From: Eledone cirrhosa | Lineage: Eukaryota | Length of the DNA stretch: 64,000 nucleotides | Reading direction: 5' to 3' | Assembly (NCBI GenBank): GCA_964016885.1 | Contig: OZ024764.1 | Coordinates: 4,898,001 to 4,962,000, forward strand | Part shown: piece by piece, positions 1-64,000 of the stretch | Numbering within the stretch: position 1 is the first letter of the stretch | Layout of the letters: every line of letters begins with the position of its first letter | The notes under the pieces: model-generated | What the model was told of the DNA's origin: nothing | Database searches by the model: none | Seen by the model: the letters and a program-made list of their open reading frames with translations, nothing else | Program-made: the position numbers and the translations under genes

Positions 1-585
1 TACTATAAGCTAGGTTACCATAAGGTAGGTTACCGTAGGGTAGGTTACTATAGGGTAGGGTATCATAGGATAGGTTACCATAAGGCAGGTTACCATAGAG
101 TAGGTTACCTTAGGGTAGTTTACTATAAGATAGGTTACCATAGTGTAGCTTACCATAGGGTAGGTTGTTACCATAGGCAAGGTTACTATAGGGTGGGTTA
201 CCATAGGGTAGTTTATGATATGGTTGGTTACCATAGTGTAGGTTACTATAACATAGGTTACCATAGTGTAGGATACCTTAGATTAGGTTACCACAGGATA
301 GGTTACTGTAGGTTAGGTTACCATATGGTAGGTTACCATAGGTTAGGTTAGCAATGGGTAGGTTACTATAGGTTGTTACCATAAGGTAGGTTACTGTATG
401 GTGGGTTACCATAGGGTAGGGTACCATAAAGTAGGTTATTATAGTGTAGGTTACCTTAGGATAGGTAACCATAGGGTAGATTACTATGGGGTAAGTTACC
501 ATAGGGTAGGTTCCCATAGGGTAGGTTAATATAAGCTAGGTTACCTCAGGGTAGGTTACCATACCATAAAGTAGGTTACCATAGG
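1..585. repeat. 15-bp satellite, consensus TAGGGTAGGTTACCA (array truncated by window start)
   Basis: Direct tandem repetition; source of the MVTYP/VGYHR pseudo-ORFs. Confidence 0.95.
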
Positions 586-826
586 TTTGTTAAGGTTAGG
601 CTAGGCTGGTCTACTCGGTGAGTTAAAACTCACTTGTGACTGTAGTGTTTTAGAAGTGTCTCAATCTTTCATGCACCACTAAATTTTTTAACTATTTCCC
701 CTGAAACTGCCTTATTTTTGGGGGTCATCTTATCAATCGAATAGCGTCCTAAATCTAAATTATACTTCAGAATTTTAGGGGCCGACTTATGTACCGGATA
801 GACTTGTACACCGGCATATATGGTAT
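586..826 (-). mobile_element. Conserved module to the right of the satellite arrays, ending in a Tc2/pogo-like DNA-transposon terminus
   Basis: Reverse strand reads TA-CCATATATGCCGGTGTACAAGTCTATCCGGTACATAAGTCGG, resembling CCGTATAT...ATAAGTCG ends of Tc2-type elements; abuts (TA)n; no partner TIR identified. Confidence 0.4.
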
Positions 827-841
827 ATATATATATATGCA

Positions 842-1175
842 TGGAGGCACATGGCTTAGTGGTTAGAGCATTGGTCATGCAATCGAAAGGTTGTGAGTTC
901 AATTCTCAGACCGGGTGATGTGTTGGTTCCTTGAGCAAGACACTTTATTTCACATTGCTCCAGTTTACTCAGCTGTAGAAATGAGATGATAGGGACTGGG
1001 GTCCCTATCATTCCACTGCAAAGTGGTCGTGGAGGTGCCACGGCAAAAAAAGCACCCAGCACTCACTGTAAATGAGGTTGGTGACAGGAAGGGAATACAG
1101 CTGTAGAAATCAAGCCAGAATCAGTTCCCGTCCCGCCCTTGCAAGCAGGGAAAAGTGGACGTAAAATGAAATGAT
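842..1175 (+). mobile_element. tRNA-derived SINE with CORE-like centre and RTE-like 3' tail (copies at ~23025-23360, ~37246-37580, ~51293-51628)
   Basis: A box TGGCTTAGTGG, B box GTTCAATTC, central TCCTTGAGCAAGACACTTT; tail shared with RTE 3' ends (ggacgtaaaa..atgatga). Confidence 0.8.
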
Positions 1176-1239
1176 GAAAGAGAGATAGAGAGAAAGAGAG
1201 GGAGTGAGAGAGATACATTAAAACAATAACAGAAGGTCT

Positions 1240-2070
1240 GACTGGAGAATTTACTTTAGAATTCCTTCACGGAAATGTCTTATTTATCTGTAACACAAAC
1301 TTCAAAAAACAAGACAACCACTTAATAATCGATAGATCAAGTGAGCCCTCCAGCTAGATAGATTTCCTTGTTACCAGAAGATAGAGTGACTGTTATAAAC
1401 ACAAAGTCCTTCCCTAGTGAAGAATGCACCTCCCAACATACCTTAGAATACAACCTGGAAGAAAAGAGTATAGATCAAAATCAAAAGGTCTTAAAGTCAA
1501 TTTGGTAAAGACTAAAGTTCTAGTAAGTAGAAAGGAAAACTGGGCCCAGATCTCTTCAGGTAAACTGTCCTGCTCAGTGGGCAGAAAAGGAGTAGGTAGA
1601 AATTCCATCCTATGTCCCATATAGAAATGATGGGTACACAAAAGATGTTGTGGGATCTCAGGAAGGCTAACAAAGAACGTAGCTTCTACATGTGGCCAGT
1701 GAACAGGGGCAGGAAATATCAAGAGCTCTCGAGTTACAATCTCCTTCAAATGCCCAAATGTCTCTGCAGAGGTGGTAGATAGTTTCTGTTACTTAGGTGA
1801 CTAAATCAGCAGTGGAGGAGGGTGGTCCAAAAACTCAGTAACAAGAGTGAGATTAGATTGGAGAAAGTGCAGGGATCTACTACTACTGCTAACTACAAAA
1901 CATTTTTCCATCAAAATGAAGGGCAGACTGTATGATGCAGGTATACAAACAACAATGTTGCACAGCAGCGAGACCTGGGCACTGTGTGTAGAAGATCTGT
2001 AAAGATTGGAAAGAAATGAAGCCTCCATGCTTCAATGGATGTGCCATAGTAATATATGCAAATGGCAAAA
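1240..2070 (+). mobile_element. Decayed, internally deleted RTE-clade LINE fragment (copies at ~23420-24255, ~37640-38475, ~51690-52522)
   Basis: Translated remnants GLKVNLVKTKVL, CSVCRKGVGRNSILC, KMKGRLYDA, with stop codons. Confidence 0.85.
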
Positions 2071-2565
2071 CATAGGTTACCATTGGGTAGGTTACTGTAG
2101 GGTAGGGTACCATAGGGTGGGTTACCATAGCGTAGGTTACTGAATGGTAGGTTACATTTTGTTAGGTTACTGTAGGGTAGGTTACCATAGGGTAGGTTAC
2201 CATAGGGTGGGTTACCATAGGGTAGGTTACTGTAGGGTAGGTTACCATAGGGTAGTTATGTAGGGTAGGTTACTGTAGGGTAGGTTACCATAGAGTAGGA
2301 TACTGTAGGGTAGGTTACCATAGGGTAGTTATGTAGGGTAGGTTACCATAGTGTAGGTTACTGTAGGGTAGGTTACCATAGAGTAGGATACTGTAGGGTA
2401 GGTTACCATAGGTTAGGTCACTATAGGGTAGGTTACCATAGGGTAGGTTATTATAGGGTAGGTTACCATAGGTTAGGTTACTATAGGGTTGGTTGCCATA
2501 GGGTATGTTACCATAGGGTAGGTTACTATAAGGTAGGTTACCATACCATAGGCTAGGTTACCATA
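2071..2565. repeat. 15-bp satellite array (equivalent copies at ~24256-24748, ~38476-38953, ~52523-53031)
   Basis: Same monomer; begins abruptly where an RTE fragment is cut off (ggcaaaacata|ggttacc). Confidence 0.95.
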
Positions 2566-2744
2566 TGTTTGTTAAGGTTAGGCTAGGCTGGTTTACTCGG
2601 TGAGTTAAAACTCACTTGCGACTGTAGTGTTTTAGAAGAAGTGTCTTAATCTTTAGTGCGCCACTAAATTTTTTAACTATTTCCCCTGAAACTGCCTTAT
2701 TTTTTGGGTGTCATCTTATGAATCGAATAGTGTCGTATAGGACT

Positions 2745-3672
2745 ATCTGGCATGTTTTCTATGGCTGGATGCCCTTCCTAACACCAACCACGTTTACAGT
2801 GTGGGGACTGGGAGGTTTTTACCATGTTAACTACACGGCCAATTTACAGCGTGGACTGTGTGTATTATTGTCATGACACCTACACAACCTCATTTATTTA
2901 GGACTGGATGTTGTGTGACCAACATAATTTTACAGAGATGGGGGTGGGAGTAGTGGGGTGGGGGCGTATATTTGGTTAAGAGGTGCCTACTGACTGTAGG
3001 TTTCGCTTTGTACTTAGGCAAGGGTGGTCTTCTGTATTACTGCGTAGCGCCAAAGATCTCGGTTCAGTGACATTGTCTTGGAGAGGTGTAAGTGTGTGAG
3101 ATCGGAATTTATCAATTCGTCCCAGGGTTTTCTGGGTCTGCCTACTCCGTGGCTACCATCTATTTTGATCGCCCTGCACTTTTTTATACAGCTGTCGTCT
3201 TTCATGCGCATCACGTGACCATACCAACGTAGTCTTCTCTCGAGTAAACAACATCTGATCCCTCTTATTCCTAATTTCTCACTTAGTTCATTTATGCTTT
3301 GCCGTTCACGTATATTACTATTACACATCCAGCGGAGCATGCAAACTTCATTCCTCTCCAGTCTGCGTATATCCTCTGCACACAATGCCCAAGTCTCACT
3401 GCCATGTAACATTGTTGTTCGTATGCAGGCATCATACAGCCTGCCTTTCATTTTTAGAGAGAACCCTTTAGCGGCCAATCGTACAATGAAAAGAGCGTCT
3501 GTGATACTTTTACCTGACACAAACCCAAACTGCATTTCATCTAGATCAATTCTCTCTCTGATTAGTTGCGCTATTACTTTTTCTGTGACCCTCATGAACT
3601 GGTCAATTAATTTAATGCCTCTATAGTTTCCCCTATCTAGGGCATCTCCTTTACCCTTGTAGCAGTTAATGA
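2745..3672 (-). mobile_element. Internally deleted RTE LINE (RT N-part fused to C-terminus) with 3' UTR (copies at ~24925-25855, ~39135-40060, ~53210-54135)
   Basis: KGKGDALDRGNYRGIKL...EMQFGF...TDALFIVR joined directly to LAAKGFSLKMKGRLY...RRLRWYGHVMRM; YADD core absent. Confidence 0.9.
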
Positions 3673-3805
3673 TGATGATATATATATAAACGAAATAGGA
3701 TTTCGCTTCAAGCATATCTTTATACAATATGTATAAATATTTTGTATCTCCAAAGAAATACGGTTTTAGGAAGCCTTAGCTCTGCAAACCCTGGGGGGCT
3801 AACAT

Positions 3806-3970
3806 CCTCTGGTGATGTCCAGCAGAAGCAAAGGGGACAACCGTCTATGCATTTCAGGCTTAACTGGCCATCGTCAGGACAGTCCCTCCCACTGCTTGCG
3901 ACTGCTGGCCAGTTAAGCATGAAATGCATAGACGGTTGTCCCCCTTGCTTCTGCTGGACATCACCAGAGG
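3806..3970. repeat. 65-bp inverted repeat with 35-nt spacer (copies at 6529-6693, 27247-27411, 31259-31423, 40198-40362, 54272-54436, 57061-57225)
   Basis: Arms 3806-3870 and 3906-3970 are reverse complements at 63/65 positions. Confidence 0.95.
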
Positions 3971-4086
3971 CCTTGAAACCCTAAGTCCCTTTTGTTCTGT
4001 GTATGAACAGAAATAAATAATGTAATATATATATATGTATGTGTGTGTATCTATTTATATATTTAACTATATTTTTCTCATTACAG

Positions 4087-4143
4087 GAACACCACTAATT
4101 TCTCTAATTACAGCCCTTCACTATCCCATTGCAAGAAATTTAC
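4087..4143 (+). CDS. Micro-exon E1 (class A), 57 nt, phase 2-2, NTTNFSNYSPSLSHCKKF; internal in-frame acceptor gives a 30-nt form at 4114-4143; weak donor
   Basis: tttaac...tttttctcattacAG acceptor; donor is GTGTTA, i.e. the usual GTAAGTGTTA minus 4 nt; homologous position to the other 11 exons. Confidence 0.55.
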
Positions 4144-4501
4144 GTGTTACCTTAACAAACTGTCTAACCATTGTTTAATCTGCTCCTTCCTCTACCTCTC
4201 CCTTTATACACACACACACATATATACCCCTATATATATATGTATACACACACACACACAAATATATACACATATATACATATATATATACACACATATA
4301 TATATAATCACATATATATATACATATATACAAGCGAGACACGGCCTGCTGACCAATCTCGCCTTAAGTGGGACAAAACCGTCCAACCCATGCTAGCATG
4401 GAAGATGGACTTTAAATGATGATGATATATACACACTGACACATATATATATATACATATATATATACACATATATATACGCATATATTTATATATATAT
4501 A

Positions 4502-4612
4502 TGAGTTCAAGTCCGCCGAGGTTAACTTTGCCTTTCATCTTTACGAGGTCGATAAAATAAAGTACCAGTGGTGTACTGGGGTAATCGCTGGCCTTGTGCC
4601 AAAAGTAGAAAC
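4502..4612 (+). mobile_element. 5'-truncated tRNA-SINE (Nin/Deu-like central domain), present downstream of each class A exon
   Basis: B box GAGTTCAAGTCC followed by GCCTTTCATCTTTACGAGGTCGATAAAATAAAGTACCAG. Confidence 0.7.
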
Positions 4613-4727
4613 TATAATTATATATATATAACCAAAGATTAATATAGTTCGTTGATTACTCAACGAATACAGTTGTACAACAGATTAGAAGAACTCAACA
4701 GTGAAAGTTTTCCTGGACTTTTTAATA

Positions 4728-4981
4728 TTAACAAATGAAAAATATTCTCATAATCAAAATATATACTTTATTATATACATTTCAAAGGTATATGACATAC
4801 CTCTACGGTCTTGATTCTTCAATTCCAGTATTGCAGTCACTGCCAATACTGGAATTGAAGAATCAAGACCGTAGCGCTATGTCATAATCATATATTTTGT
4901 CTGATGAGGACGTACTGAAAAAACAACAATATATATAATAAAGTATATATTTTGATTATGCGAATATTTTTCATTTGTTAA
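4728..4981. repeat. ~255-bp nested foldback element (copies at ~7405-7658, ~28124-28377, ~41097-41350, ~55259-55512; half copies at ~32145-32260, ~57952-58067)
   Basis: Outer arms ttaacaaatgaaaaatatt.../...aatatttttcatttgttaa; inner stem ctacggtcttgattcttcaattccagtattg / caatactggaattgaagaatcaagaccgtag. Confidence 0.9.
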
Positions 4982-4992
4982 CATTTTGAATA

Positions 4993-5054
<62 letters not shown>

Positions 5055-5162
5055 AGGTAAAATTAATAATGAAAGAGTTGCAAGCCTTTAAAACATATCT
5101 TTATAAAGCTCTTACATATGTTATATATATATATATATATATCTATATATATATATATATAT

Positions 5163-5194
<32 letters not shown>

Positions 5195-5198
<4 letters not shown>

Positions 5199-5432
5199 TC
5201 ATTATCATTTTATGTCCGCTTTTCCCTGCTTGCAAGGGTTGGGCTCTCACCACCACTGGCCATGTTTTTTGTGGTCTTCCTTTTACTGGGATTTTTTAGC
5301 ACCTCTTTACCCAGCAGTCATCCTCGATGCGCATCACTTGTCCATACCATCTCAGTCTTCTCTCCTGCACACCACAACTTATCCCCAGTTTCTCTCTCAA
5401 CTCATCTATGGTCTTGTCGTTCACGCACATTG
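5195..5432 (-). mobile_element. Short RTE 3' fragment (copies at ~7810, ~25913, ~29055, ~29860, ~41570, ~55645, ~58160)
   Basis: IDELREKLGISCGVQERRLRWYGQVMR on minus strand, ending in (atg)n tail. Confidence 0.85.
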
Positions 5433-6809
5433 ACACACACACACATACACATATATATATTAATTCTATTGACTGATTAATAGCTCTTGTTAATTTTAAA
5501 ACCATTCTGTTGAGAGCTTAATTCGTTCTGTGATATTGTGCAATTTTGCAATAACACACATACTGAATTCATCCGCCAAAACTAAGGGCTGCCCCCCCCC
5601 CCCCCTTGTGAAGCCCCACGTGGGTTTTGATAACGGTCAGTCCTTGACATTATTTGTCTAAGTAGACAGTACTTGATTTAGGAGTTGCAGAAACCCAATA
5701 CTGGATATTACCAACCTTCCAGGGGTCCGGGTATAATTTTCCATCATATTTTATTTGTTTTACTCGAATTACTTGGTCGTGTCTATGGCTGTGCGGATAA
5801 TTGTTTAACCATCGTCTCAGTGTGTTTGGCCTTTTAACTTATGTTGTTGCTCTAGTTCACTAGCTTCTATGGAGCGCTTGCCACACATCTCGGAAGTTGT
5901 TTTTCGTTAATTTCCAATAGCAGAAATGCAATTCTCGCTAATTTATATATATATATATATATACACGTATAAGGGATAACAAAATATCGTTATAGGTAAT
6001 CCAGGTAGAAGTTGTGAATACTCTGTATTGTGGTTAGTCTTAGTCTACGGCGTTGTTTGACTCAACAAGAGGTTTCCGTAGGTGGCAAGTATTTGAGTTC
6101 TCTTGAATTCCTATGTAAGTTTATCTTGGAGTAATAATATTGAAAGTGTGAAGAATAACATGGTCAACAGTACAAAAGAAGGTTTTTATTTACAGTATTA
6201 ACAATTGTTTCACTGATTAAGTTGTCTAAAAATCGCTGAAAACTTAAAGCTGTGCCACTCAATCTACTATATATATTGGAAGTGGTCGGACGTTGTATAT
6301 TTAAGTAAATAAGTAGGTGTAGTCGGATAAACGTCGAAACGGCTTGGTGGAATGCAGCGAAAATTTACACAGTTATGCAGAATTGTAGCAGTTAATGATG
6401 ATATATATGTAAAAGAAATAGGATTTCGCTTCAAGCATATCTTTATACAATATGTATAAATATTTTGTATCTCCAAAGAAATACGGTTTTAGGAAGCCTT
6501 AGCTCTGCAAACCCTGGGGGGCAAACGTCCTCTGGTGATGTCCAGCAGAAGCAAGGGGGACAACCGTCTATGCATTTCAGGCTTAACTGACCATCGTCTG
6601 GACAGTCCCTCCCACTGCTTGCGACTGCTGGCCAGTTAAGCGTGAAATGCATAGACGGTTGTCCCCCTTGCTTCTGCTGGACATCACCAGAGGCCTTGAA
6701 ACCCTAAGTCCCTTTTGCTCTGTGTATGAACAGAAATAAATAATGTAATATATATATATGTATGTGTGTGTATCTATTTATATATTTAACTATTTTTTTC
6801 TCATTACAG

Positions 6810-6842
6810 CAACATCCCTATGATCGATTACAAGAAATTTAT
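6810..6842 (+). CDS. Micro-exon E2 (class A), 33 nt, phase 2-2, NIPMIDYKKF
   Basis: ttttttctcattacAG | caacatcc...aaatttat | GTAAGT. Confidence 0.8.
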
Positions 6843-7669
6843 GTAAGTGTTACCTTAACAAACTGTCTAACCATTGTTTAATCTGCTCCTCCCTCTACCT
6901 CTCCCTTTATACACACACACATATATACCCCTATATATATATGTATACACACACACACACAAATATATACACATATATACATATATATATACACACATAT
7001 ATATACATATATACAAGCGAGACACGGCCTGCAGACCAATCTCGTCTTAAGTGGGACAAAACCGTCCAACCCATGCTAGCATGGAAGATGGACTTTAAAT
7101 GATGATGATATATATACACTGACACATATATATACATATATACAAATATATATACGCATATATCTATATATATATATATGAGTTCAAGTCCGCCGAGGTT
7201 AACTTTGCCTTCCATCTTTACGAGGTCGATAAAATAAAGTACCAGTGGTGCACTGGGGTAATCGCTGGCCTTGTGCCATAAGCAGAAACTATAATTATAT
7301 ATATATAACCAAAGATTAATATAGTTCGTTGATTACTCAACGAATACAGTTGTACAATAGATTAGAAGAACTCAACAGTGAAAGTTTTCCTGGACTTTTT
7401 AATATTAACAAATGAAAAATATTCTCATAATCAAAATATATACTTTATTATATACATTTCAAAGGTATATGACATACCTCTACGGTCTTGATTCTTCAAT
7501 TCCAGTATTGCAGTCACTGCCAATACTGGAATTGAAGAATCAAGACCGTAGCGCTATGTCATAATCATATATTTTGTCTGATGAGGACGTACTGAAAAAA
7601 CAACAATATATATAATATAGTATATATTTTGATTATGCGAATATTTTTCATTTGTTAACATTTTGAATA

Positions 7670-7715
<46 letters not shown>

Positions 7716-8911
7716 AGGTAAAATGAATAATGAAAGAGTTGCAAGCCTTTAAAACATATCTTTATAAAGCTCTTACATATGTTATATATATATATATATA
7801 TATATATCATCATTATCATTTTATGTCCGCTTTTCCCTGCTTGCAAGGGTTGGGCTCTCACCACCACTGGCCATGTTTTTCGTGGTCTTCCTTTTACTGG
7901 GATTTTTTAGCACCTCTTTACCCAGCGGTCATCCTCGATGCGCATCACTTGTCCATACCATCTCAGTCTTCTCTCCTGCACACCACAACTCATCCCCAGT
8001 TTCTCTCTCAACTCATCTATGGTCTTGTTGTTCACGCATATTGACACACACACACATACACATATATATATTAATTCTATTGACTGATTAATAGCTCTTG
8101 TTAATTTTAAAACCATTCTGTTGAGAGCTTAATTCGTTTTGTGATATTTTGCAATAACACACATACTGAATTCATCCGCCAAAACTAAGGGTTGCCCCCC
8201 CCCCCCCCCCCCTGTGAAGCCCCACGTGGGTTTTGATAACGGTCAGTCCTTGGCTTGGCACTGAACTAAAAGCCTGTTGCAAAAGTGACTTCCTTGTTCG
8301 ATCATCATACAAAAAGCTTAACATTATTTGTCTAATTAGACAGTACTTGATTTAGGAGTTGCAGAAACCCAATACTGGATATTACCAACCTTCCAGGGGT
8401 CCGGGTATAATTTTCCATCATATTTTATTTGTTTTACTCGAATTACTTGGTCGTGTCTATGGCTGTGTGGATAATTGTTTAACCATCGTCTCAGTGCGTT
8501 TGGCCTTTTAACTTACGTTGTTGCTCTAGTTCACTAGCTTCTATGGAGCGTTTCCCACACCACTCGGAAGTTGTTTTTCGTTAATTTCCAATAGCAGAAA
8601 TGCAATTCTCGCTAATTTATATATATATATATATATACACGTATAAGGGATAACAAAATATCGTTATAGGTAATCCAGTTAGAGGTTGTGAATACTCTGT
8701 ATTGTGGTTAGTCTTAGTCTACGGCGTTGTTTGACTCAACAAGAGGTTTCCGTAGGTGGCAAGTATTTGAGTTCTCTTGAATTCCTATGTAAGTTTTGTT
8801 GTACACCAGTTACCATAACTCTAGCAACCCACCACATTTATTTCTACTGAATCTCATATTTGTTAAGTTTAACGTAGAGATTATAGTAATATCAATGTCT
8901 TGCTGTAGCTT

Positions 8912-10996
8912 ATAGGGTAGGTTACCATAGGGTAGGTTACTGTAGGGTAGGTTACCATAGGGTAGATAGTGTCTGGTAGGTTACCATAGGGTAGGTTACG
9001 ATAGGGTAGGATAGTGTTTGGTAGGTTACCATAGGGTAGGTTACTGTAGGGTAGGTTACAATAGGGTAGGATACTGTAGGGTAAGTTACTGGAGTGTAGG
9101 TTACGATAGGGTAGGTTACCATTGGGTAGGTTATTATAGGGTAGGTTACCACAGGGTAGGTTACCATAGAATAGGTTACTGTAGGGTATTTTACCATAGG
9201 GTATGTTACCATAGGGTAGGTTACCTTAAGGTAGGTTACCATAGGTAGGTTACCTTAGGGTAGGTGACCATAGTGTAGGTTACCATAGATTAGGTTCTGT
9301 ATGGTAGGTTAGGTTACTATAGGGTAGGTTACCATAGGGTAGGTTACGATAGGGTTGGTTGCCATAGGGTAGGTTACCATAGCGTAGGTTACTATTGGGT
9401 AGGTTACCATAGGGTAGGTTACTGTAGGTTAGGTTACGTAGGGTTGGTTACCATAGGGTAGGTTGCCATAGAGTAGGTTATTATAGGGTAGGTTACCATA
9501 AGGTAGATTACCTCAGGGTAGGTTACTGTAGGGTAGGTTACCATGGGGTAGGTTACCATAGGGTAGGTTACCATAGTGTAGGTTACCTTAAATTAGGTTA
9601 CCACAGGATAAGTTACCATATGGTAGGTTACTGTAGGTTAGGTTACCATAGGTCAGGTTACCATAGGGTAGGTTACTATAGGTTGCTACCATTGGGTAGG
9701 TTACTGTAGGGTAACATAGGTTACCATAGTGTAGGTTAATATAACATAGGTCACCATAGTGTAGGTTACTTTAGATTAGGTTACCATAGGGTAGGTTACC
9801 ACAGGATAGGTTACCATAGGGTAGGTTACTATAGGTTGTTACCATAGGGTAGGTTACGATATGGTTGGTTACCATAGTGTAGGTTACTATAACATTGGTT
9901 ACCATAGTGTAGGTTACCTTAATTTAGGTTACCATAGGTTAGGTTACCGTATCGTAGGTTACTGTAGGTTAGGTTACCATAGGGTAGGTTACTATAGGGT
10001 AGGCTACCAATGATAGGTTACCATAGGGTAGGTTACCACAGGATATGTTACCATAGGGTAGGTTACTGTAGGGTAGGTTACTATAACATAGGTCACCATA
10101 GTGTAGGTTACTTTACATTAGGTTACCATAGGGTAGGTTACCACAGGATAAGTTACCATATGGTAGGTTACTGTAGGTTGTTACCATAGGCTAGGTTACT
10201 ATAACATAGGTTACCAAAGTGTAGGTTTCTATAGGTTGTTACCATAGGGTAGGTTACTGTAGGGTAGGTTACCATAGGTTAGGTTACCATAGTGTAGGTT
10301 ACTGTAGGGTAGGTTACTGTAGGGTAGAATACTGTAGGGTAGGTTACCATAGGGTAGGATACTGTAGGGTAGGTTACTGTAGGGTAGGTTACTGTAGGGT
10401 AGGATACTGTAGGGTAGGTTACTGTAGGGTAGGTTACCATAGAGTAGGATACTGTAGGGTAGGTTACTGTAGGGTAGGATACTGTAGGGTAGGTTACCGT
10501 AGGGTAGGTTACTGTAGGGTAGGTTACCATAGGGTAGGATACTGTAGGGTAGGTTACTGTAGGGTAGGATACTGTAGGGTAGGATACTGTAGGGTAGGTT
10601 ACCATAGGGTAGGATACTGTAGGGTAGGATACTGTAGGGTAGGATACTGTAGGGTAGGATACTGTAGGGTAGGTTACTGTAGGGTAGGTTACCATATATT
10701 AGGATACTGTAGCGTAGGTTACTGTAGGGTAGGTTACCATAGGGTAGGTTATTATAGTATAGGTTACCGTAGGGTAGGTTTCCATGAAGTAGGTGACCAT
10801 AGGGTAGGTTACTATAAGTTAGGTTACCATAGGGTAGGTTTCCATGAAGTAGGTTACCACAGGGTAGGTTAACATAAATTAGGTTACCTTAGGGTAGGTT
10901 ACCATAAGTTAGGTTACCATAGGGTAGGTTACCATAAGTTAGGTTACCATAGGGTAGGTTACCATAAGTTAGGTTACCAGAGGGTAGGTTACCATA
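8912..10996. repeat. 15-bp satellite array
   Basis: ~2.1 kb of TAGGGTAGGTTAC(CA/TG) variants. Confidence 0.95.
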
Positions 10997-11299
10997 GGTT
11001 TGTTAAGGTTAGGCTAGGCTGGTCTACTCGGTGAGTTAAAACTCACTTGTGACTGTAGTGTTTTAGAATAAGTGTCTTAATCTTTCGTGCACCACTAAAT
11101 TTTTTAACTATTTCCCCTGAAACTGCCTTATTTTGGGGAGGTTATCTTATCAATCGAATAGCGTCCTAAATCTAAATTACACCTCAGAATTTTAGGGGCC
11201 ACGCTATGTACCGGATAGACTTGTACACCGGCATATATATATATGCAAAGAGAGCGAGAGAAACAGCGGGAGTGAGAGAGATACATTAAAACAATAACA

Positions 11300-12440
11300 G
11301 AGGTCTGACTGGAGAATTTACTTTAGAATTTTAAGAGAAAAGAGGAAGGTTTCAGACTTCTGGAATTCCTTCACGAAAATGTCCTATTTATCTGTAACAC
11401 AAACTTCAAAAAATGAGACAACCACTTAATAACCTATAGATCATGTGAGCCCACCAGCTAGATAGATTTCCTTGTTACCATAAGACAGAGTGACTGTTAT
11501 AAAAACAAAGTCCCTCCCTAGTGAAGAATGCACCTCCTAACATACCTTAGGAGACAACCTGGAAGAAAAGAGTATAGATCAAAATCAAAAGGTCTTAAAG
11601 TCAATTTGGTAAAGACTAAAGTTCTAGTAAGTAGAAAGGAAAACTGGGCCCAGATCTCTTCAGGTAAACTGTCCTGCTCAGTGTGCAGAAAAGGAGTAGG
11701 TAGAAATTCCATCCTATGTCCCATATAGAAATGATGGGTACACAAAAGATGTTGTGGGATCTCAGGAAGGCTAACAAAGAATGTAGCTTCTACATGTGGC
11801 CAATGAACAGGAGCAGGAAATATCAAGAGCTCTCGGGTTACAATCTCCTTCAAATACCCAGAAGTCTCTGTAGAGGTGGTAGATAGTTTCTGTTACCTAG
11901 GTGACTAAATCAGCAGTGGAGTAGGGTGGTCCCAAAACTCAGTAACAAGAGTGAGATTAGATTGGAGAAAGTGCAGGGATCTACTACTACTGCTAACTAC
12001 AAAAGGTTTTTCCCTCAAAATGAAGGGCAGACTGTATGATGCAGGTATACAAACAACAATGTTGCACAGCAGCGAGACCTGGGCACTGTGTGTAGAAGAT
12101 CTGTAAAGATTGGAAAGAAATGAAGCCTCCATGCTTCAATGGATGTGCCATAGTAATATAGGCAAATGGCAAAACATAAATGTACTGCGAGAGAAATTAG
12201 GCATAAGAGGGGTTAGATGCAGTGTGCAGGAGAGGGATTGTTTTGGTATAGAAATGTGATGTGTATGAAGGGTGACAGCTGTATAAAAAGGTGCCAAACG
12301 CACAAAGTTGACAGAGGCCGTGGAGTGGGCAGGTCTAGGAAGACTTGGGATGAGGTAAGGAAAGCTGACTTTGCACAATTACACCTAGCTAAGGCAATGA
12401 CACAGGATGGTGACCTCTGGCGCTATGCACAATTATAGAG
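11300..12440 (+). mobile_element. Decayed RTE LINE fragment including C-terminus (copies at ~17650-18790, ~45025-46165, ~60955-62090; partial at ~32362-32735)
   Basis: GLKVNLVKTKVL ... RGVGRSRKTWDEV ... DLWRYA remnants with stops and frameshifts. Confidence 0.85.
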
Positions 12441-12856
12441 GACTACATCCACAATCCACCAGACATTTTCCCTACCAACACCCCACACAAGTTCCCAAAC
12501 CTCACCATAAAGTGGTCCCGCTGCAGCCATGACAAACGTGTCCAGTCCACACTGTACAGTGGTCTTGTAGGTGTCCTGCCAAAAATTAATATTGGGCCTT
12601 AAAACCTTGAGTGCCTTTTGTTCTGTGTATGAACATAAATAATTGTTTCTACTTTTGGCACAAGGCCAGCAATTATCCAGTGCATTACTGGTACTTTATT
12701 TTATCGACCCCGTAAGGATGAAAGGCAAAGTTAACCTCGGCGGGATTTGAACTCAGATCGGAAAGGGAAGTAACTAAATAAATAATGTAATATATATATA
12801 TATGTATTTGTGTGTGTATCTATTTATATATTTAACTATATTTTTTGTAATCACAG

Positions 12857-12898
12857 GACTGATACAGAGGAGAGTATCGCTCCAGAAAAGAATGACGA
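12857..12898 (+). CDS. Micro-exon E3 (class B), 42 nt, phase 2-2, TDTEESIAPEKND
   Basis: ttttttgtaatcacAG | gactgata...aatgacga | GTAAGT. Confidence 0.8.
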
Positions 12899-12971
12899 GT
12901 AAGTTTTAGTTTTACATACTATCTAACCATTATTCTATCTGTTCCTTCCCATCTCTCTCTCTCTCTCTCTT

Positions 12972-13003
<32 letters not shown>

Positions 13004-13132
13004 GTAAGGTGTATTACTGGCTGTGTAAAACGGTCCAATAAATTTTTGTTAGCAATATTAAGTCCTCCACGCTTTTGTATATCTCCAATTCCATTCAAGG
13101 GAACAGCTAGATGATGTAAAACGGAGTATTTG

Positions 13133-13235
13133 TATCAAAATGAAAATCCGAAGGCAAGGTAAAATTTCCAATCATTTTAATCACGTTGTGATTAAAATGA
13201 TTGGAAATCTTACCTTCCTTTGGATTTTCATTTTG

Positions 13236-13238
<3 letters not shown>
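13133..13238. repeat. ~105-bp palindrome downstream of each class B exon (copies at ~19601-19698, ~33444-33540, ~47048-47153, ~63037-63141)
   Basis: tatcaaaatgaaaatcc...ttccaatcattttaatcac-gtt-gtgattaaaatgattggaa...ggattttcattttgata. Confidence 0.9.
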
Positions 13239-13269
<31 letters not shown>

Positions 13270-13289
13270 GACTCTGTCTCTTATAAACC

Positions 13290-13806
13290 ACGTTGGCTAT
13301 TATGACACTCTCTCCAACATAGAGAGCTATGTTGGCTAATATGACTCTCTCTCTCCCTCTCTATGTTGGCTATTATGACTCTCTCTCTCTCCCTCTCTAT
13401 GTTGGCTATTATGACTCTATCTCTCTCTATGTTGGCTATAATGACTCTCTCTCTCTATTTATGTTGGCTATTATGACTCTCTCTCTCTCTCTCTCTCTCT
13501 CCCTCCCTCTCTATGTTGGCTATTATGACTCTCTCTCTCCCTCTCTATGTTGGCTATTATGACTCTCTCTCTCTCTATGTTGGCTATAATGACTCTCTCT
13601 CTCTCTATGTTGGCTATTATGACTCTCCCACTCTATGTTGGCTATTATGACTCTCTCTCTCTCTATGTTGGCTATAATGACTCTCTCTCTCTCTATGTTG
13701 GCTATAATGACACTCCCACTCTATGTTGGCTATTATGACTCTCTCTCTCTCTATGTTGGCTATAATGACTCTCTCTCTCTCTATGTTGGCTATTATGTCT
13801 CTCTCT
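13290..13806. repeat. ~28-30-bp minisatellite CTATGTTGGCTA(T/A)ATGA(CT)n, variable copy number (also ~19738-19927, ~33590-33767, ~47206-47799, ~63200-63463)
   Basis: Direct tandem repeats with embedded CT microsatellite; source of the MLAIMTLSLS pseudo-ORFs. Confidence 0.95.
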
Positions 13807-14162
13807 GTTCAAGCTTTATGAAGTTAGTTGAACATCTTCAAAGTCCTCCCATATTCGCCTTGTCTAATATGCGTTCTTGTACCTGATTATTTCCCCCAAA
13901 TCTCCTGGGAAGTTATAAGCCATGATGGCTACCTATCTCACAATTTCTCTCCTGCCCACCCCCTCACACCACCATAGTCTATTCGACCAATCAAACCTCA
14001 GAAACATGTCCCCACCCATTACCAACCCCAACAAACTCTGCCATTACTACTACTTCTACTTTTCTTCTAGCCCTTACCAGCCCCAACAAACCCTGACATT
14101 ATTACTACTATTGTCCTTCTAGCTATGGGCTGAGGATAAATGGGGCTACCCCAAATTAATAA

Positions 14163-15372
14163 ATGAATATGAATCCGCGAGTTACCAAGCACCCATGCAA
14201 AGCTTTAATTCAGAGACAGGAAGCATACACACCCCACTGCAAAAATTCACCCTTTCCCACGAGTGGTGGCAAATGCCCAAAACTCCGAGTTGGAACCATC
14301 AATGTAAGCACAATGAAAGGAAGAGCAGGAGAAATTGTAGAGATGCTAGAGCGAAAGAAAATTGATGTATGCTGTGTGCAAGAGACTAGATGGAGAGCAG
14401 AGTCCGCTGGAGTCCTTGCAGGCAGAAGTCAGTGCTACCAACTTGTCTGGGTAGCAAATGACAACAGGATGGGAGGTGTAGCTATCCTATTAGCTGACAA
14501 ATGGGTAGATAAGGTAATCTCAGTGAACAGGGTGAATGCAAGAATAATGAAACTTGGACAAGTCCTGAATAAAACAATTGCCACAATAATATCAGCTTAC
14601 GCACCCCAATTGGGGTTGCCAGCTGACTATAGCGGGGAATTTAGTTTAGAGGTCGGTGTCCACCAGGGCTCTGTTCTTAGCGCACTCCTGTTCGTTGAAG
14701 TATTGCAAGCAATAACGGAGGTGATTATGACCGGATGCCCATGGGAACTCCTATATGCGGATCATCTCACACTTATAGCCGAATCTATGGTGGAACTATA
14801 CTTGCTCAGTATGTAGAAAAGGAGTAGGCTGGCTGCAAAAGGCTTTCCCCTCAAAATGAAAAGCAGACTGTATGATGTGGGTATACGAATAGCAATGTTA
14901 CATAGTAGTGAAACCTGGGCGCCGTCTGTGGAAGACTTGCATAGATTAGAAAGAAATGAAGCCTGCATGCTCCGATGGATGTGTAATAGTAATATACGCA
15001 AACGGCAAAGCATAAATGAATTGAGAGAGTGACTGAGCATAAGAGGAATGAAATGCTGTGTGCAGGAGAGGAGGTTGCATTGGACATGTGATGCGTATGA
15101 AGGATGACAGCTGTATAAAAAGGTGTAGAGCAGTAGAAGTCGATGGAAGCCGTGGAGTGGGGAGACCCAAGAAGAGCTGGGATGAGGTGATAAAAGCCGG
15201 ACTCACTGTAAATGAGGTTGGTGTTAGGAAGGGCATCCAGCTGTAGGAATCAAGCCAGAATCAGTTCCTGTATGAGCAAGACAAGGTCAGCTGAACAGAC
15301 ACTGCCCACAACAGGACAACCCGTCTAACCCATGCTTGCGTGGAAGAATGGACGTAAAACAGTGATGAAGAT
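14163..15372 (+). mobile_element. Internally deleted RTE LINE: AP-endonuclease N-part fused in frame to RT mid-part, then C-terminus and 3' tail
   Basis: LRVGTINV, VCCVQETRW and SAYAPQ (APE domain) joined to VGVHQGSVLS...LLYADH (YADD mutated). Confidence 0.9.
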
Positions 15373-15629
15373 GATATATCATATATGCTAGTGTACTATT
15401 TGACATTTGGAGCCTAAAAATATCTCTCCAAAACCAGGGGTCGACTTGTCTGCTGAATATAGTATGTTACCTTTACCACTGAGGGGTATACAGTGAAACT
15501 GCCTGCCTAACACTTGTTGTACACCACTTACCATAACTCTAGCAACCCACCACATTTATTTCTACTGAATCTCATATTTGTTAAGTTTAACGTAGAGATT
15601 ATAGTAATATCAATGTCTTGCTGTAGCTT

Positions 15630-17345
15630 ATAGGGTAGGTTACTGTTGGGTAGGTTACTGTAGCGTAGGTTACCATAGGGTAGGATAGTGTCTGGTAGGT
15701 TACCATAGGGTAGGTTACTGTAGGGTAGGTTACGATAGGGCAGGATACTGTAGGGTAAGTTACTGGAGGGTAGGTTACCATAGGGTAGGTTACCGTAGGG
15801 TAGGTTACCATTGGGTAGGTTATTATAGGGTAGGTTACTACAGGGTAGGTGACCATAGAATAGGTTACTGTAGGGTATTTTACCATAGGGTATGTTACCA
15901 TAGGGTAGGTTACCTTATGGTAGGTTACCTTAAGGTAGGTTACCATAGGGTAAGTTACCATAGGGTAGGTTACCTTAGGGTAGGTGACCATAGTGTAGGC
16001 TACCATAGGTTAGGTTCTGTATGGTAGGTTAGGTTACTATAGGGTAGGTTACCATAGGGTAGGTTACGATAGGGTTAGTTACCATAGGGTAGGTTACCAT
16101 AGCGTAGGTTACTATTGGGTAGGTTACCATAGGGTAGGTTACTGTAGGTTAGGTTACGTAGGGTAGGTTACCATAGGGTAGGTTGCCATAGAGTAGGTTA
16201 TTATAGGGTAGGTTACCATAAGGTAGATTACCTCAGGGTATGTTACCATATGGTAGGTTACCATATGGTAGGTTACCATAGGGTAGGTTACTGTAGGGTA
16301 GTTTACCATAGTGTAGGATACCTTAAATTAGGTTACCACAGGAAAAGTTACCATATGGTAGGTTACTGTAGGTTAGGTTACCATAGGGTAGGTTATCATA
16401 GGTTAGGTTACCAAAGGGTAGGTTACTATAGGTTGTTACCATTGGGTAGGTTACTGTAGGGTAACATAGGTTACGATAGTGTAGGTTAATATAACATAGG
16501 TCACCATAGTGTAGGTTACCTTAGATTAGGTTACCACAGGATAGGTTACCATATGGTAGGTTACTGTAGGTTAGGTCACCATAGGGTAGGTTACTATAGG
16601 GTAGGCTACTATAGGTTGTTACCATAGGGTAGGTTACTATAGGGTAGGCTACTATAGGTTGTTACCATAGGGTAGGTTACTATAGGTTGTTACCATAGAG
16701 TAGGTTACAATATGGTTGGTTACCATAGTGTAGGTTACTATAACATTGGTTACCATAGTGTAGGTTACCTTAATTTAGGTTACCATAGGTTAGGTTACCG
16801 TATCGTAGGTTACTGTAGGTTAGGTTACAATAGGGTAGGTTACTATAGGGTAGGCTACCAATGATAGGTTATGATGGGTTAGGTTCCATAGGGTAGGTTA
16901 CCACAGTATATGTTACCATATGGTAGGTTAGGTTACCATAGGGTAGGTCACCATAGTGTAGGTTACTTTAGATTAGGTTACCATAGGGTAGGTTACCACA
17001 GGATAAGTTACCATATGGTAGGTTACTATAACATAGGTTACCAAAGTGTAGGTTTCTATAGGTTGTTACCATAGGGTAGGTTACTGTAGGGTAGGTTACT
17101 GTAAGGTAGGTTACCATAGGGTAGGATACTGTAGGGTAGGTTACCAGAGGGTAGGTTATTATAGTATAGGTTACCGTAGGGTAGGTTTCCATGAAGTAGG
17201 TGACCATAGGGTAGGTTACTATAAGTTAGGTTACCATAGGGTAGGTTTCCATGAAGTAGGTTACCACAGGGTAGGTTAACATAAATTAGGTTACCTTAGG
17301 TTAGGTTACCATAAGTTAGGTTACCATACGGTAGGTTACCATAGG
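15630..17345. repeat. 15-bp satellite array
   Basis: Same monomer and same left and right flanking modules. Confidence 0.95.
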
Positions 17346-19080
17346 TTTGTTAAGGTTAGGCTAGGCTGGTCTACTCGGTGAGTTAAAACTCACTTGTGAC
17401 TGTAGTGTTTTAGAAGAAGTGTCTTAATCTTTCGTGCACCACTAAATTTTTTAACTATTTCCCCTGAAACTGCCTTATTTTGGGGAGGTTATCTTATCAA
17501 TCGAATAGCGTCCTAAATCTAAATTACACCTCAGAATTTTAGGGGCCACGCTATGTACCGGATAGACTTGTACACCGGCATATATATATATGCAAAGAGA
17601 GCGAGAGAAACAGCGGGAGTGAGAGAGATACATTAAAACAATAACAGAGGTCTGACTGGAGAATTTACTTTAGAATTTTAAGAGAAAAGAGGAAGGTTTC
17701 AGACTTCTGGAATTCCTTCACGAAAATGTCCTATTTATCTGTAACACAAACTTCAAAAAATGAGACAACCACTTAATAACATATAGATCATGTGAGCCCA
17801 CCAGCTAGATAGATTTCCTTGTTACCATAAGACAGAGTGACTGTTATAAACACAAAGTCCCTCCCTAGTGAAGAATGCACCTCCCAACATACCTTAGGAG
17901 ACAAACTGGAAGAAAAGAGTATAGATCAAAATCAAAAGGTCTTAAAGTCAATTTGGTAAAGACTAAAGTTCTAGTAAGTAGAAAGGAAAACAGGGCCCAG
18001 ATCTCTTCAGGTAAACTGTCCTGCTCAGTGTGCAGAAAAGGAGTAGGTAGAAATTCCATCCTATGTCCCATATAGAAATGATGGGTACACAAAAGATGTT
18101 GTGGGATCTCAGGGAGGCTAACAAAGAACGTAGCTTCTACATGTGGCCAATGAACAGGAGATGGAAATATCAAGAGCTCTCGGGTTACAATCTCCTTCAA
18201 ATACCCGAAAGTCTCTGTAGAGGTGGTAGATAGTTTCTGTTACCTAGGTGACTAAATCAGCAGTGGAGTAGGGTGGTCCCAAAACTCAGTAACAAGAGTG
18301 AGATTAGATTGGAGAAAGTGCAGGGATCTACTACTACTGCTAACAACAAAAAGTTTTTCCCTCAAAATGAAGGGCAGACTGTATGATGCAGGTATACAAA
18401 CAACAATGTTGCACAGCAGCGAGACCTGGGCACTGTGTGTAGAAGATCTGTAAAGATTGGAAAGAAATGAAGCCTCCATGCTTCAATGGATGTGCCATAG
18501 TAATATATGCAAATGGCAAAACATAAATGTACTGCGAGAGAAATTAGGCATAAGAGGGGTTAGATGCAGTGTGCAGGAGAGGGATTGTTTTGGTATAGAC
18601 ATGTGATGTGTATGAAGGGTGACAGCTGTATAAAAAGGTGCCGAACAAACAAAGTTGACAGAAACCGTGGAGTGGGCAGGTCTAGGAAGACATGGGATGA
18701 GGTAAGGAAAGCTGACTTTGCACAATTACACCTCGCTAAGGCAATGACACAGGAGGGTGACCTCTGGCGCTATGCACAATTATAGAGGACCTGCCCTCAT
18801 AAATCCACGAGCTGAGGCATATATCTAGTATGTAACACCTTCCCCACCATCATCCCTCCCAAACACCTTCACCCCTATAACTACATCCACAATCCACCAG
18901 ACATTTTCCCTACCAACACCCCACACAAGTTCCCAAACCTCACCATAAAGTGGTCCTGCTGCAGCCATGACAAATGTGCCCAGTCCACACTGTACAGTGG
19001 TCTTGTAGGTGTCCTGCCAAAAATCAATATTGGGCCTTAAAACCTTGAGTCCCTTTTGTTCTGTGTATGAACATAAATAA

Positions 19081-19265
19081 TTGTTTCTACTTTTGGCACA
19101 AGGCCAGCAATTATCCAGTGCATTACTGGTACTTTATTTTATCGACCCCGTAAGGATGAAAGGCAAAGTTAACCTTGGCGGGATTTGAACTCAGATCATA
19201 CAGGGAGGTAACTATGCTTCAAAGCATGGCGTCCGACTCTCTACCGATACTGCCAATCCACCGCC
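19081..19265 (-). mobile_element. Full-length tRNA-SINE (Nin/Deu-like) upstream of class B exons, with target-site duplication (also ~32937-33121; tandem pairs at ~46367-46705 and ~62295-62630; chimeric single copy at ~12643-12780)
   Basis: Minus-strand A box TGGCAGTATCGG and B box GTTCAAATCC; flanked by direct repeat tgaacataaataa. Confidence 0.8.
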
Positions 19266-19353
19266 TGAACATAAATAAATAATGTAATATATATATATAT
19301 GTATGTGTGTGTGTATCTATTTATATATTTAACTATATTTTTTGTAATCACAG

Positions 19354-19395
19354 GACTGTTCCACTGCAGAGTTCCGCTAGAGGAAACAGTGACGA
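19354..19395 (+). CDS. Micro-exon E4 (class B), 42 nt, phase 2-2, TVPLQSSARGNSD
   Basis: ttttttgtaatcacAG | gactgttc...agtgacga | GTAAGT. Confidence 0.8.
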
Positions 19396-20282
19396 GTAAG
19401 TTTTAGTTTTACACACTATCTAACCATTATTCTATCTGTTCCTACCCGTCTCTCTCTCTCTTTATATATATATATTTATATATACTAAGGTGTATTATTG
19501 GTTGTGTAAAACGGTCCAATAAATTTTTGTTAGCAATATTAAGTTCTCCACGCTTTTGTATATCTCCAATTCCATTCAAGGGAACAGCTAGATGATGTAA
19601 AAAAATCCGAAGGCAAGGTAAAATTTCCAATCATTTTAATCATGTCGTGATTAAAATGATTGGAAATCTTACCTTCCCTTCGGATTTTCATTTTGATATA
19701 TATATATATATATATATGACTCTCTCTCTTATAAACCACGTTGGCTATTATGACACACTCTCCAACATAGAGAGCTATGTTGGCGATTATGACTCTCTCT
19801 CTCCCTCTCTATGTTGGCTATTATGACTCTCTCTCTCTCTATGTTGGCTATTATGACTCTCTCTCTCTCTATGTTGGCTATAATGACTCTCTCTCTCTAT
19901 CTATGTTGGCTATTATGTCTCTCTCTGTTCAAGGTTTATGAAGTTAGATGAACATCTTCAAAGTCCTCCCATATTCGCCTTGTCTAATATGCGTTCTTGT
20001 ACCTGATTATTTCCCCCAAATCTCCTGGGATGTTATAAACCATGATGGCTACCTATCTCACAATTTCTCTCCTGCCCACCCCCTCACACCACCATAGTCT
20101 ATTCGACCAATCAAACCTCAGAAACATGTCCCCACCCATTACCAACCCCAACAAACTCTGCCATTACTACTACTTCTACTTTTCTTCTAGCCCTTACCAG
20201 CCCCAACAAACCCTGACATTATTACTACTATTGTCCTTCTAGCTATGGGCTGAGGATAAATGGGGCTACCCCAAATTAATAA

Positions 20283-21492
20283 ATGAATATGAATCCGCGA
20301 GTTACCAAGCACCCATGCAAAGCTTTAATTCAGAGACAGGAAGCATACACACCCCACTGCAAAAATTCACCCTTTCCCACGAGTGGTGGCAAATGCCCAA
20401 AACTCCGAGTTGGAACCATCAATGTAAGCACAATGAAAGGAAGAGCAGGAGAAATTGTAGAGATGCTAGAGCGAAAGAAAATTGATGTATGCTGTGTGCA
20501 AGAGACTAGATGGAGAGCAGAGTCCGCTGGAGTCCTTGCAGGCAGAAGTCAGTGCTACCAATTTGTCTGGGTAGCAAATGACAACAGGATGGGAGGTGTA
20601 GCTATCCTATTAGCTGACAAATGGGTAGATAAGGTAATCTCAGTGAACAGGGTGAATGCAAGAATAATGAAACTTGGACTAGTCCTGAATAAAACAATTG
20701 CCACAATAATATCAGCTTACGCACCCCAATTGGGGTTGCCAGCTGACTATAGCGGGGAATTTAGTTTAGAGGTCGGTGTCCACCAGGGCTCTGTTCTTAG
20801 CCCACTCCTGTTCGTTAAAGTATTGCAAGCAATAATGGAGGTGATTATGACCGGATGCCCATGGGTACTCCTATATGCGGATCATCTCACACTTATAGCC
20901 GAATCTATGGTGGAACTATACTTGCTCAGTATGTAGGAAAGGAGTAGGCTGGCTGCAAAAGGTTTTCCCCTCAAAATGAAAAGCAGACTGTATGATGTGG
21001 GTATACGAATAGCAATGTTACATAGTAGTGAAACCTGGGCGCCGTCTGTGGAAGACTTGCATAGATTAGAAAGAAACGAAGCCTGCATGCTCCGATGGAT
21101 GTGTAATAGTAATATACGCGAACGGCAAAGCATAAATGAATTGAGAGAGTGACTGAGCATAAGAGGAATGAAATGTTGTGTGCAGGAGAGGATGTTGCAT
21201 TGGACATGTGATGCGTATGAAGGATGACAGCTGTATAAAAAGGTGTAGAGCAGTAGAAGTCGATGGAAGCCTTTGAGTGGGGAGACCCAAGAAGAGCTGG
21301 GATGAGGTGATAAAAGCCGGACTCACTGTAAATGAGGTTGGTGTTAGGAAGGGCATCCAGCTGTAGGAATCAAGCCAGAATCAGTTCCTGTATGAGCAAG
21401 ACAAGGTCAGCTGAACAGACACTGCCCACAACAGGACAACCCGTCTAACCCATGCTAGCGTGGAAGAATGGACGTAAAACAGTGATGAAGAT
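20283..21492 (+). mobile_element. Duplicate of the deleted RTE LINE at 14163
   Basis: Near-identical 217-aa ORF and tail. Confidence 0.9.
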
Positions 21493-21749
21493 GATATATC
21501 ATATATGCTAGTGTACTATTTGACATTTGGAGCCTAAAAATATCTCTCCAAAACCAGGGGTTGACTTGTCTGCTGAATATAGTATGTTACCTTTACCACT
21601 GAGGGGTAAACAGTGAAACTGCCTGCCTAACACTTGTTGTACACCACTTACCATAACTCTAGCAACCCACCACATTTATTTCTACTGAATCTCATATTTG
21701 TTAAGTTTAACGTAGAGATTATAGTAATATCAATGTCTTGCTGTAGCTT

Positions 21750-22767
21750 ATAGGGTAGGTTACTGTAGGGTAGGTTACTGTAGGGTAGGATACTGTCTGG
21801 TAGGTTACCATAGGGTAGGTTACTGTAGGGTAGGTTACTATGGGGTAGGTTACTGTAGGTAGGTTACCATAGGGTAGGTTACTGTAGTGTAGGTTACTGT
21901 AGGGTAGGTTACTATAGGGTAGGTTACTGTAGGGTAGATTACTCTAGGCTAGGTTACCATAGGGTAGGTTACTGTAGTGTAGGTTACCATAGAGTAGGTT
22001 ACCAGAGTAGGTGACCATAGGGTATGTTATTATAGGGTAGGTAACTGTAGGTTAGGTTACTATAGGGTAGGTTACCATAGTGTAGGTTACCTTATGGTAG
22101 GTTACCTTATGGTAAGTTACTATAGGGTAGGTTGCTATAGGGTAGGTTATCGTAGAGTAGGTTACCATAAGGTAGGTTACCGTAGGGTAGGGTATCATAG
22201 GATAGGTTACCATAAGGCAGGTTACCATAGAATAGGTTACCTTAGGGTAGTTTACTATAAGATAGGTTACCATAGTGTAGCTTACCATAGGGTAGGTTGT
22301 TACCATAGGCAAGGTTACTATAGGGTGGGTTACCATAGGGTAGTTTATAATATGGTTGGTTAACATAGTGTAGGTTACTATAACATAGGTTACCATAGTG
22401 TAGGATACCTTCGATTAGGTTACCATAGGGTAGGTTACTACAGGATAGGTTACCATATGGTAGGTTACCACAGGATAGGTTACCATAGGTTAGGTTAGCA
22501 ATGGGTAGGTTACTATAGGTTGTTACCATAAGGTAGGTTACTGTATGGTGGGTTACCATAGGGTAGGGTACCATAAAGTAGGTTATTATAGTGTAGGTTA
22601 CAATAGGGTAGGTTTCCTTAGGATAGGTAACCATAGGGTAGGTTACTATGGGGTAAGTTACCATGAAGTAGGTTACCATAGGGTAGGTTAACATAAGCTA
22701 GGTTACCTCAGGGTAGGTTACCATACCATAGGGTAGGTTACCATACCATAAAGTAGGTTACCATAGG
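21750..22767. repeat. 15-bp satellite array
   Basis: Same monomer and flanks. Confidence 0.95.
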
Positions 22768-25700
22768 TTTGTTAAGGTTAGGCTAGGCTGGTCTACTCGG
22801 TGAGTTAAAACTCACTTGTGACTGTAGTGTTTTAGAAAAAGTGTCTCAATCTTTCGTGCGCCACTAAATTTTTTAACTATTTCCCCTGAAACTGCCTTAT
22901 TTTTGGGGGTCATCTTATCAATCGAATAGCGTCCTAAATCTAAATTATACTTCAGAATTTTAGGGGCCGACCTATGTACCGGATAGACTTGTACACCGGC
23001 ATATATGGTATATATATATATGCATGGAGGCACATGGCTTAGTGGTTAGAGCATTGGTCATGCAATCGAAAGGTTGTGAGTTCAATTCTCAGACCGGGTG
23101 ATGTGTTGGTTCCTTGAGCAAGACACTTTATTTCACATTGCTCCAGTTTACTCAGCTGTAGAAATGAGATGATAGGGACTGGGGTCCCTATCATTCCACT
23201 GCAAAGTGGTCGTGGAGGTGCCATGGCAAAAAAAGCACCTAGCACTCACTGTAAATGAGGTTGGTGACAGGAAGGGCATACAGCTGTAGAAATCAAGCCA
23301 GAATCAGTTCCCGTCCCACCCTTGCAAGCAGGGAAAAGTGGACGTAAAATGAAATGATGAAAGAGAGATAGAGAGAAAGAGAGGGAGTGAGAGAGATACA
23401 TTAAAACAATAACAGAAGGTCTGACTGGAGAATTTACTTTAGAATTCCTTCACGGAAATGTCTTATTTATCTGTAACACAAACTTCAAAAAACAAGACAA
23501 CCACTTAATAACCGATAGATCATGTGAGCCCACCAGCTAGATAGATTTCATTGTTACCAGAAGACAGAGTGACTGTTATAAACACAAAGTCCTTCCCTAG
23601 TGAAGAATGCACCTCCCAACATACCTTAGAATACAACCTGGAAGAAAAGAGTATAGATCAAAATCAAAAGGTCTTAAAGTCAATTTGGTAAAGACTAAAG
23701 TTCTAGTAAGTAGAAAGGAAAACTGGGCCCAGATCTCTTCAGGTAAACTGTCCTGCTCAGTGGGCAGAAAAGGAGTAGGTAGAAATTCCATCCTATGTCC
23801 CATATAGAAATGATGGGTACACAAAAGATGTCGTGGGATCTCAGGAAGGCTAACAAAGAACGTAGCTTCTACATGTGGCCAGTGAACAGGGGCAGGAAAT
23901 ATCAAGAGCTCTCGGGTTACAATCTCCTTCAAATACCCGAAAGTCTCTGTAGAGGTGGTAGATAGTTTCTGTTACTTAGGTGACTAAATCAGCAGTGGAG
24001 GAGGGTGGTCCAAAAACTCAGTAACAAGAGTGAGATTAGATTGGAGAAAGTGCAGGGATCTACTACTACTGCTAACTACAAAACATTTTTCCCTCAAAAT
24101 GAAGGGCAGACTGTATGATGCAGGTATACAAACAACAATGTTGCACAGCAGCGAGACCTGGGCACTGTGTGTAGAAGATCTGTAAAGATTGGAAAGAAAT
24201 GAAGCCTCCATGCTTCAATGGATGTGCCATAGTAATATATGCAAATGGCAAAACATAGGTTACCATTGGGTAGGTTACTGTAGGGTAGGGTACCATAGGG
24301 TGGGTTACCATAGCGTAGGTTACTGAATGGTAGGTTACATTTTGTTAGGTTACTGTAGGGTAGGTTACCATAGGGTAGGTTACCATAGGGTGGGTTACCA
24401 TAGGGTAGGTTACTGTAGGGTAGGTTACCATAGGGTAGTTATGTAGGGTAGGTTACTGTAGGGTAGGTTACCATAGAGTAGGATACTGTAGGGTAGGTTA
24501 CCATAGGGTAGTTATGTAGGGTAGGTTACCATAGTGTAGGTTACTGCAGGGTAGGTTACCATAGAGTAGGATACTGTAGGGTAGGTTACCATAGGTTAGG
24601 TCACTGTAGGGTAGGTTACCATAGGGTAGGTTATTATAGGGTAGGTTACCATAGGTTAGGTTACTATAGGGTTGGTTGCCATAGGGTATGTTACCATAGG
24701 GTAGGTTACTATAAGGTAGGTTACCATACCATAGGTTAGGTTACCATATGTTTGTTAAGGTTAGGCTAGGCTGGTTTACTCGGTGAGTTAAAACTCACTT
24801 GCGACTGTAGTGTTTTAGAAGAAGTGTCTTAATCTTTAGTGCGCCACTAAATTTTTTAACTATTTCCCCTGAAACTGCCTTATTTTTTGGGTGTCGTCTT
24901 ATGAATCGAATAGTGTCGTATAGGACTATCTGGCATGTTTTCTATGGCTGGATGCCCTTCCTAACACCAACCACGTTTACAGTGTGGGGACTGGGAGGTT
25001 TTTACCATGTTAACTACACGGCCAATTTACAGCGTGGACTGTGTGTTTTATTGTCATGACACCTACACAACCTCATTTATTTAGGACTGGATGTTGTGTG
25101 ACCAACATAATTTTACAGAGATGGGGGTGGGAGTAGTGGGCTGGGGGCGTATATTTGGTTAAGAGGTGCCTACTGACTGTAGGTTTCGCTTTGTACTTAG
25201 GCAAGGGTGGTCTTCTGTATTACTGCGTAGCGCCAAAGATCTCGGTTCAGTGACATTGTTTTGGAGAGGTGTAAGTGTGTGAGATCGGAATTTATCAATT
25301 CGTCCCAGGGTTTTCTGGGTCTGCCTACTCCGTGGCTACCATCTATTTTGATCGCCCTGCACTTTTTTATACAGCTGTCGTCTTTCATGCGCATCACGTG
25401 ACCATACCAACGTAGTCTTCTCTCGAGTAAACAACATCTGATCCCTCTTATTCCTAATTTCTCACTTAGTTCATTTATGCTTTGCCGTTCACGTATATTA
25501 CTATTACACATCCAGCGGAGCATGCAAACTTCATTCCTCTCCAGTCTGCGTATATCCTCTGCACACAATGCCCAAGTCTCACTGCCATGTAACATTGTTG
25601 TTCGTATGCAGGCATCATACAGCCTGCCTTTCATTTTTAGAGAGAACCCTTTAGCGGCCAATCGTACAATGAAAAGAGCGTCTGTGATACTTTTACCTGA

Positions 25701-27527
25701 CACAAACCCAAACTGCATTTCATCTAGATCAATTCTCTCTCTGATTAGTTGCGCTATTACTTTTTCTGTGACCCTCATGAACTGGTCAATTAATTTAATG
25801 CCTCTATAGTTTCCCCTATCTAGGGCATCTCCTTTACCCTTGTAGCAGTTAATGATGATGATATATATATAAAAGAAATAGGATTTCGCTTCAAGCATAT
25901 CTTTATACAATATCTCACCACCACTGGCCATGTTTTTTGTGGTCTTCCTTTTACTGGGATTTTTTAGCACCTCTTTACCCAGCGGTCATCCTCGATGCAC
26001 ATCACTTGTCCATACCATCTCAGTCTTCTCTCCTGCACACCACAACTCATCCCCAGTTTCTCTCTCAACTCATCTATGGTCTTGTTGTTCACGCACATTG
26101 ACACACACACATATATATATTAATTCTATTGACTGATTAATAGCTCTTGTTAATTTTAAAACCATTCTGTTGAGAGCTTAATTCGTTTTGTGATATTTTG
26201 CAATAACACACATACTGAATTCATCCGCCAAAACTAAGGGTTGCTCCCCCTCACCCCTTGTCAAGCCCCACGTGGGTTTTGATAACGGTCAGTCCTTGGC
26301 TTGGCACTGAACTAAAAGCCTGTTGAGAAAGTGACTTCCTTGTTCGATCATCATACCAAAAGCTTAACATTATTTGTCTAAGTAGACAGTACTTGATTTA
26401 GGAGTTGCAGAAACCCAATACTGGATATTACCAACCTTCCAGGGGTCCAGGTATAATTTTCCATCATATTTTATTTGTTTGACCCGAATTACTTGGTCGT
26501 GTCTACGGCTGTGTGGATAATGGTTTAACCATCATCTCAATGTGTTTCGCCTTTTAACTTATGTTGTTGCTCTAGTTCACTAGCTTCTATGGAGCGCTTG
26601 CCACACATCTCGGAAGTTGTTTTTCGCTAATTTCCAATAGCAGAAATGCGATTCTCGCTAATTTATATATATATACACGTATAAGGGATAACAAAATATC
26701 GTTATAGGTAATCCAGGTAGAGGTTGTGAATACTCTGTATTGTGGTTAGTCTTAGTCTACGGCGTTGTTTGACTCAACAAGAGGTTTCCGTAGGTGGCAA
26801 GTATTTGAGTTCTCTTGAATTCCTATGTAAGTTTATCTTGGAGTAATAATATTGAAAGTGTGAAGAATAACATGGTCAACAGTACAAAAATAGGTTTTTA
26901 TTTACAGTATTAACAATTGTTTCACTGATTAAGTTGTCTAAAAATTGCTGAAAACTTAAAGCTGTGCCACTCAATCTACTATATATATTGGAAGTGGTCG
27001 GACGTTGTATATTTAAGTAAATAAGTAGGTGTAGTCGGATAAACGTCGAAACGGCTTGGTGGAATGCAGCGAAAATTTACACAGTTATGCAGAATTGTAG
27101 CAGTTAATGATGATGATGATATATATGTAAAAGAAATAGGATTTCGCTTCAAGCATATCTTTATACAATATGTATAAATATTTCGTATCTCCAAAGAAAT
27201 ACGGTTTTAGGAAGCCTTAGCTCTGCAAACCCTGGGGGGATAACGTCCTCTGGTGATGTCCAGCAGAAGCAAGGGGGACAACCGTCTATGCATTTCAGGC
27301 TTAACTGGCCATCGTCTGGACAGTCCCTCCCACTGCTTGCGACTGCTGGCCAGTTAAGCGTGAAATGCATAGACGGTTGTCCCCCTTGCTTCTGCTGGAC
27401 ATCACCAGAGGCCTTGAAACCCTAAGTCCCTTTTGCTCTGTGTATGAACAGAAATAAATAATGTAATATATATATATGTATGTGTGTGTATCTATTTATA
27501 TATTTAACTATATTTTTCTCTTCACAG

Positions 27528-27554
27528 CTGGTTTAATAGACTAAAGAAATTGAT
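27528..27554 (+). CDS. Micro-exon E5 (class A), 27 nt, phase 2-2, WFNRLKKL
   Basis: tttttctcttcacAG | ctggttta...aaattgat | GTGAGT; both other frames contain stops. Confidence 0.8.
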
Positions 27555-28388
27555 GTGAGTGTTACCTTAACATACTGTTTACCATTGTTTAATCTGCTCA
27601 TTCTACTACCTCTCCCTTTATACACACACACATATATATACACCTATATATGTATATATACACATATATACATATATATATACACACATATATATATAAT
27701 CACATATATATATACATATATACAAGCGAGACATGGCCTGCTGACCAATCTCGCCTTAAGTGGGACAAAACCGTCCAACCCATGCTAGCATGGAAGATGG
27801 ACTTTAAATGATGATGATATATACACACTGACACATATATATACATACATATATATACACATATATATACGCATATATTTATATATATATATGAGTTCAA
27901 GTCCGCCAAGGTTAACTTTGCCTTTCATCTTTACGAGGTCGATAAAATAAAGTACCAGTGGTGCACTGGGGTAATCGCTGGCCTTGTGCCAAAAGTAGAA
28001 ACTATATTTATATATATATATATATAACCAAAGATTAATATGGTTTGTTGATTACTTAATGAATACAGTTTTGCAATAGATTAGAAGCACTCAACAGTGA
28101 AAGTTTTCCTGGACTTTTTAATATTAACAAATGAAAAATCTTCTCATAATCAAAATATATACTTTATTATATACATTTCAAAGGTATATGACATACCTCT
28201 ACGGTCTTGATTCTTCAATTCCAGTATTGCAGTCACTGCCAATACTGGAATTGAAGAATCAAGACCGTAGCGCTATGTCATAATCATATATTTTATCTGA
28301 TGAGGACGTACTGAAAAAACAACAATATATATAATAAAGTATATATTTTGATGATGCGAATATTTTTCATTTGTTAACATTTTGAATA

Positions 28389-28429
<41 letters not shown>

Positions 28430-28466
28430 ATTAAATAAATGGAAAACTATATTTATAAAACCATAT

Positions 28467-28533
28467 TTATTTCATTATATATATTTCGGGGATATCATAT
28501 TAACAATATGCTATGCCTTCATCAGACAAAATA
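28467..28533 (-). ncRNA. Minimal type I hammerhead ribozyme-like motif (Penelope-like remnant), degenerate stem II
   Basis: Minus strand UAUUUUGU-CUGAUGA-AGGCAUAGCAUAUU(GUU)AAUAUGAUAUCCCC-GAAA-UAUAUAUA^AUGAAAUA. Confidence 0.55.
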
Positions 28534-28915
28534 CAATATAAACAGTTTTATAGATAAATATATTCGACATACCGTAATAGACATCGACATCATTTGAAGA
28601 GGTTTACGCTAGCAGTGAAAATTTTATACAGAGAGAAAGAAAGAGAAAAAGAAAGAAAGACAAAACGAAGAAAAGGAAGAAAAAGAAGAAAAAGAAAAAG
28701 AAGAAATGCAGAAATGCATGGAACAAAATAGAGAGATGGAAAAATAGATAAAGCGAAGAGCTTCATGTAAAGAAACAGATATATATATATATATATATAG
28801 AGAGAGAGGAAATGTTATTTAATATTGTAAATATACTCCAAATATTTGTCGAGTGCTTTTATATCAGTTATAAATATTTACTAGTTGTAACCCAACAATT
28901 TTTTAAATATAACTT

Positions 28916-28972
<57 letters not shown>

Positions 28973-29286
28973 AAAATGAATAATGAAAGAGTTGCAAGCC
29001 GTTAAAACATATCTTTATAAAGCTCTTACATATGTTATATATATATATATATCATCATTATCATTTTATGTCCGCTTCTCCCTGCTTGCAAGGGTTGGGC
29101 TCTCACCACCACCGGCCATGTTTTTCGTGGTCTTCCTTTTACTGGGATTTTTTAGCACCTCTTTACCCAGCGGTCATCCTCGATGCGCATCACTTGTCCA
29201 TACCATCTGTCTTCTCTCCTGCACATCACAACTTATCCCCAGTTTCTCTCTCAACTCATCTATGGTCTTGTTGATCACGCACATTG

Positions 29287-29318
<32 letters not shown>

Positions 29319-29826
29319 TAATTCTATTGACTGATTAATAGCTCTTGTTAATTTTAAAACCATTCTGTTGAGAGCTTAATTCGTTTTGTGATATTTTGCA
29401 ATAACACACATACTGAATTCATCCGCCAAAACTAAGGGTTGCTCCCCCTCCACCCTTGTCAAGCCCCACGTGGGTTTTGATAGCGGTCAGTCCTTGGCTT
29501 GGCACTGAACTAAAAGCCTGTTGAGAAAGTGACTTCCTTGTTCGATCATCATACCAAAAGCTTAACATTATTTGTCTAAGTAGACAGTACTTGATTTAGG
29601 AGTTGCAGAAACCCAATACTGGATATTACCAACCTTCCAGGGGTCCGGGTATAATTTTCCATCATATTTTATTTGTTTGACCCGAATTACTTGGTCGTTT
29701 CTATGGCTGTGTGGATAATTGTTTAACCATCGTCTCAGTGTGTTTGGCCTTTTACTTATAGGTAAAATGAATAATGAAAGAGTTGCAAGCCGTTAAAACA
29801 TATCTTTATAAAGCTCTTACATATGT

Positions 29827-29861
<35 letters not shown>

Positions 29862-30095
29862 CATCATTATCATTTTATGTCCGCTTTTCCCTGCTTGCAA
29901 GGGTAGGGCTCTCACCACCACCGGCCATGTTTTTCGTGGTCTTCCTTTTACTGGGATTTTTTAGCACCTCTTTACCCAGCGGTCATCCTCGATGCGCATC
30001 ACTTGTCCATACCATCTGTGTTCTCTCCTGCACATCACAACTTATCCCCAGTTTCTCTCTCAACTCATCTATGGTCTTGGCGTTCACGCACATTG

Positions 30096-30127
<32 letters not shown>

Positions 30128-31537
30128 TAATTCTATTGACTGATTAATAGCTCTTGTTAATTTTAAAACCATTCTGTTGAGAGCTTAATTCGTTTTGTGA
30201 TATTTTGCAATTTTGCAATAACACACATACTGAATGCATCCGCCAAAACTAAGGGTTGCCCCCCCTCCCCCCCTTGTCAAGCCCCACGTGGGTTTTGATA
30301 ACGGTCAGTCCTTGGCTTAGCACTGAACTAAAAGCCTGTTGAGAAAGTGACTTCCTTGTTCGATCATCATACCAAAAGCTTAACATTATTTGTCTAAGTA
30401 GACAGTACTTGATTTAGGAGTTGCAGAAACCCAATACTGGATATTACCAACCTTCCAGGGGTCCGGGTATAATTTTCCATCATATTTTATTTGTTTTACT
30501 CGAATTACTTGGTCGTGTCTATGGCTGTGCGGATAATTGTTTAACCATCGTCTCAGTGTGTTTGGCCTTTTAACTTATGTTGTTGCTCTAGTTCACTAGC
30601 TTCTATGGAGCGCTTGCCACACATCTCGGAAGTTGTTTTTCGTTAATTTCCAATAGCAGAAATGCAATTCTCGCTAATTTATATATATATATATACACGT
30701 ATAAGGGATAACAAAATATCGTTATAGGTAATCCAGGTAGAAGTTGTGAATACTCTGTATTGTGGTTAGTCTTAGTCTACGGCGTTGTTTGACTCAACAA
30801 GAGGTTTCCGTAGGTGGCAAGTATTTGAGTTCTCTTGAATTTCTATGTAAGTTTATCTTGGAGTAATAATATTGAAAGCGTGAAGAATAACATGGTCAAC
30901 AGTACAAAAGAAGGTTTTTATTTACAGTATTAACAATTGTTTCACTGATTAAGTTGTCTAAAAATCGCTGAAAACTTAAAGCTGTGCCACTCAATCTACT
31001 ATATATATTGGAAGTGGTCGGACGTTGTATATTTAAGTAAATAAGTAGGTGTAGTCGGATAAACGTCGAAACGGCTTGGTAGAATGCAGCGAAAATTTAC
31101 ACAGTTATGCAGAATTGTAGCAGTTAATGATGATATATATGTAAAAGAAATAGGATTTCGCTTCAAGCATATCTTTATACAATATGTATAAATATTTTGT
31201 ATCCAAAGAAATACGGTTTTAGGAAGCCTTAGCTCTGCAAACCCTGGGGGGATAACGTCCTCTGGTGATGTCCAGCAGAAGCAAGGGGGACAACCGTCTA
31301 TGCATTTCAGGCTTAACTGGCCATCGTCTGGACAGTCCCTCCCACTGCTTGCGACTGCTGGCCAGTTAAGCGTGAAATGCATAGACGGTTGTCCCCCTTG
31401 CTTCTGCTGGACATCACCAGAGGCCTTGAAACCCTAAGTCCCTTTTGCTCTGTGTATGAACAGAAATAAATAATGTAATATATATATATGTATGTGTGTA
31501 TCTATTTATATATTTAACTATATTTTTCTCATTACAG

Positions 31538-31570
31538 GCCAAATTATTTCCCCGAGTACAAGAAAGTTAT
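31538..31570 (+). CDS. Micro-exon E6 (class A), 33 nt, phase 2-2, PNYFPEYKKV
   Basis: tttttctcattacAG | gccaaatt...aaagttat | GTAAGT. Confidence 0.8.
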
Positions 31571-33209
31571 GTAAGTGTTACCTTAACAAACTGTCTAACC
31601 ATTGTTTAATCTGCTCCTCCCTCTACCTCTCCCTTTATACACACACACACATATATACCCCTATATATATATGTATACACACACACACACAAATATATAC
31701 ACATATATACATATATATATACACACATATATATACATATATACAAGCGAGACACGGCCTGCTGACCAATCTCGTCTTAAGTGGGACAAAACCGTCCAAC
31801 CCATGCTAGCATGGAAGATAGACTTTAAATGATGATGATATATATACACTGACACATATATATACATATATACAAATATATATACGCATATATCTATATA
31901 TATATATATGAGTTCAAGTCCGCCGAGGTTAACTTTGCCTTTCATCTTTACGAGGTCGATAAAATAAAGTACCAGTGGTGCACTGGGGTAATCGCTGGCC
32001 TTCTGCCAAAAGTAGAAACTATAATTATATATATATAACCAAAGATTAATATGGTTCGTTGATTACTCAACGAATACAGTTGTACAATAGATTAGAAGCA
32101 CTCAACAGTGAAATTTTCCTGGAGTTTTTAATATTATTCAAAATATTAACAAATGAAAAATATTCTCATAATCAAAATATATACTTTATTATATATATTT
32201 CAAAGGTATATGACATACCTCTACGGTCTTGATTATTCAATTCCACTATTGGCAGTGACTATATATTTATAGGCAAAATGAATAATGAAAGAGTTGCAAG
32301 CCGTTAAAACATATCTTTATAAAGCTCTTACATATGTTATATATATATATATCATCATCATCAGCAGCGAGACCTGGGCACTGTGTGTAGAAGATCTGTA
32401 AAGATTGGAAAGAAATGAGCCTCCATGCTTCAATGGATGTGCCATAGTAATATATGCAAATGGCAAAACATAAATGTACTGTGAGAGGATTTAGGCATAA
32501 GAGGGATTAGATGCAGTGTGCAGGAGTGGGATTGTTTTGGTATAGACATGTGATGTGTATGAAGGGTGACAGCTGTATAAAAAGGTGCCAAACGCACAAA
32601 GTTGACAGAGGCCGTGGAGTGGGCAGGTCTAGGAAGACTTGGGATGAGGTAAGGAAAGCTGATTTTGCACAATTACACCTAGCTAAGGCAATGACACAGG
32701 ATGGTGACCTCTGGCGCTATGCACAATTATAGAGGACTACATCCACAATCCACCAGACATTTTCCCTACCAAGACCCCACACAAGTTCCCAAACCTCACC
32801 ATAAAGTGGTCCCGCTGCAGCCATGACAAATATGTCCAGTCCACACTGTACAGTGGTATTGTAGGTGTCCTGCCAAAAATCAATATTGGGCCTTAAAACC
32901 TTGAGTCCCTTTTGTTCTGTGTATGAACATAAATAATTGTTTCTACTTTTGGCACAAGGCCAGCAATTATCCAGTGCATTACTGGTACTTTAATTTATCG
33001 ACCCCGTAAGGATGAAAGGCAAAGTTAACCTTGGCGGAATTTGAACTCAGATCATACAGGGAGGTAACTTTGCTTCAAAGCATGGCGTCCGACCCTCTAC
33101 CGATACTGCCAATCCACCGCCTGAACATAAATAAATAATGTAATATATATATATATGTATGTGTGTGTGTATCTATTTATATATTTAACTATATTTTTTG
33201 TAATCACAG

Positions 33210-33251
33210 GTTTGATTCACTGCCGAGGTCCACTATAGGAAACAGTGACGA
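33210..33251 (+). CDS. Micro-exon E7 (class B), 42 nt, phase 2-2, FDSLPRSTIGNSD
   Basis: ttttttgtaatcacAG | gtttgatt...agtgacga | GTAAGT; both other frames contain stops. Confidence 0.8.
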
Positions 33252-33537
33252 GTAAGTTTTAGTTTTACACACTATCTAACCATTATTCTATCTGTTCCTT
33301 CCCGTCTCTCTCTCTCTTTATATATACTAAGGTGTATTATTGGTTGTGTAAAACGGTCCAATAAATTTTTGTTAGCAATATTAAGTTCTCCACGCTTTTG
33401 TATATCTCCAATTCCATTCAAGGGAACAGCTAGATGATGTAACAAAATCCGAAGGCAAGGTAAAATTTCCAATCATTTTAATCATGTCGTGATTAAAATG
33501 ATTGGAAATCTTACCTTCTCTTCGGATTTTCATTTTG

Positions 33538-33568
<31 letters not shown>

Positions 33569-34122
33569 TGACTCTGTCTCTTATAAACCACGTTGGCTAT
33601 TATGACACTCTCTCCAACATAGAGAGCTATGTTGGCTAATATGACTCTCTCTGTATGTTGACTATAATGACTCTCTCTCTATGTTGGCTATTATGACTCT
33701 CTCTCTCTCTCTATGTTGGCTATAATGACTCTCTCTCTCTCTATGTTGGCTATTATGTCTCTCTCTGTTCAAGCTTTATGAAGTTAGATGAACATCTTCA
33801 AAGTCCTCCCATATTCGCCTTGTCTAATATGCGTTCTTGTACCTGATTATTTCCCCCAAATCTCCTGGGATGTTATAAACCATGATGGCTACCTATCTCA
33901 CAATTTCTCTCCTGCCCACCCCCTCACACCACCATAGTCTATTCGACCAATCAAACCTCAGAAACATGTCCCCACCCATTACCAACCCCAACAAACTCTG
34001 CCATTACTACTACTTCTACTTTTCTTCTAGCCCTTACCAGCCCCAACAAACCCTGACATTATTACTACTATTGTCCTTCTAGCCATGGGCTGAGGATAAA
34101 TGGGGCTACCCCAAATTAATAA

Positions 34123-35332
34123 ATGAATATGAATCCGCGAGTTACCAAGCACCCATGCAAAGCTTTAATTCAGAGACAGGAAGCATACACACACCACTGC
34201 AAAAATTCACCCTTTCCCACGAGTGGTGGCAAATGCCCAAAACTCCGAGTTGGAACCATCAATGTAAGCACGATGAAAGGAAGAGCAGGAGAAATTGTAG
34301 AGATGCTAGAGCGAAAGAAAATTGATGTATGCTGTGTGCAAGAGACTAGATGGAGAGCAGAGTCCGCTGGAGTCCTTGCAGGCAGAAGTCAGTGCTACCA
34401 ATTTGTCTGGGTAGCAAATGACAACAGGATGGGAGGTGTAGCTATCCTATTAGCTGACAAATGGGTAGATAAGGTAATCTCAGTGAACAGGGTGAATGCA
34501 AGAATAATGAAACTTGGACTAGTCCTGAATAAAACAATTGCCACAATAATATCAGCTTACGCACCCCAATTGGGGTTGCCAGCTGACTATAGCGGGGAAT
34601 TTAGTTTAGAGGTCGGTGTGCACCAGGGCTCTGTTCTTAGCCCACTCCTGTTCGTTAAAGTATTGCAAGCAATAATGGAGGTGATTATGACCGGATGCCC
34701 ATGGGAACTCCTATATGCGGATCATCTCACACTTATAGCCGAATCTATGGTGGAACTATACTTGCTCAGTATGTAGGAAAGGAGTAGGCTGGCTGCAAAA
34801 GGTTTTCCCCTCAAAATAAAAAGCAGACTGTATGATGTGGGTATACGAATAGCAATGTTACATAGTAGTGAAACGTGGGCGCCGTCTGTGGAAGACTTGC
34901 ATAGATTAGAAAGAAACGAAGCCTGCATGCTCCGATGGATGTGTAATAGTAATATACGCGAACTGCAAAGCATAAATGAATTGAGAGAGTGACTGAGCAT
35001 AAGAGGAATGAAATGCTGTGTGCAGGAGAGGATGTTGCATTGGACATGTGATGCGTATGAAGGATGACAGCTGTATAAAAAGGTGTAGAGCAGTAGAAGT
35101 CGATGGAAGCCGTGGAGTGGGGAGACCCAAGAAGAGCTGGGATGAGGTGATAAAAGCCGGACTCACTGTAAATGAGGTTGGTGTTAGGAAGGGCATCCAG
35201 CTGTAGGAATCAAGCCAGAATCAGTTCCTGTATGAGCAAGACAAGGTCAGCTGAACAGACACTGCCCACAACAGGACAACCCGTCTAACCCATGCTTGCG
35301 TGGAAGAATGGACGTAAAACAGTGATGAAGAT
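34123..35332 (+). mobile_element. Duplicate of the deleted RTE LINE at 14163
   Basis: Near-identical 217-aa ORF and tail. Confidence 0.9.
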
Positions 35333-35589
35333 GATATATCATATATGCCAGTGTACTATTTGACATTTGGAGCCTAAAAATATCTCTCCAAAACCAGGGG
35401 TCGACTTGTCTGCTGAATATAGTATGTTACCTTTACCACTGAGGGGTAAACAGTGAAACTGCCTGCCTAACACTTGTTGTACACCACTTACCATAACTCT
35501 AGCAACCCACCACATTTATTTCTACTGAATCTCATATTTGTTAAGTTTAACGTAGAGATTATAGTAATATCAATGTCTTGCTGTAGCTT

Positions 35590-36990
35590 ATAGGGTAGGT
35601 TACTGTTGGGTAGGTTACTGTAGCGTAGGTTACCATAGGGTAGGATAGTGTCTGGTAGGTTACCATAGGGTAGGTTACGATAGGGCAGGAGACTGTATGG
35701 TAAGTTACTGGAGGGTAGGTTACCATAGGGCAGGTTACTGTAGGGTAGGATACTGTCTGGTAGGTTACCATAGGGTAGGTTACTGTAGGGTAGGTTACTG
35801 TAGTGTAGGTTACTGTAGGGTAGGTTACTATAGGGTAGGTTACTGTAGGGTAGATTACTCTAGGCTAGGTTACCATAGGGTAGGTTACTGTAGTGTAGGT
35901 TACCATAGGGTAGGTTACCACAGAGTAGGTGACCATAGGGTATGTTATTATAGGGTAGGTAACTGTAGGTTAGGTTACCTTATGGTAAGTTACTATAGGG
36001 TAGGTTACCATAGTGTAGGTTACCTTATGGTAAGTTACTATAGGGTAGGTTACCATAGGGTAGGTTACCTTATGGTAGGTTACTTTATGGTAAGTTACTA
36101 TAGGGTAGGTTACCATAGGGTAGGTTACCTTATGGTAAGTTACTATAGGGTAGGTTACCATAGTGTAGGTTACCTTATGGTAAGTTACTATAGGGTAGGT
36201 TACCATAGGGTAGGTTACCTTAGTGTAGGTAAGAATAGGGTAGGTTACCATAGGTTAGGTTACTGTAGGGTAGGTTACCATAAGGTAGGTTACTGTAGGG
36301 TAGGTTACCATAGGGTAGGTTACTGTAGGGTAGGTTACCATAGGGTAGGTTACTGTAGGTAGGTTACCGTAGGTTAGGTTACTGTAGGGTAGGTTAACAT
36401 AGGGTATGTTAGCATAGGGTTGGTTACCATAGGTTAAGTTCATATAGGTTGTTACCATATGGTAGGTTACTGTAGGGTAGGTTGCTATAGGGTAGGTTAT
36501 CGTAGAGTAGGTTACCATAAGGTAGGTTACCGTAGGGTAGGTTACCTTAGGGTAGTTTACTATAAGATAGGTTACCATAGTGTAGCTTACCATAGGCAAG
36601 GTTACTATAGGGTGGGTTACCATAGGGTAGTTTATGATATGGTTGGTTACCATAGTGTAGGTTACTATAACATAGGTTACCATAGTGTAGGATACCTTAG
36701 ATTAGGTTACCACAGGATAGGTTACTGTAGGTTAGGTTACCATAGGTTAGGTTAGCAATGGGTAGGTTACTATAGGTTGTTACCATAAGGTAGGTTACTG
36801 TATGGTGGGTTACCATAGGGTAGGGTACCATAAAGTAGGTTATTATAGTGTAGGTTACCTTAGGATAGGTAACCATAGGGTAGGTTACTATGGGGTAAGT
36901 TACCATAGGGTAGGTTCCCATAGGGTAGGTTAACATAAGCTAGGTTACCTCAGGGTAGGTTACCATACCATAAAGTAGGTTACCATAGGT
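35590..36990. repeat. 15-bp satellite array
   Basis: Same monomer and flanks. Confidence 0.95.
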
Positions 36991-39900
36991 TTGTTAAGGT
37001 TAGGCTAGGCTGGTTTACTCGGTGAGTTAAAACTCACTTGTGACTGTAGTGTTTTAGAAGTGTCTCAATCTTTCATGCACCACTAAATTTTTTAACTATT
37101 TCCCCTGAAACTGCCTTATTTTTGGGGGTCATCTTATCAATCGAATAGCGTCCTAAATCTAAATTATACTTCAGAATTTTAGGGGCCGACTTATGTACCG
37201 GATAGACTTGTACACCGGCATATATGGTATATATATATATATGCATGGAGTCACATGGCTTAGTGGTTAGAGCATTGGTCATGCAATCGAAAGGTTGTGA
37301 GTTCAATTCTCAGACCGGGTGATGTGTTGGTTCCTTGAGCAAGACACTTTATTTCACATTGCTCCAGTTTACTCAGCTGTAGAAATGAGATGATAGGGAC
37401 TGGGGTCCCTATCATTCCACTGCAAAGTGGTCGTGGAGGTGCCACGGCAAAAAAAGCACCCAGCACTCACTGTAAATGAGGTTGGTGACAGGAAGGGCAT
37501 ACAGCTGTAGAAATCAAGCCAGAATCAGTTCCCGTCCCGCCCTTGCAAGCAGGGAAAAGTGGACGTAAAATGAAATGATGAAAGAGAGATAGAGAGAAAG
37601 AGAGGGAGTGAGAGAGATACATTAAAACAATAACAGAAGGTCTGACTGGAGAATTTACTTTAGAATTCCTTCACGGAAATGTCTTATTTATCTGTAACAC
37701 AAACTTCAAAAAACAAGACAACCACTTAATAATCGATAGATCAAGTGAGCCCTCCAGCTAGATAGATTTCCTTGTTACCAGAAGATAGAGTGACTGTTAT
37801 AAACACAAAGTCCTTCCCTAGTGAAGAATGCACCTCCCAACATACCTTAGAATACAACCTGGAAGAAAAGAGTATAGATCAAAATCAAAAGGTCTTAAAG
37901 TCAATTTGGTAAAGACTAAAGTTCTAGTAAGTAGAAAGGAAAACTGGGCCCAGATCTCTTCAGGTAAACTGTCCTGCTCAGTGTGCAGAAAAGGAGTAGG
38001 TAGAAATTCCATCCTATGTCCCATATAGAAATGATGGGTACACAAAAGATGTTGTGGGATCTCAGGGAGGCTAACAAAGAACGTAGCTTCTACATGTGGC
38101 CAGTGAACAGGAGATGGAAATATCAAGAGCTCTCGAGTTACAATCTCCTTCAAATGCCCAGAAGTCTCTGCAGAGGTGGTAGATAGTTTCTGTTACTTAG
38201 GTGACTAAATCAGCAGTGGAGGAGGGTGGTCCAAAAACTCAGTAACAAGAGTGAGATTAGATTGGAGAAAGTGCAGGGATCTACTACTACTGCTAACTAC
38301 AAAACATTTTTCCATCAAAATGAAGGGCAGACTGTATGATGCAGGTATACAAACAACAATGTTGCACAGCAGCGAGACCTGGGCACTGTGTGTAGAAGAT
38401 CTGTAAAGATTGGAAAGAAATGAAGCCTCCATGCTTCAATGGATGTGCCATAGTAATATATGCAAATGGCAAAACATAGGTTACCATTGGGTAGGTTACT
38501 GTAGGGTAGGGTACCATAGGGTGGGTTACCATAGCGTAGGTTACTGAATGGTAGGTTACATTTTGTTAGGTTACTGTAGGGTAGGTTACCATAGGGTGGG
38601 TAACCATAGGGTAGGTTACTGTAGGGTAGGTTACCATAGGGTAGTTATGTAGGGTAGGTTACCATAGTGTAGGTTACTGTAGGGTAGGTTACCATAGAGT
38701 AGGATACTGTAGGGTAGTTATGTAGGGTAGGTTACCATAGTGTAGGTTACTGTAGGGTAGGTTACCATAGAGTAGGATACTGTAGGGTAGGTTACCATAG
38801 GTTAGGTCACTGTAGGGTAGGTTACCATAGGGTAGGTTATTATAGGGTAGGTTACCATAGGTTAGGTTACTATAGGGTTGGTTGCCATAGGGTATGTTAC
38901 CATAGGGTAGGTTACTATAAGGTAGGTTACCATACCATAGGTTAGGTTACCATATGTTTGTTAAGGTTAGGCTAGGCTGGTTTACTCGGTGAGTTAAAAC
39001 TCACTTGCGACTGTAGTGTTTTAGAAGAAGTGTCTTAATCTTTAGTGCGCCACTAAATTTTTTAACTATTTCCCCTGAAACTGCCTTATTTTTTGGGTGT
39101 CGTCTTATGAATCGAATAGTGTCGTATAGGACTATCTGGCATGTTTTCTATGGCTGGATGCCCTTCCTAACACCAACCACGTTTACAGTGTGGGGACTGG
39201 GAGGTTTTTACCATGTTAACTACACGGCCAATTTACAGCGTGGACTGTGTGTTTTATTGTCATGACACCTACACAACCTCATTTATTTAGGACTGGATGT
39301 TGTGTGACCAACATAATTTTACAGAGATGGGGGTGGGAGTAGTGGGCTGGGGGCGTATATTTGGTTAAGAGGTGCCTACTGACTGTAGGTTTCGCTTTGT
39401 ACTTAGGCAAGGGTGGTCTTCTGTATTACTGCGTAGCGCCAAAGATCTCGGTTCAGTGACATTGTTTTGGAGAGGTGTAAGTGTGTGAGATCGGAATTTA
39501 TCAATTCGTCCCAGGGTTTTCTGGGTCTGCCTACTCCGTGGCTACCATCTATTTTGATCGCCCTGCACTTTTTTATACAGCTGTCGTCTTTCATGCGCAT
39601 CACGTGACCATACCAACGTAGTCTTCTCTCGAGTAAACAACATCTGATCCCTCTTATTCCTAATTTCTCACTTAGTTCATTTATGCTTTGCCGTTCACGT
39701 ATATTACTATTACACATCCAGCGGAGCATGCAAACTTCATTCCTCTCCAGTCTACGTATATCCTCTGCACACAATGCCCAAGTCTCACTGCCATGTAACA
39801 TTGTTGTTCGTATGCAGGCATCATACAGCCTGCCTTTCATTTTTAGAGAGAACCCTTTAGCGGCCAATCGTACAATGAAAAGAGCGTCTGTGATACTTTT

Positions 39901-40478
39901 ACCTGACACAAACCCAAACTGCATTTCATCTAGATCAATTCTCTCTCTGATTAGTTGCGCTATTACTTTTTCTGTGACCCTCATGAACTGGTCAATTAAT
40001 TTAATGCCTCTATAGTTTCCCCTATCTAGGGCATCTCCTTTACCCTTGTAGCAGTTGATGATGATGATGATATATATATAAAAGAAATAGGATTTCGCTT
40101 CAAGCATATCTTTATACAATATGTATAAATATTTTGTATCTCCAAAGAAATACGGTTTTAGGAAGCCTTAGCTCTGCAAACCCTGGGGGGCAAACGTCCT
40201 CTGGTGATGTCCAGCAGAAGCAAAGGGGACAACCGTCTATGCATTTCAGGCTTAACTGGCCATCGTCAGGACAGTCCCTCCCACTGCTTGCGACTGCTGG
40301 CCAGTTAAGCATGAAATGCATAGACGGTTGTCCCCCTTGCTTCTGCTGGACATCATCAGAGGCCTTGAAACCCTAAGTCCCTTTTGTTCTGTGTATGAAC
40401 AGAAATAAATAATGTAATATATATATATGTATGTGTGTGTATCTATTTATATATTTAACTATATTTTTCTCATTACAG

Positions 40479-40508
40479 GAACACCACTAATTTCTCCGAA
40501 AAATTTCT
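40479..40508 (+). CDS. Micro-exon E8 (class A), 30 nt, phase 2-2, NTTNFSEKF
   Basis: tttttctcattacAG | gaacacca...aaatttct | GTAAGT. Confidence 0.8.
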
Positions 40509-41361
40509 GTAAGTGTTACCTTAACATACTGTCTAACCATTGTTTAATCTGCTCCTCCCTCTACCTCTCCCTTTATACACACACACACATATATACCCCT
40601 ATATATATATGTATACACACACACACACAAATATATACACATATATACATATATATATACACACATATATATATAATCACATATATATATACATATATAC
40701 AAGCGAGACACGGCCTGCTGACCAATCTCGCCTTAAGTGGGACAAAACCGTCCAACCCATGCTAGCATGGAAGATAGACTTTAAATGATGATGATATATA
40801 CACACTGACACATATATATACATATATATATATACACATATATATACGCATATATATATATATATATATATGAGTTCAAGTCCGCCGAGGTTAACTTTGC
40901 CTTTCATCTTTACGAGGTCGATAAAATAAAGTACCAGTGGTGTACTGGGGTAATCGCTGGCCTTGTGCCAAAAGTAGAAACTATAATTAGATATATATAA
41001 CCAAAGATTAATATAGTTCGTTGATTACTCAACGAATACAGTTGTACAACAGATTAGAAGAAATCAACAGTGAAAGTTTTCCTGGACTTTTTAATATTAA
41101 CAAATGAAAAATATTCTCATAATCAAAATATATACTTTATTATATACATTTCAAAGGTATATGACATACCTCTACGGTCTTGATTCTTCAATTCCAGTAT
41201 TGCAGTCACTGCCAATACTGGAACTGAAGAATCAAGACCGTAGCGCTATGTCATAATCATATATTTTGTCTGATGAGGACGTACTGAAAAAACAACAATA
41301 TATATAATAAAGTATATATTTTGATTATGCGAATATTTTTCATTTGTTAACATTTTGAATA

Positions 41362-41443
<82 letters not shown>

Positions 41444-41509
41444 AGGTAAAATGAATAATGAAAGAGTTGCAAGCCTTTAAAACATATCTTTATAAAGCTC
41501 TTACATATG

Positions 41510-41554
<45 letters not shown>

Positions 41555-42668
41555 TATATATATATTTATATCATCATTATCATTTTATGTCCGCTTCTCC
41601 CTGCTTGCAAGGGTTGGGCTCTCACCACCACTGGCCATGTTTTTCGTGGTCTTCCTTTTACTGGGATTTTTTAGCACCTCTTTACCCAGCGGTCATCCTC
41701 GATGCGCATCACTTGTCCATACCATCTCAGTCTTCTCTCCTGCACACCACAACTCATCCCCAGTTTCTCTCTCAACTCATCTATGGTCTTGTTGTTCACG
41801 CATATTGACACACACACACATACACATATATATATTAATTCTATTGACTGATTAATAGCTCTTGTTAATTTTAAAACCATTCTGTTGAGAGCTTAATTCG
41901 TTTTGTGATATTTTGCAATAACACACATACTGAATTCATCCGCCAAAACTAAGGGTTGCCCCCCCCCCCTGTGAAGCCCCACGTGGGTTTTGATAACGGT
42001 CAGTCCTTGGCTTGGCACTGAACTAAAAGCCTGTTGCAAAAGTGACTTCCTTGTTCGATCATCATACAAAAAGCTTAACATTATTTGTCTAAGTAGACAG
42101 TACTTGATTTAGGAGTTGCAGAAACCCAATACTGGATATTACCAACCTTCCAGGGGTCCGGGTATAATTTTCCATCATATTTTATTTGTTTTACTCGAAT
42201 TACTTGGTCGTGTCTATGGCTGTGCGGATAATTGTTTAACCATCGTCTCAGTGCGTTTGGCCTTTTAACTTACGTTGTTGCTCTAGTTCACTAGCTTCTA
42301 TGGAGCGTTTCCCACACATCTCGGAAGTTGTTTTTCGTTAATTTCCAATAGCAGAAATGCAATTCTCGCTAATTTATATATATATATATATATACACGTA
42401 TAAGGGATAACAAAATATCGTTATAGGTAATCCAGTTAGAGGTTGTGAATACTCTGTATTGTGGTTAGTCTTAGTCTACGGCGTTGTTTGACTCAACAAG
42501 AGGTTTCCGTAGGTGGCAAGTATTTGAGTTCTCTTGAATTCCTATGTAAGTTTTGTTGTACACCAGTTACCATAACTCTAGCAACCCACCACATTTATTT
42601 CTACTGAATCTCATATTTGTTAAGTTTAACGTAGAGATTATAGTAATATCAATGTCTTGCTGTAGCTT

Positions 42669-44723
42669 ATAGGGTAGGTTACCATAGGGTAGGTTACTGT
42701 AGGGTAGGTTACCATAGGGTAGATAGTGTCTCGTAGGTTACAATAGGGTAAGTTACGATAGGGTAGGATAGTGTTTGGTAGGTTACCATAGGGTAGGTTA
42801 CTGTAGGGTAGGTTACGATAGGGTAGGATACTGTAGGGTAAGTTACTGGAGCGTAGGTTACCATAGGGTAGGTTACCATTGGGTAGGTTACCATTGGGTA
42901 GGTTATTATAGGGTAGGTTACCACAGGGTAGGTTACCATAGAATAGGTTACTGTAGGGTATTTTACCATAGGGTATGTTACCATAGGGTAGGTTACCTTA
43001 AGGTAGGTTACCATAGGTAGGTTACCTTAGGGTAGGTGACCATAGTGTAGGTTACCATAGATTAGGTTCTGTATGGTAGGTTAGGTTACCATAGGGTAGG
43101 TTACGATAGGGTTGGTTGCCATAGGGTAGGTTACCATAGCGTAGGTTACTATTGGGTAGGTTACCATAGGGTAGGTTACTGTAGGTTAGGTTACATAGGG
43201 TTGGTTACCATAGAGTAGGTTATTATAGGGTAGGTTACCATAAGGTAGATTACCTCAGGGTAGGTTACTGTAGGGTAGGTTACCATGGGGTAGGTTACCA
43301 TAGGGTAGGTTACCATAGTGTAGGTTACCTTAAATTAGGTTACCACAGGATAAGTTACCATATGGTAGGTTACTGTAGGTTAGGTTACCATAGGTCAGGT
43401 TACCATAGGGTAGGTTACTATAGGTTGCTACCATTGGGTAGGTTACTGTAGGGTAACATAGGTTACCATAGTGTAGGTTAATATAACATAGGTAACCATA
43501 GTGTAGGTTACTTTAGATTAGGTTACCATAGGGTAGGTTACCACAGGATAGGTTACCATAGGGTAGGTTACTATAGGTTGTTACCATAGGGTAGGTTACG
43601 ATATGGTTGGTTACCATAGTGTAGGTTACTATAACGTTGGTTACCATAGTGTAGGTTACCTTAATTTAGGTTACCATAGGTTAGGTTACCGTATCGTAGG
43701 TTACTGTAGGTTAGGTTACCATAGGGTAGGTTACTATAGGGTAGGCTACCAATGATAGGTTACCATAGGGTAGGTTACCACAGGATATGTTACCATAGGG
43801 TAGGTTACTGTAGGGTAGGTTACTATAACATAGGTCACCATAGTGTAGGTTACTTTAGATTAGGTTACCATAGGGTAGGTTACCACAGGATAAGTTACCA
43901 TATGGTAGGTTACTGTAGGTTGTTACCATAGGCTAGGTTACTATAACATAGGTTACCAAAGTGTAGGTTTCTATAGGTTGTTACCATAGGGTAGGTTACT
44001 GTAGGGTAGGTTACCATAGGTTAGGTTACCATAGTGTAGGTTACTGTAGGGTAGGTTACTGTAGGGTAGGATACTGTAGGGTAGAATACTGTAGGGTAGG
44101 TTACCATAGGGTAGGATACTGTAGGGTAGGTTACTGTAGGGTAGGATACTGTAGGGTAGGTTACTGTAGGGTAGGTTACCATAGAGTAGGATACTGTAGG
44201 GTAGGTTACTGTAGGGTAGGATACTGTAGGGTAGGTTACCGTAGGGTAGGTTACTGTAGGGTAGGTTACCATAGGGTAGGATACTGTAGGGTAGGTTACT
44301 GTAGGGTAGGATACTGTAGGGTAGGATACTGTAGGGTAGGATACTGTAGGGTAGGTTACTGTAGGGTAGGTTACCGTAGGGTAGGTTACTGTAGGGTAGG
44401 TTACCATAGGGTAGGATACTGTAGGGTAGGTTACCATAGGGTAGGTTATTATAGTATAGGTTACCGTAGGGTAGGTTTCCATGAAGTAGGTGACCATAGG
44501 GTAGGTTACTATAAGTTAGGTTACCATAGGGTAGGTTTCCATGAAGTAGGTTACCACAGGGTAGGTTAACATAAATTAGGTTACCTTAGGGTAGGTTACC
44601 ATAAGTTAGGTTACCATAGGGTAGGTTTCCACAAGGTATTAACATAAAGTAGGTTACCATAAGTTAGGTTACCATAGGGTAGGTTACCATAAGTTAGGTT
44701 ACCAGAGGGTAGGTTACCATAGG
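42669..44723. repeat. 15-bp satellite array (paralog of 8912-10996)
   Basis: Monomer variants largely in the same order as 8912-10996. Confidence 0.95.
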
Positions 44724-46780
44724 TTTGTTAAGGTTAGGCTAGGCTGGTCTACTCGGTGAGTTAAAACTCACTTGTGACTGTAGTGTTTTAGAAGAAGTGT
44801 CTTAATCTTTCGTGCACCACTAAATTTTTTAACTATTTCCCCTGAAACTGCCTTATTTTGGGGAGGTTATCTTATCAATCGAATAGCGTCCTAAATCTAA
44901 ATTACACCTCAGAATTTTAGGGGCCACGCTATGTACCGGATAGACTTGTACACCGGCATATATATATATGCAAAGAGAGCGAGAGAAACAGCGGGAGTGA
45001 GAGAGATACATTAAAACAATAACAGAGGTCTGACTGGAGAATTTACTTTAGAATTTTAAGAGAAAAGAGGAAGGTTTCAGACTTCTGGAATTCCTTCACG
45101 AAAATGTCCTATTTATCTGTAACACAAACTTCAAAAAATGAGACAACCACTTAATAACCTATAGATCATGTGAGCCCACCAGCTAGATAGATTTCATCGT
45201 TACCAGAAGACAGAGTGACTGTTATAAAAACAAAGTCCCTCCCTAGTGAAGAATGCATCTCCCAACATACCTTAGGAGACAAACTGGAAGAAAAGATTAT
45301 AGATCAAAATCAAAAGGTCTTAAAGTCAATTTGGTAAAGACTAAAGTTCTAGTAAGTAGAAAGGAAAACAGGGCCCAGATCTCTTCAGGTAAACTGTCCT
45401 GCTCAGTGTGCAGAAAAGGAGTAGGTAGAAATTCCATCCTATGTCCCATATAGAAATGATGGGTACACAAAAGATGTTGTGGGATCTCAGGGAGGCTAAC
45501 AAAGAACGTAGCTTCTACATGTGGCCAATGAACAGGAGCAGGAAATATCAAGAGCTCTCGGGTTACAATCTCCTTCAAATACCCGAAAGTCTCTGTAGAG
45601 GTGGTAGATAGTTTCTGTTACCTAGGTGACTAAATCAGCAGTGGAGTAGGGTGATCCCAAAACTCAGTAACAAGAGTGAGATTAGATTGGAGAAAGTGCA
45701 GGGATCTACTACTACTGCTAACTACAAAAGGTTTTTCCCTCAAAATGAAGGGCAGACTGTATGATGCAGGTATACAAACAACAATGTTGCACAGCAGCGA
45801 GACCTGGGCACTGTGTGTAGAAGATCTGTAAAGATTGGAAAGAAATGAAGCCTCCATGCTTCAATGGATGTGCCATAGTAATATAGGCAAATGGCAAAAC
45901 ATAAATGTACTGTGAGAGAAATTAGGCATAAGAGGGATTAGATGCAGTGTGCAGGAGAGGGATTGTTTTGGTATAGAAATGTGATGTGTATGAAGGGTGA
46001 CAGCTGTATAAAAAGGTGCCAAACGCACAAAGTTGACAGAGGCCGTGGAGTGGGCAGGTCTAGGAAGACTTGGGATGAGGTAAGGAAAGCTGACTTTGCA
46101 CAATTACACCTAGCAAAGGCAATGACACAGGATGGTGACCTCTGGCGCTATGCACAATTATAGAGGACTACATCCACAATCCACCAGACATTTTCCCTAC
46201 CAACACCCCACACAAGTTCCCAAACCTCACCATAAAGTGGTCCCGCTGCAGCCATGACAAACGTGTCCAGTCCACACTGTACAGTGGTCTTGTAGGTGTC
46301 CTGCCAAAAATCAATATTGGGCCTTAAAACCTTGAGTGCCTTTTGTTCTGTGTATGAACATAAATAATTGTTTCTACTTTTGGCACAAGGCCAGCAATTA
46401 TCCAGTGCATTACTGGTACTTTATTTTATCGACCCCGTAAGGATGAAAGGCAAAGTTAACCTCGGCGGGATTTGAACTCAGATCATACAGGGAGGTAACT
46501 ATGCTTCAAAGCATGGCGTCCAACTCTCTACCGATACTGCCAATCCACTGCCTGAACATAAATAAATAATTGTTTCTACTTTAGGCACAAGGCCAGCAAT
46601 TACCTAGTACATTACTGGTACTTTATTTTATCGACCCCGTAGGATGAAAGGCAAAGTCAACCTCGGAGGGATTTGAACTCAGATCGGAAAGGGACGTAAC
46701 TAAATAAATAATGTAATATATATATATGTATTTGTGTGTGTATCTATTTATATATTTAAGTATATTTTTTGTAATCACAG

Positions 46781-46822
46781 GACTGATACAGAGGAGGGTA
46801 CCGCTCCAGAAAATAATGAGGA
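46781..46822 (+). CDS. Micro-exon E9 (class B), 42 nt, phase 2-2, TDTEEGTAPENNE
   Basis: ttttttgtaatcacAG | gactgata...aatgagga | GTAAGT. Confidence 0.8.
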
Positions 46823-47148
46823 GTAAGTTTTAGTTTTACATACTATCTAACCATTATTCTATCTGTTCCTTCCCATCTCTCTCTCTCTCTCTCTTTATAT
46901 ATATATATATTTATATATAGTAAGGTGTATTACTGGCTGTGTAAAACGGTCCAATAAATTTTTGTTAGCAATATTAAGTCTCCACGCTTTTGTATATCTC
47001 CAATTCCATTCAAGGGAACAGCTAGATGATGTAAAACGGAGTATTTGTATCAAAATGAAAATCCGAAGGCAAGGTAAAATTTCCAATCATTTTAATCACA
47101 TCGTGATTAAAATGATTGGAAATCTTACCTTCCTTTGGATTTTCATTT

Positions 47149-47186
<38 letters not shown>

Positions 47187-48161
47187 CTCTGACTCTTATA
47201 AACCACGTTGGCTATTATGACACTCTCTCCAACATAGAGAGCTATGTTGGCTAATATGACTATCTCTCTCTATGTTGGCTATTATGACTCTCTCTCTCTC
47301 TCTCTATCCCTCCCTCTCTATGTTGGCTAATATGACTCTCTCTCTCCCTCTCTATGTTGGCTATTATGACTCTCTCTCTCTCTATGTTGGCTATAATGAC
47401 TCTCTCTCTCTCTCTATGTTGGCTATAATGACTCTCTCTCTATGTTGGCTATAATGACTCTCTCTCTCTCTCTCTATGTTGGCTATAATGACTCTCTCTC
47501 TCTCTATGTTGGCTATTATGACTCTCTCTCTCTCTATGTTGGCTATAATGACTCTCTCTCTCTCTATGTTGGCTATTATGACTCTCTCTCTCTCTATGTT
47601 GGCTATAATGACTCTCTCTCTCTCTATGTTGGCTATAATGACTCTCTCTCTATGTTGGCTATAATGACTCTCTCTCTCTCTCTCTATGTTGGCTATAATG
47701 ACTCTCTCTCTCTCTATGTTGGCTATTATGACTCTCTCTCTCTCTATGTTGGCTATAATGACTCTCTCTCTCTCTATGTTGGCTATTATGTCTCTCTCTG
47801 TTCAAGGTTTATGAAGTTAGATGAACATCTTCAAAGTCCTCCCATATTCGCCTTGTCTAATATGCGTTCTTGTACCTGATTATTTCCCCCAGATCTCCTG
47901 GGATGTTATAAACCATGATGGCTACCTATCTCACAATTTCTCTCCTGCCCACCCCCTCACACCACCATAGTCTATTCGACCAATCAAACCTCAGCAACAT
48001 GTCCCCACCCATTACCAACCCCAACAAACTCTGCCATTACTACTACTTCTACTTTTCTTCTAGCCCTTACCAGCCCCAACAAACCCTGACATTATTACTA
48101 CTATTGTCCTTCTAGCCATGGGCTGAGGATAAATGGGGCTACCCCAAATTAATAAATAAAT

Positions 48162-49365
48162 ATGAATCCGCGAGTTACCAAGCACCCATGCAAAGCTTTA
48201 ATTCAGAGACAGGAAGCATACACACCCCACTGCAAAAATTCACCCTTTCCCACGAGTGGTGGCAAATGCCCAAAACTCCGAGTTGGAACCATCAATGTAA
48301 GCACAATGAAAGGAAGAGCAGGAGAAATTGTAGAGATGCTAGAGCGAAAGAAAATTGATGTATGCTGTGTGCAAGAGACTAGATGGAGAGCAGAGTCCGC
48401 TGGAGTCCTTGCAGGCAGAAGTCAGTGCTACCAATTTGTCTGGGTAGCAAATGACAACAGGATGGGAGGTGTAGCTATCCTATTAGCTGACAAATGGGTA
48501 GATAAGGTAATCTCAGTGAACAGGGTGAATGCAAGAATAATGAAACTTGGACTAGTCCTGAATAAAACAATTGCCACAATAATATCAGCTTACGCACCCC
48601 AATTGGGGTTGCCAGCTGACTATAGCGGGGAATTTAGTTTAGAGGTCGGTGTCCACCAGGGCTCTGTTCTTAGCCCACTCCTGTTCGTTAAAGTATTGCA
48701 AGCAATAATGGAGGTGATTATGACCGGATGCCCATGGGAACTCCTATATGCGGATCATCTCACACTTATAGCCGAATCTATGGTGGAACTATACTTGCTC
48801 AGTATGTAGGAAAGGAGTAGGCTGGCTGCAAAAGGTTTTCCCCTCAAAATGAAAAGCAGACTGTATGATGTGGGTATACGAATAGCAATGTTACATAGTA
48901 GTGAAACCTGGGCGCCGTCTGTGGAAGACTTGCATAGATTAGAAAGAAACGAAGCCTGCATGCTCCGATGGATGTGTAATAGTAATATACGCAAACGGCA
49001 AAGCATAAATGAATTGAGAGAGTGACTGAGCATAAGAGGAATGAAATGCTGTGTGCAGGAGAGGATGTTGCATTGGACATGTGATGCGTATGAAGGATGA
49101 CAGCTGTATAAAAAGGTGTAGAGCAGTAGAAGTCGATGGAAGCCGTGGAGTGGGGAGACCCAAGAAGAGCTGGGATGAGGTGATAAAAGCCGGACTCACT
49201 GTAAATGAGGTTGGTGTTAGGAAGGGCATCCAGCTGTAGGAATCAAGCCAGAATCAGTTCCTGTATGAGCAAGACAAGGTCAGCTGAACAGACACTGCCC
49301 ACAACAGGACAACCCGTCTAACCCATGCTTGCGTGGAAGAATGGACGTAAAACAGTGATGAAGAT
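48162..49365 (+). mobile_element. Duplicate of the deleted RTE LINE at 14163 (a fifth copy starts at ~63820 and runs off the window)
   Basis: Near-identical ORF and tail. Confidence 0.9.
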
Positions 49366-49619
49366 GATATATCATATATGCTAGTGTACTATTTGACATT
49401 TGGATCCTAAAAATATCTCTCCAAAACCAGGGGTCGACTTGTCTGCTGAATATAGTATGTTACCTTTACCACTGAGGGGTAAACAGTGAAACTGCCTGCC
49501 TAACACTTGTACACCACTTACCATAACTCTAGCAACCCACCACATTTATTTCTACTGAATCTCATATTTGTTAAGTTTAACGTAGAGATTATAGTAATAT
49601 CAATGTCTTGCTGTAGCTT

Positions 49620-51036
49620 ATAGGGTAGGTTACCATACGGTAGGGTACTGTAGGGTAGGTTACCATAGGGCAGGTTACTGTAGGGTAGGATACTGTCTGG
49701 TAGGTTACCATAGGGTAGGTTACTGTAGGGTAGGTTACTATAGGGTAGGTTACTGTAGGGTAGGTTACCTTGGGTAGGTTACTGTAGTGTAGGTTACCTT
49801 GGGTAGGTTACTATAGGGTAGGTTACTGTAGTGTAGATTACTCTAGGCTAGGTTACCATAGGGTAGGTTACTGTAGTGTAGATTACCATAGGGTAGGTTA
49901 CCACAGAGTAGGTGACCATAGGGTATGTTATTATAGGGTAGGTAACTGTAGGTTAGGTTACTGTAGGGTAGGTTACCTTATGGTAAGTTACTATAGGGTA
50001 GGTTACCATAGTGTAGGTTACCTTATGGTAAGTTACTATAGGGTAGGATACCATAGGGTAGGTTACCTTATGGTAAGTTACTATAGGGTAGGTTACCATA
50101 GTGTAGGTTACCTTATGGTAAGTTACTATAGGGTAGGTTACCATAGGGTAGGTTACCTTAGTGTAGGTAAGAATAGGGTAGGTTACCATAGGTTAGGTTA
50201 CTGTAGGGTAGGTTACCATAAGGTAGGTTACTGTAGGGTAGGTTACCATAGGGTAGGTTACTGTAGGGTAAATTACCATAGGGTAGGTTACCATAGGGTA
50301 GTTTACCGTAGGTTAGGTTACTGTAGGGTAGGTTAACATAGGGTATGTTAGCATAGGGTTGGTTACCATAGGTTAAGTTCATATAGGTTGTTACCATATG
50401 GTAGGTTACTGTAGGGTAGGTTGCTATAGGGTAGGTTATCGTAGAGTAGGTTACTATAAGGTAGGTTACCATAAGGTAGGTTACCGTAGGGTAGGTTACT
50501 ATAGGGTAGGGTATCATAGGATAGGTTACCATAAGGCAGGTTACCATAGAGTAGGTTACCTTAGGGTAGTTTACTATAAGATAGGTTACCATAGTGTAGC
50601 TTACCATAGGGTAGGTTGTTACCATAGGCAAGGTTACTATAGGGTGGGTTACCATAGGGTAGTTTATGATATGGTTGGTTACCATAGTGTAGGTTACTAT
50701 AACATAGGTTACCATAGTGTAGGATACCTTAGATTAGGTTACCACAGGATAGGTTACTGTAGGTTAGGTTACCATATGGTAGGTTACCATAGGTTAGGTT
50801 AGCAATGGGTAGGTTACTATAGGTTGTTACCATAAGGTAGGTTACTGTATGGTGGGTTACCATAGGGTAGGGTACCATAAAGTAGGTTATTATAGTGTAG
50901 GTTACCTTAGGATAGGTAACCATAGGGTAGGTTACTATGGGGTAAGTTACCATAGGGTAGGTTCCCATAGGGTAGGTTAACATAAGCTAGGTTACCTCAG
51001 GGTAGGTTACCATACCATAAAGTAGGTTACCATAGG
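49620..51036. repeat. 15-bp satellite array
   Basis: Same monomer and flanks. Confidence 0.95.
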
Positions 51037-54000
51037 TTTGTTAAGGTTAGGCTAGGCTGGTTTACTCGGTGAGTTAAAACTCACTTGTGACTGTAGTGTT
51101 TTAGAAGTGTCTCAATCTTTCATGCACCACTAAATTTTTTAACTATTTCCCCTGAAACTGCCTTATTTTTGGGGGTCATCTTATCAATCGAATAGCGTCC
51201 TAAATCTAAATTATACTTCAGAATTTTAGGGGCCGACTTATGTACCGGATAGACTTGTACACCGGCATATATGGTATATATATATATATGCATGGAGGCA
51301 CATGGCTTAGTGGTTAGAGCATTGGTCATGCAATCGAAAGGTTGTGAGTTCAATTCTCAGACCGGGTGATGTGTTGGTTCCTTGAGCAAGACACTTTATT
51401 TCACATTGCTCCAGTTTACTCAGCTGTAGAAATGAGATGATAGGGACTGGGGTCCCTATCATTCCACTGCAAAGTGGTCGTGGAGGTGCCACGGCAAAAA
51501 AAGCACCCAGCACTCACTGTAAATGAGGTTGGTGACAGGAAGGGAATACAGCTGTAGAAATCAAGCCAGAATCAGTTCCCGTCCCGCCCTTGCAAGCAGG
51601 GAAAAGTGGACGTAAAATGAAATGATGAAAGAGAGATAGAGAGAAAGAGAGGGAGTGAGAGAGATACATTAAAACAATAACAGAAGGTCTGACTGGAGAA
51701 TTTACTTTAGAATTCCTTCACGGAAATGTCTTATTTATCTGTAACACAAACTTCAAAAAACAAGACAACCACTTAATAACCGATAGATCAAGTGAGCCCT
51801 CCAGCTAGATAGATTTCCTTGTTACCAGAAGACAGAGTGACTGTTATAAACACAAAGTCCTTCCCTAGTGAAGAATGCACCTCCCAAAATACCTTAGAAT
51901 ACAACCTGGAAGAAAAGAGTATAGATCAAAATCAAAAGGTCTTAAAGTCAATTTGGTAAAGACTAAAGTTCTAGTAAGTAGAAAGGAAAACAGGGCCCAG
52001 ATCTCTTCAGGTAAACTGTCCTGCTCAGTGTGCAGAAAAGGAGTAGGTAGAAATTCCATCCTATGTCCCATATAGAAATGATGGGTACACAAAAGATGTC
52101 GTGGGATCTCAGGGAGGCTAACAAAGAACGTAGCTTCTACATGTGGCCAGTGAACAGGGGCAGGAAATATCAAGAGCTCTCGAGTTACAATCTCCTTCAA
52201 ATGCCCAGAAGTCTCTGCAGAGGTGGTAGATAGTTTCTGTTACCTAGGTGACTAAATCAGCAGTGGAGGAGGGTGGTCCAAAAACTCAGTAACAAGAGTG
52301 AGATTAGATTGGAGAAAGTGCAGGGATCTACTACTACTGCTAACTACAAAACATTTTTCCATCAAAATGAAGGGCAGACTGTATGATGCAGGTATACAAA
52401 CAACAATGTTGCACAGCAGCGAGACCTGGGCACTGTGTGTAGAAGATCTGTAAAGATTGGAAAGAAATGAAGCCTCCATGCTTCAATGGATGTGCCATAG
52501 TAATATATGCAAATGGCAAAACATAGGTTACCATTGGGTAGGTTACTGTAGGGTAGGGTACCATAGGGTGGGTTACCATAGCGTAGGTTACTGAATGGTA
52601 GGTTACATTTTGTTAGGTTACTGTAGGGTAGGTTACCATAGGGTAGGTTACCATAGGGTGGGTTACCATAGGGTAGGTTACTGTAGGGTAGGTTACCATA
52701 GGGTAGTTATGTAGGGTAGGTTACCATAGTGTAGGTTACTGTAGGGTAGGTTACCATAGAGTAGGATACTGTAGGGTAGGTTACCATAGGGTAGTTATGT
52801 AGGGTAGGTTACCATAGTGTAGGTTACTGTAGGGTAGGTTACCATAGAGTAGGATACTGTAGGGTAGGTTACCATAGGTTAGGTCACTGTAGGGTAGGTT
52901 ACCATAGGGTAGGTTATTATAGGGTAGGTTACCATAGGTTAGGTTACTATAGGGTTGGTTGCCATAGGGTATGTTACCATAGGGTAGGTTACTATAAGGT
53001 AGGTTACCATACCATAGGTTAGGTTACCATATGTTTGTTAAGGTTAGGCTAGGCTGGTTTACTCGGTGAGTTAAAACTCACTTGCGACTGTAGTGTTTTA
53101 GAAGAAGTGTCTTAATCTTTAGTGCGCCACTAAATTTTTTAACTATTTCCCCTGAAACTGCCTTATTTTTTGGGTGTCGTCTTATGAATCGAATAGTGTC
53201 GTATAGGACTATCTGGCATGTTTTCTATGGCTGGATGCCCTTCCTAACACCAACCACGTTTACAGTGTGGGGACTGGGAGGTTTTTACCATGTTAACTAC
53301 ACGGCCAATTTACAGCGTGGACTGTGTGTTTTATTGTCATGACACCTACACAACCTCATTTATTTAGGACTGGATGATGTGTGACCAACATAATTTTACA
53401 GAGATGGGGGTGGGAGTAGTGGGGTGGGGGCGTATATTTGGTTAAGAGGTGCCTACTGACTGTAGGTTTCGCTTTGTACTTAGGCAAGGGTGGTCTTCTG
53501 TATTACTGCGTAGCGCCAAAGATCTCGGTTCAGTGACATTGTTTTGGAGAGGTGTAAGTGTGTGAGATCGGAATTTATCAATTCGTCCCAGGGTTTTCTG
53601 GGTCTGCCTACTCCGTGGCTACCATCTATTTTGATCGCCCTGCACTTTTTTATACAGCTGTCGTCTTTCATGCGCATCACGTGACCATACCAACGTAGTC
53701 TTCTCTCGAGTAAACAACATCTGATCCCTCTTATTCCTAATTTCTCACTTAGTTCATTTATGCTTTGCCGTTCACGTATATTACTATTACACATCCAGCG
53801 GAGCATGCAAACTTCATTCCTCTCCAGTCTGCGTATATCCTCTGCACACAATGCCCAAGTCTCACTGCCATGTAACATTGTTGTTCGTATGCAGGCATCA
53901 TACAGCCTGCCTTTCATTTTTAGAGAGAACCCTTTAGCGGCCAATCGTACAATGAAAAGAGCGTCTGTGATACTTTTACCTGACACAAACCCAAACTGCA

Positions 54001-54552
54001 TTTCATCTAGATCAATTCTCTCTCTGATTAGTTGCGCTATTACTTTTTCTGTGACCCTCATGAACTGGTCAATTAATTTAATGCCTCTATAGTTTCCCCT
54101 ATCTAGGGCATCTCCTTTACCCTTGTAGCAGTTAATGATGATGATATATATATAAAAGAAATAGGATTTCGCTTCAAGCATATCTTTATACAATATGTAT
54201 AAATATTTTGTATCTCCAAAGAAATACGGTTTTAGGAAGCCTTAGCTCTGCAAACCCTGGGGGGCAAACGTCCTCTGGTGATGTCCAGCAGAAGCAAAGG
54301 GGACAACCGTCTATCCATTTCAGGCTTAACTGGCCATCGTCAGGACAGTCCCTCCCACTGCTTGCGACTGCTGGCCAGTTAAGCATGAAATGCATAGATG
54401 GTTGTCCCCCTTGCTTCTGCTGGACATCACCAGAGGCCTTGAAACCCTAAGTCCCTTTTGTTCTGTGTATGAACAGAAATAAATAATGTAATATATATAT
54501 ATGTATGTGTGTGTATCTATTTATATATTTAACTATATGTTTCTCATTACAG

Positions 54553-54630
54553 GAACACCACTAATATCTCCGAAAAATTTATTACTACTCTTTTATGCAG
54601 CCTTCCCTCCAATGATTACAAGAAATTTAT
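54553..54630 (+). CDS. Micro-exon E10 (class A), 78 nt, phase 2-2, NTTNISEKFITTLLCSLPSNDYKKF; internal in-frame acceptor gives a 30-nt form at 54601-54630
   Basis: tttctcattacAG | gaacacca...aaatttat | GTAAGT; internal ctcttttatgcAG ending at 54600. Confidence 0.75.
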
Positions 54631-56460
54631 GTAAGTGTTACCTTAACATACTGTCTAACCATTGTTTAATCTGCTCCTCCCTCTACCTCTCCCTTTATAC
54701 ACACACACACATATATACCCCTATATATATATGTATACACACACACACACAAATATATACACATATATACATATATATATACACACATATATATATAATC
54801 ACATATATATATACATATATACAAGCGAGACACGGCCTGCTGACCAATCTCGCCTTAAGTGGGACAAAACCGTCCAACCCATGCTAGCATGGAAGATGGA
54901 CTTTAAATGATGATGATATATACACACTGACACATATATATACATATATATATACACATATATATACGCATATATTTATACATATATATATATACACATA
55001 TATATACGCATATATCTATATATATATATATGAGTTCAAGTCCGCCGAGGTTAACTTTGCCTTTCATCTTTACGAGGTCGATAAAATAAAGTACCAGTGG
55101 TGTACTGGGGTAATCGCTGGCCTTGTGCCAAAAGTAGAAACTATATTTATATATATATATAACCAAAGATTAATATAGTTCGTTGATTACTCAACGAATA
55201 CAGTTGTACAATAGATTAGAAGAACTCAACAGTGAAAGTTTTCCTGGACTTTTTAATATTAACAAATGAAAAATATTCTCATAATCAAAATATATACTTT
55301 ATTATATACATTTCAAAGGTATATGACATACCTCTACGGTCTTGATTCTTCAATTCCAGTATTGCAGTCACTGCCAATACTGGAATTGAAGAATCAAGAC
55401 CGTAGCGCTATGTCATAATCATATATTTTGTCTGATGAGGACGTACTGAAAAAACAACAATATATATAATATAGTATATATTTTGATTATGCGAATATTT
55501 TTCATTTGTTAACATTTTGAATAATATATATACATATATATATATACATATATATATATATGTATAGGTAAAATGAATAATGAAAGAGTTGCAAGCCTTT
55601 AAAACATATCTTTATAAAGCTCTTACATATGTTATATATATATATATCATCATTATCATTTTATGTCCGCTTTTCCCTGCTTGCAAGGGTTGGGCTCTCA
55701 CCACCACTGGCCATGTTTTTCGTGGTCTTCCTTTTACTGGGATTTTTTAGCACCTCTTTACCCAGCAGTCATCCTCGATGCGCATCACTTGTCCATACCA
55801 TCTCAGTCTTCTCTCCTGCACACCACAACTCATCCCCAGTTTCTCTCTCAACTCATCTATGGTCTTGTCGTTCACGCACATTGACACACACACACACACA
55901 CATATATATATATTAATTCTATTGACTGATTAATAGCTCTTGTTAATTTTAAAACCATTCTGTTGAGAGCTTAATTCGTTCTGTGATATTTTGCAATTTT
56001 GCAATAACACACATACTGAATTCATCCGCCAAAACTAAGGGCTGCCCCCCACCCCCCCTGTGAAGCCCCACGTGGGTTTTGATAACGGTCAGTCCTTGGC
56101 TTGGCACTGAACTAAAAGCCTGTTGAGAAAGTGACTTCCTTGTTCGATCATCATACCAAAAGCTTAACATTATTTGTCTAAGTAGACAGTACTTGATTTA
56201 GGAGTTGCAGAAACCCAATACTGGATATTACCAACCTTCCAGGGGTCCGGGTATAATTTTCCATCATATTTTATTTGTTTTACTCGAATTACTTGGTCGT
56301 GTCTATGGCTGTGCGGATAATTGTTTAACCATCGTCTCAGTGTGTTTGGCCTTTTAACTTATGTTGTTGCTCTAGTTCACTAGCTTCTATGGAGCGCCTG
56401 CCACACATCTCGGAAGTTGTTTTTCGTTAATTTCCAATAGCAGAAATGCAATTCTCGCTA

Positions 56461-56498
<38 letters not shown>

Positions 56499-57339
56499 GT
56501 ATAAGGGATAACAAAATATCGTTATAGGTAATCCAGGTAGAAGTTGTGAATACTCTGTATTGTGGTTAGTCTTAGTCTACAGCGTTGTTTGACTCAACAA
56601 GAGGTTTCCGTAGGTGGCAAGTATTTGAGTTCTCTTGAATTTCTATGTAAGTTTATCTTGGAGTAATAATATTGAAAGCGTGAAGAATAACATGGTCAAC
56701 AGTACAAAAGAAGGTTTTTATTTACAGTATTAACAATTGTTTCACTGATTAAGTTGTCTAAAAATCGCTGAAAACTTAAAGCTGTGCCACTCAATCTACT
56801 ATATATATTGGAAGTGGTCGGACGTTGTATATTTAAGTAAATAAGTAGGTGTAGTCGGATAAACGTCGAAACGGCTTGGTAGAATGCAGCGAAAATTTAC
56901 ACAGTTATGCAGAATTGTAGCAGTTAATGATGATATATATGTAAAAGAAATAGGATTTCGCTTCAAGCATATCTTTATACAATATGTATAAATATTTTGT
57001 ATCTCCAAAGAAATACGGTTTTAGGAAGCCTTAGCTCTGCAAACCCTGGGGGGCTAACGTCCTCTGGTGATGTCCAGCAGAAGCAAGGGGGACAACCGTC
57101 TATGCATTTCAGGCTTAACTGACCATCGTCTGGACAGTCCCTCCCACTGCTTGCGACTGCTGGCCAGTTAAGCGTGAAATGCATAGACGGTTGTCCCCCT
57201 TGCTTCTGCTGGACATCACCAGAGGCCTTGAAACCCTAAGTCCCTTTTGCTCTGTGTATGAACAGAAATAAATAATGTAATATATATATATGTATGTGTG
57301 TATCTATTTATATATTTAACTATTTTTTTCTCATTACAG

Positions 57340-57375
57340 GAACACCACTACTTCAATTGATTCCAATAAATTGAT
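57340..57375 (+). CDS. Micro-exon E11 (class A), 36 nt, phase 2-2, NTTTSIDSNKL
   Basis: ttttttctcattacAG | gaacacca...aaattgat | GTAAGT; both other frames contain stops. Confidence 0.8.
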
Positions 57376-58683
57376 GTAAGTGTTACCTTAACATACTGTC
57401 TAACCATTGTTTAATCTGCTCCTCCCTCTACCTCTCCCTTTATACACACACACACATATATACCCCTATATATATATGTATACACACACACACACAAATA
57501 TATACACATATATACATATATATATACACACATATATATACATATATACAAGCGAGACACGGCCTGCTGACCAATCTCGTCTTAAGTGGGACAAAACCGT
57601 CCAACCCATGCTAGCATGGAAGATGGACTTTAAATGATGATGATATATATACACTGACACATATATATACATATATACAAATATATATACGCATATATCT
57701 ATATATATATATATATGAGTTCAAGTCCGCCGAGGTTAACTTTGCCTTTCATCTTTACGAGGTCGATAAAATAAAGTACCAGTGGTGTACTGGGGTAATC
57801 GCTGGCCTTGTGCCAAAAGTAGAAACTATATTTATATATATATAACCAAAGATTAATATGGTTCGTTGATTACTCAACGAATACAGTTTTACAATAGATT
57901 AGAAGCACTCAACAGTGAAATTTTCCTGGAGTTTTTAATATTATTCAAAATATTAACAAATGAAAAATATTCTCATAATCAAAATATATACTTTATTATA
58001 TACATTTCAAAGGTATATGACATACCTCTACGGTCTTGATTATTCAATTCCACTATTGGCAGTGACTATATATTTATAGGCAAAATGAATAATGAAAGAG
58101 TTGCAAGCCGTTAAAACATATCTTTATAAAGCTCTTACATATGTTATATATATATATATCATCATCATCATTATATGTCCGCTTTTCCCTGCTTGCAAGG
58201 GTAGGGCTCTCACCACCACCGGCCATGTTTTTTGTGGTCTTCCTCTACTGCGTCTTCCTTCTACTGGGATTTTTTAGCACCTCTTTACCCAGCGGTCATC
58301 CTCGATGCACATCACTTGTCCATACCATCTCAGTCTTCTCTCCTGCACATCACAACTTATCCCCAGTTTCTCTCTCAACTCATCTATGCTCTTGTCGTTC
58401 ACGCACATTGACACACACACATACACATATATGTATATATATATATACACACACACATATAAGGGATAACAAAATATCGTTATAGGTAATCCAGGTAGAG
58501 GTTGTGAATACTCTGTATTGTGGTTAGTCTTAGTCTACGGCGTTGTTTGACTCAACAAGAGGTTTCCGTAGGTGGCAAGTATTTGAGTTCTCTTGAATTC
58601 CTATGTAAGTTTATCTTGGAGTAATAATATTGAAAGCGTGAAGAATAACATGGTCAACAGTACAAAAATAGGTTTTTATTTAC

Positions 58684-58789
58684 AGTATTAACAATTGTTT
58701 CACTGATTAAGTTGTCTAAAAATTGCTGAACACTTGAAGCTGTGCCACTCAATTTTAAATATGTTGTTAGCTTAACCAGATCATCAGAA

Positions 58790-58793
<4 letters not shown>
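58684..58793 (-). ncRNA. Type I hammerhead-like motif in a (TA)n-flanked repeat (Penelope-like remnant)
   Basis: Minus strand UAUU-CUGAUGA-UCUGGUUAAG...CUUAAUCAGU-GAAA-CAAUUGUU^AAUA; palindromic stem III. Confidence 0.5.
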
Positions 58794-58832
<39 letters not shown>

Positions 58833-59254
58833 TACAAATTATGTCCATAGAACCATTTGATAAGATATATACACCATTTCCTCTCCCAATTAGCATAATC
58901 AACCACACAAAAAATCAATTAGACCAGGCTATAAGATTAAAAGGCACCTATGATAAAATAGTAGATAAATAAACGACAGCATTTCAATAGCATGTGGAAA
59001 TCAATTAAATATATCGTCAACCATACACAATTAGGTATAAAATTAAAGTTAGAAGAAAAAATGCATATACACATACCAGGATTATGTTTCTACCCTTTAG
59101 GGTTTCGTTTGCATTTGGAAATATACTATCAAGGATAAATTCGATATAAATTCTATAAATTTATCAAGGATAAATTTATAGTATATTGCTCTGATTATTT
59201 AATTTATTAATTCATCATTGAGCCACATCGTGAATGGTTGCCAAAAACATATAT

Positions 59255-59380
59255 ATCTATGACTTTGTCTAGTTTGTGTATATGTAAATCTTTATATTGA
59301 TTGTTCCTTATGTAGCACAGCCTTTCAGATTCCATCTTTGCGCACAAGTCTACAGCAAGCTGGTTGAAGAGTACTCTTGC
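59255..59380 (-). mobile_element. Helitron Rep/helicase N-terminal fragment (decayed)
   Basis: LFNQLAVDLCAKMESERLCYIRNNQ resembles the Helitron motif LFxQFxVDMYAKIESERLxYIRxNQ; cut off by the adjacent RTE. Confidence 0.65.
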
Positions 59381-59384
59381 ACGG

Positions 59385-60855
59385 TGGAACAGCAACGTAG
59401 TAAGTAAGGCAATCAAAGATATGAAGATGGGGAAGGCAACCGGTCCATCGGGTATAGCTGCCGAGATGCTGAAGGCATCTGGGTCTGTAGGTCACACTAT
59501 AACCACACGTATTGTTAACCAGGTAATACTAGAAGGTGTCATACCAAAAGATTGGTGCAGTAGCATCATTGTCAACTGCTACAAAAGTAAAGGTGATGCA
59601 CTAGATAGAGGAAACTATAGAGGTATAAAGCTGATGGACCAGGTCATGAAAGTAACAGAAAGAGTTATAGCACAGTTGAAGAGGCACCACTGATGCCCTC
59701 TTCCTTGTCAGGCAGTTACAGGAAAAGTACCTAGCTAAAAGTAAGCCACTCTACCTGGCATTTGTCGACCTTGAGAAAGCCTTTGACAGAGTTCCACGTG
59801 CTGTAATCTGGTGGGCTCTTAGAAAACTAGGAGTAGATGAATAGCTTGTGAAAGTGGTACAAGCCATGTATAGGGGAGCAGTCAGCAAAGTTAGGATTAG
59901 CAATGAGTATAGCGAGGAATTTAGCGTACAGGTTGGGGTCCATCAGGGCTCTGTTCTTAGCCCCCTCCTGTTCATCATTGTCCTGCAGGCAATAACGGAG
60001 GACTTTAAGACCGGATGCCCATGGGAACTCCTGTATGCTGATGACCTCGCACTCATAGCTGAATCTATGGTAGAACTAGAGAAGAAATTCCAAACTTGGA
60101 AGCAGGGACTAGAAAGAAAGGGTCTCAAAGTCAACATGACAAAGACTAAGGTCCTTGTAAGTAGACGAGAAAACAGAACCCAGATCCCCTCAGGGAAATG
60201 GCCTTGCTCAGTATGTAGGAACTCCATTCTCTGCCCCAAATGCAAACAATGAGTACACAAGAGATGTAGCGGGATCTCAGGAAGCTTAATTAAGAATGTA
60301 GGCTTCACATGCAGCAGCTGTGCTGGGACAGCAAGCAGCAAACAGCCACAGGAAACAAGTACCACCAATCTCTGGGAGGGCTCTGTAGAAACAGTAGACA
60401 GCTTCTGCTACCTAGGTGACCGAATTAGCAGCGGAGGTGGGTGTTCAGAAAGTACAATAACTAGGGTAAGAATGGAATGGAAGAAGTTTAGGGAACTACT
60501 ATCACTGCTAGCTGCAAAAGGCTTCTCCCTCAAAATGAAAGGCAGACTGTATGATGCGTGTATCCGAACAGCGATGTTGCATGGTAGTGAGACCTGGGCT
60601 CTGAAGGTGGAAGACTTACGTAGATTAGAGAGAAACGAAGCCTGCATGCTCCGATGGATGTGTAACAGTAATATACGCGAACGACAAAGCATAAATGAAT
60701 TGAGAGACTGAGCATAAGAGGAATCAAATGCTGTGTGCAGGAGAGGCGGTTGCGCTGGTATGGACATGTGATGCGTATGAAGGATGACAGCTGCATAAAA
60801 AGGTGCAGAGCACTAGAAGTCGATGGAAACCACGGAGTGGAGGGACCCAAGATGA
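59385..60855 (+). mobile_element. Longest RTE LINE reverse-transcriptase remnant; single copy in window; pseudogenised
   Basis: GKATGPSGI, NYRGIKL, AFVDLEKAFDRV, GVHQGSVLSPLLF, LLYADDL, GLKVNMTKTK, RLRWYGHVMRM with stops, deletions and frameshifts. Confidence 0.92.
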
Positions 60856-62708
60856 GGAGAGAAAGAGTGTGAGAGAGAGAGAGTGAGAGAAAGAGAGGGA
60901 GTGAAAGAGAGAAATAGAGGGATTGAGAGAGATACATTAAAACAATAACAGAAGGTCTGACTGGAGAATTTACTTTAGAATTTTAAGAGAAAAGAGGAAG
61001 ATTTCAGACTTCTGGAATTCCTTCACGAAAATGTCCTATATATCTGGAACACAAACTTCAAAAAATGAGACAACCACTTAATAACCTATAGATCATGTGA
61101 GCCCACCAGCTAGATAGATTTCATTGTTACCAGAAGACAGAGTGACTGTTATAAACACAATGTCCCTCCCTAGTGAAGAATGCACCTCCCAAAATACCTT
61201 AGAAGACAACCTGGAAGAAAAGAGTAGAGATCAAAATCAAAAGGTCTTAAAGTCAATTTGGTAAAGACTAAAGTTCTAGTAAGTAGAAAGGAAAACTGGG
61301 CCCAGATCTCTTCAGGTAAACTGTCCTGCTCAGTGTGCAGAAAAGGAGTAGGTAGAAATTCCCATCCTATGTCCCATATAGAAATGATGGGTACACAAAA
61401 GATGTTGTGGGATCTGAGGGAGGCTAACAAAGAACGTAGCTTCTATATGTGGCCAATGAACAGGAGCAGTAAATAACAAGAACTCTCAGGTTACAATCTC
61501 CTTCAAATACCCAGAAGTCTCTGTAGAGGTGGTAGATAGTTTCTGTTACCTAGGTGACTAAATCAGCAGTGGAGTAGGGTGGTCCAAAAATTCAGTAACC
61601 AGAGTGAGATTAGATTGGAGAAAGTGCAGGGATCTACTACTACTGCAAACTACAAAACATTTTTCCCTCAAAATGAAGGGCAGACTGTATGATGCAGGTA
61701 TACAAACAACAATGTTGTACAGCAGCGAGACCTGGGCACTGTGTGTAGAAGATCTGTAAAGATTGGAAAGAAATGAGCCTCCATGCTTCAATGGATGTGC
61801 CATAGTAATATATGCAAATGGCAAAACATAAATGTACTGTGAGAGGATTTAGGCATAAGAGGGATTAGATGCAGTGTGCAGGAGTGGGATTGTTTTGGTA
61901 TAGACATGTGATGTGTATGAAGGGTGACAGCTGTATAAAAAGGTGCCAAACGCACAAAGTTGACAGAGGCCGTGGAGTGGGCAGGTCTAGGAAGACTTGG
62001 GATGAGGTAAGGAAAGCTGATTTTGCACAATTACACCTAGCTAAGGCAATGACACAGGATGGTGACTTCTGGCGCTATGCACAATTATAGAGGACTACAT
62101 CCACAATCCACCAGACATTTTCCCTACCAACACCCCACACAAGTTCCCAAACCTCACCATAAAGTGGTCCCGCTGCAGCCATGACAAACGTGTCCAGTCC
62201 ACACTGTACAGTGGTCTTGTAGGTGTCTTGCCAAAAATCAATATTGGGCCTTAAAACCTTGAGTCCCTTTTGTTCTGTGTATGAACATAAATAATTGTTT
62301 CTACTTTTGGCACAAGGCCAGCAATTATCCAGTGCATTACTGGTACTTTATTTTATCGACCCCGTAAGGATGAAAGGCAAAGTTAACCTCGGCGGGATTT
62401 GAACTCAGATCATACAGGGAGGTAACTATGCTTCAAAGCATGGCGTCCGACCCTCTACCGATACTGCCAATCCACCGCCTGAACATAAATAAATAATTGG
62501 TTCTACTTTAGGCACAAGGCCAGCAATTACCTAGTACATTACTGGTACTTTATTTTATCGACTCCGTAAGGATGAAAGGCAAAGTCAACCTCGGAGGGAT
62601 TTGAACTCAGATCGGAAAGGGACGTAACTAAATAAATAATGTAGTATATATATATATATTTGTGTGTGTATCTATTTATATATTTAAGTATATTTTTTGT
62701 AATCACAG

Positions 62709-62750
62709 GACTGATACAGAGGAGGGTACCGCTCCAGAAAATAATGACGA
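62709..62750 (+). CDS. Micro-exon E12 (class B), 42 nt, phase 2-2, TDTEEGTAPENND
   Basis: ttttttgtaatcacAG | gactgata...aatgacga | GTACGT. Confidence 0.75.
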
Positions 62751-62808
62751 GTACGTTTTACATACTATCTAACCATTATTCTATCTGTTCCTTCCCGTCT
62801 CTCTCTCT

Positions 62809-62910
<102 letters not shown>

Positions 62911-63136
62911 AGGTGTATTACTGGTTGTGTAAAACGGTCCAATAAATTTTTGTTAGCAATATTAAGTCTCCACGCTTTTGTATATCTCCAATTCCATTCA
63001 AGGGAACAGCTAGATGATGTAAAACGGAGTATTTCTATCAAAATGAAAATCCGAAGGCAAGGTAAAATTTCCAATCATTTTAATCACATCGTGATTAAAA
63101 TGATTGGAAATCTTACCTTCCTTTGGATTTTCATTT

Positions 63137-63182
<46 letters not shown>

Positions 63183-64000
63183 CTGTCTCTTATAAACCAC
63201 GTTGGCTATTATGACACTCTCTCCAACATAGAGAGCTATGTTGGCTAATATGACTATCTCTCTCTATGTTGGCTATTATGACTCTCTCTCTCTCTCTCTC
63301 TCTCCCTCCCTCTCTATGTTGGCTATTATGACTCTCTCTCTCCCTCTCTATGTTGGCTATTATGACTCTCTCTCTCTCTATGTTGGCTATAATGACTCTC
63401 TCTCTCTCTATGTTGGCTATAATGACTCTCTCTCTATCTATGTTGGCTATTATGTCTCTCTCTGTTCAAGCTTTATGAAGTTAGATGAACATCTTCAAAG
63501 TCCTCCCATATTCGCCTTGTCTAATATGCGTTCTTGTACCTGATTATTTCCCCCAAATCTCCTGGGAAGTTATAAACCATGATGGCTACCTATCTCACAA
63601 TTTCTTTCCTGCCCACCCCCTCATACCACCATAGTCTATTCGACCAATCAAACCTCAGAAACATGTCCCCACCCATTACCAACCCCAACAAACTCTGCCA
63701 TTACTACTACTTCTACTTTTCTTCTAGCCCTTACCAGCCCCAACAAACCCTGACATTATTACTACTATTATCCTTCTAGCCATGGGCTGAGGATAAATGG
63801 GGCTACCCCAAATTAATAAATGAATATGAATCCGCGAGTTACCAAGCACCCATGCAAAGCTTTAATTCAGAGACAGGAAGCATACACACCCCACTGCAAA
63901 AATTCACCCTTTCCCACGAGTGGTGGCAAATGCCCAAAACTCCGAGTTGGAACCATCAATGTAAGCACAATGAAAGGAAGAGCAGGAGAAATTGTAGAGA

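Follow-up and report, generated by a model that had tools for sequence, protein, structure and literature searches.

An array of 103 candidate micro-exons in a divergent neprilysin-like gene

The window, i.e., the whole 64,000-nucleotide stretch of DNA analyzed here, carries twelve short variable segments, each preceded by the same acceptor-like block and set in near-identical introns. This raises the question of whether such segments are genuine exons, and if so, of what gene and how they might be used. A preliminary description, made from the window alone, had proposed duplicated, diverging, symmetric phase-2 micro-exons in the interior of a gene that it did not recognize.

The segments of the window and their array

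The block recurs twelve times on the forward strand over 26 nt with zero to one mismatch, as described, and re-measurement returned the same coordinates and lengths (Table 1; 504 nt in total) and the same donors, i.e., GTAAGT in nine segments with three exceptions. The frames were likewise reproduced: stops occur in 10 of the 12 segments in phase 0, in four (E2, E5, E7 and E11) in phase 1 and in none in phase 2. The claim that exon-exon junctions make no stop holds for all 3,080 possible junctions, and, being symmetric phase-2 exons, the segments keep the frame without a stop in any order or subset. Two details required amendment. The putative branch point TTTAAC is present in 10 of the 12 copies, with E9 and E12 having TTTAAG in its place. 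The donor GTGTTA of E1 was correctly read, but equals the usual GTAAGTGTTA donor minus 4 nt, and because of this deletion from its normal donor E1 is probably a damaged exon. E1 also contains an acceptor-like AG, in frame, at +27. E10 looks like two fused 30-nt units joined via an acceptor remnant, with an in-frame internal AG at +48. The introns in the window are duplicated units of retroelement fragments, dispersed repeats, and 15- and 30-bp satellites.

Table 1. Features of the window (segments for which no donor is given have GTAAGT)
Feature	Position	Strand	Length (nt)	Flank type	Remarks
Entire window	1..64000	+			Interior of the gene A array, copies 7-18
Shared acceptor block, example	4050..4086	+			Putative branch point, T tract, CAG; ahead of every intact micro-exon
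E1	4087..4143	+	57	A	Array copy 7/103; donor GTGTTA (4-nt deletion)
E2	6810..6842	+	33	A	YxxF motif
E3	12857..12898	+	42	B	TDT family, acidic; 30 array copies
E4	19354..19395	+	42	B	TVPL family (20 copies)
E5	27528..27554	+	27	A	Donor GTGAGT
E6	31538..31570	+	33	A	YxxV motif
E7	33210..33251	+	42	B	
E8	40479..40508	+	30	A	NTTN family
E9	46781..46822	+	42	B	
E10	54553..54630	+	78	A	
E11	57340..57375	+	36	A	
E12	62709..62750	+	42	B	Donor GTACGT

Extra copies of random length or frame would have counted against the reading in the preliminary description. All further copies, 91 in the array and 16 in three paralogues, are multiples of 3 in length and open in the same frame as those of the window. 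Altogether, the acceptor block heads 103 segments (a count in one assembly) over 528 kb (C25:4,871,418-5,399,532, forward strand), starting 26.6 kb upstream of the window and ending 437.5 kb downstream of it. These are 27-78 nt long, have lengths divisible by 3, show no stop in phase 2, and comprise 55 distinct sequences and 50 distinct peptides, with each exon having 9-26 codons and encoding 8-25 aa. Among the 55 sequences, stops are found in none in phase 2, as opposed to 41 and 21 in the other two frames. When one representative from each of 19 families was base-shuffled, none of 20,000 shuffles was stop-free throughout (on average, a stop fell in 10.3 of the 19), and the divisibility by 3 of all seven distinct lengths has p = 4.6e-4 if the lengths are independent; in array copy 41 and paralogue B copy 5 the length, 42 nt, was read from the flanks and not from the donor pattern. 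Thus, array-wide frame and length data support the proposed duplicated, diverging, symmetric phase-2 micro-exons.

The donor is GTAAGT, GTGAGT or GTACGT in 99 of the 103 copies. Eight copies are damaged (one dead donor, three deleted donors and four without an acceptor), which counts against the reading favored below. Blocks of 21-23 kb have recently been duplicated at 99.4-99.8% identity, with the exons copied along. An assembly artifact was rejected, as the closest blocks are 99.2-99.8% identical and not identical, and collapsed or doubled reads are incompatible with 55 distinct exons. The tyrosine-motif count in the array is 22 as compared with 6.9 in shuffles, the counted copies being related by descent, and several of the 50 distinct peptides contain tyrosine sorting or ITIM/ITSM-like motifs.

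The downstream M13-like gene and its relatives

Exons beyond the window had been anticipated, and transmembrane and M13 exons were found downstream. The array precedes, in the same frame, the transmembrane exon of an M13 (neprilysin-like) gene with 20 constant exons (gene A); this exon is at C25:5,413,283, and coding sequence closes with the exon at C25:5,629,413. The phase-2 transmembrane exon and the 19 further exons read as a complete M13 ectodomain. These 20 constant exons have AG/GT ends and an open frame of 633 aa, and all 123 exons joined read through 2,011 aa with no stop, of which the micro-exon tail would be up to about 1,378 aa, its real length depending on splicing. There is a single hydrophobic segment (KD19 3.0 versus a tail maximum of 0.34), flanked N-terminally by basic residues. 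We infer a type II product with a cytosolic N-terminal tail, and the array, on account of its in-frame position ahead of the transmembrane exon, would therefore encode that tail. Hence, the gene left unrecognized and credited with 12 such exons now reads as one for an M13/neprilysin-like type II membrane protein with an array of 103. An extracellular mucin-like stalk, prompted by 46 N-x-S/T sequons, was rejected since the M13 domain lies after the sole membrane segment.

The last exon matches PF01431 (Peptidase_M13) at 26.6 bits, above the cut-off of 24.5, and the HExxH exon scores 22.3 bits, below it. In an exon-by-exon search none of the 34 genome matches to PF05649 (Peptidase_M13_N) fell on C25; the gene model aligns over 696 columns to Octopus sinensis proteins bearing that domain. 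Genes A and B contain the VNAFY and ENIAD motifs, the latter preceded by Q and not G; VNAFY and (G)ENIAD are M13 motifs named in PMC2259306. The HExxH site is HKIFH in A, HQIFH in D, and HEIFH in B and C, and because HKIFH replaces HExxH the product of gene A is probably not a peptidase. A 57-nt "exon" giving an apparent frameshift in gene A was dropped from the model as part of a high-copy transposon (96-98% identical among 40 scored of 1,907 candidates), and the phases close without it.

Three paralogues on the same contig have 6, 9 and 1 micro-exons, the last (paralogue D) being a single 42-nt juxtamembrane exon. All four genes have exons of this kind ahead of the transmembrane exon and in coding orientation, and one contig thus displays steps of 1, 6, 9 and 103 exons. 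Searches for homologues with single exons gave no matches, and a profile-free search with cluster representatives gave 42 generic M13 hits leading to O. sinensis proteins. The closest sequences are XP_036361320/1 and XP_029639718, with the paralogue B model 34% identical to XP_036361321 over 696 columns (E 2.5e-114). A quick tree of 22 chosen rows, in which gene A was truncated to 435 aa and gene B was 19 aa too long, places A and B together with two proteins of O. sinensis (SH-aLRT 100). The O. sinensis homologues have several 12-14-aa units per tail, and their isoforms X1 and X2, as annotation models, are one internal 14-aa unit apart, the sole hint of alternative splicing. Three sequencing runs from one sample behave as genomic DNA over positions 25000-35400 of the window and may be the assembly's own source; exon ends were joined in none of the 15 joints listed (of 1,300), from which no conclusion is drawn. 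A second form of E7 is present in all three runs. No RNA dataset was listed for positions 53500-57600 of the window.

Exon divergence and readings of the array

Array-wide, the exons differ by 21-27% and their immediate flanks by 2-3%. Over 107 nt of flank, the p-distances are 0.27 (exon) versus 0.020 (flank) for type A and 0.215 versus 0.033 for type B. In 63 type-A pairs with flanks less than 0.5% apart the exons differ by 19.6%; in type-B pairs with flanks less than 1% apart the exon difference is just 0.6%, which counts against the favored reading. Within a 15-kb block of 98.9% identity, 5 of 33 nt separate the last exon of A from that of B (p = 3.6e-5). Sliding windows over 900-nt flanks reach 0.39-0.41 where the units lose homology, a few hundred bases out. 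Four-fold sites are raised in type A too (18/173 versus 0.3% in the flanks), and therefore protein-level selection alone is insufficient for the exon/flank contrast. Among close micro-exons pN/pS is 1.03 (47 non-synonymous and 12 synonymous changes over 31 tree edges), which again counts against the favored reading; by type it is 0.61-0.88 for A and 2.5-3.0 for B, none significant (p 0.06-0.53), and the stop-free status of these changes alone is a weak signal (p 0.04-0.09). The contrast, which in type A includes silent sites, offers a natural test of gene conversion versus selection or local hypermutation.

On balance, we lean toward the segments being true coding micro-exons of a divergent M13 gene in an octopod-type cephalopod, and a cassette array, with joint inclusion of several exons and skipping of some, appears the somewhat better guess as to their use. 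A single ancestral 42-nt juxtamembrane exon, the state of paralogue D, would have been multiplied by unequal crossing-over, with recent duplication and conversion holding the flanks alike and the exon sequences diverging. Transcripts could combine several exons and omit others, resulting in cytosolic tails that vary in length and content on a constant ectodomain without the catalytic glutamate. Such tails would mix acidic Ser/Thr units with basic units bearing Yxx-hydrophobic motifs. Given this composition, the tails would most likely serve to change how a peptide-binding pseudo-enzyme is sorted, how it turns over or which partners it binds, which is the weakest step. A bolder and rather doubtful extension is that gene A might be an inside-out diversified cephalopod receptor, with a dead neprilysin ectodomain binding peptides and a combinatorial 103-micro-exon tail. 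If true, exon hyperdivergence would be maintained by selection against homogenization, or by local hypermutation, and a single exon cluster would be larger than any in Drosophila Dscam1, with diversity on the signaling and not the recognition side.

Recent silencing is an appreciably less probable reading, in which exons functional during diversification would now be decaying, with the start exon gone and the array growing as a tandem repeat. It keeps its share because no start exon was found for gene A and pN/pS is close to 1. In C and D a candidate ATG exon sits in a dispersed repeat; it is cut away in A and B and has no copy within the array, and no per-unit first exon was found. An upstream block common to A, C and D was rejected as a repeat, present downstream as well. 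Against silencing, the junction of the first micro-exon spells ATG itself, and seven further putative start exons lie upstream. Across 631 codons, the constant exons of A and B differ by 15 non-synonymous changes as against 3 synonymous ones, counting against the favored reading; these include the catalytic Glu to Lys and one Cys to Phe, and this divergence does not differ from neutral (p = 0.78). The damaged copies and the wholesale copying of exons in block duplications also suit silencing. However, all 20 constant exons retain their frame and splice ends, both indels of A against B are in frame (-6, +3), no distinct micro-exon has acquired a stop, and expressed non-peptidase M13 genes are described for Drosophila (PMC2259306).

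As for splicing, it is unlikely that one or very few of the 103 enter each transcript in a Dscam-like choice, either exclusively or as one type-B with one type-A exon. Most type-A exons end basic like the juxtamembrane exon of D and each could adjoin the helix, and sharp exon-limited divergence would suit alternatives that need to differ. Yet the introns between micro-exons are 953-9,942 nt long and therefore impose no steric block to double inclusion, which carries no frame penalty in symmetric exons, and several units occur within one protein in the O. sinensis homologues. Dscam1-type clusters pair docking sites with selector sequences; here a comparison of 2 of the 103 units with the two outer introns gave matches derived from repeats and no unique complement of the docking type. 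Less probable still is constitutive inclusion of nearly all intact copies in one disordered cytosolic tail of about 1,300 aa, its length varying between individuals by unequal crossing-over. The near-identical, mostly consensus splice sites and the open complete concatenation are consistent with it, and pN/pS near 1 fits a low-constraint linker. However, a passive linker needs no exon divergence about ten times that of the flanks, damaged copies must be skipped, and the O. sinensis homologue has a one-unit skip in its annotation.

Comparison with known systems

Standard gene annotation probably overlooks exons of 27-42 nt set in near-identical introns, and therefore comparable arrays may go unnoticed in other cephalopod genomes. 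No description of such an array was found in the literature searched. Big duplicated-exon arrays are known mainly in Dscam1 and variable-first-exon clusters, where they diversify extracellular or substrate-binding parts, whereas the 103-exon array here would belong to a cytosolic tail, that of an M13 pseudo-peptidase. Gene A resembles the M13 family (neprilysin, ECE and the non-peptidase Drosophila Nepl) in its type II layout, VNAFY and ENIAD motifs and PF01431 C-terminus, and loss of catalytic residues is reported in the Drosophila M13 expansions treated in PMC2259306. The N-terminal tail of neprilysin is described as short in PMC3870290, and tails of the octopus homologues are about 20-85 aa; that of gene A would come from 103 exons over 528 kb.

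Gene A is not a schistosome MEG, and it is not a Dscam either. The earlier comparison with these two fits in part: the product is not a secreted protein of the MEG type, and the variable part would be a cytosolic tail and not an Ig ectodomain as in Dscam1. MEGs, as outlined in bioRxiv 10.1101/2023.06.21.545858, have exons of 6-81 bp, mostly multiples of 3, and long introns, and gene A shares such a series of very short symmetric exons among long introns. However, an MEG, with its 10-20 exons, codes mostly through micro-exons for a small secreted protein that carries a signal peptide, and forms isoforms by skipping central exons, whereas gene A has 103 homologous exons in near-identical introns, then a membrane anchor followed by 600 aa of M13 domain. 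Pancrustacean Dscam1 likewise has tandem diverged exon duplicates of one gene ahead of constant exons, in clusters of 12, 48, 33 and 2 that are mutually exclusive and encode mostly extracellular Ig parts, according to PMC5465998; gene A has one cluster of 103 micro-exons in seven lengths, for a cytosolic tail N-terminal to the anchor. In the variable-first-exon clusters (UGT1, clustered protocadherins and chelicerate sDscam) 5' variable exons are joined to constant 3' exons, as summarized in PMC1885805 and PMC4835542. In clusters of the UGT1/Pcdh type, every unit is a first exon that has a start and a promoter of its own. Gene A also has a 5' variable array and constant 3' exons, but each of its intact units has an acceptor and is thus an internal exon of 9-26 codons.

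Extent and composition of the micro-exon array

The acceptor block, the 26-nt sequence heading each micro-exon, was confirmed to occur twelve times in the window (0-1 mismatches), on the plus strand only, and a recount of the twelve segments (E1-E12), covering length, donor, terminal letters and the pattern of stops, returned the values of the preliminary description. The TTTAAC motif proposed there as a branch point is present except in two copies, which carry TTTAAG in its place, and the donor of E1 is the usual GTAAGTGTTA minus four bases. These segments are copies 7-18 of an array of 103 found in the 664 kb examined around the window. In the 3.0-Gb genome the acceptor pattern recurs without mismatch 107 times in forward and 5 times in reverse orientation, while two longer patterns, one per class of micro-exon surroundings (flank types A and B, unrelated to the gene names below), have 54 and 60 matches, every one on the window's contig.

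The exons of the array measure 42 (n=54), 33 (17), 30 (17), 78 (5), 36 (5), 57 (3) and 27 nt (2), the 42 nt of copy 41 being taken from its flank, and comprise 55 distinct DNA sequences, 50 peptides and, at 80% identity, 19 families. Donors are GTAAGT (96), GTGTTA (3), GTGAGT (2), GTACGT (1) and GAAAGT (1). None of the 55 sequences has a stop in phase 2, as against 41 and 21 in the remaining frames, and shuffling the 19 family representatives gave no fully stop-free set in 20,000. The expectation that further copies would be symmetric and open was borne out in the paralogues B, C and D of the host gene, whose 16 micro-exons all have lengths divisible by 3 and read without stops in phase 2. The flank types alternate irregularly (49 A, 54 B) among introns of 953-9,942 nt, with recent block duplications of 21-23 kb at 99.4-99.8% identity. 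Each of four further type-A copies, from which the acceptor block is deleted, lies ~150 nt downstream of an RLDM/RRDM-type exon. A 30-nt unit follows the internal AG of the 57/78-nt exons; judged by sequence, these exons seem to be fused units that could also be spliced as shorter exons from that AG.

Divergence of exons and flanks

Among distinct units, exon and flank p-distances (adjoining 107 nt) are 0.27 vs 0.020 for type A and 0.215 vs 0.033 for type B, and type-A flank divergence stays at ~3% across 450 nt on both sides. Even in type-A pairs with flanks <0.5% apart (63 of 1,176) the exons differ by 19.6%, whereas in the closest type-B pairs exon divergence follows flank divergence. Between the last micro-exons of gene A, the M13 (neprilysin-like) host, and of paralogue B, 5 of 33 sites differ, in a block that is 98.9% identical. 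Micro-exon pN/pS (overall 1.03; type A 0.61-0.88 and type B 2.5-3.0, p 0.06-0.53) does not demonstrate amino-acid selection. At four-fold positions, 18 of 173 sites differ in type A vs 0.3% in the flanks, and 1 of 476 in type B, in pairs that are not independent. Most simply, the introns would be homogenised by conversion, with tracts erasing exon differences not being kept; alternatively, local hypermutation may lie behind the exon divergence.

The host gene and its paralogues

Comparison of flanks with paralogous loci revealed a conserved exon 13.7 kb 3' of the last micro-exon, with a phase-2 start and a hydrophobic segment (the anchor exon). Genome-wide, PF01431 matches lie downstream of every locus in the agreeing strand (9 of 33 on this contig), whereas none of the 34 PF05649 matches falls on it. 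A model from anchor to stop, for which M13 proteins and paralogue B, a compact locus, served as guides, yields 633 aa for gene A in 20 exons, all with AG/GT ends. Of the M13 catalytic motifs HExxH, GENIAD and VNAFY (PMC2259306), VNAFY and ENIAD are present and the zinc motif reads HKIFH; the catalytic Glu is lost in two of the four paralogues, its codon having changed differently in each, to give Lys in A and Gln in D (L091, L095). The single hydrophobic segment is preceded by basic residues and, since neprilysin has a cytosolic N-terminus and an extracellular M13 domain (PMC3870290), the micro-exons would encode a cytosolic tail, if the membrane orientation is the same.

Paralogue D, with its single micro-exon, suggests the ancestral state. 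The Cys- and Trp-rich juxtamembrane micro-exons of C and D (L081, L082, L099) suggest palmitoylation sites. An upstream ATG that precedes a GTAAGT donor in phase 2 is common to C and D, and genes A and B keep just the 115-150 nt preceding its position; because this exon lies inside a dispersed repeat it is a candidate only, possibly a repeat-derived first exon. Seven candidate start exons, all unsupported, occur in the 73 kb upstream of the gene A array, the first micro-exon junction of which itself spells ATG.

Features of the array, gene A and its paralogues (on contig OZ024764.1 unless stated; L-prefixed coordinates are local to individual loci)
Feature	Location	Strand	Remarks
Array, 103 copies	4,871,418-5,399,532		
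Type-A copies, acceptor block deleted	near 5,100,300; 5,277,050; 5,338,550; 5,355,270		L024, L042, L048, L050
Long exons	window 4087-4143, 54553-54630; six more 57/78-nt copies		in-frame acceptor-like AG at +27 or +48
15-bp (up to 139 copies) and 30-bp satellites	window 8912-10998, 15630-17345, 35590-36967, 42669-44723, 49620-51014, others		inside duplicated intron units
Gene A intron	5,453,998-5,617,368		163 kb; paralogue B counterpart 10 kb
46-bp satellite	from 5,458,400		within that intron
Paralogue B	7.16-7.30 Mb	minus	6 micro-exons, flanks 97-99% identical; HEIFH
Doubled 5' region of B, with first two micro-exons	7,248,700-7,325,000 (L066-L072)		copies 52 kb apart; 98-99% identity to gene A
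Paralogue C	25.08-25.35 Mb		9 micro-exons; HEIFH
Paralogue D	7.50-7.55 Mb		1 micro-exon within 30 kb examined, 1.2 kb 5' of anchor exon; HQIFH
Candidate ATG exon of C, D	L099:1985-2142, L103:2370-2539		many genomic copies at 73-82% identity
More canonical M13 genes	contigs C24:7.50-7.83 Mb (cluster), C2:318 Mb, C3 (several places)		

Possible splicing of the tail and known systems

Neprilysin-like models of Octopus sinensis come closest among database proteins (34% identity to gene B over 696 columns) and group with A and B in one clade of a quick tree, built from 22 selected sequences before one wrong exon was removed from the gene models. The tail of XP_029639718 holds three near-identical 14-aa units, that of XP_029640079 two related 13-14-aa units and those of XP_036361320/1 several, the annotated isoforms X1 and X2 differing by one internal 14-aa unit; 14 aa corresponds to 42 nt, the most frequent exon length in the array. 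Between the four neprilysin isoforms of O. bimaculoides, differences are confined to the extreme N-termini.

With all 103 micro-exons gene A retains a 2,011-aa frame free of stops, and none of 3,080 exon junctions creates one; therefore any subset of micro-exons is readable. Because the long introns and near-identical splice sites offer no evident means of exclusion, and homologous proteins each hold several units, we somewhat favour transcripts that would join several micro-exons and skip others. The same features speak against a choice of one micro-exon among many, which is improbable. Recent silencing of gene A appears unlikely, if less so. In its favour, the 631 codons of the constant exons show 15 replacement changes and 3 silent ones between A and B, which is compatible with neutrality; against it, expressed M13 members without key residues are reported from Drosophila (PMC2259306). 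A fixed giant tail, read through the whole open frame, is the least probable of these readings.

In the predicted tail, Yxx-hydrophobic motifs number 22 vs 6.9 in shuffles and ITIM/ITSM-like matches 7 vs 1.5, but in copies descending from few ancestors. YXX-phi is an endocytic signal (PMC2882754). The tail could conceivably take part in the sorting of a peptide-binding pseudo-enzyme or in its signalling.

In Paroctopus digueti, neprilysin-1-like transcripts are reported from anterior salivary and digestive glands (PMC12607849), a record that establishes no link to the gene A subfamily. A study of tandem duplicated exon substitutions (PMC9741552) has, in its accessible part, nothing on such an array, and no description of a cephalopod M13 micro-exon array was found in the full-text literature, a scope leaving aside most subscription journals and supplements (gene-family tables). 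The array is real and the kind of system known, while its cephalopod M13 form is apparently undescribed. Gene A would work like a micro-exon gene, but differs from those of schistosomes, which are described with 10-20 exons and secreted products (bioRxiv 10.1101/2023.06.21.545858). It resembles Dscam1, with its clusters of 12, 48, 33 and 2 exons (PMC5465998), in layout but not in product.

What the first reader, a model, noticed from the sequence alone, without database searches (positions are those of the whole stretch)
6810..57375. Class A exons in the same cassette have replaced 5' halves but keep a K-K-hydrophobic 3' end
Seen: E2, E5, E6 and E11 lie in the same duplicated context yet encode NIPMIDYKKF, WFNRLKKL, PNYFPEYKKV and NTTTSIDSNKL. 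E2 vs E6 differ at 14/33 nt, 13 of them in the first 19 nt. E11 carries the gaacaccact 5' end otherwise typical of E1/E8/E10, although its flanks are of the E2 type. Inference: divergence this local and extreme suggests short-tract gene conversion between exons, or intron homogenisation that spares the exons, rather than point mutation alone.
Basis: partly seen in the sequence, partly recalled or inferred. Interest (0 to 1): 0.7.

Follow-up and report, generated by a model that had tools for sequence, protein, structure and literature searches.

The report
Hypervariable micro-exons in octopus neprilysin-like gene
These tiny in-frame exons are 4 of 103 tandem copies lying in front of the membrane anchor of a neprilysin-like gene, likely of an octopus; they differ up to 30 times more than the introns around them, likely because recombination keeps the introns alike while selection keeps the exons different.

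Summary
The numbers hold: E2/E6 differ at 14/33 nt, 13 in the first 19, against 4/456 in their flanks. The window shows 12 of 103 micro-exon cassettes (530 kb), all multiples of 3 and stop-free in one frame. They precede the signal-anchor exon of a divergent neprilysin (M13) gene. An RNA-like contig joins a KKL-type class A exon to that anchor exon, so K-K-hydrophobic is the inherited cytoplasmic juxtamembrane end (25 of 49 class A copies; E11 has NKL). Exon diversity is 0.44 per site versus 0.015 upstream. Flanks are mosaic. E11 and E1 look like short conversion tracts, but E2 and E6 have no donor in the genome. Class B exons and the gene's constant exons show pN/pS about 2-3; class A silent sites are also deeply diverged. 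Best reading: old exon lineages kept by selection inside introns homogenised by unequal exchange; exon-targeted mutation is not excluded. Splicing of the window's own exons is not shown, and this copy has HKxxH instead of HExxH. The scan noted the same array earlier from a neighbouring window, without RNA. Paralogues carry 6, 1 and 9 cassettes.

The parts
4087..4143 (+). E1, class A, 57 nt, NTT-type 5' end, internal in-frame acceptor-like site, weak GTGTTA donor; chimeric markers
6810..6842 (+). E2, class A micro-exon, 33 nt, NIPMIDYKKF
12857..12898 (+). E3, class B micro-exon, 42 nt, TDTEESIAPEKND
19354..19395 (+). E4, class B micro-exon, 42 nt, TVPLQSSARGNSD
27528..27554 (+). E5, class A micro-exon, 27 nt, WFNRLKKL; one of 7 cassettes whose last 11 nt match the RNA junction to the anchor exon
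31538..31570 (+). E6, class A micro-exon, 33 nt, PNYFPEYKKV
33210..33251 (+). E7, class B micro-exon, 42 nt, FDSLPRSTIGNSD
40479..40508 (+). E8, class A micro-exon, 30 nt, NTTNFSEKF
46781..46822 (+). E9, class B micro-exon, 42 nt, TDTEEGTAPENNE
54553..54630 (+). E10, class A, 78 nt: 30-nt exon + 18-nt acceptor-like spacer + 30-nt exon-like part, all in frame
57340..57375 (+). E11, class A micro-exon, 36 nt, NTTTSIDSNKL; likely short conversion tract of the other flank lineage
62709..62750 (+). E12, class B micro-exon, 42 nt, TDTEEGTAPENND, GTACGT donor
1..64000 (+). Tandem cassettes of 1.7-8 kb (introns with 15-bp and 30-bp minisatellites, LINE/SINE fragments), 92-98% identical in large blocks; part of the 103-cassette array G000:C25:4871418-5399532 upstream of the anchor exon (C25:5413283) of an M13 gene ending near C25:5629520

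Best explanation
E2, E5, E6 and E11 are frame-preserving copies in a 103-exon array upstream of the membrane-anchor exon of a neprilysin-like gene, and their divergence likely arises because unequal crossing-over and conversion keep the introns alike while selection likely keeps old, differing exon versions. Shown: the array, its frame symmetry, the downstream M13 gene, one spliced KKL-exon/anchor/M13 contig, mosaic flanks, and excess amino-acid change in class B, the anchor exon and the constant exons. Inferred: class A descends from the single juxtamembrane exon still seen in a paralogue, so the K-K-hydrophobic end is the basic cytoplasmic stretch before a type II signal anchor, inherited by the internal copies; E11 and E1 are occasional short conversion tracts between the two flank lineages; the internal exons build a long or variably skipped S/T/E/N-rich cytoplasmic tail.
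For: 103 cassettes, lengths 27-78 all multiples of 3, 0 of 55 distinct exons with a stop in the shared frame against about 30 expected (joint null 1e-7 over 20 families). The anchor exon opens in the same phase, with Kyte-Doolittle 2.9 over 19 aa; 19 further exons follow with consistent phases and VNAFY, HxxxH, ENIAD motifs (Pfam M13 in 3 of 9 exons, E 4e-5 to 0.013). Run X6: one 150-nt contig, depth 116, covers exactly the anchor exon, with 11 nt of a KKL-type exon end before it and 26 nt of the next exon after it. Paralogue J has one cassette 1.2 kb before its anchor exon, K has 7 B-like then 2 A-like, H has 6. Diversity: class A exon 0.44 vs 0.015 upstream; class B 0.24 vs about 0.03. Four-gamete conflicts in flanks rise from 14% under 100 nt to 39% beyond 800 nt; identical exons occur with flanks 8-9 markers apart. 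Class A silent difference 0.23 in codons of unchanged amino acid. Class B pN/pS 2.1-2.7, p 0.02-0.002; constant exons between paralogues 87:9 and 134:19 N:S, pN/pS 1.9-3.4; the single-copy anchor exon differs at 25/89 and 33/98 sites vs 8/160 and 9/154 in its introns. E11 is the 1 of 19 cassettes of its flank lineage with the other lineage's +19 marker, and also has that lineage's 5' and 3' exon ends.
Against: Class A shows no excess of amino-acid change (pN/pS 0.95-1.2 overall, 0.56-0.73 in close pairs), so selection on class A itself is inferred. Flank diversity does not rise next to the exon (0.01-0.03 in the nearest 25-nt windows), whereas spared old lineages should leave a halo; only the WFN type shows one. 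Exon and flank distances are partly congruent (Mantel rho 0.31 and 0.44, p 0.0005). No junction of E2, E6 or E11 type was seen, and the X6 exon alleles match paralogue H, so expression of this copy and of the window's exons is not shown. This copy has HKIFH, lacks the candidate ATG exon of J and K, and 4 of 103 donors are weak or lost. N counts put all differences of a changed codon under N, which inflates them slightly. No trees or GENECONV were run.
Confidence: 0.62

Rival explanations
1. Exon-confined hypermutation (for example repair templated on spliced or error-prone cDNA) creates the new 5' halves; introns are simply young.
For: Sharp boundaries at the splice sites and no halo; class A silent divergence 0.23-0.43 vs flank 0.015; 30 of 51 changes in close class A pairs are transversions vs 27 of 72 in flanks; no donors for E2/E6.
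Against: Changes in class B, the anchor exon and constant exons are mostly non-synonymous, which mutation alone does not give; no A/G excess in class A (10 of 51), so no editing-like signature; the WFN type does have diverged near flanks.
Confidence: 0.15
2. The variable 5' halves were pasted in by short-tract conversion from donors elsewhere in all four exons.
For: E11 and the 57-nt E1 type carry markers of two flank lineages; 78-nt exons look like two class A exons with an acceptor-like spacer.
Against: The 5' 19-mers of E2 and E6 each have 1 match in 3 Gb, themselves, at up to 1 mismatch; E2's 5' end is homologous to the NTT type (8 of 11).
Confidence: 0.08
3. The array is a decaying or never-used by-product of runaway segmental duplication in a dead gene copy, or partly an assembly expansion; only the last cassette is a working exon.
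For: HKIFH in this copy, missing candidate start exon, 4 damaged donors, near-identical higher-order units of 20-23 kb, only 6 cassettes in the 98-99% identical copy H; RNA shows only a terminal-type junction.
Against: No stop and no frameshift in 55 distinct exons that differ by up to about 50%; acceptors intact in all 103; a neutral relic would not diverge in exons 29 times faster than in introns; three runs of another library hold about half of the window's sampled words.
Confidence: 0.12

Closest known systems
Neprilysin/ECE (M13) family, type II membrane zinc peptidases (PMC2259306, passages read)
   Same: Signal anchor followed by M13 exons in order, VNAFY and ENIAD motifs, HExxH position; tblastn matches to Octopus vulgaris ECE2-like P0001.
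   Different: N-terminal tail encoded by 103 micro-exons (about 1,377 aa if all joined); HKIFH in this copy and HQIFH in J; very divergent ectodomain, no close protein found.
Schistosoma SmVAL6 and micro-exon genes (PMC2270263 and PMC4350168, passages read)
   Same: Many small same-phase exons appended to a conserved domain or forming the gene; high dN/dS reported for MEGs.
   Different: SmVAL6 has 38 exons at the C-terminus with alternative splicing shown; MEG products are secreted. Here 103 copies of two related cassettes, N-terminal and cytoplasmic, with near-identical introns; alternative splicing not shown.
Chicken BG genes (PMC5043582, passages read)
   Same: Cytoplasmic tail built from small repeated exons whose number varies between alleles (13-21 in BG1).
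   Different: BG tails are heptad coiled-coil repeats of 21 nt on type I Ig proteins, with no selection detected in the BG1 tail; here 27-78 nt, low-complexity, hypervariable.
Venom genes with exons evolving faster than introns (conotoxins, snake PLA2; pattern recalled; PMC10561478 passages read do not test it)
   Same: Coding sequence more divergent than neighbouring introns among recent duplicates.
   Different: Here the units are exons inside one gene and encode a predicted cytoplasmic segment, not a secreted toxin.
Dscam-type mutually exclusive exon clusters (recalled)
   Same: Large tandem cluster of duplicated exons between constant exons.
   Different: Exons are symmetric, so any number can be joined; the one RNA sample shows only KKL-type exons on the anchor exon.

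Membership tests
M13 neprilysin family | M13 domain homology in exon order | tested here: met
   PF01431 in 3 of 9 exons tested (E 4e-5, 4e-4, 0.013; each under the whole-protein cut-off), PF05649 E 0.079 in one more; last exon over the cut-off in the genome search; 6 of 9 gave no M13 match
M13 neprilysin family | Type II signal anchor before the ectodomain | tested here: met
   Hydrophobic exon (KD 2.9) spliced to the first M13 exon in RNA; topology itself is predicted
M13 neprilysin family | VNAFY and (G)ENIAD motifs | tested here: met
   AVNAFY and QENIAD (motifs named)
Active M13 peptidase | Intact HExxH | tested here: not met
   HKIFH in the copy with the array; HEIFH in H and K; HQIFH in J
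Micro-exon gene (MEG/SmVAL6-like architecture) | Many small symmetric exons | tested here: met
   103 cassettes, 95 of them 27-42 nt, all multiples of 3, same phase
Micro-exon gene (MEG/SmVAL6-like architecture) | Alternative inclusion giving many isoforms | tested here: inconclusive
   Only the junction to the anchor exon was examined; a fork 12 nt upstream fits two KKL-type exons but also two gene copies
Schistosome MEG family | Signal peptide, secreted, micro-exons form most of the coding region | tested here: not met
   Micro-exons precede a signal anchor and 20 ordinary exons
Dscam-like mutually exclusive cluster | Exactly one variant exon joined per transcript, many variants used | tested here: inconclusive
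   In X6 only KKL-type ends reach the anchor exon; contigs drop rare forms; one sample
Gene-conversion mosaic | Tract bounded by switches in diagnostic markers, donor type present | tested here: met
   E11 and E1 type; not met for E2 and E6; no GENECONV run

The most novel reading that the evidence does not exclude
An octopus has turned a catalytically dead neprilysin into a diversity receptor: about 100 symmetric, selected micro-exons are combined by alternative splicing into a huge repertoire of cytoplasmic tails, the array expands and contracts from 1 to over 100 exons between recent copies, and exon versions persist or mutate independently of their introns.
Probability: 0.27. Interest if true: 0.87.

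Novelty: new variant of a known kind. Interest (0 to 1): 0.7.

Why it matters
Tandem micro-exon tails are known from schistosome and chicken immune-related genes, but my searches (listings only) showed none for an M13 peptidase or a cephalopod. With 103 copies, near-identical introns and exons differing by 30-50%, the locus lets one test directly whether 'exons faster than introns' comes from intron homogenisation plus selection or from targeted mutation. Positive selection on a predicted cytoplasmic tail and membrane anchor points to an unknown intracellular partner or conflict.

Tried and rejected
Other reading frames: frame 0 has stops in 41 and frame 2 in 22 of 56 distinct exons (one copy was offset by a base there, 55 after correction). 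Secreted peptide precursor with dibasic cleavage sites, and extracellular glycosylated stalk: rejected because the array lies before a type II anchor. A-to-I editing written back through cDNA: no A/G excess in class A. External donors: none. Protein searches with single exons found no close full-length relative (6 candidates, none scored; one repetitive, unrelated-looking hit); short queries make this weak. No RNA holder was listed for the window stretch itself; that blank is no evidence. The first read layout was swamped by repeats. Runs of other organisms gave no usable orthologous exon. A degenerate pattern search failed (0 matches). Marker columns were mis-indexed and redone; the cassette regex missed J's single cassette, which searches show. 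The start exon of this copy was not found. Paper supplements were not read.

Full report
Observation. Each lies between a CAG acceptor and a GT donor. E2 and E6 differ at 14 of 33 nt, 13 in the first 19, while 4 of 456 flank sites differ. E11 ends N-K-L and E5 has a distinct near flank, so the title is true for 3 of 4 ends and only loosely for the context.

The array. The window is G000:C25:4898001-4962000 of a 3.0-Gb genome. Another M13 gene of this genome matches Octopus vulgaris at 87%, so an octopus is likely. An intron anchor occurs 101 times forward and 5 times reverse. Fetching the region gave 103 cassettes from 4871418 to 5399500: 49 class A and 54 class B, lengths 27, 30, 33, 36, 42, 57, 78. 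None of 55 distinct exons has a stop in the frame that starts after one base; shuffles leave about 25 open, and the joint null over 20 families is 1e-7. No possible junction makes a stop. Donors: 96 GTAAGT, 2 GTGAGT, 1 GTACGT, 3 weak GTGTTA, 1 lost.

The gene. Fourteen kb after the last cassette lies a hydrophobic exon in the same phase, followed by 19 exons with consistent phases that carry the M13 motifs VNAFY and ENIAD and end near 5629520. Pfam M13 matched 3 of 9 exons tested, all C-terminal, each below the whole-protein cut-off. The zinc motif reads HKIFH in this copy. Four family members exist: this one with 103 cassettes, H (inverted, 1.8 Mb away, 13 of 2880 intron sites different) with 6, J with 1, K with 9 in the stretch examined. 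In J the single 42-nt cassette (RRWGKWPAKHKCC) lies 1.2 kb before the anchor exon; in K the two A-like cassettes are last. This suggests that class A derives from the juxtamembrane exon. J and K share a candidate ATG exon in the right phase inside an interspersed repeat; this copy and H break off before it.

RNA. Run X6 has no library record but behaves as spliced RNA: depth 116-226 on three exons and none on a unique intron stretch that run X1 covers. One 150-nt contig covers exactly the anchor exon, with an 11-nt 5' end equal to the end of the KKL-type class A exons and a 26-nt 3' end equal to the next exon. Seven of the 103 cassettes, E5 and the last one among them, end that way. The contig ends fit graph forks for 31-mers: the last cassettes of this copy and H share exactly 11 nt, and the anchor exons of J and K share 4 nt with it, 4+26=30; this is inference. 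An abundant E2- or E6-type junction would have forked earlier, so in this one sample only KKL-type exons reach the anchor. The exon alleles in X6 match H, so expression of this copy is not established. K-K-hydrophobic thus reads as the basic cytoplasmic stretch before a type II anchor (established rule, recalled); it is kept in 25 of 49 class A cassettes.

How the exons diverged. Mean pairwise difference is 0.44 in class A exons against 0.015 in 400 nt upstream, and 0.24 in class B against about 0.03. Among 41 short class A cassettes, exon and flank distances correlate (rho 0.31 and 0.44) but are far from proportional: 38 of 74 pairs with at most 5 differences at shared variable flank columns have exon distance above 0.2 (singleton and microsatellite columns were left out). 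Raw counts agree: E11 has 0 of 398-400 upstream mismatches to four cassettes whose exons differ from it by up to 10 of 33 aligned sites. Flanks are patchworks, and four-gamete conflicts rise with distance, as expected from repeated exchange. E11 is the only one of 19 cassettes of its flank lineage with the other lineage's marker at +19, and has that lineage's 5' and 3' exon ends; the 57-nt E1 type shows the reverse. These are likely short conversion tracts. E2 and E6 have no donor. Class B shows 55.5 N to 7.5 S changes (pN/pS 2.1-2.7); class A shows 138 to 39 (0.95-1.2), with silent difference 0.23 even in codons of unchanged amino acid. The single-copy anchor exon, which cannot have been shuffled within the array, differs from J and K at 25/89 and 33/98 sites, nearly all non-synonymous, against 5-6% in its introns; the constant exons give pN/pS 1.9-3.4, or 1.6-2.8 without the anchor exon. 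So selection acts on this family, and class A exon types look older than their introns. The missing halo of flank divergence is the main fact against this and keeps exon-targeted mutation open. I ran no trees and no GENECONV; distances, markers and four-gamete counts stand in for them.

Comparison. It works like the SmVAL6 tail or chicken BG tails (passages read) but sits in an M13 gene (passages read), N-terminal and much larger. An octopus digestive-gland paper lists neprilysin-like transcripts without gene structure (PMC12607849, passages). Searches (listings only) showed no report of such an array.

Verdict. Real, far beyond chance, and part of an unusual gene. Use of the internal exons remains untested.

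Noticed in passing
G000:C25:5458300-5617400 (L082-L098): A 46-bp satellite of about 3,290 units fills one intron of the M13 gene (128, 32 and 65 units in H, J, K); its unit resembles the acceptor plus the start of the 46-nt exon at 5617369-5617414, whose acceptor it supplies.
   Followed up: partly
G000:C25:7156000-7370000 minus (L061-L080, L101-L103): Inverted copy H, 97-99% identical over more than 200 kb, with 6 cassettes and its array start duplicated; recent duplication or uncollapsed haplotype.
   Followed up: partly
window 4087-4143 and 54553-54630: The 57- and 78-nt exons hold an internal acceptor-like site in frame, 30 nt before the donor; 6 of 8 keep the AG.
   Followed up: partly
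array junctions: 29 of 102 in-order junctions would form ATG (class A ends AT, next exon starts G), possible start codons in a copy lacking the J/K start exon.
   Followed up: no
window about 3807-3970 and 6530-6695: A long inverted repeat (MITE-like) lies about 115-280 nt upstream of class A acceptors and could fold in the pre-mRNA (seen).
   Followed up: no
L107:1990-2075 and L155:1950-2040: Candidate ATG exon of J and K lies within an interspersed repeat with about 160 candidates genome-wide, possible exaptation.
   Followed up: partly
G000:C25:4803524-4805099 (L003): C2H2 zinc-finger ORFs 66 kb upstream of the array.
   Followed up: no
L058:1285-1417 in run X1: A contig of depth 3 shows a further anchor-exon version with 5 substitutions and two 3-nt deletions, not among the four assembled copies.
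   Followed up: no

Follow-up and report, generated by a model that had tools for sequence, protein, structure and literature searches.

In arthropod Dscam1, a receptor gene, alternative exons of compatible phase are tandemly duplicated; RNA pairing makes their use mutually exclusive, and each encodes an extracellular Ig half. To our knowledge, where exons are known to outrun their introns (in toxins, MHC and schistosome MEGs), the surface involved is exposed or secreted. Schistosome MEGs combine tiny symmetrical exons with long repeat-rich introns and raised dN/dS, and are expected to vary through alternative splicing (PMC4350168, PMC10526429). In snake-venom PLA2 and three-finger toxin genes the coding exons are less conserved than the introns, with KA at least equal to KS (PMC7285919), and between tandem copies of the primate L/M opsins the exons, silent sites included, diverge more than the introns (PMC3213168). 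Among M13 peptidases, the ECE-1 isoforms differ only in their cytosolic N-terminus and are localised differently (PMC4815360), and inactive expansions exist in insects (PMC2259306).

The window analysed here, a stretch of 64,000 nucleotides of Eledone cirrhosa (1..64000, plus strand), lies wholly within a micro-exon array (C25:4871418-5399532) of a gene that we call R1. The array (C25:4.87-5.40 Mb) comprises 103 units encoding 50 distinct peptides, and 12 of these units (E1 to E12, all on the plus strand) fall in the window. Together with those of the paralogs, 118 units were collected, with lengths of 27-78 nt and phase 2-2. Class A is represented in the window by E2 (6810..6842, 33 nt, NIPMIDYKKF), E5 (27528..27554, 27 nt, WFNRLKKL), E6 (31538..31570, 33 nt, PNYFPEYKKV), E8 (40479..40508, 30 nt, NTTNFSEKF) and E11 (57340..57375, 36 nt, NTTTSIDSNKL), as well as by E1 (4087..4143), whose donor is broken by a small deletion and which measures 57 nt if a weak GT 4 nt downstream is used instead, and by E10 (54553..54630, 78 nt), apparently a fusion of two short units via an acceptor-like linker. 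The class B units are all 42 nt long: E3 (12857..12898, TDTEESIAPEKND), E4 (19354..19395, TVPLQSSARGNSD, phase 2-2 with acceptor CAG and donor GTAAGT), E7 (33210..33251, FDSLPRSTIGNSD), E9 (46781..46822, TDTEEGTAPENNE) and E12 (62709..62750, TDTEEGTAPENND, donor GTACGT). Outside the window, the gene model comprises a candidate first exon with its ATG at C25:4858997 and a weak donor, a transmembrane exon 3' of the array (C25:5413283-5413395) and 19 ectodomain exons down to the stop, the final one starting at C25:5629413. A counterpart of the candidate first exon was looked for in R3 and none was found. For R4, a first exon beginning MSRNIY was rejected, as it sits in a dispersed repeat with at least 41 matches.

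The proposal of the first-pass annotation that these segments are functional and coding was upheld at the level of the whole family. Frame 1 was free of stops in 118 of the 118 units, against 20 and 77 of 118 for the other two frames, and a shuffle null over 23 exon lineages gave a p of about 6e-9 for the open frame. The unit length was a multiple of 3 in 115 of 118 cases, and also in the remaining 3 given a weak donor. Stops cannot arise at the junctions either, as none of the exons has TA or TG at its end. Coding in another frame or on the minus strand was ruled out. The open phase 2-2 frame fits the downstream transmembrane exon, which begins in phase 2. The array peptide is composed of Thr, Ser and Asn to 36%; this richness and the N-x-S/T motifs of class A are what one would sooner expect of a glycosylated segment outside the cell than of a cytosolic stretch.

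The donor GTAAGT is found in 111 of the 118 units, and the 102 R1 exons read in order give 1,363 aa with no stop and no hydrophobic segment. A docking-site scan (blastn-short, two unit cores against two introns adjoining constant exons) returned a single match, 31 nt in a common repeat, and thus gave no sign of selector/docking pairing or of a mutually exclusive switch as in Dscam. Such strong and identical splice signals would suit a protein that includes all or most exons, in which the same gene, under the same class B selection, carries a giant low-complexity cytosolic tail of ~1,360 aa. Unequal crossing-over would make its length vary, and the diversity would be one of repeats and alleles instead of splice forms. 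We consider this rather doubtful, since the array retains dead or damaged units (one with a GAAAGT donor, 3 with damaged donors and 4 remnants lacking an acceptor), the paralogs make do with 1, 6 and 9 exons, and most class A exons, which end in KK plus a hydrophobic residue, look like interchangeable basic membrane-proximal segments.

The remainder of the gene was identified by comparison with known proteins. The gene model matched an Octopus vulgaris ECE-2-like protein (E=5e-32, 24% identity, residues 161-630). Among single exons, 1 of 9 matched PF05649 (E=0.011) and 3 of 7 matched PF01431 (E=4e-5 to 0.017, none reaching the curated cut-off), these matches being weak but in the correct order, and the last exon matched human neprilysin in the PDB (E=1e-4). 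The motifs VNAFY (INAFY in R3) and ENIAD, as defined in PMC2259306, are present in all 4 paralog models, R1 to R4. These models have open frames of 612-635 codons in which all exon indels are in frame, one R3 exon that was not located being left as unknown. By sequence homology, the R1 ectodomain, 600 aa encoded by 19 ordinary exons, is a complete, divergent member of the neprilysin (M13) family. The zinc motif reads HEIFH in R2 and R3, HKIFH in R1 (as read in the assembly) and HQIFH in R4. The catalytic Glu of HExxH is therefore kept in the former two and replaced by Lys and Gln in the latter two, and the R1 ectodomain is probably enzymatically inactive. A PGRP or lectin ectodomain, suggested by one exon, was dropped when further exons matched M13. 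In genome-wide searches with PF01431 and PF05649, all the matches listed were canonical M13 loci, situated on C2, C3 and C24. For the 59-aa ectodomain exon, none of 43 candidates was an ortholog, two other matches were unrelated repeat proteins, and no match at 0.9 or more was obtained in the Atlas. Such a gene is easily overlooked: its exons of 27-78 nt are scattered through 530 kb of repeats, and its ectodomain is absent from the matches listed in genome-wide Pfam searches.

In the four paralogs, hydropathy reveals a single hydrophobic segment (KD19 of 2.7-3.0, the next best reaching 1.2-1.5) preceded by basic residues, as in a type II anchor. The paralogs contain 1, 6, 9 and 103 micro-exons, the single one of R4 adjoining the membrane anchor. 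Being N-terminal to the only anchor of an M13-like type II protein, the micro-exons are predicted to be cytosolic, and they probably specify a tail inside the cell instead of an exposed surface. Behind the anchor, the M13 domain contains paired cysteines and 5-8 N-x-S/T motifs, and should thus be the outside part. The first-pass annotation had likened the selection on these exons to that in venom, immune or gamete-recognition proteins; the selection itself holds for class B, but the predicted cytosolic location is unlike such exposed surfaces. The likeness would be restored if the N-terminal region were luminal or secreted, either as a glycosylated stalk or as a polyprotein cut at KK into short peptides, which would bring the protein close to a venom or gamete-surface protein. 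The Thr/Ser/Asn-rich sequence, the occurrence of N-x-S/T in 26 of the 49 class A exons and neprilysin-like transcripts reported in octopus salivary and digestive glands, maybe from another gene (PMC12607849), speak in this direction. Nevertheless we judge it most improbable, since the only hydrophobic segment lies beyond the array and has basic residues ahead of it, the M13 domain has the marks of an outside part, no signal peptide was found in the candidate first exon, and N-x-S/T occurs in 0 of 54 class B exons.

Class B exon pairs had been singled out for differing only at amino-acid-changing sites between almost identical flanks, and our recount agrees. E4 and E7 differ at 8 of 42 nt, which replaces 7 of 13 codons (T>F, V>D, P>S, Q>P, S>R, A>T, R>I) with no synonymous change; E3 and E9 differ at 4 nt, all non-synonymous (S>G, I>T, K>N, D>E), and E9 and E12 at a single one, also non-synonymous (E>D). 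The flanks of E4 and E7 are indeed near-identical, with no difference over 115 nt upstream and 1 in the first 65 nt downstream. In the repeat-masked flank, 12 of 744 columns differ (1.6%), and at this rate 8 differences in 42 exon positions have a binomial p of 3e-7. The lack of synonymous changes among these 8 has p=0.067, so that this pair alone does not show dN>dS, while the whole family does. The diversifying selection proposed from the cited pairs, which are too small by themselves, was thus recovered for class B in the family-wide tests.

Divergence was then compared between exon and non-exon sites. Over 4,039 alignments between duplicated units, 15.0% of exon columns differed, exons forming ~1.1% of the unmasked sequence, against 1.6% of non-exon columns. 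Counted at the level of unit pairs, which are non-independent, peaks of at least 10 differences per 42 columns numbered 77 in exons and 0 elsewhere. The corresponding counts were 152 and 40 for at least 8 differences, 203 and 240 for at least 7, and 248 and 764 for at least 6, the non-exon peaks at 7 or more reducing to 7 site classes. The sharpest peaks are therefore exonic. Runs X1-X3 come from one sample, which may be the source of the assembly itself. In their DNA contigs, E4 is unchanged across the exon at a depth of 88-95, and other class B types are also contained. These contigs rule out assembly error for E4 and several other class B types. The E7 type was absent among the X1-X3 records listed; a near twin, 1 base apart, has 4 further copies in the assembly. 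Four contig sets, of DNA or of unspecified kind, showed no splice joint among the joints listed, which does not bear on expression.

Over 539 class B unit pairs, pN was 0.113, pS 0.011 and flank divergence 0.015, and pS matched the flank rate in every flank-divergence bin. Codon models, in which gene conversion can introduce bias and unit pairs are non-independent, gave an omega of 10-12 (likelihood ratio test p=0.0008 with kappa 1, p=0.0003 with kappa 1.87). Over the 13 codons of 53 units we counted 28 derived alleles, of which 26% would be expected to be synonymous; 1-2 are (p=0.002-0.011). The support fell to p=0.04-0.08 when changes were counted conservatively on networks inside the class B subfamilies. 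An initial flank comparison by forced multiple alignment was discarded: its flank rates of 0.13-0.38 were spoiled by non-homologous flank blocks, and the exon excess was significant in only 1 of 4 subfamilies; alignment-anchored tests superseded it. Class B shows dN > dS with dS at the neutral rate, which supports positive selection. Its amino acids change about 10 times faster than neutral, which likely reflects selection that continues to diversify the predicted tail. The ectodomain shows the same trend in weaker form (omega 1.5, p=0.02), its fourfold sites matching introns and its second positions being 1.4 to 3 times higher.

Class A behaves differently. Its exons diverge 13-20-fold above their flanks, silent sites included (pS 0.127 against a flank value of 0.009, that is 13-fold), omega is ~0.7, and 12 of 35 single-step changes are synonymous (p=0.93), so dN does not exceed dS. 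Raised silent sites point to flank homogenisation or segment exchange, and in this array the higher speed of exons relative to introns does not in itself prove that new point mutations were selected. The class A pattern would fit exons that are old and not fast, gene conversion overwriting the introns and selection only blocking exon conversion, as has a precedent in the primate L/M opsins (PMC3213168). As an account of the locus this is unlikely: class B silent sites evolve at the flank rate with the excess confined to replacement sites, the divergence peak stops at the exon border without a clear shoulder, and selection for exon diversity would still be needed. Many class A units also differ by in-frame changes in length, by fusion or by the replacement of several bases at once, which recalls the 'segment switch' of snake toxin exons (PMC7285919). 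Such variation could reflect a mutational process targeted to exons (short segment exchange, slippage or local hypermutation), with selection merely purging stops and frameshifts. A code-blind process would hit third positions equally, whereas the class B derived alleles are distributed 12/11/5 over codon positions 1/2/3 and those at third positions mostly replace the amino acid, making this explanation very unlikely.

We favour, with middling confidence, the reading that class B consists of positively selected coding micro-exons which serve as alternative cassettes for the predicted cytosolic tail of a probably inactive M13 type II protein. One ancestral juxtamembrane exon, still single in R4, would have been multiplied by unequal crossing-over in duplicated blocks of exon plus intron of 1-10 kb. 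Any subset of exons can be joined without frameshift or stop, so that skipping would yield many tails on one ectodomain. New tail sequences would be favoured if the tail meets a changing intracellular partner, perhaps adaptors for sorting or signalling, or a protein by which a pathogen targets such adaptors, and the membrane protein may act as a binding or receptor-like molecule, not as a peptidase. A bolder version, which we put forward only tentatively, is an 'inside-out Dscam' with at least 50 alternative cytosolic tails combinatorially spliced onto a catalytically dead neprilysin ectodomain, one class being positively selected. If true, a peptidase would have turned into a diversified receptor engaged in an arms race inside the cell. 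If splicing holds, the locus would represent a new way to build receptor diversity in cephalopods and a clean testable system, in which one genome offers paralogs with 1, 6, 9 and 103 exons. No description of the array was met in the literature searched (few subscription papers, no supplements); an octopus genome paper could list the gene.

Like Dscam1, R1 has tandem duplicated phase-compatible exons within one gene, but they measure 27-78 nt, shorter than those of Dscam1, and are predicted to be intracellular. Here it is modules of 13 residues, on the predicted cytosolic side, that experience the strongest selection (omega about 10), and in this peptidase family the N-terminal tail is known to govern where the protein is localised. 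M13 proteins such as ECE-1a-d share with R1 a short N-terminal tail, one anchor and a large ectodomain with VNAFY, the zinc motif and ENIAD in order (PMC2259306). Unlike ECE-1 with its four tails (PMC4815360), the R1 array provides 103 cassette-like exons with positive selection in class B; R1 also has only 24% identity to the octopus ECE-like protein and a replaced catalytic Glu. As in snake toxins with accelerated exon evolution (ASSET; PMC7285919), R1 exons outrun introns; the toxins are, however, separate paralogous genes with secreted products, whereas R1 units are exons of one gene. The L/M opsin pattern (PMC3213168) matches class A and not class B. With schistosome MEGs, R1 shares tiny symmetrical micro-exons (27-78 nt, 115 of 118 multiples of 3), long introns rich in repeats and a raised dN/dS, and VAL-6 (SmVAL6) likewise couples a micro-exon region with a folded domain. 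MEGs, according to PMC4350168 and PMC10526429, are secreted with a signal peptide, described as flatworm-restricted and show dN/dS of about 1.1, against 10-12 for class B. Instead of a signal peptide and mostly micro-exons, R1 has an anchor after the array and 19 ordinary exons for its ectodomain, and its units, near-identical tandem blocks of recent origin, belong to a part of a membrane protein that is predicted to face the cytosol.

The micro-exon array is a real feature of the genome. A motif scan of 1,064 kb recovered 118 units, a unit being one duplicated micro-exon in phase 2-2: 103 in the array R1 (49 class A, 54 class B), 12 of them within the window (C25:4898001-4962000 in a 3.0 Gb genome), 6 in the paralogous locus R2 (7.23-7.30 Mb, minus strand) and 9 in the paralog R3 (25.08-25.16 Mb), besides 4 further remnants without acceptor. 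Neighbouring units lie 953-9,942 nt apart, and those of R1 comprise 50 distinct peptides. All 118 units are stop-free in the phase 2-2 frame vs 20/118 and 77/118 in the other two frames, an open-frame bias with p of about 6e-9 against shuffled sequence (23 lineages). Lengths are divisible by 3 in 115/118 units, and in the remaining 3 if a weak donor is used; no exon-exon junction among units can create a stop. We are highly confident that the micro-exons are coding. The 78-nt exons, such as E10 (window 54553-54630), resemble a fusion of two short units that retains an acceptor-like linker inside; the shorter class A types match one or other half of them.

The introns carry material copied with the units, including a 15-bp minisatellite ATAGGGTAGGTTACC (window 8912-10998, 15630-17345, 21750-22725 and others) and decayed LINE-like fragments, their class judged by eye. 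Class A acceptors are preceded, at a distance of 110-270 nt, by a near-perfect inverted repeat whose arms measure about 65 nt (e.g. window 27255-27410); it could form a pre-mRNA hairpin or simply be a MITE carried along. X4, a run labelled as another organism, covers window 19310-19450 at depth 52-68 with the same acceptor and donor flanks, but the exon ends next to them (loose ends) do not match, a hint that a related species carries this array with a different set of exons.

The first-pass annotation had counted the differences between class B exons of the window, and its counts were exact: E4 and E7 differ at 8/42 nt, changing 7/13 codons with all 8 differences amino-acid-changing, E3 and E9 at 4 nt and E9 and E12 at 1 nt, again all amino-acid-changing. 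The near-identity that it reported for the E4/E7 flanks was also recovered, with 115 nt the same upstream and 1 difference within 65 nt downstream. In the masked flank of this pair 12/744 columns differ (exon peak vs flank, p=3e-7), and the absence of silent changes among the 8 has p=0.067 for the pair alone. Assembly error is countered by the E4 sequence being intact, together with other exon types, in DNA contigs of runs X1-X3 at depth 88-95, these runs coming from one sample that is perhaps the source of the assembly itself. In whole-array alignments 15.0% of exon columns differ vs 1.6% of other columns, and the divergence peak ends at the exon border. When peaks with quiet flanks were counted per 42 columns, all those of at least 10/42 were exonic (77/77), but the proportion fell at lower thresholds, to 152/192 at >=8 and only 248/1,012 at >=6.

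Strong diversifying selection had been proposed from these pairs. For class B the proposal is supported family-wide: over 539 unit pairs, which are not independent, replacement divergence (pN) is 0.113 vs 0.011 at silent sites (pS) and 0.015 in the flanks, and pS does not exceed the flank rate in any of the 4 flank bins. A flank-based spanning tree of 52 edges gives a pN/pS ratio of 3.4, with pS 3 times as high as flank divergence. Derived alleles in 53 units, i.e. the two main subfamilies with the third subfamily's 4 units and R3's 7 set aside, number 28 in 13 codons (12, 11 and 5 at positions 1, 2 and 3), of which 1-2 are synonymous vs 26% expected (p=0.002-0.011); counted by column, there are 31 in 42 exon columns vs 55 in 557 flank columns. 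With 17 haplotypes, codon models gave omega values of 10-12 (LRT p=0.0008 and 0.0003); when changes were counted more conservatively, within each of the four subfamilies, 4 out of 33-35 were silent (p=0.04-0.08). Class B is thus probably under positive selection.

The proposal does not extend to class A, where dN>dS is absent: 12/35 single-step changes are silent, silent sites diverge 13-fold above the flanks, and some units vary by in-frame deletion or by fusion. Intron homogenisation as in the L/M opsins, a precedent described in part of PMC3213168, or segment exchange, with a precedent in a section of PMC7285919, is the better fit. The ectodomain, with omega 1.5 (p=0.02 at kappa 2.65, p=0.37 at kappa 1), shows a weaker version of the class B trend, and its fourfold sites diverge like introns.

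Downstream of the arrays, R1 and R3 share sequence in which a phase-2 exon encodes a hydrophobic segment; 19 further exons lead from there to the stop. In a fourth paralog, R4 (7.50-7.55 Mb), the anchor is immediately preceded by one lone micro-exon, RRWGKWPAKHKCC. All four paralog models keep an open reading frame of 612-635 codons and every exon indel is in frame, the R2 model having its stop one codon early and the R3 model one exon not located. The R1 model matches an O. vulgaris ECE-2-like protein (E=5e-32, 24% identity), separate exons match PF05649, PF01431 and human neprilysin, and VNAFY and ENIAD motifs are kept. Judged by sequence, the host gene is an M13 homologue and R1 is not an active-site-intact peptidase. 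In R1 the zinc motif reads HKIFH, in R4 HQIFH and in both R2 and R3 HEIFH. Since it is the Glu of HExxH that polarises the water for catalysis, as stated in an excerpt of PMC2259306, the R1 ectodomain is predicted to be enzymatically inactive. A candidate first exon, with an ATG and a weak donor in phase 2, lies in an upstream block that is specific to the gene and present only at R1, R2 (twice) and R4.

Canonical M13 genes lie elsewhere in the genome (C24:7.50-7.83 Mb, C2, C3), and the two C24 loci that were read show HELTH/HEITH motifs; the closest proteins to a canonical M13 exon are those of Octopus vulgaris (87%) and Argonauta (76%), which makes an octopod the probable source. The transmembrane exon (C25:5413283-5413395) is the constant exon most divergent among paralogs in length and sequence, and its intron flanks are still alignable. 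A 46-bp satellite, which combines the acceptor of the following exon with that exon's first bases, fills the ectodomain intron C25:5458432-5617358; the parts read of about 159 kb in R1 contain no fewer than 2,176 acceptor-like copies, against a much lower number in the paralogs. A 46-nt ectodomain exon is thereby preceded by thousands of decoy 3' splice sites.

In the paralog models a lone hydrophobic segment follows basic residues, and 5-6 cysteines and 5-8 N-x-S/T motifs are retained in the domain behind this segment; the array is therefore predicted to encode a cytosolic tail. Against this placement count the Thr/Ser/Asn-rich composition of the array and an N-x-S/T motif in 26/49 class A exons. 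A single juxtamembrane exon would have been amplified through unequal crossing-over. Copy number seems to change fast, since R1 and R2 have 103 vs 6 units although the sequence on either side of the gene is about 99% identical (for at least 85 kb on the upstream side and at least 20 kb on the downstream side). R1 (C25:4.76-5.65 Mb, plus strand) and R2 (7.14-7.39 Mb, minus strand) have collinear flanks and differ in the zinc motif (Lys vs Glu). R2 may be a separate locus, the product of a recent inverted duplication, or else belong to the other haplotype.

Exon skipping would yield many tails, because any exon subset joins in frame; in the main rival explanation all micro-exons are constitutively included, giving one 1,360-aa tail. 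A Tyr-x-x-hydrophobic motif, a putative sorting or signalling motif, occurs in 21/49 class A exons. Since these motifs are present and the N-terminal tail alone sets the localisation of ECE-1 (according to a portion of PMC4815360), we would favour a receptor-like or binding protein, its tail diversified against a changing intracellular partner. For the whole model of cassette tails on such a protein, diversified against an intracellular partner, we see the chances as evenly balanced.

No description of this array was found in the literature searched, which had incomplete coverage and did not include supplements. Dscam is alike in outline. A blastn-short scan of two unit cores against the two introns beside constant exons detected no mutual-exclusion signal (docking site) for the array, the one match, of 31 nt, lying in a common repeat. 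Schistosome micro-exon genes encode secreted proteins, unlike the predicted product of the array gene; as far as excerpts of PMC4350168 and PMC10526429 describe them and VAL-6, the array would otherwise work in a similar way.
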